Part shown: piece by piece, positions 1-64,000 of the stretch
How the letters are laid out: every line of letters begins with the position of its first letter
How positions within the stretch are numbered: position 1 is the first letter of the stretch
Assembly (NCBI GenBank): GCA_905178155.1
Contig: CAJINV010000002.1
Coordinates: 1,981,216-2,045,215, forward strand
Length of the DNA: 64,000 bases
Direction: 5' to 3'
Source of the DNA: Amoebophrya sp. A120
Lineage: Eukaryota > Protista > Dinoflagellata
The notes under the pieces: generated by a model
What the model was told of the DNA's origin: nothing
The model's database searches: none
Seen by the model: only the letters and a program-made list of their open reading frames with translations
Program-made: the position numbers and the translations under genes

Positions 1-210
1 AAAGAAAGAATCGCCGGAAGCGGAAGACAGCTTCCCTCGGCGATGTGGAGCTGCGCGCGGCTTGGGCGGGCAAGCTTTGAACGCCGGCCATTCTCGCCTG
101 GCGCTGATTAATTAATTGATTAGCTGAGCAGCCAATTACTCAGCTAATCAATTGATATATTGTCTGCGTTTTATTTGTTTTCACAAAAAAACGCGAGTTT
201 GCGTGCGCCC

Positions 211-473
211 TACATCAAGTAATGCGCAAATCAATAGCTCACTTCTCAACAACTTCTCCACGCACTTCTCAACAGCTTCGCGACGAACTTCCCGACGCAC
301 TTCGCAGCAAGCTTTAAGCTTTTGGAGGCGTCATGCAAGAATTAGCGTGACGCCTCCAAAAGCTCAAAGCTTGCCGCAGAATGCGCCGGAATGTTCGTCG
401 CGAAGCTGGTAAGATGAAGTGCGTAGAGATGTTGTTGAGAAGTGAGTTATTGCTTTGTGCATTAATTGATGTA
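211..473. repeat. Long imperfect palindrome (foldback/MITE-like)
   Basis: Left arm tacatcaagtaatgcgcaaatcaatagctcacttctcaac...cttttggaggcgtca pairs with right arm tgacgcctccaaaag...gttgagaagtgagttattgctttgtgcattaattgatgta; centre ~342. Confidence 0.85.
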
Positions 474-744
474 ACGCGCCGCGCTTGCCGCAAAATGCGG
501 CGTCGGCGTGCTTTTTACGTGCGGCCACGAATCGAGGCCCGGGATATTCCTTCTGAGACGTCCTAGCCGGAAGCCTGTCAGGAGCTTCGCGTGGATTTCA
601 ACTCTGCGTCAAGCGTCGGAACAACCGCGGCAAGCGGTCTACGCCAACTTCTCAACAGCTGGGAAGTTGGTGAAAAGGTTGGGAAGAAGTTGATCATAAG
701 TTGTTGGGAAGTTGGTGAGAAGTTATATTCATGCCAGTAGCGGA

Positions 745-776
745 TTTATACGAGTACGATACTTTTGCACAGGATA
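745..776. mobile_element. Right TIR of a family-2 introner; left part interrupted or outside the window
   Basis: atttatacgagtacgatacttttgcacaggata is nearly identical to the right ends at 6337 and 20571; the gene A exon stops here. Confidence 0.75.
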
Positions 777-3700
777 TGCACGTACTGGTTCCATTTCGTT
801 TTTTTCTCGTACACGGAAGCAACTTTCACGTTCGGAAACTCGTTCCAATTTAAGGTGAATCCACAGTACGGCCCGAGTTTTTTCTTTCCCGGGAAAACCT
901 TCTTGTTGTTCAACAGCTCGTAGTCCTCTTCTGTGAAAAACGTGTACGCTATGAGAGTGCACAACTCCCCCTCCCCCTCATTTGTATAGCATGAGGAACA
1001 ACAGAAGCAATGCCAAAAATGTAGCCTTTGCATGAGAAATCCGTAAATGGAATGTAGTCCTATTTGGGGGTGCAAAACTTGTCATGCACAGAGTGCTTAA
1101 AGGCAAGCGCAAGGTGTGAGGTAGGTATTTTGCATGACAAATGAGGGGGAGGGGGAGTTGTGCACCGTCATATACGTCCACCCGATCCCGACCTTCTCGA
1201 TCAGTTTGTTGTTGTGAATCAAAGGGATCAAAGACCGCATAAACGGCGCGGGCTTTTGCGGAATGTTTGTGGCTACTTGCTGTGGTGACCCAGGTTGTTT
1301 CGGCGATAAAACAGGCGAAGACAGCGGTTGTTGCGGTCCTGTTTTCAGCATCTCGATTAAGTTTTGCAAACCGGAATTCTCCAAAACCTCCTCCCTTTCC
1401 GATTTCTTCCCGGCTAAGAGCCCGTTATTTTCCAAGAACTTCAGCGCTTCTAACTGTTGTAGATGAGTCGCTAGCAGTTCCTTCTTCCCCTCTAGACTCG
1501 GTCGGTGTTCCTGGGGTAAAACGGTTGTAGGGACTACCGTATTATTCTCCTTCTTTCGCATGTTTTGGAGGAAGTTGTCGCCGACATACTCCAGCAAGGC
1601 GCTGTTCATCGCGTAGAAGTCGTGCGGGACTTATCCACAAAAAAAGACCCGCCATCCCCATCCAGTTTCCCAGGCAAAACATGCATCAGAGCCAGTGCCT
1701 GCCATGCAAAAAATGGATGGGAATGGGTGTTTTTTCCTGGATAGAACTGGACGGGTTGGATCATCGTGGAGCTCAGGATGGTGGCCAAAGATGCGGTTGC
1801 CGAAGAAGCCTGGAGAGGTGGTACTGGAAGAACTTTGAGTTGCTGCTTGTCCTCTTGGGTCGGCACCATTTTTATCGCCTGGTAGCAACCCAAGAACTTC
1901 CTCCACGTCGTGAATGAAATTCTCTGCCGCAACTTCCACGTCGTAGACGAGACCCTCCTGGTTTTCTTGTCCTGCGGCGGAGTAGGCGTTAGACGCTGCA
2001 GCAACGGAAGTAGATCTTCCGCCACCTCGTTCCTTGAAACCCATCATGCCCTCCGGCATCCCCGACATCTTCATGTTTTTCATCAAGGAGGACTTGTTTG
2101 TTTCCTGGAAGTTTTATCCTGTGCAAAAGTATCGTCCTAGTATGAATTGTATATACAAATTCGCTCAGCATTACAAATTAAATCTGTAATGCGGATTTAC
2201 TTTGGCGACTAGATTTGTAATGCAGAAGTGCAATTACAATGAGTACGAGTACGATACTTTTGCGATGCATAAGTTCGCCGTCGTCGCCATAAACGTCACA
2301 TTCTTCGGCTTTTTCAAATCCGGAATGGCCGGGTCCTTCTCTGGTTTTTTGTCTCCGACCCCAACAGAATGCAAAAAGTTCGCCATGTTCGTGGTAAACC
2401 CGGCCATTGCCGCGTACTCATCCGCCTCGAGATCCTCCACAAACTCCGCCGCCGATTTTTCGAAGTCGAAGTCCTTGTGGAGATTGAAGGATTTCGCTTT
2501 GGCAATGTACTCCCTGTACGCGTTTCTCATCTCCTCATCCAAAACCGATTCCGGCACATTCATCTGCTCCTCCATGATACGCAACAAAGACAAATCGTGC
2601 TCATCCGGAACGTATCAACTGCAAATATGCCTGGCTCTGGTAGATTGCGAAACTTGTCATGCTAGTCTGCCATAACTCTGAACTCTGTATTGCGTGGCCG
2701 CGAAGTAGAGCTCCTCACTCTTGCCTGTCATACAAAAACGCAGTTTCTCATGCGGAGTACGCAACTCAGAACCACAGAAATAAAACTTGTCATGCTGGGC
2801 AGCGCATTACAATGTGCTCACTATTCCCTTCCTTGCATCACAAATTTATTCGAGACCCAGACATATTTCTTGCTGCACTGGATAGCACGTACCCCGGGTT
2901 CGTCGCGATTTTCCGCAGTGTTTCCTTCATGTCGTGCACTAAATCGGAGAGTTGATACAACCTGGAATAATTCTCAAGCCGGTTTTTCCGCAACGCCCAA
3001 TACTGGTTCTCCTTCTCCTGCTGCTTCGCGATCTCCAATTCCGATTTTACCCTTTCCTGCTCCGCTAAGATGTCCTGCTGCGCGTCGAATTCCGCTAGCA
3101 TCGACGCAGTGACGGTGCCGAGCTCGAACGCCTCCTCGATTTTTTTTCTTTCAATAATCCGGTTCATTTTCCTCGCCGTTTCCCCCAAGCCGTGGGAAAG
3201 TTTCACACCGGCGTTCTTCAGCGTGAAGTATGCAATGCAAAAGTTGTATCGCACTGAGTACAAATCGCATGACAAACTTTTCCATCATGAACAAAAACGA
3301 AATTTGAATTTTCCATGCTGGTTTGGGTAGATAATTGGATTTGTCATGCATGACTGGAATTATTACTACGAGTACGATCCTTCTTTCAATTCATATGAAA
3401 ACCGACATGTCGATCCCGTCTTTCCGAAACAGCACATCTTGCGGTGGAAGTTGGCCGCGGAAATCTTTACCTTTTTTACTGTGAAGCGCTTTCCGCTTCT
3501 GCAGGTACTTGATCAATGCGACGTCGTGGGCTAACAGATTTGCCCTCGCTTGCTGCGAGGATAAAGCGCTGTAGCCGAGAGTGTCGGATTTGGTCACAAC
3601 CGCGGTGATCGGGTCTCTATTTCGGGTTTTCTTTATTGTCCCACTTCCACCAGCGATCTTCGGGGATGAATCATCATCTGGTGCCGTTGCTCTCGGTGAT

Positions 3701-4946
3701 AAAACGCCGGCGACACCGCGGTAGGGGAAGGGGAGGTTATCGTAGTCAATCGGCGGGACCTGTTGCTCGATCGCGGTGTTGGGTGGTAGATCTTCCTGCT
3801 CGGCGAGGTTCACGGAAAGGATCGGGCTGGCTAAAGAGAATTTACCGTTAAACCGTTCCGCTCGGTCGCGCTCCCACCTGATAAAATTTTCGAAGCAACA
3901 TCATCAAAAGTTGTGATGCAGAACCACATGCGAGACAAAGACAGTAAGTAGAGTCTCAGTCTGTCATGCTGCATGCGAATTGTCTCAAATGACTTCCATA
4001 CTGTTCCAGCTGCTTGATGATCGCGGGTATCCGCATCAACGAATTCTGCTGCGCTTGTACTCTCGCTTCGTGCTTCGTCAACTTCTTGTCCAGCTCGTGC
4101 AACCGCACCGCCGCCGGCTTGACATGCAACCGATCATCCTCGTCAAACGCGTTTTTCAGCGCATTATTCACCGGCTTCGCCAAAATTTTCGGCCGCCCGG
4201 TAACCGGGTCGATCCCCCGGGATTCGAAGTGCGTGGCCTGCTCCTGGAGCTCGAAAAACTTCTGGATTTTCGGGTACAGATCCGCAGGACGCTGTCGGCG
4301 ACCGCGCTCTCCTCCTCGGCTTGTAGGCGACAAATCGAGTTCGAACTCGAAGAAGTTGCTGTCGTCCTCATTGACACTACTGGGGTCGAAGTCGTAACGC
4401 GGACCCGGTGGTGGGCCGATCCTCGAAGAGGAAGCAGGCGAGGTCGCTGTAGCTCCGTGGCCTTTTGTAAAAACGTTATCCCGTCGGTAGTAGGGGTCCA
4501 AGTCCCCGTGTTGGATCGCCGCAGCGAGGTCGGCGTTGTGGGACGAAGAGGCATGATCACCAGAACCGCCGCGGCTGCGCGCCTGGCCGTAGTTCTGTTT
4601 TGGCTCCACGTACCCTCTCGGTTTGTGTGCCGGTCCGTAGACCTGATCCGGGTGCTCGTCGTCCTCGTCATCTTCGTCTTATGCATTGCAAAAGTAGAAG
4701 TACTTCCCGTACCCGTAGTAACTGCGTTAATGCATCACAAATCTGGTTTCCGAGGGGATTCACAATGACAAATTCCATTTGATGTAAGTACTAGTCATGC
4801 TGACGAAATTTGTAATGCAAATCCAAATACCGCTACTGCTAGTACGATACTTTTGCATTGCATACATCTTCCTCTTCCAATTCTGCGAGAATTTGCTGTT
4901 CAGCGGACTGTGTGTTCCCGGAAAGGATGCCTTGAAGGAAGTTCAT
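777..4946 (-). CDS. Gene A, multi-exon hypothetical protein (3' end not recovered); starts MNFLQGILSG
   Basis: ATG at 4946. ORFs 3956-4609, 3391-3813, 2838-3275, 2234-2593, 1631-2086, 1097-1609 and 746-1075 join in frame after removing six TIR elements (each plus 5 nt) and one GT-AG intron (3878-4001). Confidence 0.8.
950..1172. mobile_element. Introner, family 4
   Basis: TIR tatgagagtgcacaactccccctccccctcatttg; TSD tacgc/tacgt; removing 228 nt gives ...GWTYTFF... Confidence 0.9.
1632..1743. mobile_element. Introner, family 5
   Basis: tatccacaaaaaaag...ttttttcctggata; TSD ggact/gaact; removing 117 nt keeps the frame. Confidence 0.85.
2115..2271. mobile_element. Introner, family 2
   Basis: tatcctgtgcaaaagtatcgt...acgatacttttgcgatgcata; TSD agttt/agttc. 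Confidence 0.9.
2613..2884. mobile_element. Introner, family 1 (diverged)
   Basis: tatcaactgcaaatatgcctggctctgg...gacccagacata...ggata; TSD gaacg/gcacg; removing 277 nt corrects the frame offset between the ORFs. Confidence 0.85.
3229..3395. mobile_element. Introner, family 2 (diverged)
   Basis: tatgcaatgcaaaag...acgagtacgatcc...tcata; TSD tgaag/tgaaa; frame restored. Confidence 0.8.
3878..4001 (-). other. Canonical GT-AG intron carrying introner-type motifs
   Basis: Minus strand gtatgg...ttttatcag; 124 nt restores the frame; contains ttgtgatgca and ctgtcatgct. Confidence 0.75.
4680..4864. mobile_element. Introner, family 2
   Basis: tatgcattgcaaaagta...tacttttgcattgcata; TSD cgtct/catct. 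Confidence 0.9.
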
Positions 4947-5596
4947 CTTGGTGTGGGTTTAAAAATACTTCGTGCTTTTGAAAAAAAGGAATTCAGCGTG
5001 TAGTTGGAAGGAACTATATTCTCAAAAAACTACTTGGGCTTGCAAATGCAATCAAACTTCCTGCAATGGCGCTCTGAGCTTCCTTGATTTAACAGGGATA
5101 GAAAAGACGAACAAACTACACACACGACGCAGACGCAGATGGAAGAGAACGCAGTGGCGCCATCGAGACAAAAAATCGAACGATGACAGCTCTCTCGTTT
5201 TCTCGACCAGGACCAAGCAGGTATAGCTCGCACAATTTGATGCAGTTTGGACTCTCCAACCCTGTCTCTCCGTGGTCTCTCTTCTACTGCTTCACAACTC
5301 AGGATGAACAGTAGAAAAAGTTGTTCTAATTATACTCCGAAACACATCTCGAAGGTGGCGAGAGGCGTTGATATTGATTAACAAAGCAGAAGCGGTGCAG
5401 CGTTGGAATGAGTGTAGTACAGCACCAAACAAAAACAAATTTTTCAAAGAGCGTCTCTCAAAAATTCTTGGCAAGCACGGACTGCGAGCGATTTTTTTCT
5501 TTCTCTATGGTTACATCAAAAAAATAAAAAATTGAGGGCTGCTTAGCTAGCCTCTTCAACAGCAGCTTTTATTTCCCGCTATAATCGCCAACATCA

Positions 5597-8500
5597 TCAG
5601 CACATCCCACAACACCTGGCCCTCCCTGCGACACTCCTTTCGTAGTGCTGCTTCGTCACCCTTTTCAGTGCCGTCTCCGCCATCCCGCGCCACACGAGAA
5701 AAACGAATTTATCCTTTTCCAGAAAGCTGACTTCGATCGACAACACCTTCTGCATTTGCTTCTGATTTTGGTACACATCCCACAATCCCGCAAGAGCGTG
5801 CGCCGCCGCAACGTCTTTATCAAAATGCCTGCCCCCGCTCCCGATCGCCGGCGCTCCCACCCGGATGATGTCTTGTTTCTTCGGTTGGTTCCTCGCTTTC
5901 TCCTCTTTACTCATCGCCTTCACCGTTTGGATACCGGTTTCCTGCTCTTGCCCGTCCGCACCGACGATGAATCTCGGACTCGGTTCTGGTGTTGGGAGTG
6001 GTGAAGGATCATTTGACGGCACTGGCGAATTTCTTGGGCTGGGCCTCGGTGATTTCGAATTTTTTCTTTCAACCACCGCCTGTCGGTTCGCTATTAACGA
6101 TTGTGATTCGATCTCCAGTAGCGCGTGCGTCATCACGCAGCGCCAAACCTTCCTGACCGACAACTTCGCTTCGTCCACCGTTTTCGCGTTATGCAGTGCA
6201 AAAGTATCGCACTCGTATAAATGCATTACAAATTTCCTCAGCATGAGAAATGAAATTTGTAATGCTACATTTTTGCCTTAAGAACAAGATTTGTAATGCA
6301 TGATTGCAATACGAGTACGATACTTTTGCACAGGATACGCGTAGTCTTCCGCGGATTTCTGAATCAGCCTTTTGTACATAAAATGCTCATCCGCGTTCCG
6401 TTTCATCTATGAAAGCCTCAGAATGGAAATCCTCAACGTGGAAATAATTTGTGATGCATGAAATGCGACGCGGGCGCGGCAAAAAAGACTGTATTGCAGA
6501 GGACGCAAAAATGAAGGCCGACTATTGCCCTTCTACGTGTCAAGAATTGGAGTGCTGATTTTTAGCACCAGAGGAGGGCACCCCTTTGCGTTAACCAGCA
6601 TGACAGGCATGCTTTGAGTGCAGCAAGAGAAATTTGTCATGCGCCGCCTAGAAGTGGCGCTTCAACTGGAATGCTTTTCTGCATTACAAACTATTTCCAC
6701 TTTGAGGATTTCCAACCTGAGGCTTTCATATCATCTTCAACAAATCCTCATCGGAAAACGGGAATCGCGGGACGTGGACGTGTAAGATGTACCGCGTTCT
6801 CAGTCCCGGGTGGTTCAACACGTAGGATAAATCGTGGTCCTTATCGTTATCCCGGCCTATCTGCTCGTGCACCTTCGTGTGGAAATTCACGCCAGTATGG
6901 ATGTGCCAGAGTTGAAATCGACAAAGTTGAAATAATATGTCATGCATAAAATGGATGCCAGTTGGAACCCAGTTTCCAAGTAGCGCATGACAAATCTCGG
7001 CGGTCCCTAAATCCAGTTTGTCATGCTGTTTAGGCAAAGAGGAGCGATTTTCTCATGCTACTTTAGCAGCTCGAGCTGTAACCCTAAACAGGCTTACAAT
7101 CGGCCTCACTTGCCTGCTCTGCAACACACGTGCCTCGGGTCATGCATTTTATGCATTACGGATTATTTCAACTTTGACGATTTCAAACCTGACGCTTCCA
7201 TAGCCAGAAATGTGCCCGTATTTTTCGTCATAGAGTAAGGATGAAGGCACTTCTATCCTGAGTAAAAACGTACCCACGCCAGAGTTGTAATGCAGATTTT
7301 TTTTTTTTTTTTTCATTGGGCCCCACGCCAGAGCTTCAGTTTCAGTTTCAGATTTGCGCTTTCCGGTCTATTTCCGCCGGGGGTTGCGCCGTGTACAGCA
7401 GGTCGACACTGCCAGGAAAATCGATGTGCGCGCCGCATTGGTCCATACAAAGCAAAACCCTAAACCCGTCGGAAACATAAATCCGCATGCATACAGGGGG
7501 GTCACCCCTGAACCCTTTCGAACTTGGACCGGACACACGCATGGAAAATCCCCACGATATAGTTAACGTCTATAGCCGTAAGCCGCGGCGGACGTTGCTA
7601 TGCTGTGGGACGAATAGCAAGGGGGGTCGATATGGGTCGAGACTAAGCGCGATGTGCAGAAAGCCGCTGCACCTGACGGTAGTAAAGATAGGGAGGAGAC
7701 CACTGCGTATGGAGATAGTTGCGCTTAGTGCGCGCTAATCGGGATCTGTGTAAACGCGGATACTGGGAACGCCCTATGCAAACGGGTTTTGCAAACCCGC
7801 GTTTGAAAAACCCAGCGGGAAACACGACCGAACCCCCGGCCATCGATGCATGGCGCGGAAAACATACAGAAACGAACCATGCGGGGTGCCCCCGCGACGA
7901 ACTTTTTTCGCGCGCTACTGTCCCCCGAAATAAACGGTCTGCTGATCTCAGATACTAGCCATAGGGTGCGACCAAGCCAAACGCCAATAATAGAAACCGC
8001 GCACCCTGACGAAGAACCTTTAGACGAAACCCGTAAGCCGCGGGCAATAAAGTTAATTTTTCAAAACTACTCCGGATGCATGTGCAGCTTCAGCCGATGG
8101 CGAACGGTTGGTCGCGATGAAATTTTCAATCTACGAAAAAAATATTTGTAAGTGGTCTCCTTTGGGGCGGGGCCGTTGAACCCACGATGAGGGGGGGCGG
8201 GGACCGTTGAGCCCCGGATTGTACCAGAGTTGTAATGCAGATTTGCAAAGACAGGAAGACTTGTAATGCGCATCCCCATGAGAGCCATTTCCAATCGTGT
8301 TTTGGAATTTGTGATGCTGTGAACAGGATGAGCAGATGAATCTGCGATGCGGCTGCACTTGCTAACCTGCACTACACTGCATAGTGCAACTTGTCATGCG
8401 TGACTCACAAAACTCCTAGGCTTGTGTTGCAGAATCCCCATCCTGACTCTGGTGTGGGTACGTTTTTACTCAGGATAACTTCGGTTTGCAACAACTCACC

Positions 8501-11174
8501 CGGCCGCAATCGGTACATGTCGTTGTACTTGTGGTAGCCGAATTCCCGCGCTTCGGGAAACGCTCTGTCATCATCGTCATCGAGAGAAGCGCGCTTCTTC
8601 TTCGCAGCAGCAGAAGAAGTTGTATCTGTGGTCGCAGCTGCACTGGTGGCGATTGATTCAAAAAATTTCGCCTGGGCGGAGGTTTTGGTCAAAGCATTGT
8701 CTCTTCCGCCGAAGAGGTTGAAGACAGACGAGGTTTTCCTCTGCAACTTCGGCTCATAGCCATTCGGATCCTCATCGACCATCTCCGGCGCGGTCGCGCG
8801 GTGCTTTCCCTCCGCGGCTAATTGCTTGTTCTGCAAGAAATTGCTTTGCACCGCAGAACTCGCTCCAAGAACGGAGGGCAAAGCTTGGGCTATCCAGGAA
8901 AAAAAGTGTGTAAGTGTAACTTTCTTTGAGAAACAGCATCACAAATTTGCTCTACATGACAGAGAAAACCTGTCATGCGTGGCTTGTAAGGGAAAACACA
9001 CACGAAAAGAGGACTTCGTGGCTGTCTGGCATGACAGGTGTAACTCTGTTGCATGTTCTGCAACACAAATTTACACTTACACAGTTTTATTTTTCTTGCA
9101 TATGGGCGGCTGGGTTTGTATTGCTCGTTCTCGGTTGCCCAGACCTATCAAATGTAAAAATGTCTGGGTCTGGAGGATTTCTTGACTTGTCATTCATATT
9201 TTCCATGACCCATGATGTCTGTGATGCATGCCGTAGCATCACAGATTTTGTGAGGGCTTCCTGATGCCTATACCGCATGACAAATGCTCTTTCCGTGTAG
9301 CAAAACTTGGACTATCTTTGCTGCTCATGCAAAAATACATATTTTTTTAGAATCCAAAATCAGCATGAGAAGTTCCATTCTTCCAGACCCAGACATTTTT
9401 ACATTTGATAAGACCTCTCACTGGACGACTGCTGGGAGCGTTCGGAACGATTGCTTGGAGTGCGAGAACGAATGGATCTTGGACTTGGAGTGAGTAATGT
9501 GCTTTCACTATCCTGAGTAAAAACGTCCCCACACCAGAGTTGTAATGCAGATTTGCAAAGACAGGAAGACTTGTAATGCACATCCCCATAAAAGCCGTTT
9601 CCAATCGTGTATTCGAATTTGTGATGCTGTGAAGAGGATGAGCAGATGAATCTGTGATGCGGCTGCACTTGCTAACCTGCACTACACTGCGGAGTGCAAC
9701 TTGTCATGCGTGACTCCCAAAACTCCTAGGTTTGTGTTGCAAAATCCCCATCCTGACTCTGGTGTGGGTACGTTTTTACTCAGGATATTCACCACCACCG
9801 CCGCCTTTCGGTGACCCGGAGATTCGCGGGGAACCCGCTGGCGATTTTGACGGGCCCCTTCGCGGCCCCTCGCCGGGAAGTGCCAGAGTCCCAGACCGTT
9901 TCTTCTGCGCAGAAAATCGCTTGTCTTCATTCACTCCGCCGGTCAGAACCCTTGTGTTGTCCTTGTACCTTGCAACCGCGTCGTTCAAATCCTGAGCGGC
10001 CCCACTGGCGTGCGACCCAGACGGGGTGTGGATCTCTCCTCTTGGTGATTTCGACACAGAGCGTTCTGTCGAGATTTGATGTGCTCGCTGATTCTGCTTC
10101 GATTGATGTGCTATCAAATGCAAAAATGTCTGGGTCTGAAATGTTGCTGGGTTTGTCATGCAGATTTTGAATGGCCCATGATGTCTGTGATGCATGCCCT
10201 AGCGTCACAGATTTTTAGAGGACTTTGTGACGCCTCTACCGCATGAGAAATGCCCTCTCCACGTAGCACAAACTGGAGTCCTTTTCCTGGTCATGCAATA
10301 CAAATTTTTTTAGAATCCAGAGACAGCATTACAAGTTTAGAATCGTCCAGACCCAGACATTTTTGCATTTGATATGTGCACCTCCCCCTCCTCCTCTGGG
10401 CGTCAATTTCGGTGCGGTTAAAGGCACGGGGGAGTTAAACCTCGGTTTCGACCGATCCACGATTTTTCCGAACTTATCCCGGAAAATCACGCTATCCAAA
10501 TTCTTCCTGGTCTGCCGGTTTTGCGCTTCGCGATGGCGATCCATCTGCTTCTTATCCTCGTCCTTACTCGTTTGCCGCATTTGCGCGACCAGCTCCATTT
10601 CGGGCTGATACCGGCCGTTGTCGAGTAATTGGTCTTCCGGCTCGTTGAGGGCTGCAACGGACGCGGTTCGCCGGATCATTGTGCCATCGGTAGCTTCCCC
10701 TGCGTGGCCAGCACCATTTGAATTTTGGCCTGCTTCACCAAACCCGAGCATCTTCTCCCGCATCCTCCTGTTCATCAGAGCTTGTTGGGTCAAAAGCATC
10801 AAATCGTCTTCCGCTTCAGCTCCAGCAGACAACAACCGGTTCCGCGCGATGCACATCTCATGTAAAGTTGCGTCAAACCCTCTGTGTTGCTCATCGCGCC
10901 AGCAGGAGGCGTGGCGAACCCCCTGGAGACAGGGGTTTGTGCTGGTTACCAAGTAATCCCCGTCGAAATCCCGGAGGTCGTGGTTTAGTTTTAAAACGAG
11001 GAACATTTTGAGATTCTGCTTTTGGTCCTTCTTCTTGTTGCTTTCTCCCGTGCTATTGTTTCCATGGCTATCGAGTTCGTGTTGCTCTTGCAGATGCCGG
11101 GTCGCGCGGCCGCCAAGTGCGGAGAACTCGAAGTAGACGTATTGGTCCTTGCCTTTAGATGAATTCGCGGACAT
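5597..11174 (-). CDS. Gene B, 9-exon hypothetical protein (MSANSSKGKDQYVYFEF...RCCGMC)
   Basis: ATG at 11174, stop at 5597. All 9 exons are in frame after removing 8 TIR elements plus one TSD each; checked exon by exon, including small exons EVPSSLLYDEKYGHISG and MKRNADEHFMYKRLIQKSAEDYA. Confidence 0.85.
6190..6337. mobile_element. Introner, family 2
   Basis: tatgcagtgcaaaagtatcg...cgatacttttgcacaggata; perfect TSD cgcgt. Confidence 0.95.
6408..6730. mobile_element. Introner, family 7
   Basis: Long TIR tatgaaagcctcagaatggaaatcctcaacgtggaaata; perfect TSD tcatc. Confidence 0.95.
6896..7202. mobile_element. Introner, family 7-related
   Basis: tatggatgtgccagagttgaaatcgacaaagttgaaataat...attatttcaactttgacgatttcaaacctgacgcttccata; perfect TSD gccag. 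Confidence 0.9.
7254..8477. mobile_element. Introner, family 3, with nested retro-insertion
   Basis: TIR tatcctgagtaaaaacgtacccac; perfect TSD acttc; colinear with the intact copy 9509-9787 apart from the insert. Confidence 0.92.
7297..8223 (-). mobile_element. Non-coding poly(A)-tailed retroposon (SINE-like)
   Basis: T17 at 7297-7313; 21-bp TSD ccagagttgtaatgcagattt at 7279-7299 and 8224-8244; (ctgaaa)n repeats before the tail; no credible ORF. Confidence 0.85.
8891..9102. mobile_element. Introner, family 6
   Basis: tatccaggaaaaaaagtgtgtaagtgtaa...ttacacttacacag...tcttgcata; perfect TSD tgggc. Confidence 0.92.
9146..9410. mobile_element. Introner, family 1
   Basis: Perfect TIR tatcaaatgtaaaaatgtctgggtctgga; perfect TSD agacc. 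Confidence 0.96.
9509..9787. mobile_element. Introner, family 3
   Basis: TIR tatcctgagtaaaaacgt; perfect TSD ttcac. Confidence 0.96.
10112..10374. mobile_element. Introner, family 1
   Basis: TIR tatcaaatgcaaaaatgtctgggtctg; perfect TSD tgtgc. Confidence 0.96.
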
Positions 11175-13786
11175 GGTTTGATGTGCTGGTAGTGTGAAGC
11201 AACGTAAGTTTTGGGGTTTTTTACGTCTACCACATGTAAGGTTACTACTTCTCGACAATCGAGAATGGCTCTAGGCGGGGTGAATATATTATGTGCTGTG
11301 GCCGCTAATGTACCAGATGAAATAGGGTATTTCAATTTAGATGAAAGTCAAAGTTCTCGCTTTCTTGAGTAACTACACGAAAATGCGGCGCACAGAATAC
11401 AATTGGTTCATCTTGCTGTTGCCGTAGTATATGCGTATGCCTACAGTTACTAGTGGGTAAAAAGTGGAAGAGGTCCTGCGACACCGGAGTATTGAAGAAG
11501 CATTGATGTGAAAGTGGAAGTGCACACCAGAGTCGCTATGATGTTGTCAAAAGGACGATCACGATGAGGACGAGAAATAACGTTCATGATTGTGGCCCCA
11601 GGTAGAGTCAGTTAATACCGTTACCGAGGGACGATAAGACCAAAAATTGAATAACAGTTCTCTTTTTGTTTCCCATACGAATCTCACACCGACCGAGCAT
11701 GTAGTTTAGTCCTTTTCATTCACGACTTTTCTTCACAAGAACGAGCTAGTAGTAGTACCATCTGACCGACTTTGAATTGAAGGAAGCCGAAGCTCCTGTG
11801 TACGCTTCACATTGTGTGTTATGGCAGAGGCGGACGGAGTTGCAAATCAGAGTAGAGGTGCAGATATTTTTTCGATTAATTTTAATTTTTCTGCATCTGC
11901 ATCTGCTTAAGTCACGACGTTGCAAGCAGGTCCTTTGGAGGTTTTTCTGGCGTTGTGGCGGAAGATTGGGCTAAAGATGCGTCGCGAGGACAACCTGAAC
12001 AAGGGGAGCAGCACCTTCCTGCCGCTGAAAACGAGCACGAGGAGAAGGACCTGAAGGTGTTCTCCTCGTCGACGACCCCAGGCCTAGTTCATCTTATTTT
12101 TGTACATTTTTATATTTTTTGTTTTTCCAAAAATAGCAGCAAAGAAAATAATGGAGGATAGTCGAACGATTCATCGCAAGTTGCCTCACGGTAAGCTGAT
12201 TACAACTACATCCGACACTCAGTAGAAACGACGACGCCGCCACCATTTGCAAAAAAAAAAAATATAACAACGCTCTCTTGCTGCCGATATTACATTTGTT
12301 GTTGTTGAGCTGCCAGATGAGCTATCTTGGTGGCGAGGTCTTTTGTATGCAAGGGCTACTTCGCATAGTAGAAATAGATTAAAAGACGCTCTTTCGAGTT
12401 GGGTCTTTATGTTAAACGCTTTTTTTTCAACATCTTGATTTCTTTGCGTTTCGCAGAAGCAGATTCAAAAATCTTACAACTACACGAAGACAAGAGGAAG
12501 AGACAACGACACAACATCATTAACAATCTCAATTCAAAGCAAGAAAAGGAAATAAGCTGAAGAAGAAACGTTAACGTTGACGCCGTTTTTGTTCGTAGGA
12601 TGATAAACGAAAGCTCTGGGGGTGGTCCATGTCAACCTTACTAGGAGCTAGAAGTATTCTAGGACTGACATTGGTCTTGAATTATGAAACAAAGAGATGA
12701 ATATATTGAAACGAAAAACCATCACAATTTGATGAGGCATGAAGATGTATCTGACTGTCGCAGCTTTCTTATTGATTCTCCTGCTCCTCGGGTGAACGAG
12801 AAATAAGAATGTTCATGTTGTCGACAATGAGTCACATCATCTGGTGCACCTTGGTGATGTCAGCTCTATTATACTTTCTTCAGGAACGGCGCACAGCGAA
12901 CTGATTCTTGGTATCAAAGTACTGTACATAGGCATAGATATTACAGGTGCAGCTCTGGTTCTTTGATAGAACGATGATGAGAGCCAAAGGCAGTGATGTT
13001 TATTTTTTTTTTACGAGATAGTACCAGACGAGCGAAATAAAAAAAGTAGCTCTACAACTATAATGTGTGGCACAACGTTGTCTTCTTCATCTTCTGCATC
13101 TTTGACTTTGTTTCCTGCTTCGAGTTGGAAATATTTTCATTTTGCGTTTATTCACGGGGCTCTCCTGCGGACGACCTACACAAAAAGAGCAGTTGTAGCT
13201 GCAGGGTTTGTTATTAATCTAGACAACTTTTATTGCGGTGTTGTTCGTACGCCAGCACACACAAATTGACGCATCTCAGCTCGTCACAAGGAGAAGCTCT
13301 AGCTCACACGCTTAAAAAACTGTCACCCTAGCTCACACGCTTGAAGACCTGTTACAGCCCGGCTTTGCAACCAAAGGGGGGCCGCGGCTTGATGTGTTTG
13401 CCGTTGCCCTTGCTCCTTCGCTAGAGTAATAAAATAAAAAAAAAACTACATCTTCCGGCGGGTTGTACTTCAATCTATCTTCATGCTTGTCGCGAAAAAA
13501 AAATACACATTCAAGAATGTTGTGTAGTTGTATAGTCTACCACAACATAGAAGATCCACGTAAAAACAATGGTCGGAGTCAGTGCTTTTCGTTTTCACGA
13601 ATCGTAGATTGATATTGAGTCTGTCTCGTCTAAGATTGTTTTTCTTTTTCTTGTCGTGTTGCTAGTTTTGAAAAAATTATACGGATTATACCTCGTAGTC
13701 CTGGTCGTCTCCTGCTCATGATAGTAGATGAAAATGCTCACCATGTCGATAGTACTTTATCTCCAGTACTTAACCTCCTGCTCACG

Positions 13787-16700
13787 TTATGTGCGATACA
13801 ACATTTCATCAATTCCGGATGACATCGACCCCGTGTCCGAGGCCCGCGCGTCGGACAAATACGACAGGGGTAAAGAGTATCCAGAAAAATATAACACCCA
13901 GCCTGATGCTGATCCATTTTTTGCATGACAAACACTGCTTTTGATGTAAGTATTTTTTGCATGACAGCACATGGGATCATGGGGAAGATGGGTGTAGAAG
14001 TTTTTTCCTGGATCATAAAGACTGGCCAGAGTAGTCGGAATCATCATTATCCTCTCCACTCATTTCGGATGACCCCGCTAGGGAAGACGATGCGTCATCT
14101 TGGTCGTGATCCTCGTCGGCATAAGAAGAACCTCCGTGATTTTCCCCGTCAGTGATGTTGTCCTCTTGATGGTGTTCAAGACTACCTCCGCTGTGGAAGC
14201 TCTCGTCCTCGCTAGAGGAGGATTCATAGACTGGATAAGAATTTTGGCTCCTTTTACTTTTCGATGAAGTTGTAGAAGCTGGTGGTGCACCTCCACCAGC
14301 TCCTGCTGGTGCTGCAGAAGACGATCCCCGACTTCTCGCCTCTCCACCTCCTGTATGAGCATTTTTGCTAGCCTCCTTCTCCTATGCGTTGCAAGTGTGT
14401 CTGGGTCTGGAAAAGTGGAACGTCGTGTGTTGTATGTTTCGAATTCCTAGAAATTTGTACTGCGCAGCCCGCAAGAAAGGCGCCACTTTTTCGTCATGAA
14501 AAAACGCAGTTTGATGTCATCCGTGCTAAGCATATCAGACGGCGTCATCAAGTTATAGACTTGTCATGCTGTTGGCTTCACTTCAGAGCGCCAGTCTTCT
14601 CCATGATACTTTAGCATCACAAGTTTCATCCAGACCCAGACATACTTTATTTGCATTTGATATCTCCTCCCTGAGCAGTCTCCTCAGTTTTTCTTTTGCC
14701 GCTTGCCGCTCCATCTCCGTCTTCTTAAACCCCAGAAGTCGGTCGAGTAATTCGCTATCTGCGGCGGAGCCGGAGGATATGAGAGTGCACAACTCCACCT
14801 CCCCCTCATAGATTTGTATGGCATAAGCAGCAATAGCAATACAAACACCAGCACGCGTGGAGCCTGTGCAGCTCTGGCGAATTCACGCGCCTAGCGTAGT
14901 ACTGTTTGGGCTTCCGGAATCTGTCATGCAGAGAGTGCCACAAAGCAGCAGCAGTACTTGCATTCGGGGTTTTACATGACAAATGAGGGAGAGGGGGGGG
15001 CTGTGCACTCTCATAGAGGCCAGAGAGAGTTGAGACCCGGCCTGGTGCTGCTGCTCTGGGGACCGGGTAGGTGCGTGGTCTTCAGGGACTTTTTTCTGGA
15101 CCCGATTTTTGGCAGGAGGTTCTTGCTCATCACGACGGTCGCGTTCGTTGCTGCTCTTCCTTTCTCCATTGATTTCCAGATCCTGGTCCTGTAACTGCTG
15201 CAATGTCATCACTTGCTTCGTGGAGGAAGCCTCTTTTGCAGCGCTGCTGTCCTTTTCCTTTTGTTTCAAGGCAGAATGTTGATGCTGTTGCAGAGGAGGA
15301 GATCCACGCGGTTCTTGCCAAGGAGATGAAGATTTGTTCTTGGGCGCAGTACTTTTTGGCGAAAGATGTCTACTCTCTTGCGGGCCGACGTCGTGCTGTT
15401 GTGGCCAAGCACCTGTTTCTGACGTGAACGCTGGCGCACGATCTACTTCCTGCACGACATCATGTTGCGGTTGCCTCGTTCGCTGTTTGGATTTGTAGGA
15501 CGAGCCCCGACTGTCGCTTTCTTTACTATGCTGAAAAGAGCCTGCCTTCGCACCACCGTGGTTTAACTCAGTAATCGATCCGGTCACCAAGCTCGCGTCA
15601 TGATGATGTCGCTTTTGGTGGTGACTAGCACCAGCGGGGCCATGGTTATATGATCGCGGTAACGCGCGGGTGTCGTTCAATCGCTCGGAATACACGTCCT
15701 CTGCCGCTGGTACTACAGCTTTTATTTGTGGTCCACAATTCATCTTCTCGACCATCTGTCCAGCACTTCTACCGCCGTGTTTGGAAGTCGACGATGAGTT
15801 GTGCTTGTGATTATGTTTCATGATCTTCTCCTGCTGTTGTTCACCACCAGCACGACCACCGCCCGCTGCAGCCACAATTTGTTGTTCTAGCCGCAGCTTG
15901 TCCCCTGCGTTCGCAAGTTTGCTGTCACTGTGGCGGCGAGTTTTCTTCCTGCCCTCACAACTGCTTGAGGTTGCGGTTGTGCTTGTGTCGGCCGCCGAAG
16001 ATAAATTCTCCGTAGGTCGCACCTGCTCGGAAAGCTGGCGCCTCGGTAGTAAGCCGTCATCCGGGATGAAAGAAGAATTGCTTGGGCCGAAGTGGGGCGA
16101 GGCAGCGGCGCTTGCTGCAGGAGATGTTACACTTGCACTGGAAGTTGCTGTTGTAGTACCTCTTTTGTTCGTCTGCGCTGCACCAGAAGATGACGCTCCC
16201 ACGACCGGTGCCCCCGCTGCACGACCTGCTTCGTTGACGTCGAAAAAATCCTCTTCCGCAGTAGACGCTTGTTCCTTCTGCTTCTGTAATATTTCCAGTC
16301 GGGCACCGAGCTGCACGTGGAGAGGGACCTTGTTCTCCAGTTCGTGCTGCTCCAGGTTATTTGGAGATGTCGACTTCTTAGAGTTCTTTTTCAGCAATCC
16401 ACGACTTGAAGAAGAACTACCTCCTGGATGCTCCTCGGCGGACTTCTTCGGTGAACCAGCAAAACTTCTTCCGGGGGAACTGCCTTGAATCGACTTTATG
16501 TCACCACCACCGGGCGAAGCTGCTCCTGGGCTACTTGCAGCTTCCCCACAAGAACCTCGGCCCCCCGCTGCGGCGGAGGTGGCCGCTCGTTTTTTCCGTT
16601 TCAATACGACGCTCGGCAATGCGTTCATCTGACGAGTCAGTGTGGCATGTTCGTCTTCGGTAGTAGCGGTGCTATTCGACGTGATGGGTAGTGCAGGCTG

Positions 16701-19700
16701 TTGTAGAGAAGTAGGTGCACCAGGATCAAGCAGGATTTCCTGGAACTCCCTGCTCAGTGCTTCCACCTCCGGGTCGTCTTTCGGGCTACCTCTGTTGGAC
16801 TTGATGGCGTTCTTGGAGGTTTGTTCCAATAGCGCAGCAGTAGTTGCAGCTGCCTGCGGACCTCCACCTCCGACTTTGTCTCTGTCGTCGGAAATTCCCA
16901 AATCCGCTAGCTGCTGAATCAACTCGTCGGACTCAACACGCGGCTTGCTGCTCTGGGGGCTCGACAGGCCTGGGCTGTTTTGTAGAAGTCCTAGGTCTTG
17001 TAGTAGTTCCGCCTCAACAACGCCTTTACTGCTCGTAGTACCAGGAGCTGCAGCAGCTCCAGGATCGGCAGGGCCACGAAGCAGAACATCAATGTCATCG
17101 TCCTGTTTAATAGGAGGCAGCTCCTGTTTAATCTGTGCCTTCTGCTCCTGCGGATCGACCACATCAGCATCAGCAGCTTCACTGCAATAATACGACGATC
17201 CGCCGGCAGCAGCACTACTGGAGGTGGCTTGTAGATCGAAGCTTTGCGGCTTGCTTGATGTTCCTGCTCCTGCACGGTGCAAAGTTTTATATTGCTTCAA
17301 GGCACCCAGCAGCAGATTGTGTGCGTCAGAAGATTTGTGGTAATGCTGGTGACGACTGTCCGGGTTATTTTTTATCGACGTCCCACTTCCCGTTGGCCCG
17401 TCGAGATTGCCACCCGCGATTACCAGCTCGGATATCGAAGGTTCGTCTTCTTCGAGCGGGTTCATCTTGGGACTTAACGCTGAAGTAGGAACCATCTGTG
17501 GTTGTACGTCTCCTTCTCCCTGCAGCTCCTCGAGCTCGTTCGGACTGTGGGCGGCCGCCCTTCCAGGCTCGGTATGGAACCGCGTGTGGTTACTTCTCGC
17601 AGGTTATCAACTGTAAAAATGTCTGGGTCTGGGAGATATCAAGATCGGTCATGCATATTTTGCATGATCCATAATGCCTGGAATGCATGGCCTAGCATCA
17701 CAGATTGTTAGAGCGCTTGTTCCTCATGCCTATTCCGCATGACAAATGCCCTTTCCGCGTAGCACAAAATGGAGTCCTCTTGCTGGTCATGCAATACAAA
17801 TTTTTTTAGAATCCAGAGACAGCATCACAAGTTCCAACCTTCCTCCAGACCCAGACACTTTTACATTTGATACAGGTGGCCGAGCTCTCCCTTGCATCCA
17901 ACTTGAGCCCTCCCCGCGAGGACCTCCTGAGAGCTGCCTGTGCATGGGACCATCGCTGATGTCTATCTTCTCCTTCATGTTGTCGTGTTCAGCCGGCGCC
18001 GCCCGGTCATTTGTTCTTTCAGAAGATGCCGGCTGGTGCCGGTTCTGTGCCTCCGCGGCCTGGCAATCTGACAGTTTGCTCGCCTTCTTACGAGATGTGC
18101 TATTCGGGCTATCAGTAGAAGAAGTATTTGTAGTGCTGTTCTTCGCACACGCACCCTCGGCACTGTTCCTTTTCGTCTGCGCTGACACGGGATCTGAAGA
18201 TTTTGAAGATGCGGATCTAGTATTCGCATGATTCGCTCCAGGATGATCATTCGCGTTTGCATTGCTCCCTCCGCGTCCGCCTGAGGCGGGCCTGCCAGCA
18301 GTACCGAGCAGTCTCCCGGCCGCAGCCGCCGCGGCGGTGGAAGATTTACTGGAAGATGCGACCGCTGGAGCCGCACCTTTCGCACTACACGAAGAAGAAC
18401 TGGATGTAGTTCCAGGAGCTCCTCTTGCCCCACGCGTGGAAGACCCGCTGCTTCCGGTCGGCTTTGTCCGGGGTCGGTTTTTTTCACTTTTCTGGGCAGA
18501 AGTTTTATTCCCATCACTGGTCGTGGAAGTACCGGCTTTACTAGATGACAAAAGCTCGGACGATTTCGTAGAGGATCTCGAGGTGGACCCGCTGAGATTA
18601 CTAGTAGAGGTGGCTGCAGTTGTTACACCAGTCGGCCGAGGGAAGGTAGAGGAAGAAGATCTTTCCGAATGAGTAAAAGAAGAAGAGCCTCCTGCAACTT
18701 GAGGAGCTCCACCTCCCGCAGCTCCTTCTGTAAGGAAGGAAGCAAAACTTTGATGCACCTCCGTGACCTCGGCAGTTACGGGTCTGGAAATATCTTTAGG
18801 AGTATGAGCAGAAGTTCTCGCGTCGGCACCTGCATCTTCTCCTTCTTTCTTCTTAAGACGCAGAGCATTCACGAATTGGCGGAGATTGTCCGTTCTTACG
18901 CTCTCCGTGTCGCTGTCAGCGTCATCTTCCGAAGAGTTTTCTGTTCGAGTTTGTTCCCGCCGGCTGGTTTTCTTGCTGCCACTTCGACTGCTGGTGCGTC
19001 CCCGGTCGCTGGTGTCGTCTTGAGACCGTTGACGTTGAGCATCAGGTTTTTGCTTATGCTTGGCATGCACATGCTTCACTTCTTCCGTAGGTTTTTTGCG
19101 TTCTTTGTTAATTTTGTTTTTCTTAATCTCCTCTTCCCCCCCAGATGAATCACTGCTGCAACCCGACGCGCAGCTACTATTGTCGTCGTCGTTGGCACCT
19201 CCACCAGCACGACCGGCCGCTGTATCAGAGTTGTAGTTGCTCGTCATGCCCTGAATCATACTGCTCATGTCCATCACCGACATTCCAGTGCCAGAAGTAC
19301 TTCCGCCGCGAAGCAGCCTTTGCAAGTCAAATCCCTCAGCCTCGGAGGAAGTATCCGAGTCCACGATGCTGTTATTACAACTACTCGCGCAAAACGACTG
19401 CCGATCGTCTTCCCATTTGTGCCTTCTAGAAGAACTAGAACCGGATGTCTTGGTGTGATGCGCACCAGCCTGCTTATTTTTGCTAGTTGTGCCATCGGCT
19501 GGTTTTTTGTGATGATGTCCACCACCAGCATGATGAGCTGGCTTCTTTTCCTCCAAAACTAGTTTCTTTTCCTTTTGTTCCTGCAACGATGACACGGCGG
19601 CTTTATTTTCCGCGGAAATACTTCCGTGCCGCTTGTACAGAGCTGAAAAAGTCCCCGACGTCGCTTGGGCCGCCCGTCGCTGCGCGGCTGAAGATGCGGC

Positions 19701-21934
19701 GGTAGAGTTCGAGGCATTAGAGCAGCTTCTAGCACCGTAAGAATGGGGTCTACTCGAGGAGCCTGCTGCAGATGATGGGGAGGACCCGGTCGTGGTCAAC
19801 ATGTAGTTCATAGCGTCGTCGTCAACTTCACAACCGTTGTCTCCATCGTCACTGACCGACGCCGCAACCGAGCGCGCATCCGACCCCTTGTAGTAGCGCG
19901 GCGCGTCATCCCCCAGTCCGCGAACAGAGCCCTGGTAGGACCCACGCTGCGAAGAACTCGCGCCAGAAGTTCCACTTATTTCAGAGGACATGTCGCTCTC
20001 GTTATCGCTCTCGTTGTCCTCGCTGCCAGAAGAGGAAGACGAAGAAGATGAATTCGGTCCCAGTACGTCATTCGCTCCGGACCCATCGCCATTGTCCGGC
20101 GGTCCTAACCCATCCACTTCCATGAAGCCATTCACGTTCGCTTTCGGGATTATCTGGCTCTCCTGCGATGATGAATCCTGTTGTTTATTGTCAGCTGCAC
20201 TTCTGGCGGCAGTAGGAACAATTTGGCCTGTAGTTGCTTCTTGTTCAACATGCTGCTCTTGTTGTTGTTTCTTCATCACCATCTCCTGTTGTTCCACCAT
20301 CTTCGCAGCACTTGCCGCGGCTCTTTGTTGCTGTTGAAAAATTTCGTCCGCGCTTTTACTCCAGTCAGACCCGGCGCTGCTGTACTTGTCTGGGGACGTC
20401 TTTTTATCATTGTCGTCCAGATATGAAATGCAAAAGCATCGTACTAGTATAAATCGCATGACAAATTGCCTCCGCATGAGAAATGAAATTTGTAATGCGG
20501 ATTTAACTTCAGAAAGAAATTTGTAATGCAAGACTTGCATTTATACGAATACGATACTTTTGCACAGGATACCAGATCCGCGCCCTCGGATTTCACGGAC
20601 ATAAAATTCTCCGGAGCGACCTTTCTCAAATCTATGCAAGACAAAAAGTGCGTATAGTGTAAACTCTGTCATGCAGAACATGCAAAAGAGTTACGCCTGT
20701 CATGCCAGACAACCATGAAGTCCTCTTTTCAATTGCGTTTTCCCTTACAAGCCACGCATGAGAGGTTTTCTCTTTCATGCAGAGCCAGAGCCAGAGCCAG
20801 AGCAAACTTGTGTTGCTGTTCCTCCAAGAAAGTTGCACTTACACACTTTTTTTCCTGGATAAAATCCGTGCTCACTTTAATCCTCCCGGGGGTAGAGTCC
20901 CGACTTCGTTTTCCACTGGAGGATGTGCCGCCGGTTAAGGTTCGAGGGTGGAGTAACGCTTGCTTTGTAAGAACCGTTTCTTCATCTGCTGGTGCAGCGC
21001 TCTCGTGCGGCGCGTCGGTGGTTGTGTCGTGGTCTTTATCTTGTACGGCAGCAGCGACACCATGCAGCTCCGCACCACCTTTAGTAGGTTCTTGGGTCCT
21101 ACTTGCTTCATCCCCGCCAGGGAAGTAGAACTTCTGCGGCTCATCCGGAGTAAACTGCACAGCTCCTGCTCCTGCCGAGGAGCTTGATGCCGCTTTACTT
21201 CGTTCTTCATCAAAGTCGGCAAATAGGGCACTATCCACCGCGGATTCTCCGCTTGGGATGGGAAATAAGTGACGAAATTGCTGTAGTTCCTGATCGACGT
21301 GGTCGTGGTCGACACTTTGCTTCTGATGTTCATCTGCAGCAGAGGTGGAAGAAGATGAACGCATATACATTTGAGTCGGTGGATGTCCTATCGCCGCGCC
21401 GTCGAGCAGTTTTGGATCCTCAGACATCTTCTTTTTTCCGCGGTACTGGTGCCCTCCTTCCAAAACATTGTGATTGCCTTCGAGGTGATCATAGACCACA
21501 TCTGCGCTTGCTTTGCCGATGGTTCCTGGGGGCACGACGACTTTGGTGCCGCTACTAGGTTTATTATTTCCGGAGGATGACGACGAGGAAAGAGTAGAAA
21601 CGCCTGCTGCAGCTGCAGTGCCAGCTGCAGCTCGCGCTGCATCGGAGGTGTTGAGCAGTTGCCCACCTCCTCCTCCTTCTTCTGCCGTGGAGGGAAATAA
21701 TGGCCCTTGAAAGGGTTCTTGTACCGCGGCTACGTCTTGTTGACCTGCTCCGCGGGAAGACGAGGGCGACCCCAAGGAAGAGCTGGGAGAGCCAGGAAGA
21801 TGCGAAAGTTCTTGCTCTTGATTGTGGCTTGAGGAAGACAAGGAGGACGAGGCCGTGGTAGATCTGTTATTCGTGGAAGTACCTCCCCACGAGAAGGTAC
21901 TGGTGAAAATCTTTGCCAACCGTTTGCTGGCCAT
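13787..21934 (-). CDS. Gene C, 7-exon large Ser/Gly/Ala-rich, probably disordered hypothetical protein (MASKRLAKIF...)
   Basis: ORFs 20729-21934, 20444-20644, 17787-20540, 14883-17495, 14583-14798, an open exon at 14018-14382 and a last exon ending at 13787 join in frame after removing 6 TIR elements. Confidence 0.82.
13878..14017. mobile_element. Introner, family 5 (diverged)
   Basis: tatccagaaaaata...ttttttcctggatcata; TSD aagag/aagac. Confidence 0.75.
14383..14662. mobile_element. Introner, family 1
   Basis: tatgcgttgcaagtgtgtctgggtctgga...tccagacccagaca...gcatttgata; perfect TSD tctcc. Confidence 0.9.
14778..15015. mobile_element. Introner, family 4
   Basis: TIR tatgagagtgcaca; TSD gagga/gaggc; homologous to 950-1172. 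Confidence 0.92.
17605..17872. mobile_element. Introner, family 1
   Basis: tatcaactgtaaaaatgtctgggtctgg...ttttacatttgata; perfect TSD caggt. Confidence 0.95.
20422..20571. mobile_element. Introner, family 2
   Basis: tatgaaatgcaaaagcatcgta...tacgatacttttgcacaggata; perfect TSD ccaga. Confidence 0.93.
20633..20861. mobile_element. Introner, family 6 (opposite orientation to 8891-9102)
   Basis: Reverse complement matches 8891-9102; perfect TSD aaatc. Confidence 0.93.
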
Positions 21935-22866
21935 CTTGTCGCAGAAGTTGTCGCTCGTTATCGTTTCCTTGTTTTTCGCTTTTATTTTTGAAAAAATGAT
22001 ATAAGGCTGCCCGAAGGCGAGCTTGGTAATGGTGATAGTGATACGTCTTTTAAGTACATTTTAATGTCGACCATGTTGTCTTCTTCTTTACGCGTAGAAA
22101 ATACAGCTCGCGTCCGGCGCAGTATTATAGCCTTTGTAAGTCCCGCATGTAGCTTTCTTGCTCTTCAGTGACACTGAAGACTACTCGTCGTGAAGACACG
22201 GAAGAGGACTTCTACTGCCACACATCGGGAAAAAGGAAAATAAGATGGCGCGAAGCGGACACATTTTACTGGAGAAGCAGAAATATTTGCTACCTTACTG
22301 GTACAAAAGGGTATTTTTTGGTTTTTTTTGTAAAGGTCGTCGTTGAAAAAATCTAAAATGTACAGAGGGCCTATTTTTTTTTGAGTTTGTCTTGGTGCAG
22401 CGGAGCACAAACCTATCGGAAGTCTTGTTTTGAGTTAAGTAGACTTCCAAGGAAGCGCATCATCTGCTGTAAAAAAAAATGGAAGAGAGCAAAAGACGTG
22501 CATTTTGTGGGAAGAAGAAAAAAGTAGATCAAGATCTTCATTTTGTGACGCAAGAGCCAAAATGGGGAAGAATTCAGGAAGAGAGCGGCTGCAGCTGCAC
22601 AAGGTCGATTGCAGAGCTCCAACTGCATCAACGCAGGAGCATTGGCTCGTGTGGACGTACTAGTCGCAAACGCAATGTTTAATGTTTTTTTTTTTTTTCG
22701 CCGCTGCCGGTGATGCGGTGCGCGCAGAACGCTGTTATGGTAATGCTTCGTTTTGAAGTTCCTGTACATGTTGTAAATTCATGTGCATTCTTCATTCTCG
22801 TCCTTCGTTCTGCTTTAACACCGCTCTACTGATTTCCGGTTTTCAAGAACTGGTGGCGAAAAGAGC

Positions 22867-22999
22867 TATGCGACGCAAAAAGATCTCGATTTTGCACCAA
22901 TAACAATCCAAAAGCGCTGCCAAAAAGCAAAGGAGGACTTTATGCAAATTTGTCATGCAAGGCGCTATTGGTGCAATGCGAGATTTTTTCACTTTGATA
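22867..22999. mobile_element. Introner-like TIR element inside an apparently captured gene fragment
   Basis: tatgcgacgcaaaaagatctcgattttgcaccaata pairs with tattggtgcaatgcgagattttttcactttgata; internal ttgtcatgca; no clear TSD. Confidence 0.6.
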
Positions 23000-23499
23000 C
23001 GCGACACGGAAGACGCTCCGCTCTTCCTTCTCCCACTACTTCTCGTTTCGAAATCCGCTTTGAAGCGACAGTTGTTGTGAAGTGGTTTGACGGCTTTTTA
23101 CTCTCGTTTGATTTTTCTTTCGCGGCAGAAGGGAACAGAGTGTCAGTGTCTATCTTGAATCCCGGAAAACCACTGATCCCTGCTGGACTTGCGAGCCATT
23201 GCATTTAGCTTGTCTATTTTTGACTTGAGGAGAATGCGGTGATTGATGTTTTACTACGATTTTTTTTTTGTTGAGAATGTGTCATGTGTGTTACTGAGTG
23301 CTATGCGGACTGGATTGTACAGGTATTTTTTCCAATTTTTATGACACGGGATGCACAATGAACCACGACGCTTCTGCATTATTGTTAATCTAGATCTTCA
23401 AAATATGAATTTGAAGACACTGCCCCATAGACTGGGCGCATTGCTAGAATTTTCGATAAAAAGTCTTGGTCATCTGACATAAGCTCTTCCTCGAAGAAT

Positions 23500-23924
23500 A
23501 GGCCTGGAGCGGCGAGCAAACAATCCTTCAGGCGATTCCCTATCGTGGAGGACACGGCGACATCATTTGCCCTGTTGATCAGAGGCCGTAAAATTGGATT
23601 GAGCGCGCGATCTACTAAACTATTAAAAATAAACATCACCTTGCCCTGCAGTCGCTGGGCCTGATGTTGATGCAGTTCGCCCGCGGCCAACGCGGCATCA
23701 ATGAGAGCGGACACTTGTGCTTTTCTCTTCTCCGAGATGTAGAAGCACGGGATCGGGCCGCTGAAGCCGAAAACCAGACCGAGAACTTCGACTACTTCTC
23801 CAAGCTGAATCTTGTGCCGCGCGTAGGGGACCCCCAGCTCATCGAGGAATAGGAGGAAACACTGGAGGACCGACTGCGCCAACACCTTTGGCGCTAGTAG
23901 AGTGTTGTCGTCGACATACACCTC
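23500..23924 (-). pseudogene. Reverse transcriptase fragment, DIRS/Ngaro-like
   Basis: EVYVDDNTLL...LDELGVPYARHK...VEVLGLVF...AQRLQGKVMF matches the YxDD motif, RT domains 6-7 and a DIRS-type thumb; the N-terminal RT half is absent. Left boundary approximate. Confidence 0.7.
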
Positions 23925-24391
23925 TGTAAATTCATGTGCATTCATTCTCGTCCTTCGTTCTGCTTTATTTCGTTTCATAACCATGTCAGTAACTCACGCG
24001 GATGCAAAATTTGGCCTTGGCGCTGCAATGTTTTCTCAGACCACCTAGGGCAAAATGTAACGTGCTTGGTATAATTCCGATATAAATTCATATGCGCTAC
24101 AACGTATATCTAAATCTTATTCTAACATGGACGTCCGTGTTATCATATTTGAACGCCGTCAGTATCTGTGTTCTGTGTGATTATAGTACTTAACGCAAAG
24201 TGGTACAACTAGAAACATGTTTTAGACGTAGTCATTCTTCCAGTCATCAATTTAGATTTACAAGAATCGGCGTGGTCGTGACCACAGCCTTTTTTCTTTA
24301 GCTCATGGTTGTGTTGCGCAGCCGCGTCTATGAACAAAGTAGGGCTCAGCTTGAATATACACACGTTTTATCTTGTTCCTCTACTACTCTT

Positions 24392-27300
24392 TCACACCTG
24401 CCTCATGCGAGCATTTTCCACGGCCGCAGCGGCAGCGACGGCGGAAACACCAGGTCCAGCTCCCTGCTCGTCGCCGCTCTGCATTTCGACATCTTCAGCC
24501 CCCGCGGTTCTTGTTTCGAGGACCTGCTTACTCCGCTTCTCTTCCTTTTCTTGTCTTCCATGCTTTATATTTTTCCACCCCATCACAAACGACTGGTATT
24601 CCTGCTCCTTCGAGTACATGATGCCCTCCCACCAATCTAGAATGTTCCCCACCGCATTTGCAACTTGCGCAACGTCGAAATTCTTCTCAAATCCATGCAG
24701 CGTCGTGTCGAAGACTTTCAAAATGCCGGCTTCTTCGATTTTCTGAACAACGGATTCTAAAAACTCCCGCTGCTCCTCCTCATCCTTTTCCCCTAAAAAC
24801 TCCGAATTCACCCGTTTCAAGTCTTCCATGACTTCCCAATGTAAAACCCGGTACTCGCAAGCGAGAAAACGGCTGAAGTGGTCCTGTCTTTTTCTCTTCA
24901 GCTCCTGCTCGATGTTAAATTCGTGCTTTCTCATGCTGCCGAAATCGATGATATCGTCTTGGTCGGAGTTCTTCAAGTCTTTCAATTTCACGGCGATTAT
25001 CTCCCCAGTGTTGCGTTCGAACATGGAAGACCCGTCTTTGGTGAGCCCGCCAAACCGGTCCGCGCCCGTTTTCACGTAGATGGTTTCATCGTTTTTGATG
25101 TCATGCTTGTTGTGCATCATGTGCTCCTGGTTCATCTTTCCTCCTTGTCGCATCATTAACATTATCCGCTCCTGGTGTTGCTGTAGAATCTTCTGCGGGT
25201 CGACTAGTTTTGGGCGAAGCTTGTCTTCGAGAGTACTATCGGTTTTGGTGTTCTTGTTGTCGGGGTTCTCATCGTTCTCCTCTTCGTTCGAATCCCCTTC
25301 ACAATCCGACCAGGCGAAAGAACCGCCGGAAGAAGAATCGTCTTCCAGGTCGGAGTCCGAATCCGCTAACTTGTCTTGCTCCTGCTGCGAAGAGCAGTCG
25401 TCATCTGCCATGCTGCCTTGCTTTCCGTTCTGGCTGGTCCTCGCGGTCTTCACCAATAATTCCGAAGACGCAGCGTAAGACGAAGAACAGAAGGACGACA
25501 CATCGTCGTTTCGTTGTGCAGGCTCCACTATGGAATGCAAATATGTCTGGGTCTGGAAGATTCTGAGACTTGGTTGGTTGGTTGGGTAGCGCCTGTCGCC
25601 GGTGCAGGTCCCGCCCTCCATCGATTGCGATCCGGAGTAGCCGGAACACAAGGCCCTAGTGGCACAATCGATCGACTTGTCATGCAGGTTTTGCATGAGT
25701 CATGATGTCTGTGATGCGTGCCCTAGCATCACAGATTTTTTGAGGGCGTCTTGATGCCTATTCCGCATGACGAATGCCCTCTCCGCGTAGCAAAAGTCAC
25801 ACTCCCTTTGCTGCTCATGCAATACAGATTTTTTTTGCAATCCAAATGCAGCATCACAAGTTGCGTTCTTCCAGACCCAGACATTTTTGCAATGCATATC
25901 CACAACCACCGGTCTCTGGATTTTCTTCGGCCGCTGCAGATATTTCATCCTTTCGAAGGATCTGTGCGACGAGGACCTGCGACTGCTTCTCTTGCTGTTT
26001 CTACTCCTGTTACTCCTTTCACTGACCACGTCTTCTGCTAGTTGGATCAGCCGGCCGTTGAAGACTGCGTGGGCGGCTGCGGTTGTTTGGGGTTGATTAT
26101 CAACAGCTACTGAACAACTTCCTGCGACACTCGATCCGTCTTGCTGGTCGCTTTCATTTTCTCCGAAGCCGCTTGCAGCTCCTCCAAGCACAGCGGCTTC
26201 TGCCGAAGCTTCTACAACTGCAGCTCTTGCTGTGTCCAGCTTCTGTACCATGACTCCAGCTGTTACATGAGAAGCGGCATGCCGCGCAGCTCCACCCAGC
26301 TGCGAAGATGTCGATTCTGCAACTAGTACAGCATCACCTAGTTGATCTTCCTTGCTTTCGCTCCATTGTGGTCTGATATGGTACGGCATGTCAACCGCTT
26401 TATCCTCCAAGGCTTTCATGGTTATCCGTTTCTCCGTTCCTTGCTCGGCAATTTCCCCATCCGGAAATAAACGAAATTCAGACGCAGACCGCCCCTCCGC
26501 ATCGAGTAGTCTCCGCAACTTCCTCACACCATCCCGCACCGACCTGGGCGTGCTCGCATCAGAAATTTCGTCATCCGAAATAGCGTGATTCATCCCCGTG
26601 GAATCGTCGCTGTTATCAAACGGAACGGCTTTGAAACTCGCTCTCCAGTTGTTCAGCCTGCGGATGTTGTTTTGCTTTTCTTCCTTTTCCTCCTCATTTT
26701 CGGAGGACGAGTATTTTTCGGAGGAGAAAGTCACTGACACGGAGGAAGTTGTGGAAGAATCGGAACGTCGGCCCGGCGACTTGTCATCGGCAGAGGATTC
26801 ACCACTTCCGGAGCTCCCTGAAGAAGAAGATGAGTCGTCGGACAAGCTCTTTGACCACTGGGAGCCTTCATCTTCTACGGACTTACCTGCAACTATAACA
26901 GCGTCACTGCTCTGCCTAGCTCGGTTAAGGATGCTGGAGCTTTTGTTCTCACCGCCAACACTTCCTGTGGCTGCCGCGTCCACTCCGCGCCCAGATCCAT
27001 TTCTGATGTCGTTGATTGTTTTCAACCGCTTTCTTTTCATTTTCTCCTCTTTCCTGGCCAAAATCTTCTCGGCCTTCTTCGCACGGTATTTCCCGAAGGA
27101 AATGACCCACGGACTGGTTTTCGGATCGCGGTGCGGGTCGTTCGGAAACGGAATTTTCACGCAGATCTTGTAATCTTTCAAAACATTGCCGCCGGCCCCG
27201 TTTTCTACAGTGTTGGTGGTTTTCGCCTTGATCATGTCCTTCTGCTTCTTCTTCTTTCCCGTGGTCTGAAGACCTCCCCACAACCCCATCTTGTCCTGAA

Positions 27301-30300
27301 AAGCCTTCTTCCTTTCCGCTGCTAAAAACCGCGGAAAAACTATTGATTCGTAGAAAATCACGTTCCTTAGCGCTTTCACTAATTTCATTCTCTTGTACAA
27401 CTTCCGCTTCTGCCAGAACACAATGTGGTGCTTTAGCAACACAAGTTTCCTCCTTCGCAAGTTCTCCTGCACGGTTGTGTCCTCTCTCGCCATCCGAGAG
27501 CGATTGTAGTCTTCTCGTACCTCCTCCTCTTCTTGCTCCATCCGATTCCGTTCGTACTGGTGAATCAGTTCCTGCGGGTTTAACGCGTCTCGCACGGGCT
27601 CCGGTAGAAACGGGTATTCTCTTTCCCTCCGCTCCTGCTCTTTCTGTTCCTGCTCGATAGCGATTACCTGGAAAATGTACTCTTCTTCACAAGCTTCCTC
27701 GTCCACCTGCGCGACCATCTCGAGCACCGAATTGATGTCTTTGTGCTCGTAAAATTTCTCCGCTAAAGCTGCGCGGGCGTTTCTGTCGATCCTGTTCAAC
27801 AGGCTCGGACTGTAGTCAGCTTCTTCTAAAATCGCTCGCAAGGCGTTATCGACTACTTCTTCTTTTTCTCGTTTTATTTTCAACGCCTCCTCCTCATTCA
27901 GCCTGTTCATCCAGGCGACGTCGTTCTCTTTTTTCCACTTGACTTCTTGTTCCAGTTTCGCCAGTCGGATGTTTTCTTTCTCAGCCGCGGTGAGAGCGGG
28001 TTTTCGGGGTTTCTTTTCCTTCTTTGTGGTTGGTTGTACTAACGCTGCGTCGATCATGCTCTTGGCGGCCCCCGCATTGGTCGTGCTAGTACTCTTTCCT
28101 TTCTTCGTATTTTTTGCCAACGACATCAACGTGCTGGTGCCGAAGAGCGAAGCCGCAGGTTTCGCACCTCGCATCATCTCATCCTCGACATCCTCCATGT
28201 CCTCGTCGGAATCCGGATTTTGTTCCTTCTTGATCTTCGTCTTCGTCAGGGCTTTTCTGCTTTTACTAATACTGGTGACTATCTGGTCGCTCTCGTCCTC
28301 TTCGGAAAATAAATCCTTATCCGTATCGTTATCCTGATTCTCCTTCTTGATCTTCTTTGTGTTAGCACTGGTACCAAAAAGCGGCACCCTTACGAGCTCT
28401 TCGCTGTCGTCGTCGCTATCACTATCAGTGTTGAAAACATCCTCCGGGATGGGAACCCGCTGGTTCTTGTTTTCCCCCTCAGAGCTGCTGCTAGAAGAAG
28501 TAGAACCACTTCTATTTTTTCGCTTTTTCTTCTTTTTCTTCTTCCTGCCGTCGGTATTTTTAACATCAGAGCCACCAGAATCTGAATCAGACGATGCACT
28601 GCTGCTGTTCTCGCTTTTTTCCAGTTCTTCCCTGTCCTTCTTGTCCAACAAATGTCCGAAATTCTCTTCCAGATCCGGATCTAACATGGAATTCTTGTCG
28701 CTGTCCGAGGAGGAAGATGAGGTGGATCTTACACTACTCCCGCTGTCCTCGTCCGAATCGGCGATAATATCCTGGTCAATCGAAGACTTAGGCTTGTTTT
28801 TCGCAAACTTATTCCTCCTAAAATTCGCAAGCCTTTGCTCTGCTCTCGCGAGTTTTTTCTGTTGTAGCTCGTATTTCGACTGTTCCACCCAATCGTCGCG
28901 TAAGTGCAAGCCCTTGGATTTCATTTGCCGGATCTTCTCCTGAATCTTCTTGTGCTTCCGTTCCTGCTTCCGGATTTGCTTCTCGCGTGTTTTGCCTTTT
29001 TCTTCGTCGTCTTTTTGTTTCCTCGCGACCTGCGCTATCTGGGCGCGGACGACTTTTTCCCGGAGGGTGATTAAATGCTCGTGGATGAAGTCGGCAAGAG
29101 TTTTCTCCTCATCGTCCCGGTAGGCGAACTTTTCTACTTTTTGAGCGGGGGGTTCTTTAGGGGTTCGTCCTTGAGTTGATGCTGCACTCCTGTCATTTTG
29201 CTGCAGAAGCAAGTCCTCGTCATCATCATCTTCTTCGAGGGGGAGCAGCGTTTCGACTTTTTGTTTCTTCCTCTTGGGTGCAACAGAAGATGTCGCAGCG
29301 CCGGCCATCGTTTTATTTGTAGAGCTTGTCAAAGCAACGGAGACGGACGAAGTCACAACTCCTCCTGCGTCTGCTTCTCCAGGATCTGGCTCATCATCAT
29401 CCGCGCGAGGACCTACCGCCCGCACCGCTTTCACAATCCGCTGCGTGATCAGCTCAAACGACTTTTCCATCTTTTTCAGCCTTTCTCTTATCGCCTTTTT
29501 TGTCTTGTTATCGAAGTCAATCGCATCGTGGCCGACGAAGCCTTTTATGCATTGCAAAAGTATCGTAGTACTAGTAGTAGAAATTGCATATACAAATTTC
29601 CTCAGTATGATGTAATGCAGATTTGCCTTGGGAACAAGATTTGTAATGCAAGAATTGCATTTACACGAGTACGATACTGTTGCATTGCATACCCTTCTTT
29701 GGGTCCACAAACATCCTGGCAGGGTCGTAGACTTCCTCCCCTTCGGGGACGATTAACTCCCCGGTGGCAGGGTCGATGATGATGTCGTTGTGGTCACCGC
29801 CAGCAATATCTTGTTCCTCTACTTCTTTCTCCAACCCCTCAAACGTAAAATCGTTGAAATCCAGCTTCCGCACAATTTCTATCACGTCCTCCAGACCGTC
29901 AATCTTCTTTACCCGTTCCGCGAAAGAGAAAGTATTTTTCCACTGCCGGTCCTGAATCATGTTCACGATTTTTCTCTTCGACGCGTCGGTGATTCTGCAG
30001 GCGACGCCGGGCGCTTCTAATAGTTTGCGATCCTTCGCGACAATTTGCGGGATTGTGTAGTTGGTGAAAAACGTTTTCTTGAAATCGAGGGTCAGGAGTG
30101 GCTTCAAGTCGTTCGGCATCGGAATGTGTTGGAACGCGGGGAACAGGATGGAACTTGCGCTGCTGCTGCTGCTGCTGCTGCTGCTAGAAGAGGCTGCTGC
30201 TGCTACTGATCCTGCACCACCAAACAAACCACCACCACCGCCCCTTCTCGCGGCCCGCAATTTCTGGTACTCTTGAATTGCCTTCGCCGCAAACTTCGCA

Positions 30301-32214
30301 TGGAGGTACTGCTCGAAGCTGTTTAATTTCCTCTCAAACCGTATCACAGAAAAAAGTGTTAACGCTAACGAAATTTGTAATGCAGTGACGCATCACATCA
30401 AAACACGCCCCAATTTGTCATGCATAGCATGCATATTAGGCAAAATCTGTTATGCGTGACTGCATTCTGTGCAAAGAAACTGTTAGGGTTAACACTTTTT
30501 TGTTTGATAAACCGCTCCCAGTCTTCTTTTTCCCTCTCCTCTTTCGACAGGCGTTCTTTCTTCCTCTGTATGCAATACAAATTTCCTGTACGTGTACAAA
30601 ACGCATCACAAATGTCACCAACTTGGAGCATGCTACTTGTCATGCTGAATAGAAACGAAGGAAACTTTTGTCATGCAGAAACCGCATCTGTACATGTACA
30701 GGAAATTTAGGGGGGGTAATCTGTTCGACTTTTTCGTCGTACTTCGAGTCGTCGCTGTCGATGGAGAGAGAGCTGCTGTCGGAGGGAAATAAAAGCCGGC
30801 GTTTCTTTTTCTTTTTCTCCAAAACTACTGCTAAATCCTCCGCCATGTTGATTTTTCCTTCCTGCACAAAAATTTTCTCCTCCTCATTCTTCTTCATTGT
30901 TGCTGCGAGCCGCTCAATCCGCTTCTGGTTCACGCCCTGCTCATCCTGGGCTTCACTACCTTCTTTGAAACCGAACGCGGCGTCTAGCTGGGCGAGGAAG
31001 GTCACGTGGTTCTTCTCGTTACTGGCGGTTGTATTCTTGCCGCGCTTGGCAGTAGTAGTAGAGGTGGTTACAGCCTTCGCTTTTGGTTTTGCTTTTCCTT
31101 TTGCTTTGGTATTCATCATTTTTCGCTGCTTCTTGTTCGTATCCAAAAGAAAGTCATCATCAACATCATCATCAACGTCGTCATCTTCATCCATCCCCAT
31201 CGCCTTTCGTGCAAGCGCATCTTCGGCAAAAGCGTCGTCTCCCAGGGCGCCAAGAACCTGGGCGAGATCTTCATCGTCTGGACGATCGGTTCTTGCACCA
31301 GAGGCCAGCAGCAGGGGCTTGTCTCTGGTGTTCTTCCCTCCCGCGGCTTGTGTTTTCGCGGCGGAGCGCTTGTTTGATATCGCACTTGATGGGCCACGAC
31401 GTGCAGACCCGGCAGCAGCGGTTTTCGACGATTTGCTTCCACCTCCTACTCGCCCAACAGGAACAAAGCCACGTGTAACATTTTCATCGTCCGCATGCTG
31501 GTCGTCTACCGGGAAAAAATCGTCCGTGTCGTTGAGTTTTAGTTGCGGTTCATCCGCTTGGTCTTCTACCTCCGAAGACGTTGACTTTTCCAACTGGTTG
31601 AGCAGAAACTGTTCTTCTAAAGGATTCAGTTTTATTCGCTTCTTACTGAAATTCGCAGCTGTTGTCTTTCTTGTTGCGGCAGCGGAAGATACAGGAGCTT
31701 TACTCCTCGTTGTAGCCTTCGGCCTAGCACTGGCTTTTGCATTTGCTTTGCTTGAGCTTGATGGGACCGCGTCTACTTTTGATGATGATGAAGATAGAGC
31801 CTTGGCTGTTCTTGCACGCTGAGAAGCTTCTGCAACAGGTCGAGGAGCTGCTGCAGCTGCGGCTTTCGCTTGTGCACCTCGAGCAGCCTTTCCCCTTGAT
31901 GCTGAAGCAGGAGCGGACTTTTTGCCCTTCATGGAAGAAGATCTACTACTTGCGGCGCTGGTATTGTAGTTCCCTTGAGCAGCTTCAGCTTTTGGTTTGA
32001 CAGATACGTCAGCATGATCAATGCCATCTGCAGTGCTCTTGCCACTTCGCGGTTCTCGCGCAGAACAGTTCATGCTTTGATTTGTCGTTGGTGCCCGTGC
32101 CGTGATTCTGTTGACGGCCGCTCCAGGCGGGCGCTTACTAGACGAGGAGGAGGAGGCCTGCATCTTTGAAGTGGCAGTGGGTGGCTTACGATTACTAGTG
32201 GTCGGCTCTCTCAT
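24392..32214 (-). CDS. Gene D, 5-exon very large Lys/Glu/Ser-rich coiled-coil hypothetical protein
   Basis: ORFs 30640-32289, exon 30510-30568, 29661-30347, 25700-29710 and 24392-25696 join in frame after removing 4 TIR elements; start ATG uncertain. Confidence 0.8.
25529..25898. mobile_element. Introner, family 1, with ~107-bp nested insert
   Basis: Perfect TSD tccac; extra sequence between two gacttg copies (25567-25572, 25674-25679), starting with (ggtt)n. Confidence 0.9.
29546..29691. mobile_element. Introner, family 2
   Basis: tatgcattgcaaaagtatcgta...tacgatactgttgcattgcata; TSD ccttt/ccctt. Confidence 0.9.
30342..30509. mobile_element. Introner, family 6-related
   Basis: tatcacagaaaaaagtgttaac...gttaacacttttttgtttgata; perfect TSD aaccg. 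Confidence 0.92.
30569..30718. mobile_element. Introner, family 8
   Basis: tatgcaatacaaatttcctgtacgtgtaca...tgtacatgtacaggaaattt...ta; TSD ctctg/atctg; frame restored. Confidence 0.8.
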
Positions 32215-32639
32215 ACATATTCTTGTTCGTGAAAAAGTACTAGAAGGACGACAAGGACGACTCTTCTCTGTTGGCCCCAGGAGCTGCAAGCGCCCTTCGC
32301 TCAGTCACAACTAGGCTGCGCCACAATGAAGCGCACCACGCCACACTCGTCACTCTTAGCTTTTTGCCTGCAAGGGAAAGTGGCGTGGTAGTCCCCCTAC
32401 CACACTACGGCAATTATACGCCACATGACTAGCGATACGCGCCTCGTTCTTCTATGTCGTTCATCTCTCCCTCGGCGGCATCATCCGAGAGCAAATGCCA
32501 ATCACGGAAGCACGGGCAGGGCGACTTGGTGCTCGGGCAGCGACATTTAGTTTCCAACTTTTCCCATTTACGCATACCGCTACGACTACACAGAACGGCA
32601 AGGGTTTGGGCCGCCGAGTCCAACTTCGACAAGGGCAGC

Positions 32640-33780
32640 TGCCACACATCACCCAATAATGGGCCATCCGCCTGATGAGCGGGCCACCCAGGCAATACAA
32701 GCGGCGCCGCAAGGGAATGCACCTACCACCACCAAACAAAGCCCAACGAGAGACGGACCAATGGTGGGCGGGGTGGGGCCACCAAGTCCGGGGGCGAAGA
32801 ACATACACACAGAGTGAAGACCCGCACTGCCCGAGCGGGCGGCGGGACCAAGATCTGCCCCCATACCACGAAAGGGAACCCACCGCGCCGCGCCACGAAA
32901 GAGGGCAGGCTCGGATGGCCCCAGCCGCCCCCCTTTCTAAAGGCCCCCCAAATGGCTGGGCGGCCGGACAAGGCTGCCCAAGGGCCGCGCCGCCCGGCCG
33001 CGCGATGGGGCCCGGCCGCGCGCAAGCCCTTGAAGCAGGCCCCCGGGCAGTTACTTACAACAGCGCGGGGCCGGCGCCGGGCCCCTTCGTGTTGCTTGGC
33101 CTTCCCGGCGCCGCGCCGGCTGGTCTGGTGCGTGGCGCGACGTCCGGGCTTCTTTGCAATTTGTTCGCGCGGGGCCTCCTGCACGCACGGCACAGGAACG
33201 GGCGCGAAGTTTTGTTGCGGCACGCGCTCGGCCCGTTTTCCTCCGGGGCCGGATTTGGCGCGGGCAGTCCGCGCCCGCCCGCCGCCGCCCACATCGGCTC
33301 CGTCCCTCCGCGTCCCTCCGCCGGCCGCCCCCGGGCTGCCAGGTCTGTACGGGCCGCGCGCTGCGCCGGCGCCTTGCTCAATCAATGCCCAAAACACAAG
33401 GCCCGCCCCACCCTCCGGGGCGGATCGCTCACGAAGAAACTGGGCCGCCGGTCGCGCCGCCTACTCATCCGCGGGGGCGAGCGGAGCCCGCCGGGGGCGG
33501 GCCATGCTCCAGCCGGGCCCAGAACGCCGCCGCCGCTTGCAGGTGGCCCGCCTCGGGTTTCCCCGCCTCACCGGCGTCGGCCAGAGGCGAGAAGCCTGCC
33601 CGCGACCTCGTCCGGAGTTGTGGGGCGGGACATCTTGGCAACGGCCTCGCGCCCTGCCTCGGTTCCTGCGGCGAGGGACACCACCAGCCCGGACCAGGGG
33701 GGGCCTGGCGCCAAGCCAGAAGCCCGAAAATAGAAGGCCGCATCCACCTACAAAGCCTCCGCGTGTGTTTCTTTCGGCCG
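32640..33780. other. Extremely GC-rich intergenic island
   Basis: For example 33301-33360 is 50/60 G+C; only Ala/Arg/Gly/Pro-rich overlapping ORFs; boundaries approximate. Confidence 0.7.
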
Positions 33781-34444
33781 TAGGCTCTGTCGAATAAACG
33801 GAAAACAGCAACACCTACTCAAAGAACACCTGACGGCGTGGTCGTGTATTTCGGGATCAAATGTCACGTCGGCACGGTGCAGCATCACTATCTGAGTCGC
33901 TGCCGTGGCCTCGAGACTGCGCGCGCTCGCGGATTTATCTTCTTCAACAATCATCAATGCCTAGCAAGCTTCTGCATCACAGTGGTTCATATTCGTACAA
34001 CAAGCGCAGGAAAACAGAAGTCGCAGCACGATTCAGATTTTACAAACGCGATCGCGATCATCAACGGGCCAAGATAACTCACCTTCAAATAACATTTTGA
34101 GAGTGTTCATTGGTGACTTTCAATTTTAACAATGAAATGCGTTATTTCATGCGGAATACGAGGAGCACATAAATCTACAGCTGCTTCTTGTTTTTACAAT
34201 TGAAACTACGGCCGTCGCAAAGCTTCGGTTCTGTCTGTCTGTACTACGTGAAATACGGTTTGAATACTGGCAACATGATACAGGCTCAGGCAATGCTTCT
34301 GCGCTGCCCCTAAACCTCAAACTCTGAAAAAGATGTGAACAAACGCTGAAGTAGTAGACAGTTTCAATTTATTTCATCTTACAAGCGCCTCAACATATAT
34401 AATGGCATTTTTTCTTTCCACACAACCTCCCTTCTTGTTCTTCA

Positions 34445-37400
34445 TCACTTCCCCCTCGTCTTCAGAATATCCGGTAAAGACTGTTGCCTTTCCCGCTTAC
34501 TTTTCGCGTTCAAGTGGTACTGGTGATACGGTGTATTGTACGAATTCTGCAAATTTCCACCTCCCGCCCGCGGATCCACACCGATTCCAGCATGACTACC
34601 TCTTCTCTGCTCCTGTTCCTTCTTCTTCAACAGAGTGACAAACTCCGCAAAATAACTCTCCGGCGAACTGTTTAGTTGAAACGACGGCGACCGGTTTTTG
34701 ATCGTCGCATTGTTCTGCATCGCACCATCGTACTGATCCGAGGGCCGTTTCTGGTAGTAGTTGTCCACATCCTCCCCCTCGAGGTACTGCTCCAGCATCG
34801 GATTTTCCTTCTCGATCTTGTGCGGCTCCAAAAACTCCACGATCTTCTTCTGCGCCTCGTAAATCTTCAACAACACCCCCTCCCGCGCCGGGCAGATCTC
34901 ATCGCGGTACTCGCGCATTTTTTCCAAACGGGAAACAAAATCCGTGTAGAGCTGGGAAAAGATCGCGGGTTCGGAATACCGGGGGAATTTGTTCTTGATC
35001 GGGGCGGAACCCTTTGGGGGGGAGGAAGCACCAGGAGGCTTGTTGTTTTGACTGGTTCGTGCTTGTTCGCTTTTCTTCTGTTCGATGAACTGCTGGTCAG
35101 CTGCGAAGATTTCAACGCCGCCGCCAGACTCACGGTTCAGGACTTGCTGCTGGGGTGGACCACTGGATCCTTCTGGAATTACAGGTGGCTCCTCCGTTGT
35201 TGGATCTGCAGTTTGCGCCCGTTGTTCTGTCGAAGTGCCAGTGGCCGGTGCGGCGGGAGAAGACGCGGCAATCTGTTCCACCTTCGGCTCTTCCTGTTCC
35301 ACGTCTATTGCCTCGTCGTAGTCCTCCGTACCGGATCCTCTCGTCGTGCTTTGCCTCACCGGGATTTCGTCCATGTCAAAGCCCGCTTCGGATATATCCG
35401 ATTCACTGTCCGAAAGATCAATCCCGACAGAAACGCTGGCGTGCTGACTAGGAACAGCTTGCTTCTGCTGCGCAATCTTCGCGTTGCTGAACATGTTGTT
35501 GCTCATCCCAGCAGCGCGATTTCCGCCACCGTAACTCGGCTTGTTCCCGGAAGAGAAGAGATTTGAAACCTGTTCCCCACTATTATCCTGTTTTGCCTTC
35601 AAGTAATTCTTGTACTTCGCTTTCTTCGCTTGTAAGTTCAGTAACTTCCTCTCCCGATCGTCCAACCGGAGGTGTACTTGGTCTAACGCGTCCCGCAGCA
35701 TCAACAATTCCGATTCTTGTTTCCTGGATTTCTGCTTCAACATCTCAGCGAACTGTTTCACGTCAGAACTACTCCCCTCGTTTTGTATTTTCTGCTTGTT
35801 CTGTTCGTTTTCGTGGATCAAGTGCTGGTTTTCAATCTGCGTCTTCCGCATCGCCGACATCTCTTTCCGGAGATCCTCGATTTTTTTCTGCAGGTCATTC
35901 CGGAGTTTTTCCTGTTCTTCTAGCTGAATACTTTGCATTTTCAGTTTCTTCCTTTGTTTCTCCAAATCGATTTCCTGTTTCGCGGTTCTTTGTCTCAGCT
36001 CCTTATCCGTCGACTTTAAAGCGTTGCTGGTTTGCTGCTCTCGCTGGAAATCTTGTTTCAATTCGTTGAAATCCGATTCGAGCTGCTTGTAGACCTGATA
36101 GATGTTATTTTTTTGATTCGTGATGCGAAACAAGATGAGGAAGTTGAAGAGAGCTACGTAGCACAACCAAAACTTTCACTTTGCATGCGCCCAGGTGACA
36201 CCACCGCACCATAAGCATAACGACTTCAAAAAAACTGCTCTCTTACCTCGGTTTCCTTCACGTTTGCAAATTTGCTGGCGTGTTCCCGTTGCGCGATGGT
36301 TTCTGCTTTCTCCTGGGTGAGCTCTTGCTCCTTTGCCTGATAGAAAAGTGTTTTCATTTTCGAATTTATTTTGTCATGCGGGACACGAAAACCTGTGTCA
36401 TTCTGTCATGCAAAAAAGCAATTCCAATCATACCGACAACTCCTCCCTTAGCATCTTCAGTTCGATCTCGTAATCCAGAAGTTTTTTCTCGTTGTTGTCC
36501 TTCTCCTGCAGCAACTCGTCCACCAACTCCGCATTTTTCATCTTCGTTTGCAATTCCTCTAGCTGTTCCTTCAGCTGCGAATTTTCCAGCTTGAAGATAT
36601 CCACCGAATATCAACTGTAAAAATGTCTGGGTCTGGAAGAGTCCAACTTGTCATGCTGATTTTGGACTCTAATAAAAAAAAATCTGTATTGCATGAGCAG
36701 CAAAGAGAGTCCAAGTTTTGCTACAACGGAAAGGGCATTTGCCATGCGGTATAGGCATCAGGATGCCCTCACAAAATCTGTGATGCTAGGGCATGCATCA
36801 CAGACATCAGGAGTCATGCAAAATGTGCATGACAAACCTGGCAATATTCCAGACGCAGACATTTTTACATTTGATACCGAAGACTCCAAATCGATCTTCA
36901 CATCCGCGATTTGGTTGTGCTTTTTCTCCAACTGCCGGGATTTCTCCGTTTGTTCGGATAATAATTCCTCCAACTGTTGAATCTTCCGTTCGTGTATGCA
37001 ACACAAATTTCCCGCACATGTACAAAATGCATCACAAATTCTTTCGCAACTTAGAGCATGCAACTTGTCATGCAGAATAGGTTCGACAGCTAGTTTTGTC
37101 ATTTACAAACAGCATGTGTACGCGTACCGGAAGTTGTTTACTGTGGATATCATACGCCTCCATCACGTTCTGTTCTCCGGATCCGTAACCGGAGCCGTAC
37201 CCGCCGTTCGCGTAGTTCGGATCGTACTCCGCCTGGTCGCCTAAACGGATACTGTTGGACATCTTCGCGCGCATGAGTTTCTCCTTGTAGTCCTTCTCCA
37301 TGTCCTTCATGCGCTGGGTGTAACTGATTTGAAGATACGTGCATTTTGAAATTTGGAATTTGTGACGCGGAAAATAGAAGCAAACCACTACCACGTTCCC

Positions 37401-39552
37401 TCTTAGTCATGCTCATGCACAGTCAACATGCATGACAAACTCATTTTTAATTTTATGAAATCCAAATACTCCTCCGTCAATTTCGTCGCCACGGTTTTCA
37501 TTTTCTCCCTGACAATCTCCCTCGTCAATTCCTGGGCTGAATCGGGTAAGTGCTGCAACGGTTCAAAAAACGTCACATCCCGCTTGATCAGATCCTCCGT
37601 AACATCCTCCGCCCCGGGAAGGCTGTTCGGATCGTAGGTTTGGTTCTGATTCTGCTTCTGCCGGAGGTTGGAGAGGTCCTTGAGGTAGGCGCGGAGGGTG
37701 TCAAAGCGCTGCTTTAAGCGGTCCTCCTTTTTCCCGGTGGGGTTGTCGCTGCTGGGATCGGCGGTGGCCTGTAGGTATCGTAGTACGTCATGTAAGATTC
37801 ATTCATTGTTCACAAAGGTCGATGGAACTACATTGGAAAATTTTGTCATGCGGGCTAGAAAGCACTCGCCGACTTTGTCATGCGTCAGCACATCAAAAAT
37901 ACAGCTTAGCTAGTACTACCTTCTTCGACCCACTCCTGCTCGTCACGGCGCTCCCGCCCTCTTCTTCCTTCCTATCGTCCTTTTTCCCCGCTGAGGACGA
38001 CGCTAAGTGCAGCAAATCCAACACCACATGATTCGTCGACGACAGCGTCAAGTTCTGCAGCCAAAACGCGAAGTCATCCCCCTGAAAGTGGTGCATGTTG
38101 AGAATCCCTTCCAACACGATCCGGAGAACCGTGTCCTGCAACCTGCTCGTTAAATATTCCTGGTGCTTGCTGTTCACAAGAGAGGAGCTCATGCTCCCAT
38201 CCAAACCAGCACCGTCGTCGGTCCCAGAAAAGGCCGAGGTGATGGATTGATTGTGGTTGTTGGCGCCAAACGCGAGCAGTCCTCCGAAATTGTCGTTCAG
38301 AAACAAACTGTCCTCCTGCAACAACTGCGAAGATTTCGTAAAGCCACGGAGCTCCGAAGCCCGCACGTTGTAGTTGTTCATCGGATTGCTTTGTCCCAAA
38401 CCTCCAGCACTGGAAGATGAACTACTACTGCTCGACGAAGAACCTGGTCCAGCCGTATCCAACGCAAACATGTCTGGGTCTGGAAGATGTCATACATATC
38501 TTGCACGACACATGACGCCTGTAGTGCATGACTTAGCATCACAGATTTTTGGAAGGGTTCCTGATGCGTATTCCGCATGACAAACGCCCTCTCCGCGCAG
38601 CACAATCTGGGCCCCTCTTGCTGGTCATCGCAATACAGATTTCTTATTCTTTAGAATCGAGAGACAGCATGACAAGTTTGGATCCTGCTACTTCCAGACC
38701 CAAACACATTTGCATTGCATAACCCGGTGCGCCATACGAATTCGCCCGTTGCTTCATGGCTTGATTGTGGTTCGCCGCGGCCGTTCCCCTCTCCAACGGG
38801 ACTAGTTTCGGTAGGAGAATGGAGTGCTCCGCGAGAATTTTGGAAGCCGCGTCTTCCGCTTCGATCGAGTGCTCAATCTGGTCGAAGCGAAAGGGGGAGA
38901 CCTGGTAGTGCATGCCTGATTTGTTTGTTTGTGGTTTTGCTCTAATTTTCATCGTGCCTGCTGCAGATGATGACAAACCCTGATGTTGTTCCACCAAATC
39001 TTGTGACGAAATTCCGGAGGTCGACTCGTAGCTGATCGTGCTGATGCTGTGGTGGTTTGGCTGTTGTTGAAACATCACCGAAGATTCCTCGACAATGTCC
39101 TGCTCCGGAACTTCCAAAACCGGCGAAGCGGCAACCTGTTCTGCAAAGGTTACGGTTGTTTGCTGCTGCAGTGGAACTTGTGATGCTGCGATCGCATTAT
39201 TTCCACCAAGCGAGACAGACGAGGATTTTCGGCTCGTCGGTACAGAATTGCCTCTGGACGGACCGGTTGAGGAAGAGGAGGATGAGCCACCCTGTGCAAC
39301 AACAGCGGCGGAAATCGGCCCAGCATTTGGTTTCGTTTTCGACGCAGGTTTCTTTGCAGCGGTGAACTGCCACTGCCCGACGTTCTCCTTTTTGCTTGTT
39401 TGTTCTACTCCACCACCGGCGGAAGTTGTACTAGCTCCTCCTGCCTCTGCAGGCTGTATTGCGCCGTTGGAAGGCTTCCTCCCCAGAGCGTCCGTGAGGG
39501 AAGGAGGGTGGCGAACGCCAGCGAAACCGGGGGGCTGTTGGGGGAAGGACAT
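34445..39552 (-). CDS. Gene E, 8-exon coiled-coil hypothetical protein (MSFPQQPPGF...)
   Basis: Frame is continuous after removing TIR elements at 38456, 36995 and 36609 and GT-AG introns 37769-37919, 37324-37469, 36337-36433 and 36095-36246; long heptad-like stretch. Confidence 0.8.
36095..36246 (-). other. Canonical GT-AG intron
   Basis: gtaaga...ctatcag; restores the frame. Confidence 0.75.
36337..36433 (-). other. Canonical GT-AG intron with tgtcatgc motifs
   Basis: gtatga...ctatcag; restores the frame. Confidence 0.75.
36609..36876. mobile_element. Introner, family 1 (opposite orientation to 9146-9410)
   Basis: TIR tatcaa.tgtaaaaatgtctg; perfect TSD ccgaa. Confidence 0.95.
36995..37149. 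mobile_element. Introner, family 8
   Basis: tatgcaacacaaatttcccgc...ctgtggata; homologous to 30569-30718; TSD tcgtg/tcata; frame restored. Confidence 0.75.
37324..37469 (-). other. Canonical GT-AG intron with introner-type motifs
   Basis: gtattt...aaatcag; restores the frame (...TEDYTQRM...). Confidence 0.7.
37769..37919 (-). other. Canonical GT-AG intron with residual inverted ends
   Basis: gtagtac...gtactac...ctacag; internal ttgtcatgcg twice; restores the frame. Confidence 0.7.
38456..38721. mobile_element. Introner, family 1
   Basis: tatccaacgcaaacatgtctgggtctgga...tccagacccaaacacatttgcattgcata; TSD agccg/acccg. Confidence 0.9.
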
Positions 39553-39949
39553 TTTGATTTACCTATTTGTAGTTTCCTCTTGCTGCCACCGGCTTCTAGG
39601 TACAGGCGTTGCAAATCGCCGAAATAGCAAGCAGCTGTCTGAGATTTATTTTGATTTTCAGTGAAGCGCGCTAGCACATCAGGAGCCTGCGGAGCATTTA
39701 TGCCGCATGGGTGGTCAAACTCAAGCTCTCTGAGACAGATGTGGCACAACAACCCAACGACGTACGGACCAATACAAGCATGCGCCTGCTGCCAGTGCGC
39801 CGACTGCGAGTTTCTCCTCCAATGGAATGCGCTTTATGGATGGAGTAGGGGAGCTACAACAGCTAGCACAACCTCAAACACAAAGGCAGGCTGAAACCTG
39901 TTGGAGGTCTACACTGCACTACCTAGAACTCTGTGCAGCGGCAGGCAAG

Positions 39950-41850
39950 CATACTCACGGCTGCCTGGGGCCTGTGCCCCGGCCGCCACCAACAGAGCCG
40001 GGCGCAGCGGCATGCGCCTGTTCTTTGTTTGCTATACAGGCAACGCGGGCAACATCAGGCGCCCTGATCGAGTTTACACGCGCGGGCAGATAGAAAGACT
40101 GACTCGCGCCACCCACGGCGCACTGACATGCGCCACACACGAAAACCGCATACAAATCGGGGCGCCGCCGTATAAATCAATCTCGCACGCTCGCGCAGAT
40201 TCTAGGCGCGGCAGGGTGCGCCCCCTGGGCGACCCCATCAGAAGAAAGTAGCCGGGCGGCCGGCCCGCCACACAGCCGGGCGGACTGGGTAGAAATAAAA
40301 GCCCCGGGCCAGGCAGGGGGCTTCCGACACACCAAACCGCTACGGGCGCACGTGCGCGCGCCCGGGCGGGGTCGGGCGATGGGGGAGGGGTCGGCCCGCC
40401 GCGTTCTTTTTCGGCCGGGCTGCTCGGCTTCCGCGCCTGCCTCATTATGTTGCCGAACGGCGGGCCCCCGCGTATTGGATTTCGTCTCCTCCATGCTTCT
40501 GCGCGCGGCCCCCCCGATCGGCCACGGCGGCGCGCTTGCTGGTCATGCCGGACCCCGCCAAGCCCCGCGAGCAGACGCCCGGCGGCGCGTGCCTCGACGC
40601 GCGCCGCCACAGGGCTGCCGCAGAGGCTAGCACCCGCTCTTGCCCAGCCAAGACAACAGCGCTACTTTCTCGCGCCGCGAAGCTAGCCGCCCCCGCCAAC
40701 AGGAGACATGTTCTGCGTGCCTGCAATTGGAAGTGATAGCTTGGATTAGCAGCTGCGCACATCGAGAAAATTCACCAGCCTCACTGTCGATATGAATGCA
40801 CTCCCTGACAAGCGCAACGCCTCCTCATCTCATGTCCACAACGCCAGCGTCACATCGTGGCAGGTAATACTCTCAGCTTCGTCACCAACAGTGTCTCAGC
40901 CGCTCTTTGGAAGGTCAGCTATTTCCTCTCTGGTGCGCTACCTAGCGCTCTCCAACAAGGTTAACGTAGGAAATGATCGAAAAACAACCCGCGAACAAGA
41001 CTCGCAAACCGAGAACGAGATCCTCGACAGCATAAGCCTCAGCTTACAATATGGCGCAAAAGGGCTTCGAAGAATTCGATTCCTGATCCTGGCGACAACG
41101 CTGGCCCACTATATACACTCTCGGTACTCTGGAGCAAGCTCCCCGACCAACCTTCACAGGCGGCGAAGGCAACTGCAGCGGCCCTGCCAGGGCAAGGACA
41201 ACCACAGCGCCAGCGATGACTGCTCTGTGCGGGAGCAGCGACTAGCCGCGGTCGCCGCAGCTTCTGTACATGCAGAGAGGCCACGATCAACATGCCGGTC
41301 GGGAGGGGCGTGAGCGGAAATAAAAACGCAACACCAGCTGAGGGGCGCCACTGGGGCCAAGATCGGGCCACTCTTAGAATGCGGGCGAGGTGGGGGGCAT
41401 CACGGAGCCACAACCCAACCCCTCGCGCCGGCTGGTGTTTTTCCAACCGAATCCGCGCAGGTGGCTGCGGGCGCCCGCACTTCTGGCGGCGGGGGCCGGC
41501 GCCGGCACCATCGAAACAGGGGCCGCGCCGGCCGGCGCGGTGAATAAGCTCGGGCGGGCCGCCGCCCATCGGCATGGCGCCAGCTGTGGCCGTCTTGCGG
41601 CGTCCGAGTCGGTCCGGAACATCGTCCAAGAGCCGCCCGCCCGGCCCGTGAGGCGTGGCCTGCAGTCGTGGGCGCAGAAGCGTCTTCGTCGCGCTGCGTT
41701 CTTCGCCCAAATCGCGCCGCCCGCTGTTGATTTTGTAAGGGACGGCGCCGGCAGCGCGAGCGCGCGCGGTGTGGGCGGCAACGTGGCATCCCCCGGCACT
41801 CTATCCGGCACACCGCCGCTGCCCTAACGAGCGCGCCGCCGCCGTCAAAT
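39950..41850. other. Two GC-rich intergenic islands (~39950-40740 and ~41150-41850)
   Basis: Abrupt composition shift; no credible ORF; boundaries approximate. Confidence 0.65.
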
Positions 41851-42456
41851 GCTTTTACATAAGTACTTCGGTCAGTTCGTTCAGTTGTCGCATTCTTATT
41901 GAAAATAGACAGGACTTGCACGACACACAGCGGTGGCCGCTCTCTGCACTCTTTATCTCAGCAGCCCAACTCCACCACCACGCAGTCGCAGCATCTCATC
42001 TTCTATCTTAGCAAATGCAAAACTCATAAGTACCCAACTGCTCGACGTCGCACTCACATTCTCAAACTCAAAATCTCATCACGACGACAACGAAACGTCG
42101 AAGCTGTCCTCGTTGAGAAAACGCCGACATCGAGAAATCCTGGTGATTATCCCATCAAACTCATCTTCTGCTTGAGCAGTGTCAAAACAGACTAGACACG
42201 GTTACGGCCCACAGGCACGAAAATGGCGAAGAACCGCAACAGCGATGGTGAACCAAACTTTCTCGACGTCCTAGTCAGGATTTGACTGCAAGTGGTCAAT
42301 ACCATGAAGATCCTCATAGTCAGGCCACGATGGGTGCTGGTGTAATCGACTGTGTCCTTTGGTTTTGTAGTTTTTCCTTCAGCCTAGCCTAAACCCCATT
42401 CATCCGAGCAAACAAAGTAGAGGCCAAAAAAGCTGCGCCTGCAGCCTTCACCGCTT

Positions 42457-45400
42457 CTACCCCACAACGACGTTCCCACCACCGCCCCTACTTCTCGTCA
42501 CGGACCTAGCCCGCTTCATGTTCTTAAGAATCTCATCTGCAGACGGCATTTCAATCGGCTTTTGTTTTCTCCACGCAGGAGGCTTCTTCGCTGTACCTCC
42601 TGCTCCCGGAGCTGTAGTTGACGTGTTTGTTGTTCTGGGCGACACATGATCCTGCTGTGCGGAAATCGCAACGCCGGCCGCTGAAGCCAGCACCGCAGAT
42701 TTGTCAACCACGTCAACCGCAAAATGTGGTTTTGGTCGTGGTTCTCTACTGGCAGCTGCTCGTCCCCTCTTCTTCGTGACAGAATCATCAAGTGGTGGTC
42801 CATCGCCTGCCATCACACCAGCACTCGTGTTCAAATTGTTGTTCATCCCCTTGACAACGTTCCCACCTCCGCCAAGAAGATGTTGAACTCCACCACCACC
42901 CCCATTCTGTTTAATCGCCCCGGTGAAAACCCTATTCGGTTCCCTACTCGGCAATCCCATCTCCTTCCGCATCTGTTTTTGCTTCTCAAACTCCTGGTAC
43001 GCTTTCAACGACTTCGGAAACGGACAAGTTTCGTCCTTGTCTTCCCGTAGGTATTCCGGAATTTCCTCCGGCTCACGGATGTCGGGCAGGATGAAATTCC
43101 CGTTTTGATTCACCACCGGTTCGATCCCCGAAGTGGACTCGTCGTCGTCGTCGGAAAAGTTGTTGTCAACATGCTGGACAGCATGTTGAACCTGTTTGGC
43201 CTTCTGCCTTTCTCTTCCTCGTGCAGAAACGGCATGATCCACCCCGTACTCCTCCTGTTCCTCGTACTGCAACAATTCTCCCAGTTCACAAGGCAGTGGC
43301 GGGGGCTTTTTCTGGTAATTTTGATGGTTATTCACTGCTCTGCTACTCGACGCGTTCGACCTCGCGCTGTGGATTCTGCTGTTGTTTTGGCTGTGAAGAT
43401 TTGATGTTCCGCCTGCTCGTAAAGGCACTGGCAGGACAGCTTTCTCGTGACTGCTGATATTCCGAAGATTCGTTCCCTGGATGAGGTTATCAAGTGCAAA
43501 AGTGTCTGGGTCTGGAAGACTGCACGTTTGTCATGCTTGTCTGGCATGACTCTTGAATCTGTCATGCGCGTTACGCAAGAGCTCCATTTTTCTGCCATGC
43601 GGAAACGCAGTTTGTCATACAGAATAGGCAACACTTAGAAGCTCAGAAACTTGTCATGCTGAGTCAGCACCTGTGGCCTCATCATGATACGCCACCCAGC
43701 ATCACAAGTTTCCAGACCCAGACATACTTGCTATGCATAGAGGTTTTTGTTCGAAATTTTGTTGCTCGGTTCTTGTCCACCACCACCCGCTCCCGCAACG
43801 ATCGCCCGGGCGGCTTGCTGGATTGCCCGTTTGTCTTTGTTATGCTGTTGGGGTGCGCCACCAGCACCGCTGCGGCCCGAGCTGGGACGACTTGAGACTG
43901 TGCTGTGGATATTAGTACCAGCCTGAAGCAGTTTCGATCTGGGCGTCGGCCGGTTACTGTAGGAGTTGGAAGTGTTGATGCTACTGAAGCTCTTTGGCTG
44001 GATTTGCTTCACAGGCTGAAGATTTTTGCTCGCTGGTGCAGGTGCCACAGGAGGAACAGCTTGTACAACGTCAGACGAGGTTCTCATCTTTTGCAAATCC
44101 TCCTCATCCAAGAACGGATTCACGGCACCGATGATCTCAAAATCGTCGCTTTGCTGGAAGAAAAGTTGGTCTTCTTCCTGATTTCTCCCGGAAATGTTCG
44201 TATTTACGACGACTTTCGTCACGTCTACTGGAAGATTCTCGGTCGGAGAGCGCGCTTTATTGTTGTTCAGCACGCGTGCAGGTGCACTAGGCCTTGCGTT
44301 TTGCTGCTTGTGCTGGTTATTTACGTTGTCGCGCATACGTGGCGCTGTTGCCCTGGCATTGGCGTACCGATCGCGACGAGCAGCAGGTGCTGCAGAAGAG
44401 CCGGTGGAAGCTGCAGAAACACCGTTCCCAGCTGTAGTAGACGACGTTGTTCCTGACACAGAAACAGAAACTCCCGGGGTCGAAAGAGGTTCGTATGCAT
44501 CAGCGTCGGCGTCCTCCTGACCACCAGCTGCATAAACACCTCCTCGTAGTTGCGACGAGCCTGCTTTCTGGTTTCCACCGCCTCCTGTTGTCAAATGCGA
44601 GTACTGTTTTCTGGCCCTCTTCAACCTTTCAATCCGTTCTTGTTCCTCCCGGTCTCTTCTCATCTTCTCTTCCCACTCCTGTTTCTGCTTCGTTTCCAAA
44701 ATTTCCCGCGACCGCTCGATTGCCAATCGCTGTGCTTCTGATAGTAATTCAGATTTCAAATTTCCCATCAATTCGTCCTGTTCTCGTTTCTGTTCCATTT
44801 CGATCAATTTCTGCTCCTTTTCCTGCTTCTGCTTCAGTTTCTGTTCCAACACTCTTTCCCGCGTTTTCTCCTGCAAAATTCTCGCTTTTTCCTCAAATTT
44901 CTCCTTCTGCAACTGCTCTTCCAGCTTTTCTTTTCTTTCCTTCTCCAGTTGCTCCTGCTTCTCCCGCTTTTTGCGTTCTAGGACTCTTTGCTTGGATTCC
45001 TGCTGGGTGGTGAGAACGATTCGGTCAGGGTCGTTGAGAGATTCCTTGCGGAGTCGGTCGAGTTCTAACTTTTCCTCCTCTTGCTGTTTCTGCTCCCGTT
45101 TCTGACGGTCGATGTCAAGAACCTGATTTGATTTTGATGTACGTGTAAGGAGCATTCGTATGCCGCATCAATTCAGCAACATCCCAATTTCGCATCACAA
45201 AGCTGAGGCCCATGCTGCAACCGCATGACAAACAGAATCACAATCATGATCATCTCTTTACCCTCTTCCGCGTCATCTCCTGTAACCGCACAACCTTCTC
45301 GTCTTCGATTTCGATCAGCGGTTGCTGCTGGTCTGCAATTGCAGCTCCGTTACTGTTGTGATGTGCCGGCATCGATGATGCGGTCATGCCCGTGCGGAAT

Positions 45401-46506
45401 GGAGGTTTATTCGAAGCCTGTTTACTCGCAAGAGTTGTATCTTGCTTTCTACTTCCAGAAGCCCCGCCGCCAACACCGGTCGCAACAGTGCTGCTAGAGG
45501 CGGTGGATCCACTGCGGTCCCTCGCACGAAGTGGCTCGGTGAACAAGCTGTCGTCGTCAGGATTGTCGTCTTCCTCTCCATGAAGACCATCTTCATCTGC
45601 ACCTCCCCCGGTGGGATAATTCACTCTGCTTTTGCTGGTTTTGCTACTTCCACCAGCCGAAGAAGACGGAGCCTTGGTCGCAGCACCATTTGAAGTCGCC
45701 CCACCTCCTCCTGCCACCAATAATTGTCCAGGTCTTTTCTTATTCCTTTTCTCCCTTTTCAATTCCTTTTCCAACTCTTTGATCTTTTCTAACTTCTCCT
45801 TATGCGCTTCCTCGGAAAACGGTTCGTCCACTTTTCCCACCTTGTGCTGCAAATTTGCGGGGAGGTAGTGATCCCCCTTCTTCAACGGGTTCGCCTTCTG
45901 TTTCAATTCGTTCGTGAAGGTATCGAGCGTCTGCGCCACTTCTCGGATGCTCAACGCGTTTGGGACGTGGAGGTTGGAGTCGTCTTCGTCGTAGCTGTCG
46001 TTAAAGTAGTTGTCATTTTGAGAAGCAAAACCAGTGTTGCTGCTGTCTCCGTCAAAAGAATTTTGCCCAGCACCTCCTGTGTCGAAAACACTATCGCTGT
46101 CCCCCGTTGGCGCCCGACTACGAGCTACAGGAGCTGCGGGTTTGCTTGTTCCCGGACCCGGAGGCCTCGTTGAAGAAGATGCTTTATTTCCACCTGCGTT
46201 GGTTTTCAATGGTTTTTTGCTTCCGCCAGTAGCTGCTGAAGCTGCTTTCGAAGGAGAACTTGTGTTCGATCGGGATGCAGCAGCCCCTGCGCCAGAAGCC
46301 TGCTTCCTACCGCCCGTCACGCCGGTGGAGGATACAATTTTCCTCACTGTTGGGGATGAAGTTGTACCAGAACCCGTCGTGCCGGACTGGTTTTTTTGTT
46401 GCCCCTCGAGCAATTCCCGTTCTGCCACGGTTGGAGACAGAGGTTTCTGCAGGAGCGCTTGCGCGCGCTCAAAGATGGAAAGGTCGATGTCGGGCATCAT
46501 TGTCAT
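42457..46506 (-). CDS. Gene F, 3-exon Glu/Lys/Gln coiled-coil hypothetical protein (MTMMPDIDLSIF...)
   Basis: ORFs 45250-46506, 43731-45155 and 42457-43428 join via GT-AG intron 45123-45261 and TIR element 43488-43739. Confidence 0.82.
43488..43739. mobile_element. Introner, family 1
   Basis: tatcaagtgcaaaagtgtctgggtctgga...tccagacccagacatacttgctatgcata; perfect TSD gaggt. Confidence 0.93.
45123..45261 (-). other. Canonical GT-AG intron with gcatcaca/gcatgaca motifs
   Basis: gtaaag...aaatcag; restores the frame. Confidence 0.78.
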
Positions 46507-47169
46507 TGTGAATTGAAATCATAGAACATACATAGAGATAGAGAGCCTTCCCGTGTTGAACGAAGGAACAGGTGGGCTAAGATACATGTAATTATGTCCT
46601 CCGTCGGGGCAGGTCGGGCACACGACTTCCTAGTACTTGTAAATACTCATCCTCAAGCGAGAACTAACGCCCTCACACTAGAGGCCCGAACGCGGTGCGT
46701 TATGGTTATGGAGACTGTGTGATGAGCACGAAACAACAACAAGCAGGAACAGGAAGAAGAGCCTCGTCCAAGTAATAAACAAAAAGCGGCGATGGAGTGC
46801 AAATAAAAGATCTGCAAATTTGAGAGGCGAGAAGCCGCTCAGCCGGTTGCCACTCATACTGTTCTCCTACAACGTCTGGACGTGTCGCTCTCGGTCTCAC
46901 ACTCAACTTAGCAAATGCATGGAGAATCAACTTAAAAAGGGGCTGTAGGTTTGCTCCAAATTATCCAATCGCCAACAATAACATGATGGCAACACGCTCA
47001 TCTCATCAAACCCTCAATCCGCGGCGAGCAAGAACATGGTAGGCCGAGCGCCTGCCAGCATTCAGTTGTAGTTGACGCGATCATTGCAAGCACACTGTAA
47101 CCCCAACTTCATCGGACAACTCACACCCCCAGGGGCGGCTGAGTTTACCAACCTTTCTCACCCTACTAG

Positions 47170-49210
47170 CGCAATGCGACGCCACACCCTGCGCAATCGA
47201 CGGCAGCTGGGGGAAACAAGCGAAAACGCCGGCGCGCCGGCCCGCACTTGGAAAAAGCGCGCCGAGGGGGAAGCACTCGGGCGCCAAGCATGCAACGTGT
47301 CCGGGCCGGCGATCCTGCGCTCCAACAAACGGAAAATGGGCGCCGTTCGCCGGCTATCATCAGAGAGGGAAAGAGCCAGCCCCACAGGGGTTCCGGTTCG
47401 TTCCGGGGGCTTTGCCGGTGCGCGACAGCCGCCGGAGATGGAAGGGCCCCCCGCGGGCCCGTCCCCCCGCGCGTAAGTTGGTCGGCCCGAAGGAAACACG
47501 GCCCGAAGGAAACACAGACAAAACGGCCCCGGGCCGGCGGGGCACGAGCTGGGCGGGGCCACCATCCACCGGGCCAACAGACGGCGCGAGCAAAGGGCGG
47601 GCGCGCGGGCCTTGTATGTCTGGGGGGCCAGTCGCCGCTGCATGTCCCAAAGCCCACTGTCGACCGCGCGGGCGCGCGCCGTCTGCGGCGCGCCCACCTA
47701 TCTGGCGACGGGCGGGCGCAGCCGCGTCGGCGGTGCGCGGGCCTCCTCGCGCCGTGCGTTTCTTTCCCGGTCGGCCGCGGGCGCGAGCCCTATCCCCCTT
47801 TGCCCGTCGTCAGCTGCCGCGGGCGGCAGGAACAATCGGGGCCCTAGGTAGCGCCAGATAACGCCGTCGCGCTCGCGCTTTGGCTTTGCGCATGCGCGCC
47901 CACCCATCGAACCCAATTGCGAGGGGCGCAACCGGGCTAAGTTTTGATGCTGTTTGCGTTAGTAGTCGTAATGCGTGCATGGTGGATGTTCAGAAAACAA
48001 CTCGGACGCAAGTCGCGCTCCGCCTCTCTTCCGCTCATCCCTCAGTGAGAATCCCTCCGCGTCCATGCTTCAGAATAAAGAGCGACTGCTGGTGGCATCC
48101 ATGCATCTTCACCTTCAGAACCATCGCGGCATATCTTCGCACGACTTCTTCTTGGCTGCAACAACTACAACAGGCTCCACAGCTTGTACAAACAACATCA
48201 ACAGCTAGTACAAGTCTAAGTCAGCTGCTTTGCCTGTAGTTGTATCTTCCTTTTGTCTCGGTCCCCAACCATCACGAGCAATACTACAATCCAAGCGAAC
48301 AAAACCTGCAGGCTCTTCTTCACCGACTACAAACACTGCGCCGACCACATACAAAACAACTGCAGATCGACGTGGCCATCAACGACGAATAACAATAACT
48401 AAGATCGAAAAACGATGCCCACTGGAAAAAACCAAGGCAAGCAGGGCGACACGAGGCTAGGGGACACACAAAGGGCCGAATCACCTCTGTGCGCCCCTCC
48501 CCGAAACAGATAGAAGCGGAGCTAAGCCACCACGGCCGTTGGTCCGGCCGCCGGGCCAACGCGTGTCTGCCACTGCGGAGTCTAAAATAAATGGGCACGA
48601 CCAACCTGCTGCTGGGCCTTATTACGGGGCGCGCGCCGGCGCACTTGCTTGACCGCGCTGCCGGCCGCACGAGCCCAGGCCCCCCCAATAAAAAGCGGCC
48701 CAGGGGCCAAGAACAGCACGAGCCCAGGGGCCCCCCCGTACGCATCGGGCGGGCGCCCGGGGTGGGCTACAAAACTGGGAGCCCGCGCCCGGCAAACGGC
48801 CGGCCGCTGGGGCGCCACCCGCTTCACACGTTACGGATTGCCGGCGAACATGTTGCCGGGGCTTCATCAGCTTCGTTGCCATTATGGGGGAGCCAAGTGG
48901 CGCGCGCTTTCCCTGATCTCCTTCGCCGTTTCTCTTCAGCGCAGAGCCTGGGCCCGCCGGCCCCTCTCAACAACAGTAACAGAGGAACACGCGCGCGCCA
49001 TGTTGTCGCGGCCCGACGCGATGCCGGCTACCCAGAAGGCTAGCGGGCCCGCGACGCGTACGGGCGGCGGCGTTTCGGAGAAAACTCTCTCCGACACGAG
49101 TCACCAGCGGCCCCCGCCCTTCTGCGCCCCGCCAGGTTTCATTCGACTGCCACAAGCTCAAAACCTGGGCCCATTGTATGTTGTTTGTATCTGCTTCCCG
49201 GCGGGCCATC
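47170..49210. other. Two GC-rich intergenic islands (~47170-47940 and ~48460-49210)
   Basis: Composition shift as at 32640-33780; boundaries approximate. Confidence 0.65.
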
Positions 49211-49738
49211 CACAATTCAAACAAATTTTCACATTTGCAACTCATACGCAACATGACATCCCTCAGCCCCATCCTCATCTCACTCCCAATCCAGAAGCTA
49301 GCGCTGCCTTTTGTCGCTACGCAAAACTAAAGAAAACGCGTCTACTCATTGCTGTGTGTAAGTACGAGATACACGACTTACGTCTTACTCACATCACACA
49401 CACGCATCACATCTGCAAAGACTTCCACTCCTACGACCAACGCGAACACGGAACTGCAGTTCTTCTTCTCCCACTTCAAGGTTCAGCAGGATCTTCGATA
49501 AATTGCAAACAACAGAAAAATGATTTGTACTGGGATGAAAAGCCACAAGAGTCTCGTTGTTTCTTGATGGCATTGCTAGAATTTGATATCATAATCGCAA
49601 TCGGGGATTATCAGTGTGCGTATGACGGCAGTAACGTGCCCAACCCCTAACTTACCCATGGGGGATAAAAAAAAAAATTTCGGTTTATCTTATATAGATA
49701 ATATAGATATTTATATAAGATACCTAGTTGAAATAGAT

Positions 49739-51690
49739 ATATAATTTCACCTTCTCTGCGCAATTCACCCATAGAGTGAACGCGCGCGCAACCAACGGAA
49801 GCGAATGACGTGCAGAAGTAGCGCGTCGCAGTGATAGTCGCAAGACCTCGAGCGACAGTCACAATGGCAGCTAAGAGAGAACCCGGCCGGCACAACGAGC
49901 TACGGGTAGCAGGCCATGCAAGCCAGGCTCTCGACCCCCACAGAGCCATGCCCCGGACATAGAGGTGGCCCAAGCCGCGAGACGCGACTGGGACCGCCGA
50001 ATATCTAGGGCGGGCTTGCGAGGGGTGCCGCAAGGGGTCTCGCGACCTCAAGTCGGGTGGGAGGGTGGGAAAAAACGCAAAATCTAGGCGAGCCAAGACA
50101 ATGCGGTATTTCTGGAAAAAGGACAGAGACCCAGCCGAAGCTGGTCGACACCGGGCAGCCAGCCCGGTGTCGGAGTGTGCAACCCTCTTGCTTGATCATG
50201 TGAACTGATATAATCGCTACGCGACGCATATAATTTCACCTTCTCTGCGCAATTCACCCATAGAGTGAACGCGCGCGCAACCAACGGAAGCGAATGACGT
50301 GCAGAAGCGCGTCGCAGTGATAGTCGCAAGACCTCGAGCGACAGTCACAATGGCAGCCAAGAGAGAACCCGGCCGGCACAACGAGCTACGGGTAGCAGGC
50401 CATGCAAGCCAGGCTCTCGACCCCCACAGAGCCATGCCCCGGACATAGAGGTGGCCCAAGCCGCGAGGCGCGACTGGGACCGCCGAATATCTAGGGCGGG
50501 CTTGCGAGGGGTGCCGCAAGGGGTCTCGCGACCTCAAGTCGGGTGGGAGGGTGGGAAAAAACGCAAAATCTAGGCGAGCCAAGACAATGCGGTATTTCTG
50601 GAAAAAGGACAGAGACCCAGCCGAAGCTGGTCGACACCGGGCAGCCAGCCCGGTGTCGGAGTGTGCAACCCTCTTGCTTGATCATGTGAACTGATATAAT
50701 CGCTACGCGACGCATATAATTTCACCTTCTCTGCGCAATTCACCCATAGAGTGAACGCGCGCGCAACCAACGGAAGCGAATGACGTGCAGAAGCGCGTCG
50801 CAGTGATAGTCGCAAGACCTCGAGCGACAGTCACAATGGCAGCCAAGAGAGAACCCGGCCGGCACAACGAGCTACGGGTAGCAGGCCATGCAAGCCAGGC
50901 TCTCGACCCCCACAGAGCCATGCCCCGGACATAGAGGTGGCCCAAGCCGCGAGGCGCGACTGGGACCGCCGAATATCTAGGGCGGGCTTGCGAGGGGTGC
51001 CGCAAGGGGTCTCGCGACCTCAAGTCGGGTGGGAGGGTGGGAAAAAACGCAAAATCTAGGCGAGCCAAGACAATGCGGTATTTCTGGAAAAAGGACAGAG
51101 ACCCAGCCGAAGCTGGTCGACACCGGGCAGCCAGCCCGGTGTCGGAGTGTGCAACCCTCTTGCTTGATCATGTGAACTGATATAATCGCTACGCGACGCA
51201 TATAATTTCACCTTCTCTGCGCAATTCACCCATAGAGTGAACGCGCGCGCAACCAACGGAAGCGAATGACGTGCAGAAGCGCGTCGCAGTGATAGTCGCA
51301 AGACCTCGAGCGACAGTCACAATGGCAGCCAAGAGAGAACCCGGCCGGCACAACGAGCTACGGGTAGCAGGCCATGCAAGCCAGGCTCTCGACCCCCACA
51401 GAGCCATGCCCCGGACATAGAGGTGGCCCAAGCCGCGAGGCGCGACTGGGACCGCCGAATATCTAGGGCGGGCTTGCGAGGGGTGCCGCAAGGGGTCTCG
51501 CGACCTCAAGTCGGGTGGGAGGGTGGGAAAAAACGCAAAATCTAGGCGAGCCAAGACAATGCGGTATTTCTGGAAAAAGGACAGAGACCCAGCCGAAGCT
51601 GGTCGACACCGGGCAGCCAGCCCGGTGTCGGAGTGTGCAACCCTCTTGCTTGATCATGTGAACTGATATAATCGCTACGCGACGCATATA
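49739..51690. repeat. Four near-identical tandem units of 486 bp (first 489 bp), each joined at atata
   Basis: Units start atataatttcaccttc at 49739, 50228, 50714 and 51200; the ORF track repeats with a 486-bp period. Confidence 0.97.
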
Positions 51691-51706
51691 AGATCAGTAG
51701 CTAGAA

Positions 51707-51826
51707 AAGGCGTTTTTGAAGGCTTCCACGACGCTACTCCGCCGACATCCAGCTCCACGGATTCGCCCGAATCCGTGGAGCTGGATGTCGGCGGAGTAGC
51801 GTCGTGGAAGCCTTCAAAAACGCCTT
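51707..51826. repeat. Perfect palindrome, 59-bp arms with a 2-nt spacer
   Basis: aaggcgtttttgaaggc...ccacggattcg-cc-cgaatccgtgg...gccttcaaaaacgcctt. Confidence 0.97.
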
Positions 51827-52001
51827 ATATACATAAGCTATTAAGCTAACTAAAAACAAAGCATTTTCACTAGCTAGTTCGGTTCAGTTCAGTTCGACGC
51901 ATTATCCTGTTTCAGTTAACCGCTCTGAAATTAATCGATTGAATCGTGGATGTGCGTGCACTACTATCATCTTCTTTTCCTTCCAGGGGTGTAAGGCTCG
52001 T

Positions 52002-53396
52002 CTATCGCAACACAAAAGTTCCGTCGTTTTCCCGTACGAACCACACCCCTGCTACGTTCATTTCTTCCTTTCCTGAGTTTTCGCAGAAATAGACGTCACT
52101 GACTTCGAAAGCCACCTCTGGGTCCCCTTCCACCTCCCACTGCCCCGGCCTACTCGTTGAAGCTCTCCACTTTTTTCCTGAAAGTTTTTCTACAAGAGCT
52201 GCAGCAGCTTCAGCTTGTTCAGCTTTCTGTTGTTCGAGCCGAAGGCGCCTCTCCTCAAGCATTTTCTCCGCCTTTTTCGACCGCTTTCCCCGCTCGGGCC
52301 CTTTCTTCTTTTGCTCCCTTCTCCCAGTGGCGTAGGGCCGTCGCCGTGTCAGCGTTTCCCTTGTGGCCGCGCCCGTTGGCTTTTGTGCCACCAAGTCGTC
52401 GAGGCTGAAGTTGTAAAACTCGAGGTCTTCTGCGGCTTTGCGGCCCCATGGCGTTTTTTCCTGGATTTCTGTCCTGACACGGGACAAAGAACCCTCCCCG
52501 GTTGTGTCCCGTGCTGTGTGTGCGATCCAGGATATCCGTTTTTCCCGAAGCTCTACTTCGATAGCCTGGACCCCAAGCATGCGGCACATCTGGTCGCGGG
52601 AAGGCGCGCCCTGCCAATCCCAATAACCGAGGATGTGGCGCAGCACCTGGGTCTGAAAGCTCCGAAGGATCTTCTCGTCTTCTTCCGAAGTCGCCCAGGT
52701 TTCGGCGTTGTACAGGGCGACGCTTAGCGACAACGCGCGGTAGAGCCCTGCCTTGAGGTGTTTCGGTACTTCTTTGTCGCGCCAGATTTTTGTCAACGAC
52801 TTAACTGTGCTCAGCGCCATCGCGCATCGCCTTTTCGTTTCGGACGTAGTCGTTGCATTCCGGTCGATTTCTGTGCCCAAGTACACAAAACGCTCCACCG
52901 TGGCTATTTGCTTCCCACCATGCCATACGTGAACAGGCTCCGCCACCGCTGCCGCCTTTTCGCTTTTCTTCTTTCCCTCTACCTGTCTGGCCACCCGTAG
53001 GGTTCTCTGTTCCTGTATGGTTTTGTCCTTGCGGCAGAACCCGGTGGCCAGGTGGTACTTCAGCGCGGTGGCATCCTCCAACACATCGCCGCACCTCGGG
53101 CAACGGTGCTGGTTGTGTTTCTCGAGGATGTACTCCCGGCGGCCTAGCCTCGTGATCCGCATGGCCCTGCCGTTGTCGAGCGTGGCCCACCCGGATGCCT
53201 TCATCTTGATGATGTTGAGGAGTCCGTTGTCCCACACGGCAAGGTGGGTGGGGACCAAGTCCCCCATCAGCTTCGTTGACACCGCTGCCGCGGCAGCGCG
53301 GTATTCTCGAACCAGGTCGATGCCGTCCCATTCCACGAGGAACCCATGGACTGCCTTGGCCCCCTCTTCTTCGCTGATCATGCACCGCTCTGTCAT
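52002..53396 (-). CDS. C-terminal part of an RTE-like non-LTR retrotransposon protein (C2H2-like zinc finger plus RT domain 7/thumb), 5'-truncated but open (464 aa)
   Basis: VERFVYLGTEID...ETKRRCAMA...LTKIWRDK...KAGLYRAL...LYNAETW...FQTQVLRHILG is typical of the RTE-clade C-terminus; CPRCGDVLEDATALKYH; no YxDD or endonuclease; (gaact)n tail at 51876-51895. Confidence 0.85.
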   Translation of the reverse strand: MTERCMISEEEGAKAVHGFLVEWDGIDLVREYRAAAAAVSTKLMGDLVPTHLAVWDNGLLNIIKMKASGWATLDNGRAMRITRLGRREYILEKHNQHRCPRCGDVLEDATALKYHLATGFCRKDKTIQEQRTLRVARQVEGKKKSEKAAAVAEPVHVWHGGKQIATVERFVYLGTEIDRNATTTSETKRRCAMALSTVKSLTKIWRDKEVPKHLKAGLYRALSLSVALYNAETWATSEEDEKILRSFQTQVLRHILGYWDWQGAPSRDQMCRMLGVQAIEVELREKRISWIAHTARDTTGEGSLSRVRTEIQEKTPWGRKAAEDLEFYNFSLDDLVAQKPTGAATRETLTRRRPYATGRREQKKKGPERGKRSKKAEKMLEERRLRLEQQKAEQAEAAAALVEKLSGKKWRASTSRPGQWEVEGDPEVAFEVSDVYFCENSGKEEMNVAGVWFVRENDGTFVLR

Positions 53397-53817
53397 CGCA
53401 ATTTAATATATAACTACCTTATTTACACCGAAAAAAAAAAACTGTATCCCTTTGGGTAACTAGCCTGTTGGGCACGTTACTGCCGTCATAGTGCGCTACA
53501 TGTTTTTACTAAAACTGGGTACGAATAAACAGGTCGAGGTGGCGTTCGTCATCTTCTGACTCAAATCAAACTTCAACTTGGTCATTGCAATACTGGGTGT
53601 GGGTCGTGGTCGATGAAGTTGTTCAAACGAAAAAAAATGCAACATAATTTGAAAGAGTAAGAGAAAGAATGAGATTCCAAAAAAAAAAGAATACAAAAAT
53701 GTGCTAGATGAATTTGTTTTGATGTACTGAGGTACTCGTACTACTGATAAAAAAGGTAGGACCAACGAACTAGGAGTACGAGTACTTCTGCTCTGCACCC
53801 TTGAATAAACAAGAACT

Positions 53818-56800
53818 CTAAATCTTCCTCCTTTTCGCCGAATCCAACAGTGCGGACATGTCCTCCGGCTCAATGGTCCCAGGGTCCTGCGCCGTCAACT
53901 ATGCCTTGCAAAAGTATCTTACTATATACGAATTGCATCACAAATTTTGTGAAGAAAGAAAAATGCAGTTTGTCATGCTAGTTGACGTAGAAGGTTGGAT
54001 TTTTCATGCATGACTGCAATTACCATGAGTATGATACACTTTTGCGATGCATATCAACCGCCCAACACTGATTTTCGACACCGTTCCGCTCGTGACGCCC
54101 TTCCCGCCCATCCGTCCCTTCTGCGAGTCGAGCGCCACCGCGTTACTGGGCCGGAACGGCGTAACCGGCAACGCGCTATCGGCGTTATTTGTAGCCACTG
54201 AGCCTCCCGTGGACGTGGATTTTGCCCGGGCGGCCTGCAGCATTTGCGTAAACGGGTTGGACGCGCGGGCCTCCTTGCCGGCTTGTTGCCACAGCAAGGC
54301 CGCGGGGGATCGTGCATTCGAAGTTCTGGCTGCGTCTGGAACGGCGCTCTGGTCGCCGATTTTCCCCTATGCTGTGTAAAAACGTCCCCACCCCAGAGTT
54401 GTCATGCAGATTTGCGATGACTGGAAGATTTGTAATGCGCAGGTCCATGCCAGGCGTTGCCAATCGTGTTTTGGACTTTGTAATACTGTAAACAGAATGA
54501 CAAGCTGGCTTTCTCATGCGGCTGCCCGTGCTAACCAGCACTACACTGCAGATGGGAACTTGTCATGCACAACGCCGAAAACTTGGAGATTTGTGTTGCA
54601 GATAGACCAACTTGACTATGGGGTGGGGACGTTTTTGCTCAGGATATCCCCGAAATGCGCTTCATTGGGGGTGGGTCAGTGGAGAGGAGTTCTTTACTCT
54701 CGACGTTACTGTTCGCCGCTGAGGTACCCAGAGTTCCGGTTGTCTGCTGACCCAGACCCATCTTCCCCGTCCCTTTGTATCTGGAACCCGCGCCGGCAAT
54801 ATATCCACAGGAAAAATGTTCCCGTACTGCACGCAGTCGCAGACGCACATCCAATGCCAATGCGGTTTCTGCATGACAAAACTTAAACTTTTCTTCAATC
54901 CTCTTGTTCAGCAGGACAGGTGGGAGGCTCTAAGTTGGAGTTGCCAATGCCAAAATTTGTCATGCATAATTTCGTACCTCTACGTCTACCTACGTCGACG
55001 TCGTGTACGGGAAATTTGTATTGCATAAGTTCGCTGGTGGACTACCGCCAAGTTTGAACGAGCTTTCCGCGTTTCCACCTGGTCCGCTGGTGACGCCACT
55101 TCCCGCAAAAGTGCTGTGGCTGTCCACCGTCTGGTTAGCGGGCTGACTCGTGTTCATCGCGTTCGGCTGACTTGCCATCGCGTGACTGGGCATGCTGCCT
55201 GCGAAGGTAATCGGAGCTGGTGCGGGCGAGCTTGCCATCCCGCCCGCAAACGTCACCGGCGGCGCGGGAGTGCTCGCCATGCCCCCCGCAAACGTAGCTG
55301 GTTGGTTGCCCGACGGCAGTTTTGCAGCTCGTGGGCCGGAGGACAAGACTTTCTTCCCGCCGGCGGAGGAGGAGATTCGTTTTGCACTATCCTTCTTCGA
55401 AGACGACTTCCGCTCTTTGCCCGGTAACGGCGCAATGCCGCCGAATCCTTGATAGTACTTCCCCGAATCGACTGGTTTCACCTCCGGAGTGGGCTCCGGC
55501 ATGACCATCATGCTCGGCTCGTACAACCCAGTGACCGGGTTCACCTTTCCATACCTTTTCCCGTGCGCCTGGTTCTCGTCAGGTGCCTTCTGCACGATCG
55601 GCTGCTCGGGTAGTTCTTGTTTTTTTGGCGGTTTGCGATACTGATACCACTGCTGGAGATACTGTGCCTGTTCGTCTTGCGTCATGGTCTGCCACCACTG
55701 TTCGTTTTGCATCTGCTCGATAGCGGCTAGTTGTTGAGGATCGAGGGGTTGAGGTTGTGCTGCGTCGTAATTATTTTTACCGTACGCAGCTCCTGGTCCT
55801 GCACCTTTATTCCCTCCGTACGGATCTTTGGTACCGGAAAATTTCATATCTTTGCCGTGTGGAGGACCACCGCCTTTGATGTTAGGATTCATCGCGCTAT
55901 CCTTGCCACCTTGTCCTTTATCCCCGCCCTTGCCGTGCGCCCCAGGTGGTGGTCCTTTCATCCAAAACTCTTCTTTTTCGCCCTTTCCTTTGCCCCTGTG
56001 CTCCTCACCATGCTGGTGCTTGTTTTCCCCCGCGGCGGGGTGGTAGTGGCCGTAATCATCAATCCACCCCTCATCCTCCGGTTCCTTTTTGCAGTAGCAG
56101 CAACAGACACAGATGATAACAGCGATTATCCCGACCGGCAGGACGCAGAAAACGCCGATTTTCACGAGGTTCGCCGCCATCATGTCGAACTTCATGCGCT
56201 GGTTCAGGTTTAGTTTGGTTTGCTGCGAAATGGTTTGCTTTTCGTGTTGTTTTTGCTCCATCTCTACTTGCATCTGCATTTTCTTGTTCACCTTGGTCGT
56301 TCCAACGGTAAGCTTCTTCGTCTCTAGTAGGCCGGATGAACTGCCCGGTGCATCTTGTTCAACATCCGCCTTACTGTTCTTGTTCGCTGCAGCTGTTGAA
56401 GAAGTGGGAACACCAGAAACTGCTTGTCCTTGATGTTTTTTTCTATCTACTCTCGGGAAATGGAGAAACGCTGAAGCGGAGGCGGACGTAGTTGTGTCAG
56501 CGGTTGTTGGTGTCAGCGGTTTCTGTTGCTCATCCGCGTCACCCTGTCCTTCTCCTGCGGATAACATCCCGCGGTCAAGAACATTCGACGAGACGTCTTG
56601 ATTGTCGACATCACGGTCTGCAGCAGGAGCTATTCCGTCTTCATTCTTCTGCACGAGAGCAGTACTAGTAGCGCTTGTTGTCGCGCTTTCCTCGTTACCG
56701 CCCCGTTTGCCGCTCTCTTTGACCGCGACAGCAAGTGCTGCTTCCTCGGCTCCTTCTGTAGTATCACTAGCTCGCGTGGCAGCTTGCCGGTGGAAAATTT

Positions 56801-56930
56801 TCGCATGTTTTTGCGGTGACGGAGAAGCTTTATGCAGGTGGTGTACGGAAAGTGAGTGGACTTGTTGGGTGAAAAAAGTAGTCGCGAAAAATGTGGAGGA
56901 TAGAACGAGCCTACGGAAACTCGACGACAT
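53818..56930 (-). CDS. Gene G, 4-exon probable type I membrane protein
   Basis: Signal-peptide-like MSSSFRRLVLSSTFFATTFFTQQVHS; TM segment IGVFCVLPVGIIAVIICVCCCYCKK; frame continuous across 3 TIR elements to the stop at 53818; alternative ATG at 56975. Confidence 0.8.
53900..54053. mobile_element. Introner, family 2
   Basis: tatgccttgcaaaagtatc...gatacacttttgcgatgcata; perfect TSD tcaac. Confidence 0.92.
54368..54646. mobile_element. Introner, family 3
   Basis: tatgctgtgtaaaaacgtccccacccc...ggggtggggacgtttttgctcaggata; perfect TSD tcccc. Confidence 0.94.
54802..55027. mobile_element. Introner, family 8-related
   Basis: tatccacaggaaaaatgttcccgtac...gtacgggaaatttgtattgcata; TSD not recognisable, but element plus 5 nt (231) keeps the frame. 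Confidence 0.75.
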
Positions 56931-57882
56931 CTCTAATCGACAACGAAGACCCGCGTTTTTCGCGGGCCTAAGCATTTTGTCGCGAAAGAAAGTTCTCGAT
57001 AAGTTCGTGCTCGGCAGAATAATATCAAATTCAAAACATGATGCTAGAACTAGATGCAACTGGGGGTGTAGAACTAAAAAGTAATTAGTAGGGGTTTAAA
57101 TTACTAGAAATAATGCCTGCTGAGATTATATTCAGAAATTCGAAAAATGACAAGCACTGCTGCGCGAAGCAGGAAGCGAGTAGAGCCGCGCAGTTGGCTA
57201 ACGAATCATACGAAGATAGAAGCCGAGGAAGAAAACTTGTACGAATAATTCTGAACGAGGATAAAGTTGAAGACGAAAACATTGTTCCTTTTGGATGATG
57301 AAGATGATGCCCGAAAACGCACGATTGTGGCAAGACACCGAAGCTGCACTCATTTTTTGTTTATCGTGCAGACCACGAAGACGAAGCGTCACCAGCAACC
57401 GACGTTTGTTCTGTCAACAGAAACTGATTCGGGACTCTTCAACGTCTTGTCTACGAAACTTCTTAGCAAATAGACAAGCTTGCTTGCATCACACAAAGTG
57501 GAAGATGCAGCCTGGACCACCGTGAAGATTCACGATCAGAATCTCAACTATTTCGTGCCGGTCTTTTACGTTTTACAAGAACATTGATGGGATATCGAAA
57601 TGAGGACGCAACAGCAAGTGAATAAATCAGAAGTTGCTACTATGAATTAGCCAGAGGTGCCTGTGGCCAGTAATATTATTAGAGGCTAGCAGCTAGTAGA
57701 TACAGTGGTAGAGCTGGTCGCGCTTCCTGTTCCTAGACTCAAATATGTGGCCAAGAACGTCGTCTGCGCTTGACTAAGCTTTATTATCGGCAACGCCAAA
57801 AAAACTTGATCCAAAAACTGGTGGGTGGCTGCTCCGTATCGCCACACGACATCACCATCATCTCTGTCGTAAAAAAACCTTC

Positions 57883-58383
57883 TCACGCCTGGACAGAGGG
57901 TGCAGCTGGCTTCCTCTCCCCAACGGTACTTTCGTTTGGCCCCATCGGCGGCTTGGCTTCTCCGACTACAGCTTCAACTTCCTCCACCATTTTTTCGTGC
58001 TCCGCCGAGAGATGCTGTTTGGCCACGACCGCAGGTTCGAGTTGTTCAGGTTTCCCCCCCACGGTGGACTCATTGGGGTCCATCTGCTGGTGATTTTCGT
58101 CGGGTTTGCCGACTACAGATTCGAGGTTCTCAACCATCTTCTGATGTTTGGGCGAGAGATGCCCCCTCGGTTCTGCGATTTTTGCTTCACGGCGATCCTT
58201 CGTGATTTTGCGAGTTTCGGCGGCCTTCATTATCTTCGCGGCTGCAGCAGCTGTGCTGCGAGATGAGGACTCATTCTGCTTCACTTCCGCATGCTGTTGA
58301 TGTGAGCGAACGGAAGTGGAATACCCTTCGGCTCCGATGAGAGAATGAAAAAGCTGGGAAAATAGAAAAAGTCGCATCATCAT
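57883..58383 (-). CDS. Small probably secreted protein with internal repeats
   Basis: MMMRLFLFSQLFHSLIGAEG signal-like start; repeated KMVE...VVG...M.PNESTVG..KP. Confidence 0.65.
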   Translation of the reverse strand: MMMRLFLFSQLFHSLIGAEGYSTSVRSHQQHAEVKQNESSSRSTAAAAAKIMKAAETRKITKDRREAKIAEPRGHLSPKHQKMVENLESVVGKPDENHQQMDPNESTVGGKPEQLEPAVVAKQHLSAEHEKMVEEVEAVVGEAKPPMGPNESTVGERKPAAPSVQA

Positions 58384-59351
58384 GCTGATGCTTTCTTCAA
58401 AGAAGAAATGATGATTGGAAGATGAACAAATTTGAATAGAAGTTGCAGGTGGTTTATTATTATTCTACTAACCTGGTTTCGGGGTGTAGCTCCAGTCCTG
58501 CGAGGGGCGTCTGGTTGAAGATGAAAGGTCCTTAGGCGGTTTTGCAATAGAAATACGCATGGCTTTCTACTGAGCAGAAAAACGACGACGACACGACTTT
58601 GTTGACGAAAGCCACTGAACCGGTTAGAGGACAGACAACGGAGGTCACAGGACGATTTGTGGACGCTGAATGAACGAACGAAACCAGATTTCTTGTTGCA
58701 GAAGTACAACCGAAAAACTACCGCACGTCAATGTCAACGCAGAAACTACGAAAGGCGGGCAGAATCATACGACCAAACGACTAGTACGCCGACCTGCACG
58801 AAGCCAAGACACTGACAATGAACCGATGCGCTTTCATTTTCAGTGCACAAGAACTCGTCTTGTAATCAAAGCTACAAAGAAAACGCCACCCTTCAAAGAA
58901 GGACTGTCAAGCTTTGTGACTGCAGGAAGTGCTGAGTCCAACTCGATGCGGTTCATGTAAAGGCTTGATGACGATGTTGGGGTCAATCTCTTTTTATTGG
59001 TCACGCACGGCGGGGTTTTTGATTTTGTTCTGCGTTGTTCAAAAATGAATAGGTCGCACAAGCCAGCTCGCCACTATTTCTTGTTCCTCATCAAGATGCT
59101 TCTGCTACAAGATAGACGTGCCACGCGAGCAGTACGAGTAGCGAAACATCAGCCTTTCGACTTCTACATCTACCGTTCCTCCTTATCCTGACACGGGATA
59201 CGCGACAAAGGAAAAATGGAAAAAGGCAGCAAAGGTCAAGAAAAGCACCAGCAAGCCTGACTTCGACATCGTTTTGTTTTTGGAAAACTTAAACTACCTC
59301 TACATTTTGAAGATTTTTCTGACCTCGACCCTCGTTCGGGTAGCTTCTCAT

Positions 59352-59813
59352 TCACAACACAACAAACTTCATTTCCTGCTGCGCACCGGAAGTAGTTTCC
59401 TCCTCCTTCACGACTTCGAGCGTGCTTGTGGCGGAGGTACTAGTAGCGCTGGGCGTGGACTCCGCGGGGACGTCGACGTCGTGGGAAGAAGATGATGAAC
59501 TGGGTGCTGTGACACCGGCGCCCGAGCGGACATGATCACGGGGGTGGGAATTTTTCTCCGTCGCACCACCACCCCGGCGAGGACCGCGGTTCCCCCGGTC
59601 GTGCGGCGCAGCGGCCTCACCCGCCTTTGTAGCAGAATTTTCGCTCTTCACCTCGGCAGTAGTCTGAGATGAAGTGGCCTTGGTCCGGGAAGATTTCTTG
59701 CCCCGGTTCTTCACCTCACGACCGCGTTTCTGATGGGATTGCACATGTGCAGTAAAAGCTTCGGCTTCCCCCGTGAAGGAAACAATCTGGGAGAGTGCGA
59801 AAAGACGCAACAT
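59352..59813 (-). CDS. Small probably secreted protein, paralog of 57883-58383
   Basis: MLRLFALSQIVSFTGEAEAFTAHVQSHQK...EVK aligns with MRLFLFSQLFHSLIGAEGYSTSVRSHQQHAEVK. Confidence 0.65.
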   Translation of the reverse strand: MLRLFALSQIVSFTGEAEAFTAHVQSHQKRGREVKNRGKKSSRTKATSSQTTAEVKSENSATKAGEAAAPHDRGNRGPRRGGGATEKNSHPRDHVRSGAGVTAPSSSSSSHDVDVPAESTPSATSTSATSTLEVVKEEETTSGAQQEMKFVVL

Positions 59814-60581
59814 GTTTTGAAGAGGGCGGTCGCGAAGATGTGTGCTGAGATTAAGGTGTAGGAGGGTCTGGTTTATTTTTAGCTGCGTAGAAATAAATTT
59901 AAATGCAGATTTTTTGGACAAGAAACGATCGAGGGGGGGGCGAGCTAGGTTTTGTAATGAGGCTCTTCAAAGTAAGCAGAAGTAGAGTTTTGGTTTTGGT
60001 TTTGTTCGCTGTTTGAATGAACATAGGCATCCAACGAGGCTCACGAGAGGTGTGACAATGTGCGGGAAGGCTTTTTATACGAACGAGCACAAGCACAACA
60101 CATCAATGGGATTCGGAATGAAAGAATCCGATGCCAATGGGTATTTACTTTTTATTTTCGAAACTGACACTGACATACGACTTCGCTGCATGTACGACAA
60201 CGACGACGACAACGGACGACAAAAAACCAAAAGTTGCTCCAGCTTTGCACGTCCTCGAAATAACCGACGATACGAAAACGAAACCACTGAGAATGCGAAT
60301 GCACGAAAGGAAGAGGAACAAAAGCTCCAAAAAACCGATCTGGATTTCTTGCGTGTTTGCATGAAGAAGGCAATACGCAATCAAATCAACGGATATCGAC
60401 GTGCACAGCTGGCGTAGTGACAGAACAAATCCCACGGAACGGGTATGTCCTCATCCACATTGTTTGCATTGCATTTCAAATTGTTCAAGTTCATTTGATT
60501 CGTGGATTTGCATTTCACAAAAACCAACCTGCGGTTTGATTTGAAGTTTACTGACAAAAGACTCACATCCTAGTCATGATC

Positions 60582-63500
60582 TCATCCCGCCGGCACCCAG
60601 TAGCACTTGACGACGTGATTTGTCGCAACGACCAACACCACTCTGGTTTTCGCAAAAACGTTCACAATGTTCACCGACACGATATTCGGGAGTAGCCCGT
60701 TATCATCGTCCGGGTTTGATTCCTCCTGCGCTGCTTTCTCCAACTCCGGGTCGAGGATTTTGTGTTCGTGCTCGATCAGCAATTGCCCTGTCTTCGCGGA
60801 ATAGCTGTAGATCGAGATTTCGTCGACTATCCACACAAAGTGCCGGTACACCGCGATCTTCGGCTCGGCGTCGACATTCAAACCAACATTATGATATTGA
60901 AAGAGGTTTTCCCGTTTTTTCGAGGGGAGCTGGAATTTGATCTTCGGAAGGGTGGTAATGGGCTGTTGCTGCTGTTGCCGCTTTCGGTCGCGTTTCGTCC
61001 GGAGGGCGACGGGGCGGATGGGAACTGCTTGTGCAGGTTGGGTTTGGTCTTGTTGACCTGGTGCGGGGAGGGAGTCGGACAAGGGATTAGCGCCAGCTGC
61101 TCCTGCGTTCGTTGGTGTTGTCGCGTTACTCCTGTTCGTTGGCGTTTTCTGGTCGTCGAAGGGACTGTTACCTCCTTTCGCTGCGGAGGAGGAGGAGCTG
61201 CGGGTTTTGCGGTCAGCGTTGTCACCGGCATCATCACCATCTAGTTCTTCTGGATTCATCTCTTTAGAGGTACAAAATTTTCATACTCTTCTTCATACTT
61301 AAAAAATTCATATGCGCAGAAATCCAATACACCAGGACGGCCAAAAACACACACGAAGGGCGCAGACGTCACACGCTGATCGGGCTACGACTTATTTCCG
61401 CCCAATGTGTCACGCCGCAAAACCAAGCCCGGTCCGGGGCTGTCAAACTTCGGCAAGCATGCCCACAACAGTTTAGCGGGCCCCCTGCGGCGCCACTAGA
61501 GAAAGCAAATACCGCCACAACAGGCAGTAAACACGCCAAGCGCGCACATTTGTTGCGAGCTAGCTTTTTTGCGCTTTTTCGAGTGCAGCTTTCGGCGGTA
61601 AAGCTTGACGCCACAGCGGTGCGCAAGAACACGCGCCGGAGCCACAAAGGTAAAGCGCAATGCACAGGCGCCACGCAGGCCCACCGTGATGGCTCTCTCC
61701 GCTTGCACACGAACATGAGACGCTGCGCTTCGGCGTCGTGCTCAACCATGGAGCCAGAGGGAGCGGAAGCGCGCGCGAAAATGCGCGCGAAAATGCGCAC
61801 GGAAATGCGCTAAAAATATACGCAGAGTAAGTGGTTCCATTTTTCGCCACCCATAAACTTGCTTCTTAGAGTGCACGGCATGGCCTATGTTCGCGCGCTT
61901 TTTCGCGCGCGCGAAAATGCGCAAGAAAATGCGCCGAAAAGTATGCAGAAAAAGTGACCCCATTTTCGACCACCCGTAAATTTCTTAGACTGCATGGCAT
62001 GCTCTATGTTCGCGCGCTCTTGCGCGCGCGCGAAAATGCGCACGAAAATGCGCTGAAAATTATGCACAAAAAGCGACCCCATTTGTGGCCAGCCATAAAC
62101 TTCTTAGACTGCGTGGCATGGTCTATGTTCTCTGCGCGCTCCTGCGCGCGCGCGTTTTTTATCTATGTTTGCGCGCTCTTTTTCGCGCTTGTTTTTTTTG
62201 CTGGAGCGCCGCGCCCTCCCGAAAGGCTCGGGCGTTGCGCTCTCGTTGTGCTCAAACACGGAGGCCAAGCACCGGAGCAAGAGACGCAGTGCGTTGCTGG
62301 TGGCGGACGTGTTCCAGCCGGGAATATCTTCGCCTACTAGCGAGCGCCACTTCCTGCGCGCAGCTTGAAGCGCGCGACCTTTTGGGCCCGCGTGCCTTTC
62401 TGCCAGCTTGAGTGCTGATAGTTCTCGAAACGGATTTGAGCACGGGCACCGCAGGCGGGCGCGTTTGCGTTGCAGTCTAAACGAGAGAGGAACCGCGCTC
62501 ACGCAGATTCGAAGCGGCATCTCATACAGCCTGCCTCCGCAGGCACTCCGCACGAGCGCGCTCCGCGCTCCTGTCTATTTTTTTCGCGACGAGCAATCCA
62601 GAAGATGCGCGCTTCTGATTCTTGCATAACATAGACCCAGTTGGAGTCTTTTTTTCCGCGCCTCGAGCAGAGCATGCGAATTTTTTAAGTATGGTCTTGA
62701 GTATGTATTTCGTGTAGCCTTAATCTCTTCATCAGTACTACTGTCCTGCTCATCCTCATCCCCACCAATTCCATCCGGCAACACCGCCCCAGCCGCGGTG
62801 AAATACGCCAAATCCTCTTCATCGCTCGAGCACTCGGAAATTTCCTCGTCAATCAACATCCGGTGCGCCTTCGACCCTATTGGCGGTAAATTCGATAAGA
62901 ACCCGTCATCGGAAAAGGTCGGTTGTTTGTGAAACGCTTGGCCATAGCCGGTACGTAATTTCTTCCTATTCGCGTCAGCTGTTGTTGGCCGGGATGAATC
63001 TCTTCTACCAGACACCGGGCTCAACCCGGTCGACGCCGCGATGGACTCAGTCGCGGAAGCGACCATGGTTACAGGAGCGGTTATTGCGGAAAACATGGAG
63101 CCGAACAAACCGCCAGAATTTGTTTCTTCCTTCTTCTTCGAATTCGAGGTTGGGGACAGAGGGGACGATGTGTCTGCGGTTTGTCTATTCGGGGTTCTTG
63201 GTCTTTGCGCGGTTTGCGATCGTTTTCCAGCGGAGGAGGAAAACTCCCCCGCGACTTGCTCCTTCCCCATCTCCGTTTCGCAGGAAAAGACCATGCAGCG
63301 GAAGACGGATTTCTGCACCTTGTACAGCACCGCAGCCGTTTTGCCGTAGATCGCGAAATCGAGGATGGGGGAAGATTTGGTACTCGTTATTCCACCACTG
63401 GTCTCAGCCACGTGTTTTATCTTCTTCCCATACCCGGGGAACTTGTGCAAAAGTGGTACTTTCACCCCGTACAAATGTTCCTCCGCAAAATCGCCGATCT

Positions 63501-64000
63501 GGTCCAGTGTTTGCTGCTGCATCGCGGCAAAAGAGCCGGAAAAACCGAGGTTGTTTTGATCGTTTGTCCCACCTTCCAGTTCCTGCTCCGCATCAGAACT
63601 TTGACTTCCTGCGAAAGTTACGTGCTTTTTCCCATGGACTTGATCGTCCTGGCCTGTGTTCCGTGTACCAACCACCGGGATTTTTCTCTTCCCCCCCGTC
63701 TTCGAATTCACCCGGTAGTATCCACAGAAAAAAACCCATCCCCATCCAATTTGTCATGCAAAACAAAGACAAACATCAGAAACAGTGTTAGTTTGTCATG
63801 CCAAAATTGGATGGTTATGGTTTTTTTTTGTGGATAGGTAGACGGAATTCTCAATCCCAGGGAAATAGATGTTGTTTTCGTTCTCCACCGAATTCGGCGC
63901 CGTGTCCGGATCCACGTAGAACGGATAGAGGAAGTGTTCGTTTAAATCCAGAAAAGCTGGCGCATTTAACGAGAGCTGGTTGTTCTGATTGTTCTTGCTA
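60582..64000 (-). CDS. Gene H (5' end beyond window), hypothetical protein with beta-strand-rich blocks
   Basis: Open exon 63837-64000, ORF 62575-63711 and ORF 60582-61259 join in frame after removing 63719-63836 (+5) and 61265-62722 (+7), giving ...TDEEMNPEE... Confidence 0.75.
61265..62722. mobile_element. Large TIR-bounded intron with 7-bp direct repeat and GC-rich interior
   Basis: catacttaaaaaattc near the left end is the inverse of gaattttttaagtatg near the right end, within a longer imperfect TIR; flanked by atctctt on both sides. Confidence 0.75.
61770..62160. repeat. ~3 imperfect tandem units of ~119 bp
   Basis: Repeated gcgcgcgaaaatgcgc...ccataaactt...cttaga.tgc..ggcatg...tatgttc. 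Confidence 0.85.
63719..63836. mobile_element. Introner, family 5
   Basis: tatccacagaaaaaaacccatc...atggtttttttttgtggata; perfect TSD ggtag. Confidence 0.95.

Follow-up and report, generated by a model that had tools for sequence, protein, structure and literature searches.

The motif TGTNATGC/GCATNACA (longer consensus AAAYYTGTVATGCD) appears to be a conserved, strand-independent tandem site, usually present as two copies 31-33 bp apart, which is carried by the introners of Amoebophrya sp. A120 and by a minority of short GT-AG introns. Its enrichment, tandem spacing, conservation, two-way use and survival in introns without terminal inverted repeats (TIR) or target duplications (TSD) were all observed. 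With a probability of about 0.5, it acts as double-stranded DNA that a putative host protein likely binds, helping to define these introns, and we infer for it a role in splicing.

In the window, that is, the whole stretch of 64,000 nucleotides analysed, 108 exact motif matches were found against 7.25 ± 2.7 expected (100 dinucleotide shuffles), and 99 of them were located in the 38 annotated introns. The density was 11-12.5 per kb in introns, versus 0.16 per kb in both exons and intergenic DNA, an intron enrichment of about 75-fold. At least one exact match was present in 36 of the 38 introns and at least two in 34, in both orientations, as an earlier note on this DNA had described for a motif shared across introns and usually repeated within each element. 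The same note had called the motif rare in the long exons; this holds relative to the introns, but the five exact matches in 30.5 kb of exons are about the chance level, with no depletion. The motif was limited to introns and element-derived DNA; outside the elements its density was 0.07 matches per kb for exons and 0.28 for non-coding DNA. Viral contigs yielded no TIR match and eight isolated motif-pair matches (2-4 motifs per locus), which were regarded as chance. The motif may resemble words known for Sox-Oct, ApiAP2 (TGCATGCA) or RBFOX. The elements of the window were as follows.

950..1172, minus strand: introner with TAT..ATA ends, TATGAGAGTGCACA family; also 14778-15015; two motifs and one, respectively.
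1632..1743, minus strand: short introner, TATCCACA family, with one-mismatch motifs only; also 13878-14017 and 63719-63836, with two motifs each.
2115..2271, minus strand: introner, ~150-nt TATGCATTGCAAAAGTATCG family; other copies at 3229-3395, 4680-4864, 6190-6337, 20422-20571, 29546-29691 and 53900-54053; two to three motifs in each copy.
2613..2884, minus strand: introner, ~265-nt ...TGTCTGGGTCTGG family; other copies at 9146-9410, 10112-10374, 14383-14662, 17605-17872, 25529-25898, 36609-36876, 38456-38721 and 43488-43739; two to four motifs in each copy.
6190..6337, minus strand: introner that contigs of putative RNA runs skip along with one of its 5-nt TSD copies, 153 nt in all; joint 6184-6338.
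6408..6730, minus strand: introner, TATGAAAGCCTCAG family; also 6896-7202; four and three motifs; both skipped in putative RNA contigs.
7254..8477, minus strand: introner, TATCCTGAGTAAAA family, motifs all in one direction; also 9509-9787 and 54368-54646; the first copy has a 941-nt motif-free insert inside and is skipped as a whole (1229 nt) in putative RNA contigs.
8891..9102, minus strand: introner, TATCCAGGAAAAAAAGTG family; also 20633-20861; three and two motifs.
30342..30509, minus strand: introner TATCACAGAAAAAAG; four motifs.
30569..30718, minus strand: introner, TATGCAATACAAATTT family, second end decayed; also 36995-37149 and 54802-55027; three, two and two motifs.
49621..53490, no strand assigned: control element without an exact motif; TAT..ATA ends, perfect 24-bp TIR, TSD GTGCG.

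Introner ends of the form TAT…ATA and a 5-bp target duplication were common to all families, and most of the 32 window elements and of the family consensus ends started with TAT, seven variable nucleotides and AAA, a few families deviating to TAT-N7-ACA or TAT-N7-CAG. The TSD matched at all five positions in 326 of the 438 copies found by homology and at four in 68. Removal at non-GT-AG boundaries was indicated by eight joints, in contigs of putative RNA runs, that skip the element plus about 5 nt, and eight long ORFs were restored when window elements were taken out; in run X8, a set of raw RNA reads labelled as this species, matches were to repeats only. Over 465 aa, a LINE-derived ORF of the window showed 100% identity with a portion of an A120-named protein. 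In TIRs, junction repeats, families, non-GT-AG removal and co-oriented genes, these elements resemble, and most likely are, the A120 introners, described in the text of Farhat et al. 2021 (PMC7789003) and Gozashti et al. 2025 (PMC12130899) as non-canonical introns whose TIRs start with TAT, 7 nt and AAA, with short direct repeats of 3-5 nt at the junctions.

The comparison was extended to a sample of 0.54 Mb of related loci, in which 336 of 345 introners held an exact motif. Clustering of 376 introner copies gave 16 clusters of repeated families, and the motif was present in all 12 multi-copy clusters and in 13 of the 16 overall, so the enrichment persisted after families were collapsed. These families are not independent of one another: at a BLAST coverage of 25%, 289 of the 376 copies fell into a single cluster, and the shared ends and duplications described above contradict the unrelated TIRs of the earlier note. 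Its idea of a family-independent intron-definition signal is partly supported: the enrichment holds across the multi-copy clusters, but the families are related and most GT-AG introns lack the motif.

The motif lay internally, 30-80 bp in from the introner ends; for sites that face inward, the distance to an end was mostly 31-34 or 40-44 bp. Its unit was a same-direction pair about 31-33 bp apart, a spacing that, like the longer consensus, the earlier note had not mentioned; with one mismatch allowed and a relaxed spacing of 30-34 bp, such a pair was found in 320 of the 376 introners. Any general 10-11 bp periodicity of the spacing was weak: among six tests, it appeared in inward distances (p = 0.009) and S..A spacings (p = 0.009) and was absent from outward distances (p = 0.98) and from same-direction spacings after removal of those of 31-33 bp (p = 0.36). 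Of the genic introners, 134 were inserted in one element orientation and 121 in the other, and this two-way insertion extended to families with motifs in a single direction.

Within introner families the motif changed at about 0.35-0.39 times the rate of its flanks, with 192 changes at its fixed positions versus 552 expected; hence it does not diverge as fast as its neighbours, an outcome that the earlier note had named as a refutation. The same ratio was 1.10 at the N position of the motif and 0.91 at TIR positions 4-14. Per site, change was 0.029 in the motif versus 0.073 in matched control windows (0.032 versus 0.098 with the bait family left out), and the two RNA readings were conserved alike (0.026 and 0.034). 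Changes were skewed (G1>C in 23/41, T2>C in 31/33), and G6 was changed in only 8 of 942. A "singleton allele" measure (motif 0.0094, control 0.0093) was set aside, because variable columns in large families rarely yield singletons, which deflated the control. A strand-specific splicing signal, such as a branch point or an RNA-binding site, would require one orientation and a fixed distance to the 3' splice site on the RNA; it was rejected, as each end has the two readings close by and their conservation is similar.

The terminal rate of the motif (2.9%) was no lower than the 2.2% implied by TSD mismatches, and the age-linked motif ratio was 0.59 (95% interval -0.07 to 2.7). Copies without any remaining motif were not depleted (5 versus 6.4, 3 versus 3.6 and 2 versus 0.7 expected), and introners able to use a GT or AG boundary did not have fewer motifs, giving no sign of relaxed constraint. 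Copies labelled as non-coding carried 2.95 motifs versus 2.99, and their motif loss (2/19 versus 8/269) was not significantly different (p = 0.14). Neutral decay of the motif once the element is immobile is compatible with the introner copies, but not with seven intact pairs in GT-AG introns that have no TIR. The GT-AG introns of the window, all predicted from sequence, are listed below.

3878..4001, minus strand: GT-AG intron, 124 nt; two motifs at a spacing of 50 bp; neither TIR nor TSD; ORF restored.
36095..36246, minus strand: GT-AG intron, 152 nt; not named in the earlier note; no exact motif, two one-mismatch sites.
36337..36433, minus strand: GT-AG intron, 97 nt; motif pair 36372..36411 (starts 36372 and 36404, 32 bp apart); the RNA reads GCAUGACA twice.
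37324..37469, minus strand: GT-AG intron, 146 nt; one exact motif.
37769..37919, minus strand: GT-AG intron, 151 nt; motif pair 37844..37883, 32 bp apart.
45123..45261, minus strand: GT-AG intron, 139 nt; motif pair 45192..45230, 31 bp apart, in the opposite RNA orientation (UGUNAUGC twice).

The five of these that had been named as motif carriers have GT..AG on the minus strand, restore long ORFs on removal, and hold 2, 2, 1, 2 and 2 exact matches. The claim that nearly all introns, GT-AG ones included, bear the motif failed, and it is not a universal intron-definition signal: besides 36095-36246, 47 of the 57 high-confidence GT-AG introns predicted in the related loci, called without use of the motif, had no exact match, and 54 had no relaxed pair. 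The ten with an exact match compare with 1.4 in shuffles, and three had the relaxed pair. Motif-bearing GT-AG introns were shorter (median ~130 versus 180 nt, p = 0.0004), and seven of the eight with at least two motifs had a 31-33 bp pair, versus 0.46 expected.

In the 16 motif-bearing GT-AG introns the TIR score (of 20) was 6.1, compared with 5.3 in motif-free introns and 16.6 in introners, and the TSD match was 2.06 of 5 versus a background of 2.0. Seven kept an intact exact pair although neither inverted repeats nor a target duplication could be traced in them, and they had no close homologues among the 64. Since TIR and TSD are at background, neutral relics should rarely keep the pair; the expectation is at most 0.15-1.1 of 64 introns (35-25% decay). 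The pairs tended, weakly, to lie at an introner-like distance from the splice site (6/7 versus 3.3 expected, p = 0.04). A few motif-bearing GT-AG introns resembled short introner families beyond motif-preserving controls (for example L056, 20.3 versus 14.3 bits, and L027, 20.6 versus 15.3). No convincing Pfam family was found for 12 window ORF pieces and no homologue for a host gene exon from the window, so gene conservation cannot separate old from new introns.

The motif could instead be purely a transposase subterminal binding site, with one trans-acting enzyme that moves every TAT..ATA family and depends on internal sites in tandem, inserted copies that decay neutrally, and motif-bearing GT-AG introns that are old introners. 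This is rather unlikely, even with the MITE-like anatomy, the repetition of the motif near element ends and its conservation within families, the precedent of transposases binding MITE subterminal repeats (PMC1636448, as far as its consulted parts go), the similarity of motif and TSD-implied rates, the unpurged copies that lost every motif, the likeness of L056 and L027 to introners, and the many GT-AG introns without a motif all agreeing with it. Against it stand the seven introns that kept the exact pair, as well as the young element at 49621-53490, which shares the terminal trinucleotide and the length of the TSD with the introners and is motif-free, a single example possibly moved by another enzyme. 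That element lies beyond any annotated coding region and carries a truncated LINE piece, and its TIR had no match in related loci; motif-free and outside coding sequence, it counts for the host-protein reading. Moreover, the five TAT..ATA elements of more than 600 bp yielded neither a transposase nor an autonomous copy, judged by ORF length and a search with one ORF. Counted against the host-protein reading are the 47 GT-AG introns without an exact match and the 54 without a relaxed pair, the terminal rate, age-linked ratio and undepleted motif-less copies given above, the undiminished motif number in introners able to use a GT or AG boundary, and the equally motif-rich non-coding copies.

A host DNA site might also leave splice-site choice untouched and act on chromatin, by placing histone or DVNP particles, or on transcription, by making the polymerase pause or read through. 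The same DNA-level evidence, strand independence and helical spacing, speaks for it, together with the shortness of motif-bearing GT-AG introns, but the confinement of the motif to introns and element DNA and, weakly, the splice-site distances of the GT-AG pairs make it improbable. An RNA element, either formed by pairing of the motif with its complement inside the intron or recognised by RNA-binding proteins, is more doubtful still. In predicted folds of 97 sampled introners, 90 of 263 motifs paired with another motif, and motif bases were paired at 0.78 versus a background of 0.64. However, exact copies occurred in a single orientation in 110 of 366 motif-bearing introners and in all 16 motif-bearing GT-AG introns (both orientations in 256 and none, respectively), the copies of the conserved unit are arranged directly instead of inverted, neither RNA reading is used more than the other, and a single protein would need to read two unlike RNA words. 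Of the two forms considered in the earlier note, self-pairing RNA was therefore not supported, and the double-stranded DNA site was favoured.

Short repeated motifs near element ends are also known from hAT and CACTA transposons, as subterminal repeats. In the consulted parts of the report on Emigrant/Lemi1 (PMC1636448), the transposase-binding repeats of MITEs are likewise short, internal, repeated near the ends, in either orientation and better conserved than their flanks; unlike them, the motif described here is common to many families, persists in GT-AG introns without TIR or TSD, and has no known cognate transposase. The nonconventional introns of Euglena (PMC12501133) and the MITE-derived introns of Fritillaria (reviewed in PMC11282704), so far as these sources were consulted, are similarly mostly non-GT-AG, with complementary ends and transposon-like anatomy, but the Euglena signature is strand-specific and sits at the paired intron ends, whereas the Amoebophrya motif is internal, tandem and strand-independent. 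The text of the A120 papers (PMC7789003, PMC12130899) deals with termini, direct repeats and an end hairpin, to which the window adds the internal motif, its tandem spacing and its sharing with GT-AG introns; no description of the motif was found in the literature searched, which for A120 covered text passages of these papers.

Under the favoured reading, a host protein would recognise the motif as double-stranded DNA and help to define the intron while it is transcribed. With three helical turns between them, two sites would face the same side of the helix, so that a dimer or a two-domain DNA-binding protein would occupy both. The bound protein may recruit or pace the spliceosome, and paired TIRs would bring the RNA ends together. 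Insertions without the site would stay unspliced in coding sequence and be purged, so that every successful family would carry it, and spare copies would allow single sites to decay. The host-protein reading leaves room for the motif to have begun as a transposase site or to serve as one in addition.

U1 snRNA went undetected in Amoebophrya, and Farhat et al. 2021 (PMC7789003), in the text consulted, leave open by what means its tens of thousands of introns without common splice dinucleotides are removed. A shared, conserved and spaced internal site offers a bait for pull-down experiments and predicts effects on intron retention that can be tested. Should it prove to be a transposase site, it provides a route to the enzyme behind the TAT..ATA families; if it is a host site, it would be a strand-independent, DNA-level intron mark. 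Tentatively, and with more doubt than assurance, A120 may define most of its introns on DNA and not on RNA, with a protein that recognises the sequence, which might be a transposase domain taken over by the host, binding the tandem three-turn site in either orientation and handing the nascent transcript to a U1-less spliceosome. If this were true, any TAT..ATA transposon with the site would turn into an intron immediately, regardless of the place and direction of its insertion.

The motif TGTNATGC, searched on both strands, had 108 exact matches in the window against 7.25 expected. Introners, the transposon-like introns with TAT…ATA ends, a terminal inverted repeat (TIR) and a 5-bp target duplication (TSD), held 90/108 of them (12.5 per kb), and ordinary-boundary GT-AG introns 9/108 (11.1 per kb); exons (n = 5/108) and intergenic DNA (n = 4/108) each had 0.16 per kb. 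At least one exact motif was present in 36/38 window introns and at least two in 34/38, while introner 1632-1743 and GT-AG intron 36095-36246, the latter overlooked in the earlier note, were motif-free by exact match and carried one-mismatch sites. The context of the window matches gave the longer consensus AAAYYTGTVATGCD, in which N was T in just 3/108 and the following base was C in 3/108. Spacing was 31 or 32 nt in 17 of the 52 same-direction pairs lying within 150 nt. In the region of 22915-22960, 23925-23965 and 22775-22815, an isolated full AAATTTGTCATGCA site was observed at 22951, outside annotated introns, with a short duplication close by.

The window DNA is eukaryotic, with every annotated gene on the minus strand, and eight ORFs of 433-2,322 aa were restored once 32 TAT…ATA elements, each with one TSD copy, and six GT-AG introns were removed. 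In contigs of presumed RNA origin, eight consecutive elements of gene 5597-11174 were skipped, each skip exceeding its element by about 5 nt. Introner 7254-8477 was skipped in these putative RNA contigs together with its 941-nt insert (7290-8230), an insert that had no match elsewhere in the window or related loci. The element termini match the A120 introners described in the text of PMC7789003 (TAT and at least three A, separated by seven variable bases), where U1 snRNA was undetected and the splicing mechanism is described as open. The introners themselves are already known; no mention of the internal motif was found in main-text passages or the supplement text of Farhat 2021 (PMC7789003), in passages and supplements of Gozashti 2025, in passages of the Roy preprint, or in openly searchable literature, including passages of reviews and other papers. 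The window also contains intergenic GC-rich blocks (up to 68%) upstream of genes (32300-34100, 39600-42400 and 46600-49600), with no second copy in the window or loci data, a 119-bp tandem repeat (3.1 copies, 61783-62154) and, near its start, 11-12-bp microrepeats in inverted arrangement (240-303 and 660-724).

Related loci outside the window were obtained by TIR pattern from one metagenome assembly (n = 153, 0.54 Mb once merged), and their elements matched those of the window at 76-94%. An element finder blind to the motif, which made 0 calls in shuffled sequence and recovered 23/32 window elements, called 345 loci elements, of which 336 had the exact motif. Together with 31 window copies, these 376 elements grouped into 16 clusters when 50% coverage was required and into 9 at 25%. 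The largest cluster, of 183 copies, was the bait family used to fetch the loci and is over-sampled. Enrichment persisted after families were collapsed, all 12 multi-copy clusters being motif-bearing; the exact motif was absent from three singletons, which do have one-mismatch sites. With one mismatch allowed, a same-direction pair 30-34 bp apart was present in 320/376 elements. At the family level, inward-facing motifs lay mostly 31-34 or 40-44 bp from a TAT end, and a broader 10-bp periodicity of positions was only weakly supported. A 111-nt TAT…ATA intron at L017 1639-1749 is nearly one long palindrome, without an exact motif.

One intergenic element of the window had no exact motif and two one-mismatch sites, both deep inside:

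49621-53490, between genes: TAT…ATA element, TIR perfect over 24 bp, 5-bp TSD GTGCG
49739-51691, inside the element: four 486-bp tandem repeats
52005-53399, minus strand: LINE ORF, with 100% identity across 465 aa to part of a protein annotated as Amoebophrya sp. A120

The ORF, part of a 5'-truncated LINE piece, matches the C-terminal part of a 1298-aa reverse transcriptase plus endonuclease protein. This single example suggests that TAT…ATA ends can move without the motif if splicing from coding sequence is not needed; the element may also use a different enzyme from the other TAT…ATA elements.

Substitutions were compared in 350 copies, each against its two nearest neighbours. The motif did not diverge as fast as neighbouring bases: its fixed positions changed 192 times where matched bases predicted 552 (0.35), an effect significant in 7/9 families. 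Ratios were 1.10 at N, 0.79 at YY and 0.91 at TIR positions 4-14. Motif change was 0.029 vs 0.073 in matched seven-of-eight control windows (0.032 vs 0.098 with the bait family left out), and pair spacing was altered in 8/91 cases vs 16.5% for control intervals. The changes were concentrated in TCT, TGC and ACGC variants, a pattern that would be expected of tolerated binding variants. This slow change does not tell selection during transposition apart from post-insertion selection, since transposition steps outside the sample are hidden in the terminal branches. With TSD mismatches as the insertion-age clock (363/438 homology-found copies kept), the motif changed at 2.9%, no slower than the 2.2% implied by the TSD; the age-linked ratio was 0.59 (-0.07 to 2.7), and copies with all motifs lost were not depleted; G6 alone was clearly below the TSD rate (8/942 changed, p = 0.001).

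GT-AG introns were predicted in the loci with a gene finder built without any motif term, which on four held-out window genes called 5/6 GT-AG introns exactly and one with a wrong acceptor, with some false calls. The 252 GT/GC-AG introns predicted in 58 loci of at least 2 kb were reduced to 116 by requiring obligatory removal and coding flanks, and to 57 by keeping those of 90-350 nt that had a GTA donor, a YAG acceptor and no homology to elements. The exact motif occurred in 10/57 (shuffle mean 1.4) and a relaxed pair in 3/57. The earlier claim that the motif marks nearly all introns did not hold for GT-AG introns of the loci; the window, with 5/6 GT-AG introns motif-bearing, was unrepresentative (p = 0.002), partly through length, the motif being present in 5/13 loci introns up to 150 nt vs 5/44 longer ones.

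Adding the six window introns and L066, included by hand despite its AAG acceptor, gave 64 GT-AG introns, eight with two or more motifs; seven of these eight had the same-direction 31-33-bp pair (0.46 expected; 6/7 with L066 excluded), reading in RNA four one way and three the opposite. The 16 motif-bearing GT-AG introns, all of them predictions, had no TIR (6.1/20, vs 5.3 in motif-free introns and 16.6 in introners), no TSD signal (2.06 vs 2.0 of 5) and no close mutual similarity. Compared with motif-preserving shuffles, L056, L027 and L008 clearly scored higher against introner profiles and a few others did so marginally; most did not.

In the window and loci, GT-AG donors were GTA, mostly GTAT, as if a G preceded the TAT of an introner. 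These introns open with 20 T-rich nt, close with 20 A-rich nt and lack a polypyrimidine tract; their ends could pair with polarity opposite to that of introners (TAT-N7-AAAA…TTTT-N7-ATA). TSD-derived G bases before TAT and after ATA make some introners read GTAT…ATAG (gene-finder coordinates):

L058 1802, plus strand: GTAT…ATAG introner
L003 4179, minus strand: GTAT…ATAG introner
L017 10305, minus strand: GTAT…ATAG introner

Judged by their boundaries, these are a putative direct path from introner to canonical intron.

A site serving the transposase only would match the element anatomy and the near-neutral loss of motifs after insertion. The pairs in TIR-less GT-AG introns speak against it, and we regard it as a rather doubtful explanation. 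An RNA element is quite improbable: introner families lay either way round in genes (134 and 121 copies), and the motif was similarly conserved in both RNA readings. Predicted folds paired 90/263 motifs with another motif, but exact copies faced one way only in 110/366 motif-bearing introners and in 16/16 motif-bearing GT-AG introns. Helix geometry makes a putative double-stranded DNA site the best reading of a direct pair that is spaced by three helical turns and indifferent to strand. A chromatin or elongation role for such a site appears unlikely. We favour, with a probability of about 0.5, a candidate host DNA-binding protein, since pairs stay intact in TIR-less introns and the motif is strand-independent and confined to introns. 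The origin proposed in the earlier note, a transposase site co-opted later, is compatible with this reading, under which the protein would mark motif-bearing introns for co-transcriptional splicing.

Follow-up and report, generated by a model that had tools for sequence, protein, structure and literature searches.

The window, by which we mean the whole 64-kb stretch of Amoebophrya sp. A120 DNA analysed here, carries on its minus strand an introner (8477-7254) that interrupts a host gene and holds a poly(A)-tailed insert within one of its own arms (Table 1). The introner is bounded by 32-nt terminal inverted repeats (TIRs) that match at 31/32 positions and by a 5-nt direct repeat outside them, and its TIR begins in agreement with the TAT + 7 nt + AAA pattern described for introners of A120 (PMC7789003). 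The 32-nt TIR, the 5-nt direct repeat, the presence of three copies in the window and a contig in which the flanks are joined identify the host element as an Amoebophrya introner. The insert takes up 924 nt (8223-7300) of an introner that would otherwise measure 279 nt, and a 21-mer is duplicated on its two sides. Since the first three A of this 21-mer also belong to a run of 17 A (7313-7297), the target site duplication (TSD) is given as 18-21 bp and the tail as A14-17. The nick in the window arm lies 11-14 nt inside the inner edge of the TIR, leaving one whole TIR outside the insert, and no second copy of the insert was found within the 64-kb window. The sequence statements of an earlier note on this DNA, concerning the end of the element, its target, the sister introner and the match of a 12-mer to the target, all held on recheck. 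Its reading of the 21-bp TSD as the product of target-primed reverse transcription (TPRT) was borne out as well, as the insert combines the poly(A) tail, the TSD and the 5' truncation of non-LTR insertions.

Table 1. Features of the insert, its host introner and related elements in the window.
Feature	Position	Strand	Remarks
Host exon upstream of the introner, ending with the 5-nt direct repeat (8482-8478)	8478..8890	-	X1 contig with 0 differences; open frame
Left introner TIR, 32 nt	8446..8477	-	
Introner internal part	8245..8445	-	With TIR, 95% identical to sister 9509-9787 over 255 nt
5' copy of the target duplication (18-21 bp)	8224..8244	-	
Main module of the insert, lacking 5' sequence that other copies have	7430..8223	-	No Pfam match for the three longest frames (103-114 aa)
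3' module of the insert, ~80 nt	7353..7429	-	Two further occurrences in L002; predicted stem-loops
Three hexamer repeats with CTGAA core, plus one G	7334..7352	-	
12-mer identical to target 7284-7273	7322..7333	-	6 nt repeat the end of the 5' duplication, 6 nt continue the target
8-nt trailer before poly(A)	7314..7321	-	Unlike the introner continuation; only a 6-mer in common with the L002 trailer
Poly(A), 14 nt (17 including three A of the duplication)	7300..7313	-	
3' copy of the target duplication	7279..7299	-	
Right introner TIR, whole, with rare C at 7278	7254..7285	-	
Second direct-repeat copy (7253-7249) and 46-nt host exon (7248-7203)	7203..7253	-	
Sister introner without insert, same family, 279 nt	9509..9787	-	
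Third introner copy, 78%	54368-54646		
5'-truncated APE+RT LINE copy with CTGAA-core pentamer tail	51876..53402	-	Candidate mobilising family

One 3023-nt contig from run X1, which is RNA by our guess, joins 7248 to 8478 and thereby skips 1229 nt, with five letters that fit either side of the joint, and the same contig also joins 6890 to 7203. The joined host exons contain 0 stops in 206 codons, compared with 11 stops in the same frame when unspliced. The joint and the open frame together support the proposal of the earlier note that the host frame is recoverable with an intron of 1229 nt. We infer that the joined form derives from the allele that carries the insertion. X1 also has an exact 710-nt contig that spans the 5' junction of the insert with an overhang of 30 nt, where our bridging rule asks for one more, and run X2, from the same sample as X1, covers this junction too. 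The TIR hairpin is predicted to form 31 pairs with a mean probability of 0.95, whether the insert is present or absent, and the 12-mer is predicted not to compete for it. Since it is oriented outward and entered the arm inward of the TIR, the element leaves the terminal hairpin undamaged and would itself depart with the introner. No homologue was found for the first exon of the host protein, and the raw RNA run X21, with one read on the window, was uninformative on expression.

The insert itself codes for nothing recognisable (Table 1), and its comparison with the LINE protein described below gave no match below E 0.85. A head derived from a Pol III RNA was likewise not found, the window copy being 5'-truncated: ARAGORN reported 0 genes, there was no Rfam match near threshold and no B box, and seven runs of four or more T were counted. 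No snRNA or tRNA head was found either. SINEs are short, some hundred nucleotides, and the insert measures 890 nt in the truncated window copy and 2,559 nt, in modular form, at the second locus described below; the label 'SINE' is unproven for it. The search for a structured RNA or ribozyme in the insert gave no Rfam match of note, the folding z-scores of seven module pieces ranged from -0.3 to +1.8, and covariation was weak, with one double change in 14 pairs over three sequences (equalled in 179/500 shuffles) and one in six pairs over two sequences (233/500 shuffles). At 7395-7411 (minus strand) a relative represented by an X2 loose end shows, by eye and in this one sequence, two compensatory changes in a 5-bp stem whose 7-nt loop holds a 6-nt palindrome.

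A candidate for the machinery that mobilises the insert lies in the same window. The 466-aa frame at 53402-52005 is identical in 463/466 positions (99%) to residues 833-1298 of CAD7947541.1, an Amoebophrya sp. A120 protein of 1298 aa that holds intact APE and RT domains in one frame and, to judge by its motifs, may belong to an RTE-like LINE. The window copy of this LINE is 5'-truncated and ends in a pentamer tail that has the CTGAA core of the insert hexamers. When the insert was aligned with the LINE 3' end, only this CTGAA repeat aligned, at a score reached by 18/300 shuffles, and neither poly(A) nor a TSD was seen at the LINE copy. The APE+RT LINE may be named, from sequence comparison, as no more than a candidate driver of the insert. 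Autonomous non-LTR elements have been reported from the A120 genome (PMC7789003). Several further observations concern this LINE and its surroundings. An apparent C2H2 finger lies inside the RT region of the window LINE, the fragment alone being without a Pfam match; a relative is annotated in Amoebophrya AT5.2; and towards the C terminus of the related 1371-aa LINE protein P0031 lies a domain resembling the histone chaperone ASF1 (E 1e-14). Directly adjoining the LINE 3' end, at 49739-51831, a 486-nt unit is repeated four times head to tail (99%), and a perfect hairpin of 64 nt (51702-51831) comes after the repeats. Elsewhere in the window, G+C-rich islands at 33000-34000, 40000-42000 and 47000-49000 reach 0.59-0.68 against a background of 0.50, and the frames tested in them gave no Pfam match of note.

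Sequencing depth indicates that the insert belongs to a family of repeats. Over 7503-7625 the X4 and X5 contigs have depths of 258 and 378, compared with 24.1 and 43.7 for a 14-kb contig, and over 7803-8172 their depth is two to three times the level of the 14-kb contig. These values point to roughly ten copies for the 3' part of the insert and fewer for the 5' part, contig depth being a rough guide rather than a copy number and X4, X5 and X7 representing one sample. Since other copies run past 8214 into sequence that is not introner, the window copy is 5'-truncated. Among the loose ends listed (24/48), other copies depart from the window sequence at 7355 (X4, X5 and X2) and at 7335 (X7), and the sequence after the hexamer repeats differs among copies. 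An X7 loose end at 7595 was considered as a further flank and rejected, since this sequence lies within a relative (at about 7550-7570 of L002). At position 7420 the window has A where nearly all X1, X4 and X5 contigs have C, which may be an assembly error or a private change. A scan of metagenome contigs gave two loci, L001 and L002, that are 92-94% identical to the insert; in genome contigs there were 0 matches for a 23-mer, while a 16-mer gave 120 prokaryotic loci, none of which extended, and viral contigs gave 0 matches for three DNA patterns and none for the LINE protein. The multi-copy retroposon family implied by the earlier note is thus upheld by the depth and by L002, as a family of non-coding, related copies.

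At L002 (JACKZZ010011803.1) the insert copy, 94% identical to that of the window, lies in an introner of the same family (1749-4609) with the direct repeat on both sides, and this introner is situated within a gene for a protein kinase, which has an open frame when the introner is taken out. The L002 insert (1992-4550) is modular, each block ending in a short repeat that mostly occurs three times, and has an A12-15 tail and a TSD of 8-11 bp. It occupies the opposite arm, again pointing outward, and the nick at TTGC^AAA is 44-47 nt from the introner end, similar to the nick of the window insert at TTGC^AAA, 43-46 nt from the end. The 12-mer is absent from L002, the final 40 nt of which agree with the target there over no more than 4 nt in sense and 5 nt in antisense orientation, and the 6-mer that its trailer has in common with the window trailer, GGGGCC, is only 6 nt long. 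L001 represents the same event as L002, with agreement in 2236/2238 and 3393/3395 aligned bases, and it lacks about 290 nt between the repeat tails and differs in its 5' flank. The two loci have ~5.9 kb in common at >99%, both flanks differing and the breakpoints lying in the introner and in the repeat tail, and the difference between them reflects either recombination between repeats or misassembly. A relative at L002 about 6940-7914 has some blocks of the L002 insert, no poly(A) and no family match beside it, and therefore counts against strict specificity. Modules with short-repeat ends are shuffled between the two L002 elements, and a 240-nt block that occurs in both (85%) has a terminal hairpin with one compensatory change.

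Given two independent sites, the insert likely favours one introner family and, within it, one register 43-47 nt from the end. Both independent, fully read sites (2/2) fall in this family, out of roughly ten copies; the criterion applied in PMC4494074 is that one sequence flanks >20% of copies. Such arms account for 1.9e-4 of positions and 4/254 GCAAA sites in the window, and a preference for the short motif alone gives the second site a chance of up to 10%. It is possible, though on the unlikely side, that there is no real targeting, that the endonuclease simply likes TGC^AAA-type sites, that selection keeps those inserts which spare the hairpin, and that the common family is a coincidence, with the 12-mer still being a local scar. 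The small number of sites (n=2), the finding that 3/30 TTGCAAA sites of the window are these very arms, and the large share of introners in the A120 assembly (17%; PMC7789003) are compatible with such a coincidence, but at least 90% of the TTGCAAA sites lie elsewhere, many of them in other introner families, and the two sites agree in family, in register and in outward orientation. Of the site-specific SINE for an introner family that had been suggested in the earlier note, the preference for family and register is thus supported by two sites, whereas the SINE class is unproven, no tRNA or Pol III head having been found.

The 12-mer between the hexamer repeats and the trailer is identical to the neighbouring target, while the sister introner (9539-9528) carries T at the one variable base, and C at this base occurs in 1/9 family arms examined. 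A 12-nt match to the 60-nt target was reached by 2/3098 control tiles of 40 nt outside the family and by 5/200,000 shuffles, and the match is far beyond chance. If 8223-7334 and a single CTCTGG are taken away, what remains is a 27-bp duplication without mismatch that encloses a stub of 22 nt (8 nt + A14). The end bearing the 12-mer (last 30 nt) is contained in one exact X4 contig with a depth of 23.1, compared with 24.1 for the 14-kb contig, and the 7310-7340 bin has a depth of 32 in X4 and 71 in X5, that is, 1.3x and 1.6x the single-copy level, which leaves room for a second copy bearing the 12-mer. A local target origin of the 12-mer would explain, without a guide, why it has the rare C, why it is centred on the 5' junction and why its depth is close to that of a single copy. 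We therefore regard the 12-mer as likely this target's own DNA, copied during this single insertion, and not as a guide. The element may conceivably have introduced the rare C at 7278 itself, with T at 8223 as a 22nd base of the TSD; we set this idea aside, as a TACAA repeat in the family and in the target can supply the T. The earlier note had proposed a test of whether the 12-mer is constant or co-varies with each target, and neither is supported: the loose ends of other copies diverge after the hexamers, at 7355 or 7335, so that the 12-mer is not constant, and the 3' segment of L002 does not correspond to its own target.

Taken together, we favour with moderate confidence the view that a LINE reverse transcriptase integrated in trans a non-coding, multi-copy poly(A) insert with a likely preference for the ends of one introner family, and that the 12-mer is target DNA acquired in this single insertion, the one-off template switch that the earlier note had listed as an alternative and that fits best. 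The steps of such a one-event insertion can be inferred as follows. The LINE endonuclease would nick the bottom strand at TTGC^AAA, and the T-rich end would prime on the poly(A); after 8-12 nt the cDNA end would pair via a TGGG microhomology with the top strand of the target and copy about 8 nt, whereupon the reverse transcriptase would return to the RNA at the hexamer repeats, copy about 890 nt and join at 8224/8223. The insert would then be spliced out together with the introner, which would serve as a safe harbour. L1 insertions that hold DNA templated near the insertion site, as well as template switches, have been reported (PMC11702581). Two sequential insertions could have left the same arrangement, a 22-nt poly(A) stub with a TSD of 24-27 bp being followed by a hexamer-tailed body that entered its 5' TSD copy with a 6-bp duplication of its own. 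This sequence of events reproduces the observed sequence exactly, tandem SINEU-3 insertions that sandwich a TSD have been described (PMC4494074), and both the window LINE and the L002 relative end in short repeats without poly(A). However, with thousands of arms to choose from, the body would have had to strike the very 27 bp already hit, and L002 has the body, short trailer and poly(A) in one piece without any sandwiched target. Since this layout is like that of the window insert, a single RNA is favoured, and we consider the two-step version distinctly unlikely. A local origin of the carried target copy, by one event or by two, is nevertheless quite probable when both versions are taken jointly.

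A local scar of a single template switch does not account for two extra A at 7353, which are absent from most other copies and create a 9-nt match across the first nick, and this is the best point in favour of the explanations that invoke a guide or a transduction. In the latter, also raised in the earlier note, a hexamer-tailed mother copy would have resided in a C-variant arm or in a related TIR family, transcription would have read through to polyadenylation about 21 nt downstream, and the daughter would have landed in a similar arm. The variable sequence after the hexamers is what transduced flanks would produce, the match grows to 13 nt with those arms of the family in which G follows the 12-mer, and related TIR families have the same subterminal motif (L002, about 6060-6095). 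Yet the 8 nt that follow the 12-mer continue none of the nine arms, the rare C would be needed in both the mother and the new target, the depth reveals no evident mother, the trailer of L002 is not introner sequence, and no source copy with the 21-nt segment as genomic flank was found in the window, L001 or L002. In our view transduction of an earlier target is unlikely. The remaining explanation is targeting guided by RNA, in which the segment before the poly(A) would pair with the bottom strand of the target, set the second nick and be rewritten at each target. The two matches occur in the order expected, the 12-mer with its centre at the 5' junction and the 9-mer across the first nick; the TSD measures 21 bp in the presence of the 12-mer and 8-11 bp in its absence; and annealing of short RNA segments to the target has been proposed for SART1Bm and R1Bm (PMC7265360). 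Against this, L002 was hit at the same register with no match longer than 5 nt, two segments from loose ends of other copies, whose own targets are not among the sites read, match the window poorly (2 mismatches at best, and 0 matches), and the pairing described for SART1Bm and R1Bm is at the priming end and not upstream of the tail (PMC7265360). RNA guidance thus appears very unlikely, and the same low probability applies to its strongest form, a self-reprogramming element with RNA-assisted TPRT that would use introners as safe harbours, its 9+12-nt imprint of the nick sites pairing with the next target and setting the second cut.

The preferred reading, a one-event insertion into a favoured arm, has parallels in several known systems. 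In crocodilians SINEU-3, which is mobilised by Tx1-Mar, was inserted in Mariner-N4_AMi in 313/347 cases (PMC4494074). This retroposon lacks autonomy, as the insert does, generates a TSD and, as is likely for the insert, prefers a single position in one abundant TIR transposon that is itself non-autonomous; its tandem copies sandwich target sequence (PMC4494074). In contrast to SINEU-3, the target in Amoebophrya is an introner that is spliced, both arms are struck, and the preference is based on two sites rather than on 313/347. Likewise, the insertion of Tx1L into Tx1D in Xenopus, cited in PMC4494074, represents non-LTR machinery of the APE type aimed at a non-autonomous DNA transposon, although Tx1L is autonomous whereas the window insert is non-coding and its driver only a candidate. 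The 3' tail of UnaL2/UnaSINE resembles the individual modules of the insert, for which stem-loops are predicted, in having a stem-loop followed by a short repeat that usually occurs three times (PMC1636434). Unlike UnaL2/UnaSINE, the insert has a trailer and poly(A) after the repeats, TSDs of 8-21 bp and chained modules, and the candidate LINE has only the repeat in common with it. Non-canonical L1 insertions, with target-adjacent DNA, template switches in the TPRT product and two RNA templates, provide a further likeness, but the L1 cases are put down to processing of the reciprocal ends, (PMC11702581), while for the window 12-mer, which lies between tail repeat and poly(A), such an origin is our proposal.

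The host element itself agrees with the description of A120 introners, with inverted repeats of the TAT + 7 nt + AAA type, a 5-nt direct repeat and non-canonical ends, and that account, in the parts covered here, does not describe a retroposon nested in introners (PMC7789003). Some A120 introners have been reported to derive from non-LTR elements (PMC12130899), which is a different relation from a retroposon nested in an introner. In the literature searched, which was mostly open-access, we found no description of retroposons residing within introners of Amoebophrya, and supplements may hold the repeat. The supplements of PMC12130899 gave 0 matches for five motifs (files 13 and 14 excluded, long cells in part), Amoebophrya is not named in supplement file 3, and the supplement of PMC7789003 gave 0 matches for the TIR motifs.

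In summary, the insert represents an undescribed modular retroposon with a probable preference for one register inside introner arms, from which it would be spliced away. Guidance by the carried target copy would matter far more, but is unsupported. Retroposons that are aimed at other transposons are already known from vertebrates, and landing just inward of an introner TIR would give such elements a new kind of shelter, as the insert would sit in the middle of a coding gene, be co-transcribed with it and be removed with the non-canonical intron. The landing site inside the introner arms is likely harmless as well as preferred. Moreover, both loci are natural tests of splicing in Amoebophrya: an intron enlarged from 284 to 1229 nt that is still joined at the same direct repeat, with only the terminal hairpin kept, supports the view that the inverted repeats define these introns.

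What the first reader, a model, noticed from the sequence alone, without database searches (positions are those of the whole stretch)
49621..53490. Introner-type TIR element carrying a LINE C-terminal ORF, a perfect hairpin and a 4 x 486-bp array
Seen: TAT...ATA termini and a 5-bp TSD like the introners, and the first 8 nt (tatgacgg) equal one family-4 end. Without its cargo the shell would be ~200 bp, i.e. introner-sized. Inside, on the minus strand, lie an open 464-aa zinc-finger plus RTE-thumb ORF with an ATG ~95 nt from the TIR, a (gaact)n tail, a 59-bp perfect stem and four near-identical structured units. Known: RTE LINEs are often 5'-truncated and end in short-repeat tails. Inference: either serial nesting of retroelements at the (TA)n centre of a MITE, or a mobile cassette of RNA-binding protein plus hairpin plus RNA array.
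Basis: partly seen in the sequence, partly recalled or inferred. Interest (0 to 1): 0.85.

Follow-up and report, generated by a model that had tools for sequence, protein, structure and literature searches.

The report
Nested transposons inside a spliced introner
This is not one RNA-protein cassette: it is a 398-base remnant of a 10.7-kb DNA transposon into which a broken retrotransposon and four copies of a small, likely rolling-circle element later jumped, and the host parasite (Amoebophrya) likely still splices the whole 3.9 kb out of a gene's transcript.

Summary
The features are real, but they are three independent layers, not a cassette. (1) A 398-nt shell (TAT..ATA ends, 5-bp TSD) matches the two ends of a 10,702-bp gene-carrying TIR transposon on a metagenome contig (3 differences in 398 nt). 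That parent has neither array nor LINE. The 59-bp 'hairpin' is the parent's inner 69-bp inverted repeat, brought together by a 10.3-kb internal deletion. (2) The 464-aa ORF is the 3' part of a 1,298-aa endonuclease + reverse-transcriptase LINE of Amoebophrya sp. A120 (2 differences in 464 aa). Its ATG is an internal Met, and the LINE contigs in RNA-like runs come from the full-length copy. (3) The 486-bp unit is a dispersed element (roughly 18 copies) inserted at TATATA, with Helitron2/Replitron-like ends; its class is inferred. Two RNA-like runs skip the whole element plus one TSD, along with neighbouring introners, so it behaves as a 3,875-nt non-canonical intron in a 3' UTR. The best by-product is the direct link between an introner and a full-length parent, whose large gene may be a divergent hAT-like transposase (unproven).

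The parts
49616..49620 (.). left target-site duplication GTGCG
49621..49738 (.). left part of the shell: outer TIR (24 nt perfect, 43 nt imperfect), A-tract, AT-rich stretch; same as the left end of the 10.7-kb parent
49739..51685 (.). four head-to-tail copies (489/486/486/486 nt) of a dispersed non-TIR element inserted at T^ATATA; asymmetric inverted repeat and terminal hairpins, likely non-autonomous rolling-circle type
51686..51876 (.). middle part of the shell, holding the deletion junction of the parent
51707..51826 (.). 59-bp perfect stem: remains of the parent's 69-bp inner inverted repeat (140 nt from each end), joined by a 10.3-kb deletion at 51767/51768
   Evidence: other members hold other sequence at 51767
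51877..53401 (-). 5'-truncated RTE-like LINE, 1,525 nt, TSD 0-1 nt (boundaries can shift by 1 nt)
51877..51895 (-). GAACT-type 3' tail of the LINE; full-length LINE contigs of RNA-like runs end at 51877
52002..53396 (-). 464-aa ORF = residues 835-1298 of the full-length LINE protein P0003: insert with zinc finger, RT motif 7, thumb, C-terminus; no endonuclease, no catalytic DD
53402..53490 (.). right part of the shell with the outer TIR; same as the right end of the parent
53491..53495 (.). right target-site duplication GTGCG
49502..49615 (-). last exon (3' UTR) of the host transcript, joined across the element
53491..53894 (-). host exon with the stop codon; the stop lies 327 nt before the element

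Best explanation
The element is a 398-nt internal-deletion derivative of a 10.7-kb TIR DNA transposon that later took two independent insertions, a 5'-truncated LINE and four tandem copies of a small, likely rolling-circle element, and the host likely splices all 3,875 nt out of a 3' UTR as a non-canonical intron. Steps: (1) shown: the shell equals the parent's first 200 and last 198 nt; inferred: a deletion inside the parent's inner inverted repeat made the closed hairpin. (2) shown: TIRs and a 5-bp TSD at a new locus; inferred: cut-and-paste in trans by the parent family's transposase, which may be a divergent hAT-like enzyme (unproven). (3) shown: the LINE fragment matches a full-length copy and sits at a site that is empty in the parent; inferred: target-primed reverse transcription that stopped 11 codons past RT motif 6. 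(4) shown: the unit sits at TATATA here and has other flanks elsewhere; inferred: single-strand (HUH-type) insertion without true duplication, where each left junction recreates the target, so repeated insertion or a concatemer builds the array. (5) shown in contigs of two RNA-like runs: exact removal with one TSD copy; inferred: the paired TIRs define the intron whatever lies between, so nested insertions cost the host little.
For: Parent: TIR pattern found twice, 10,702 bp apart, with TSD AATTG on contig JACKZZ010004950.1; 3 differences in 398 nt between shell and parent ends; no array and no LINE in the parent; 69-bp perfect inner repeat starting 140 nt from each end. Members without the array: joints 49738->51686 (X1) and 49746->51694 (X3, X4, X6); without the LINE: joint 51875->53401 and loose end at 53403 (X1); with other sequence at the hairpin tip: 656 nt in X3, loose ends in 2 X1 contigs. 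LINE: P0003, 1,298 aa, Exo_endo_phos + RVT_1, named Amoebophrya sp. A120, 99.4% identical from residue 833; X3 and X4 contigs run 617 and 2,710 nt further upstream and carry the two P0003 residues. Unit: contig depth 803 against 43-46 in the flanks in X1 and 418 against 23-27 in X2 (rough, about 18 copies); other flanks in X3 (two) and X9 (one); a longer relative shares 50069-50232; 5 of the window's 9 TATATA sites lie in this element. Splicing: joint 49615->53491 in X3 and X4; the X4 contig also skips three neighbouring introns, which gives an 867-aa open frame; no such joint is listed for X1 or X2.
Against: X3 and X4 are only guessed to be RNA by the tool and are one sample of one study. X6, a second sample, barely covers the flanks and does not show this joint, so 2 of 3 RNA-like runs laid show it; the two raw-read RNA runs laid 0 reads. 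Contigs drop rare forms and the joint tables were cut, so an empty allele in part of the culture is not excluded. No genome was available, so copies could not be counted or aligned and the order of steps 3 and 4 is not known. The rolling-circle reading of the unit rests on a 10-of-12 asymmetric repeat found after looking (13 of 2,000 shuffles and 9 of 1,378 genomic windows reach the score), a 4-bp terminal stem and three left plus two right flanks; no autonomous partner was found. The parent's big ORF has no Pfam, PDB or Atlas hit, no NCBIfam hit near a cut-off and no homologue but itself.
Confidence: 0.9

Rival explanations
1. A mobile cassette: the TIR shell carries a domesticated RNA-binding protein (zinc finger + thumb), a hairpin RNA and an RNA array that work together.
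For: The ORF is open over 464 aa and starts at a Met 2 codons after the truncation point, at the start of the zinc-finger insert; a random break leaves an in-frame Met within 3 codons only about 5% of the time. The unit is strongly structured.
Against: Each piece has its own origin and an empty site. The ORF differs from the full-length LINE at 2 of 464 residues, so an open frame needs no selection. The LINE contigs of RNA-like runs carry the full-length alleles and run on upstream. Flank junction contigs are at single-copy depth.
Confidence: 0.03
2. The nesting is right, but the joined contigs come from an empty allele (the element absent in part of the culture or in another isolate) and not from splicing.
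For: Removal of the element plus one TSD is what an empty site looks like; none of the six possible cut registers on the transcribed strand gives GT-AG (read); run type is a guess.
Against: The same X4 contig skips three more introns, one with no TSD, and these restore an 867-aa frame. It has no listed differences from the window, stops at 49502 while DNA-like runs go on, and its length fits an end at 57112 next to the ORF start. X1 and X2 hold the filled junctions at single-copy depth. Non-canonical splicing of such elements is published for this organism (PMC7789003, section 11 and passages).
Confidence: 0.06
3. The nesting is right, but the 486-bp unit is a different kind of element: a TIR-less element with a true 5-bp TSD at ATATA, a Crypton-like circle-forming element, or an RNA-borne SINE or retrozyme.
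For: ATATA(A) is repeated at both ends and once between units, which a site-specific TSD or a recombinase crossover would also give; pieces of the unit occur in RNA-like contigs; strong RNA fold.
Against: No B box, tRNA, hammerhead core or Rfam match, and no similarity to the LINE 3' end; the asymmetric repeat just upstream of a terminal hairpin fits the Helitron2 description (PMC3627910, passages).
Confidence: 0.35

Closest known systems
Amoebophrya sp. A120 introner elements (Farhat et al. 2021, PMC7789003: passages and section 11 read; Gozashti et al. 2025, PMC12130899: passages, supplement PDF passages, 40 of 58 A120 rows of one dataset)
   Same: TAT..ATA inverted ends, short direct repeat, non-canonical removal from the transcript, MITE-like.
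   Different: 3.9 kb because of two nested insertions; lies in a 3' UTR; lacks the A-run after TAT + 7 nt that Farhat et al. describe; a near-identical full-length parent is in hand, whereas Farhat et al. report no transposase in A120.
MITEs derived from autonomous TIR transposons by internal deletion (established knowledge; summarised in PMC7789003, passage in section 16)
   Same: Both ends kept, inside deleted, new TSD at a new site.
   Different: The parent has a second, perfect 69-bp inverted repeat 140 nt inside each end, so the derivative folds back almost completely.
RTE-clade LINEs such as Bov-B (PMC13295347, passages)
   Same: One ORF with APE + RT, no C-terminal CCHC knuckle, frequent 5' truncation, microsatellite tail; the tail is a circular permutation of the (CTGAA)n tail of cattle Bov-B.
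   Different: About 160 extra residues with a C-x2-C-x12-H-x5-C finger between RT motifs 6 and 7; TSD 0-1 nt; clade not tested by a tree with named references.
Helitron2 / Helentron non-autonomous elements (HINE, DINE-1; PMC3627910, PMC4067079, PMC5148889, passages) and Replitrons (PMC10288648, passages)
   Same: No TIR, asymmetric short inverted repeat upstream of a terminal hairpin, oriented insertion at a fixed short target, tandem copies; short terminal direct repeat as in Replitrons.
   Different: Target is TATATA, not TT; the 5' hairpin does not include the 5' repeat; no Rep-coding partner found.
hAT superfamily, hAT5 group with 5-bp TSD (PMC12730594, passages); IS3EU/GingerRoot with TA..TA ends and 6-bp TSD (PMC10045372, passages)
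   Same: For the 10.7-kb parent: 5-bp TSD as in hAT5; TRW and FPxL motifs recalled from hAT transposases; TA..TA ends as in IS3EU.
   Different: No profile or fold evidence for either; TSD length does not fit IS3EU.

Membership tests
Amoebophrya A120 introner | Inverted repeat starting with TAT | tested here: met
   feature from PMC7789003 section 11
Amoebophrya A120 introner | Direct repeat of 3-5 nt at the boundaries | tested here: met
   GTGCG
Amoebophrya A120 introner | Removed from the transcript with non-canonical ends | tested here: met
   joint in X3 and X4 (RNA is the tool's guess; one sample), not listed for X1, X2
Amoebophrya A120 introner | Repeated family | tested here: met
   other flanks and variants in X1-X4, X6; parent at another locus
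Amoebophrya A120 introner | Run of three or more A after TAT + 7 nt (family consensus in Farhat et al.) | tested here: not met
   the TIR reads GTAAC there; a family trend, so this is an atypical family
Non-autonomous deletion derivative (MITE) | Both ends match a longer element; inside deleted; no transposase | tested here: met
RTE-clade LINE | Single ORF with APE then RT | tested here: met
   P0003; 4,235-nt contig leaves about 210 nt before the ORF
RTE-clade LINE | No C-terminal CCHC knuckle | tested here: met
   (feature recalled)
RTE-clade LINE | Short tandem-repeat 3' tail | tested here: met
RTE-clade LINE | RT groups with named RTE elements in a tree | not tested
   no named RTE reference came back
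Helitron2 / HINE (486-bp unit) | 8-15 bp asymmetric inverted repeat, one copy at the 5' end, one just upstream of the 3' hairpin | tested here: inconclusive
   10 of 12, second copy 16 nt from the end (20-30 nt in PMC3627910); 13 of 2,000 shuffles, found post hoc
Helitron2 / HINE (486-bp unit) | 5' hairpin that includes the 5' repeat | tested here: not met
   the predicted hairpin starts about 20 nt in and leaves the first 19 nt unpaired
Helitron2 / HINE (486-bp unit) | Insertion in TT / T-rich target, no TSD | tested here: not met
   target reads T^ATATA at 3 left and 2 right flanks
Helitron2 / HINE (486-bp unit) | Autonomous RepHel partner with the same ends | not testable with these tools
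   no genome; pattern scans empty
Replitron (486-bp unit) | Short terminal direct repeats, right-end hairpin, oriented insertion | tested here: inconclusive
   ATATA(A) at both ends and a 4-bp stem fit, but the repeat may be target-derived
SINE or retrozyme (486-bp unit) | Pol III boxes / tRNA head, LINE-like tail, or hammerhead ribozyme | tested here: not met
hAT / hAT5 (10.7-kb parent) | 5-bp TSD (hAT5) | tested here: met
   AATTG and GTGCG
hAT / hAT5 (10.7-kb parent) | DDE transposase with hAT profile or fold | tested here: inconclusive
   no Pfam/PDB hit and no NCBIfam hit near a cut-off; single-sequence models at pLDDT 38; Atlas leads under 0.9 to TNP-like_RNaseH_N clusters for one exon; TRW motif present (motif recalled)
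IS3EU / GingerRoot (parent) | TA..TA ends with 6-bp TSD | tested here: not met
   ends fit, TSD is 5 bp

The most novel reading that the evidence does not exclude
The 10.7-kb parent is the autonomous mobiliser of this introner family: it sits in frame in a host exon like a giant introner and encodes a transposase too divergent for profile searches (hAT-like), and this window shows its deletion derivative acting as a self-removing landing pad for a LINE with a zinc-finger insert in its RT palm and for an undescribed TATATA-targeting rolling-circle element.
Probability: 0.4. Interest if true: 0.68.

Novelty: new member of a known kind. Interest (0 to 1): 0.4.

Why it matters
The cassette idea fails, so the finding as written is ordinary nesting. 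Two things remain useful. First, Farhat et al. (PMC7789003) found no transposase in A120 and doubted transposase-driven spread of its introners; here an introner is 99% identical to both ends of a 10.7-kb gene-carrying element, which names a concrete parent to test. Second, a tenfold enlarged introner still appears to be cut out exactly, which supports end-pairing as the splice signal and suggests (inference) that LINE or LTR homology inside TIR-flanked A120 introners can come from nesting, which would mislead automated classification.

Tried and rejected
No genome held for this window, so no genome-wide counts or dN/dS. Pfam and PDB on the 464-aa ORF alone: only sub-threshold zinc-finger hits. 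Rfam on the region: five sub-threshold microRNA-precursor matches to the perfect stem, rejected as generic hairpin matches; nothing on the parent loci. No tRNA in the window. Unit end patterns: 0 matches in metagenome and viral contigs. Parent ORF: 0 loci in viral contigs, no relatives but itself, no usable Atlas hit. Two single-sequence structure models (pLDDT 37.7 and 38.5) were too poor, so no fold search was run. Depth zero in the middle of the array is a result of reads fitting several places, not a finding. The exact number of tandem units could not be checked with short-read contigs. Targeting of this shell family by the LINE was considered (earlier notes describe it for other LINEs) but only one insertion is seen here. 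Earlier-finding look-ups by place and by sequence gave nothing. Literature searches returned no paper on nested elements in Amoebophrya introners or on an autonomous parent; the library lacks most subscription papers (Roy et al. 2023, Curr Biol, was seen only as a reference), the Farhat supplement was not read, and 18 of 58 A120 rows of the Gozashti dataset were not seen.
Full report
Observation. The element spans 49621-53490 with 24-nt perfect TIRs (43 nt at 81%) and the 5-bp duplication GTGCG. The same TAT..ATA + 5-bp signature marks 18 elements in the window against 0-2 in 30 shuffles. The array is 4.0 x 486 nt, units 2-4 identical and unit 1 with three extra bases and two substitutions. 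The stem is 59 bp perfect. The ORF is 464 aa. No genome was held, so copies were traced through protein searches, sequencing-run contigs and a metagenome pattern scan.

Organism. The ORF's near-identical full-length relative is named Amoebophrya sp. A120. Farhat et al. (PMC7789003; passages and section 11) describe A120 introners whose inverted repeats start with TAT and carry 3-5-nt direct repeats. The window is therefore very likely A120 (inference).

Layer 1, the LINE. P0003 (1,298 aa) has Exo_endo_phos at 45-301 and RVT_1 at 593-817. The window matches it from residue 833 to the end at 99.4%, with 2 differences in 464 aa. The ATG is Met 835, inside the protein, just after RT motif 6; the fragment lacks the endonuclease and the catalytic DD. 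In RNA-like runs X3 and X4 the LINE contigs (2,142 and 4,235 nt) go on 617 and 2,710 nt upstream of 53401, end at 51877, and carry the P0003 letters at 52645 and 53359. DNA-like contigs also show the P0003 letter at 52645, so the window's letter there is either private to this copy or an assembly error. Contigs drop rare forms, so silence of the truncated copy is not shown. An empty site exists: joint 51875->53401 and a loose end at 53403 in X1, and the parent. The insertion is 1,525 nt with a 0-1-nt duplication. Against pure chance: a random break leaves an in-frame Met within three codons about 5% of the time. The tail is a permutation of the (CTGAA)n tail of cattle Bov-B (PMC13295347, passages). 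RTE-like is supported by anatomy; the clade was not tested by a tree.

Layer 2, the shell and the hairpin. A scan for the 24-nt TIR found two matches on one metagenome contig, JACKZZ010004950.1, which bound a 10,702-bp element with TSD AATTG at another locus. The window's element minus array and LINE is 398 nt and differs from the parent's first 200 plus last 198 nt at 3 positions. The parent has no array and no LINE. It has a perfect 69-bp inverted repeat starting 140 nt from each end; the window's stem is what remains after a 10.3-kb deletion inside this repeat. Other members hold other sequence at the tip: 656 nt in an X3 contig and loose ends in two X1 contigs. So the hairpin is a deletion junction, not cargo. 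Removing the parent plus one TSD gives a stop-free host frame over the 199 codons read, so the parent sits in a coding exon like a giant introner; its splicing was not tested.

The parent's genes. It holds an 855-codon open frame (L001 672-3239), upstream exon-like frames and a 313-codon frame on the other strand, with coding-like codon-position GC for the first two. Searches found nothing significant: Pfam, NCBIfam, PDB sequences, the protein collection (only itself), Atlas. One exon gave Atlas leads under 0.9 to clusters in which 10-21% of members carry TNP-like_RNaseH_N. The long frame holds TRW near its start and FPQL near its end, motifs I recall from hAT transposases. hAT5 elements have 5-bp TSDs (PMC12730594, passages); IS3EU/GingerRoot have TA..TA ends but 6-bp TSDs (PMC10045372, passages). 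Single-sequence models were unusable. A divergent hAT-like transposase is a lead, not a result. Unchecked notes from other windows of this genome propose the same for other 11-23-kb elements; they are not independent evidence.

Layer 3, the array. Members without it exist (joints in X1, X3, X4, X6; parent). The unit's contig depth is about 18 times that of the flanks (803 against 43-46 in X1; 418 against 23-27 in X2), a rough figure only. It has other flanks in X3 and X9, and a longer relative shares its right 164 nt. All three left flanks read T then ATATAA, both right flanks read ATATA. TATATA occurs 9 times in the window, 5 of them in this element, which explains why the shell was hit. The unit has no TIR, B box, tRNA, hammerhead core or Rfam match and no similarity to the LINE. 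Its first 12 nt pair 10 of 12 with a site 16 nt from the right end, just upstream of a 4-bp hairpin; 13 of 2,000 shuffles and 9 of 1,378 genomic windows reach that score, and the feature was found after looking. This resembles Helitron2/HINE ends (PMC3627910, PMC4067079, PMC5148889; passages), and the short terminal repeat resembles Replitrons (PMC10288648; passages), but the TT target and the 5' hairpin of Helitron2 are not met. I put about 0.6 on a non-autonomous HUH (rolling-circle) element and do not file it in either family.

Splicing. X3 and X4 each have a contig that joins 49615 to 53491, removing 3,875 nt, the element plus one TSD. The X4 contig also skips 53895-54053, 54363-54646 and 54798-55028. 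Joining its pieces by coordinates gives an 867-aa frame on the minus strand whose stop lies 327 nt before the element, followed by a 114-nt last exon. X1 and X2 hold the filled junctions and list no such joints. None of the six possible cut registers is GT-AG on the transcribed strand. Limits: RNA is the tool's guess, X3 and X4 are one sample, X6 (second sample) does not cover these flanks, X12 and X13 laid no reads, and the joint table was cut.

Verdict. Serial nesting in an introner that is still removed from a 3' UTR (confidence 0.9). The cassette reading is rejected (0.03). Long A120 introners and retroelement homology inside them are already listed in Gozashti et al. (PMC12130899; passages and 40 of 58 A120 dataset rows), so the composite is a new member of a known kind. 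The link to a full-length parent is what deserves follow-up, since Farhat et al. found no transposase in A120. My ten paper searches found no report of such a parent, within a library that lacks most subscription journals.

Noticed in passing
L002:6001-12024 and L001:1-6024 (contig JACKZZ010004950.1, 51872-62573): 10,702-bp TIR element, TSD AATTG, in frame in a host exon; multi-exon gene of no known family with TRW and FPQL motifs (hAT-like, recalled); candidate autonomous parent of this introner family.
   Followed up: partly
L001:4593-5534 (-): Cargo frame of the parent; Atlas leads at 0.89-0.90 to bacterial clusters in which 30-39% of members carry DUF4365; looks like two PD-(D/E)xK-type nuclease repeats (recalled motif).
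   Followed up: partly
window 52900-53396 (-); P0003 residues about 825-990: The LINE family has about 160 extra residues with a C-x2-C-x12-H-x5-C finger between RT motifs 6 and 7: 21 of the 61 proteins with both motifs (of 154 examined) have the long spacer plus finger, among them A120 and AT5.2 proteins.
   Followed up: partly
window 54798-55028: An intron skipped in X4 that has no TSD or TIR at its ends but holds an inner inverted-repeat element (about 54880-54973); a different class from the TAT..ATA introners.
   Followed up: no
window 54368-54646: A very abundant introner family (contig depth in the tens of thousands against about 25 single-copy in X2); 11 X2 contigs join its end back to its start, which could be tandem copies or circles.
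   Followed up: no
window 7254-8477: 1,224-nt introner whose last 255 nt match the 279-nt family member at 9509-9787, with a second TIR-like start at about 8224: another nested or composite introner.
   Followed up: partly
X3/X4 contigs laid at window 49621-51878: A diverged member of the shell family with 656 nt between the inner arms appears whole in RNA-like contigs at depth 61-64; changes at 51729 and 51804 are compensatory in the stem.
   Followed up: partly
window 61783-62154: 3.1 copies of a 119-nt GC-rich tandem repeat at 83%.
   Followed up: no
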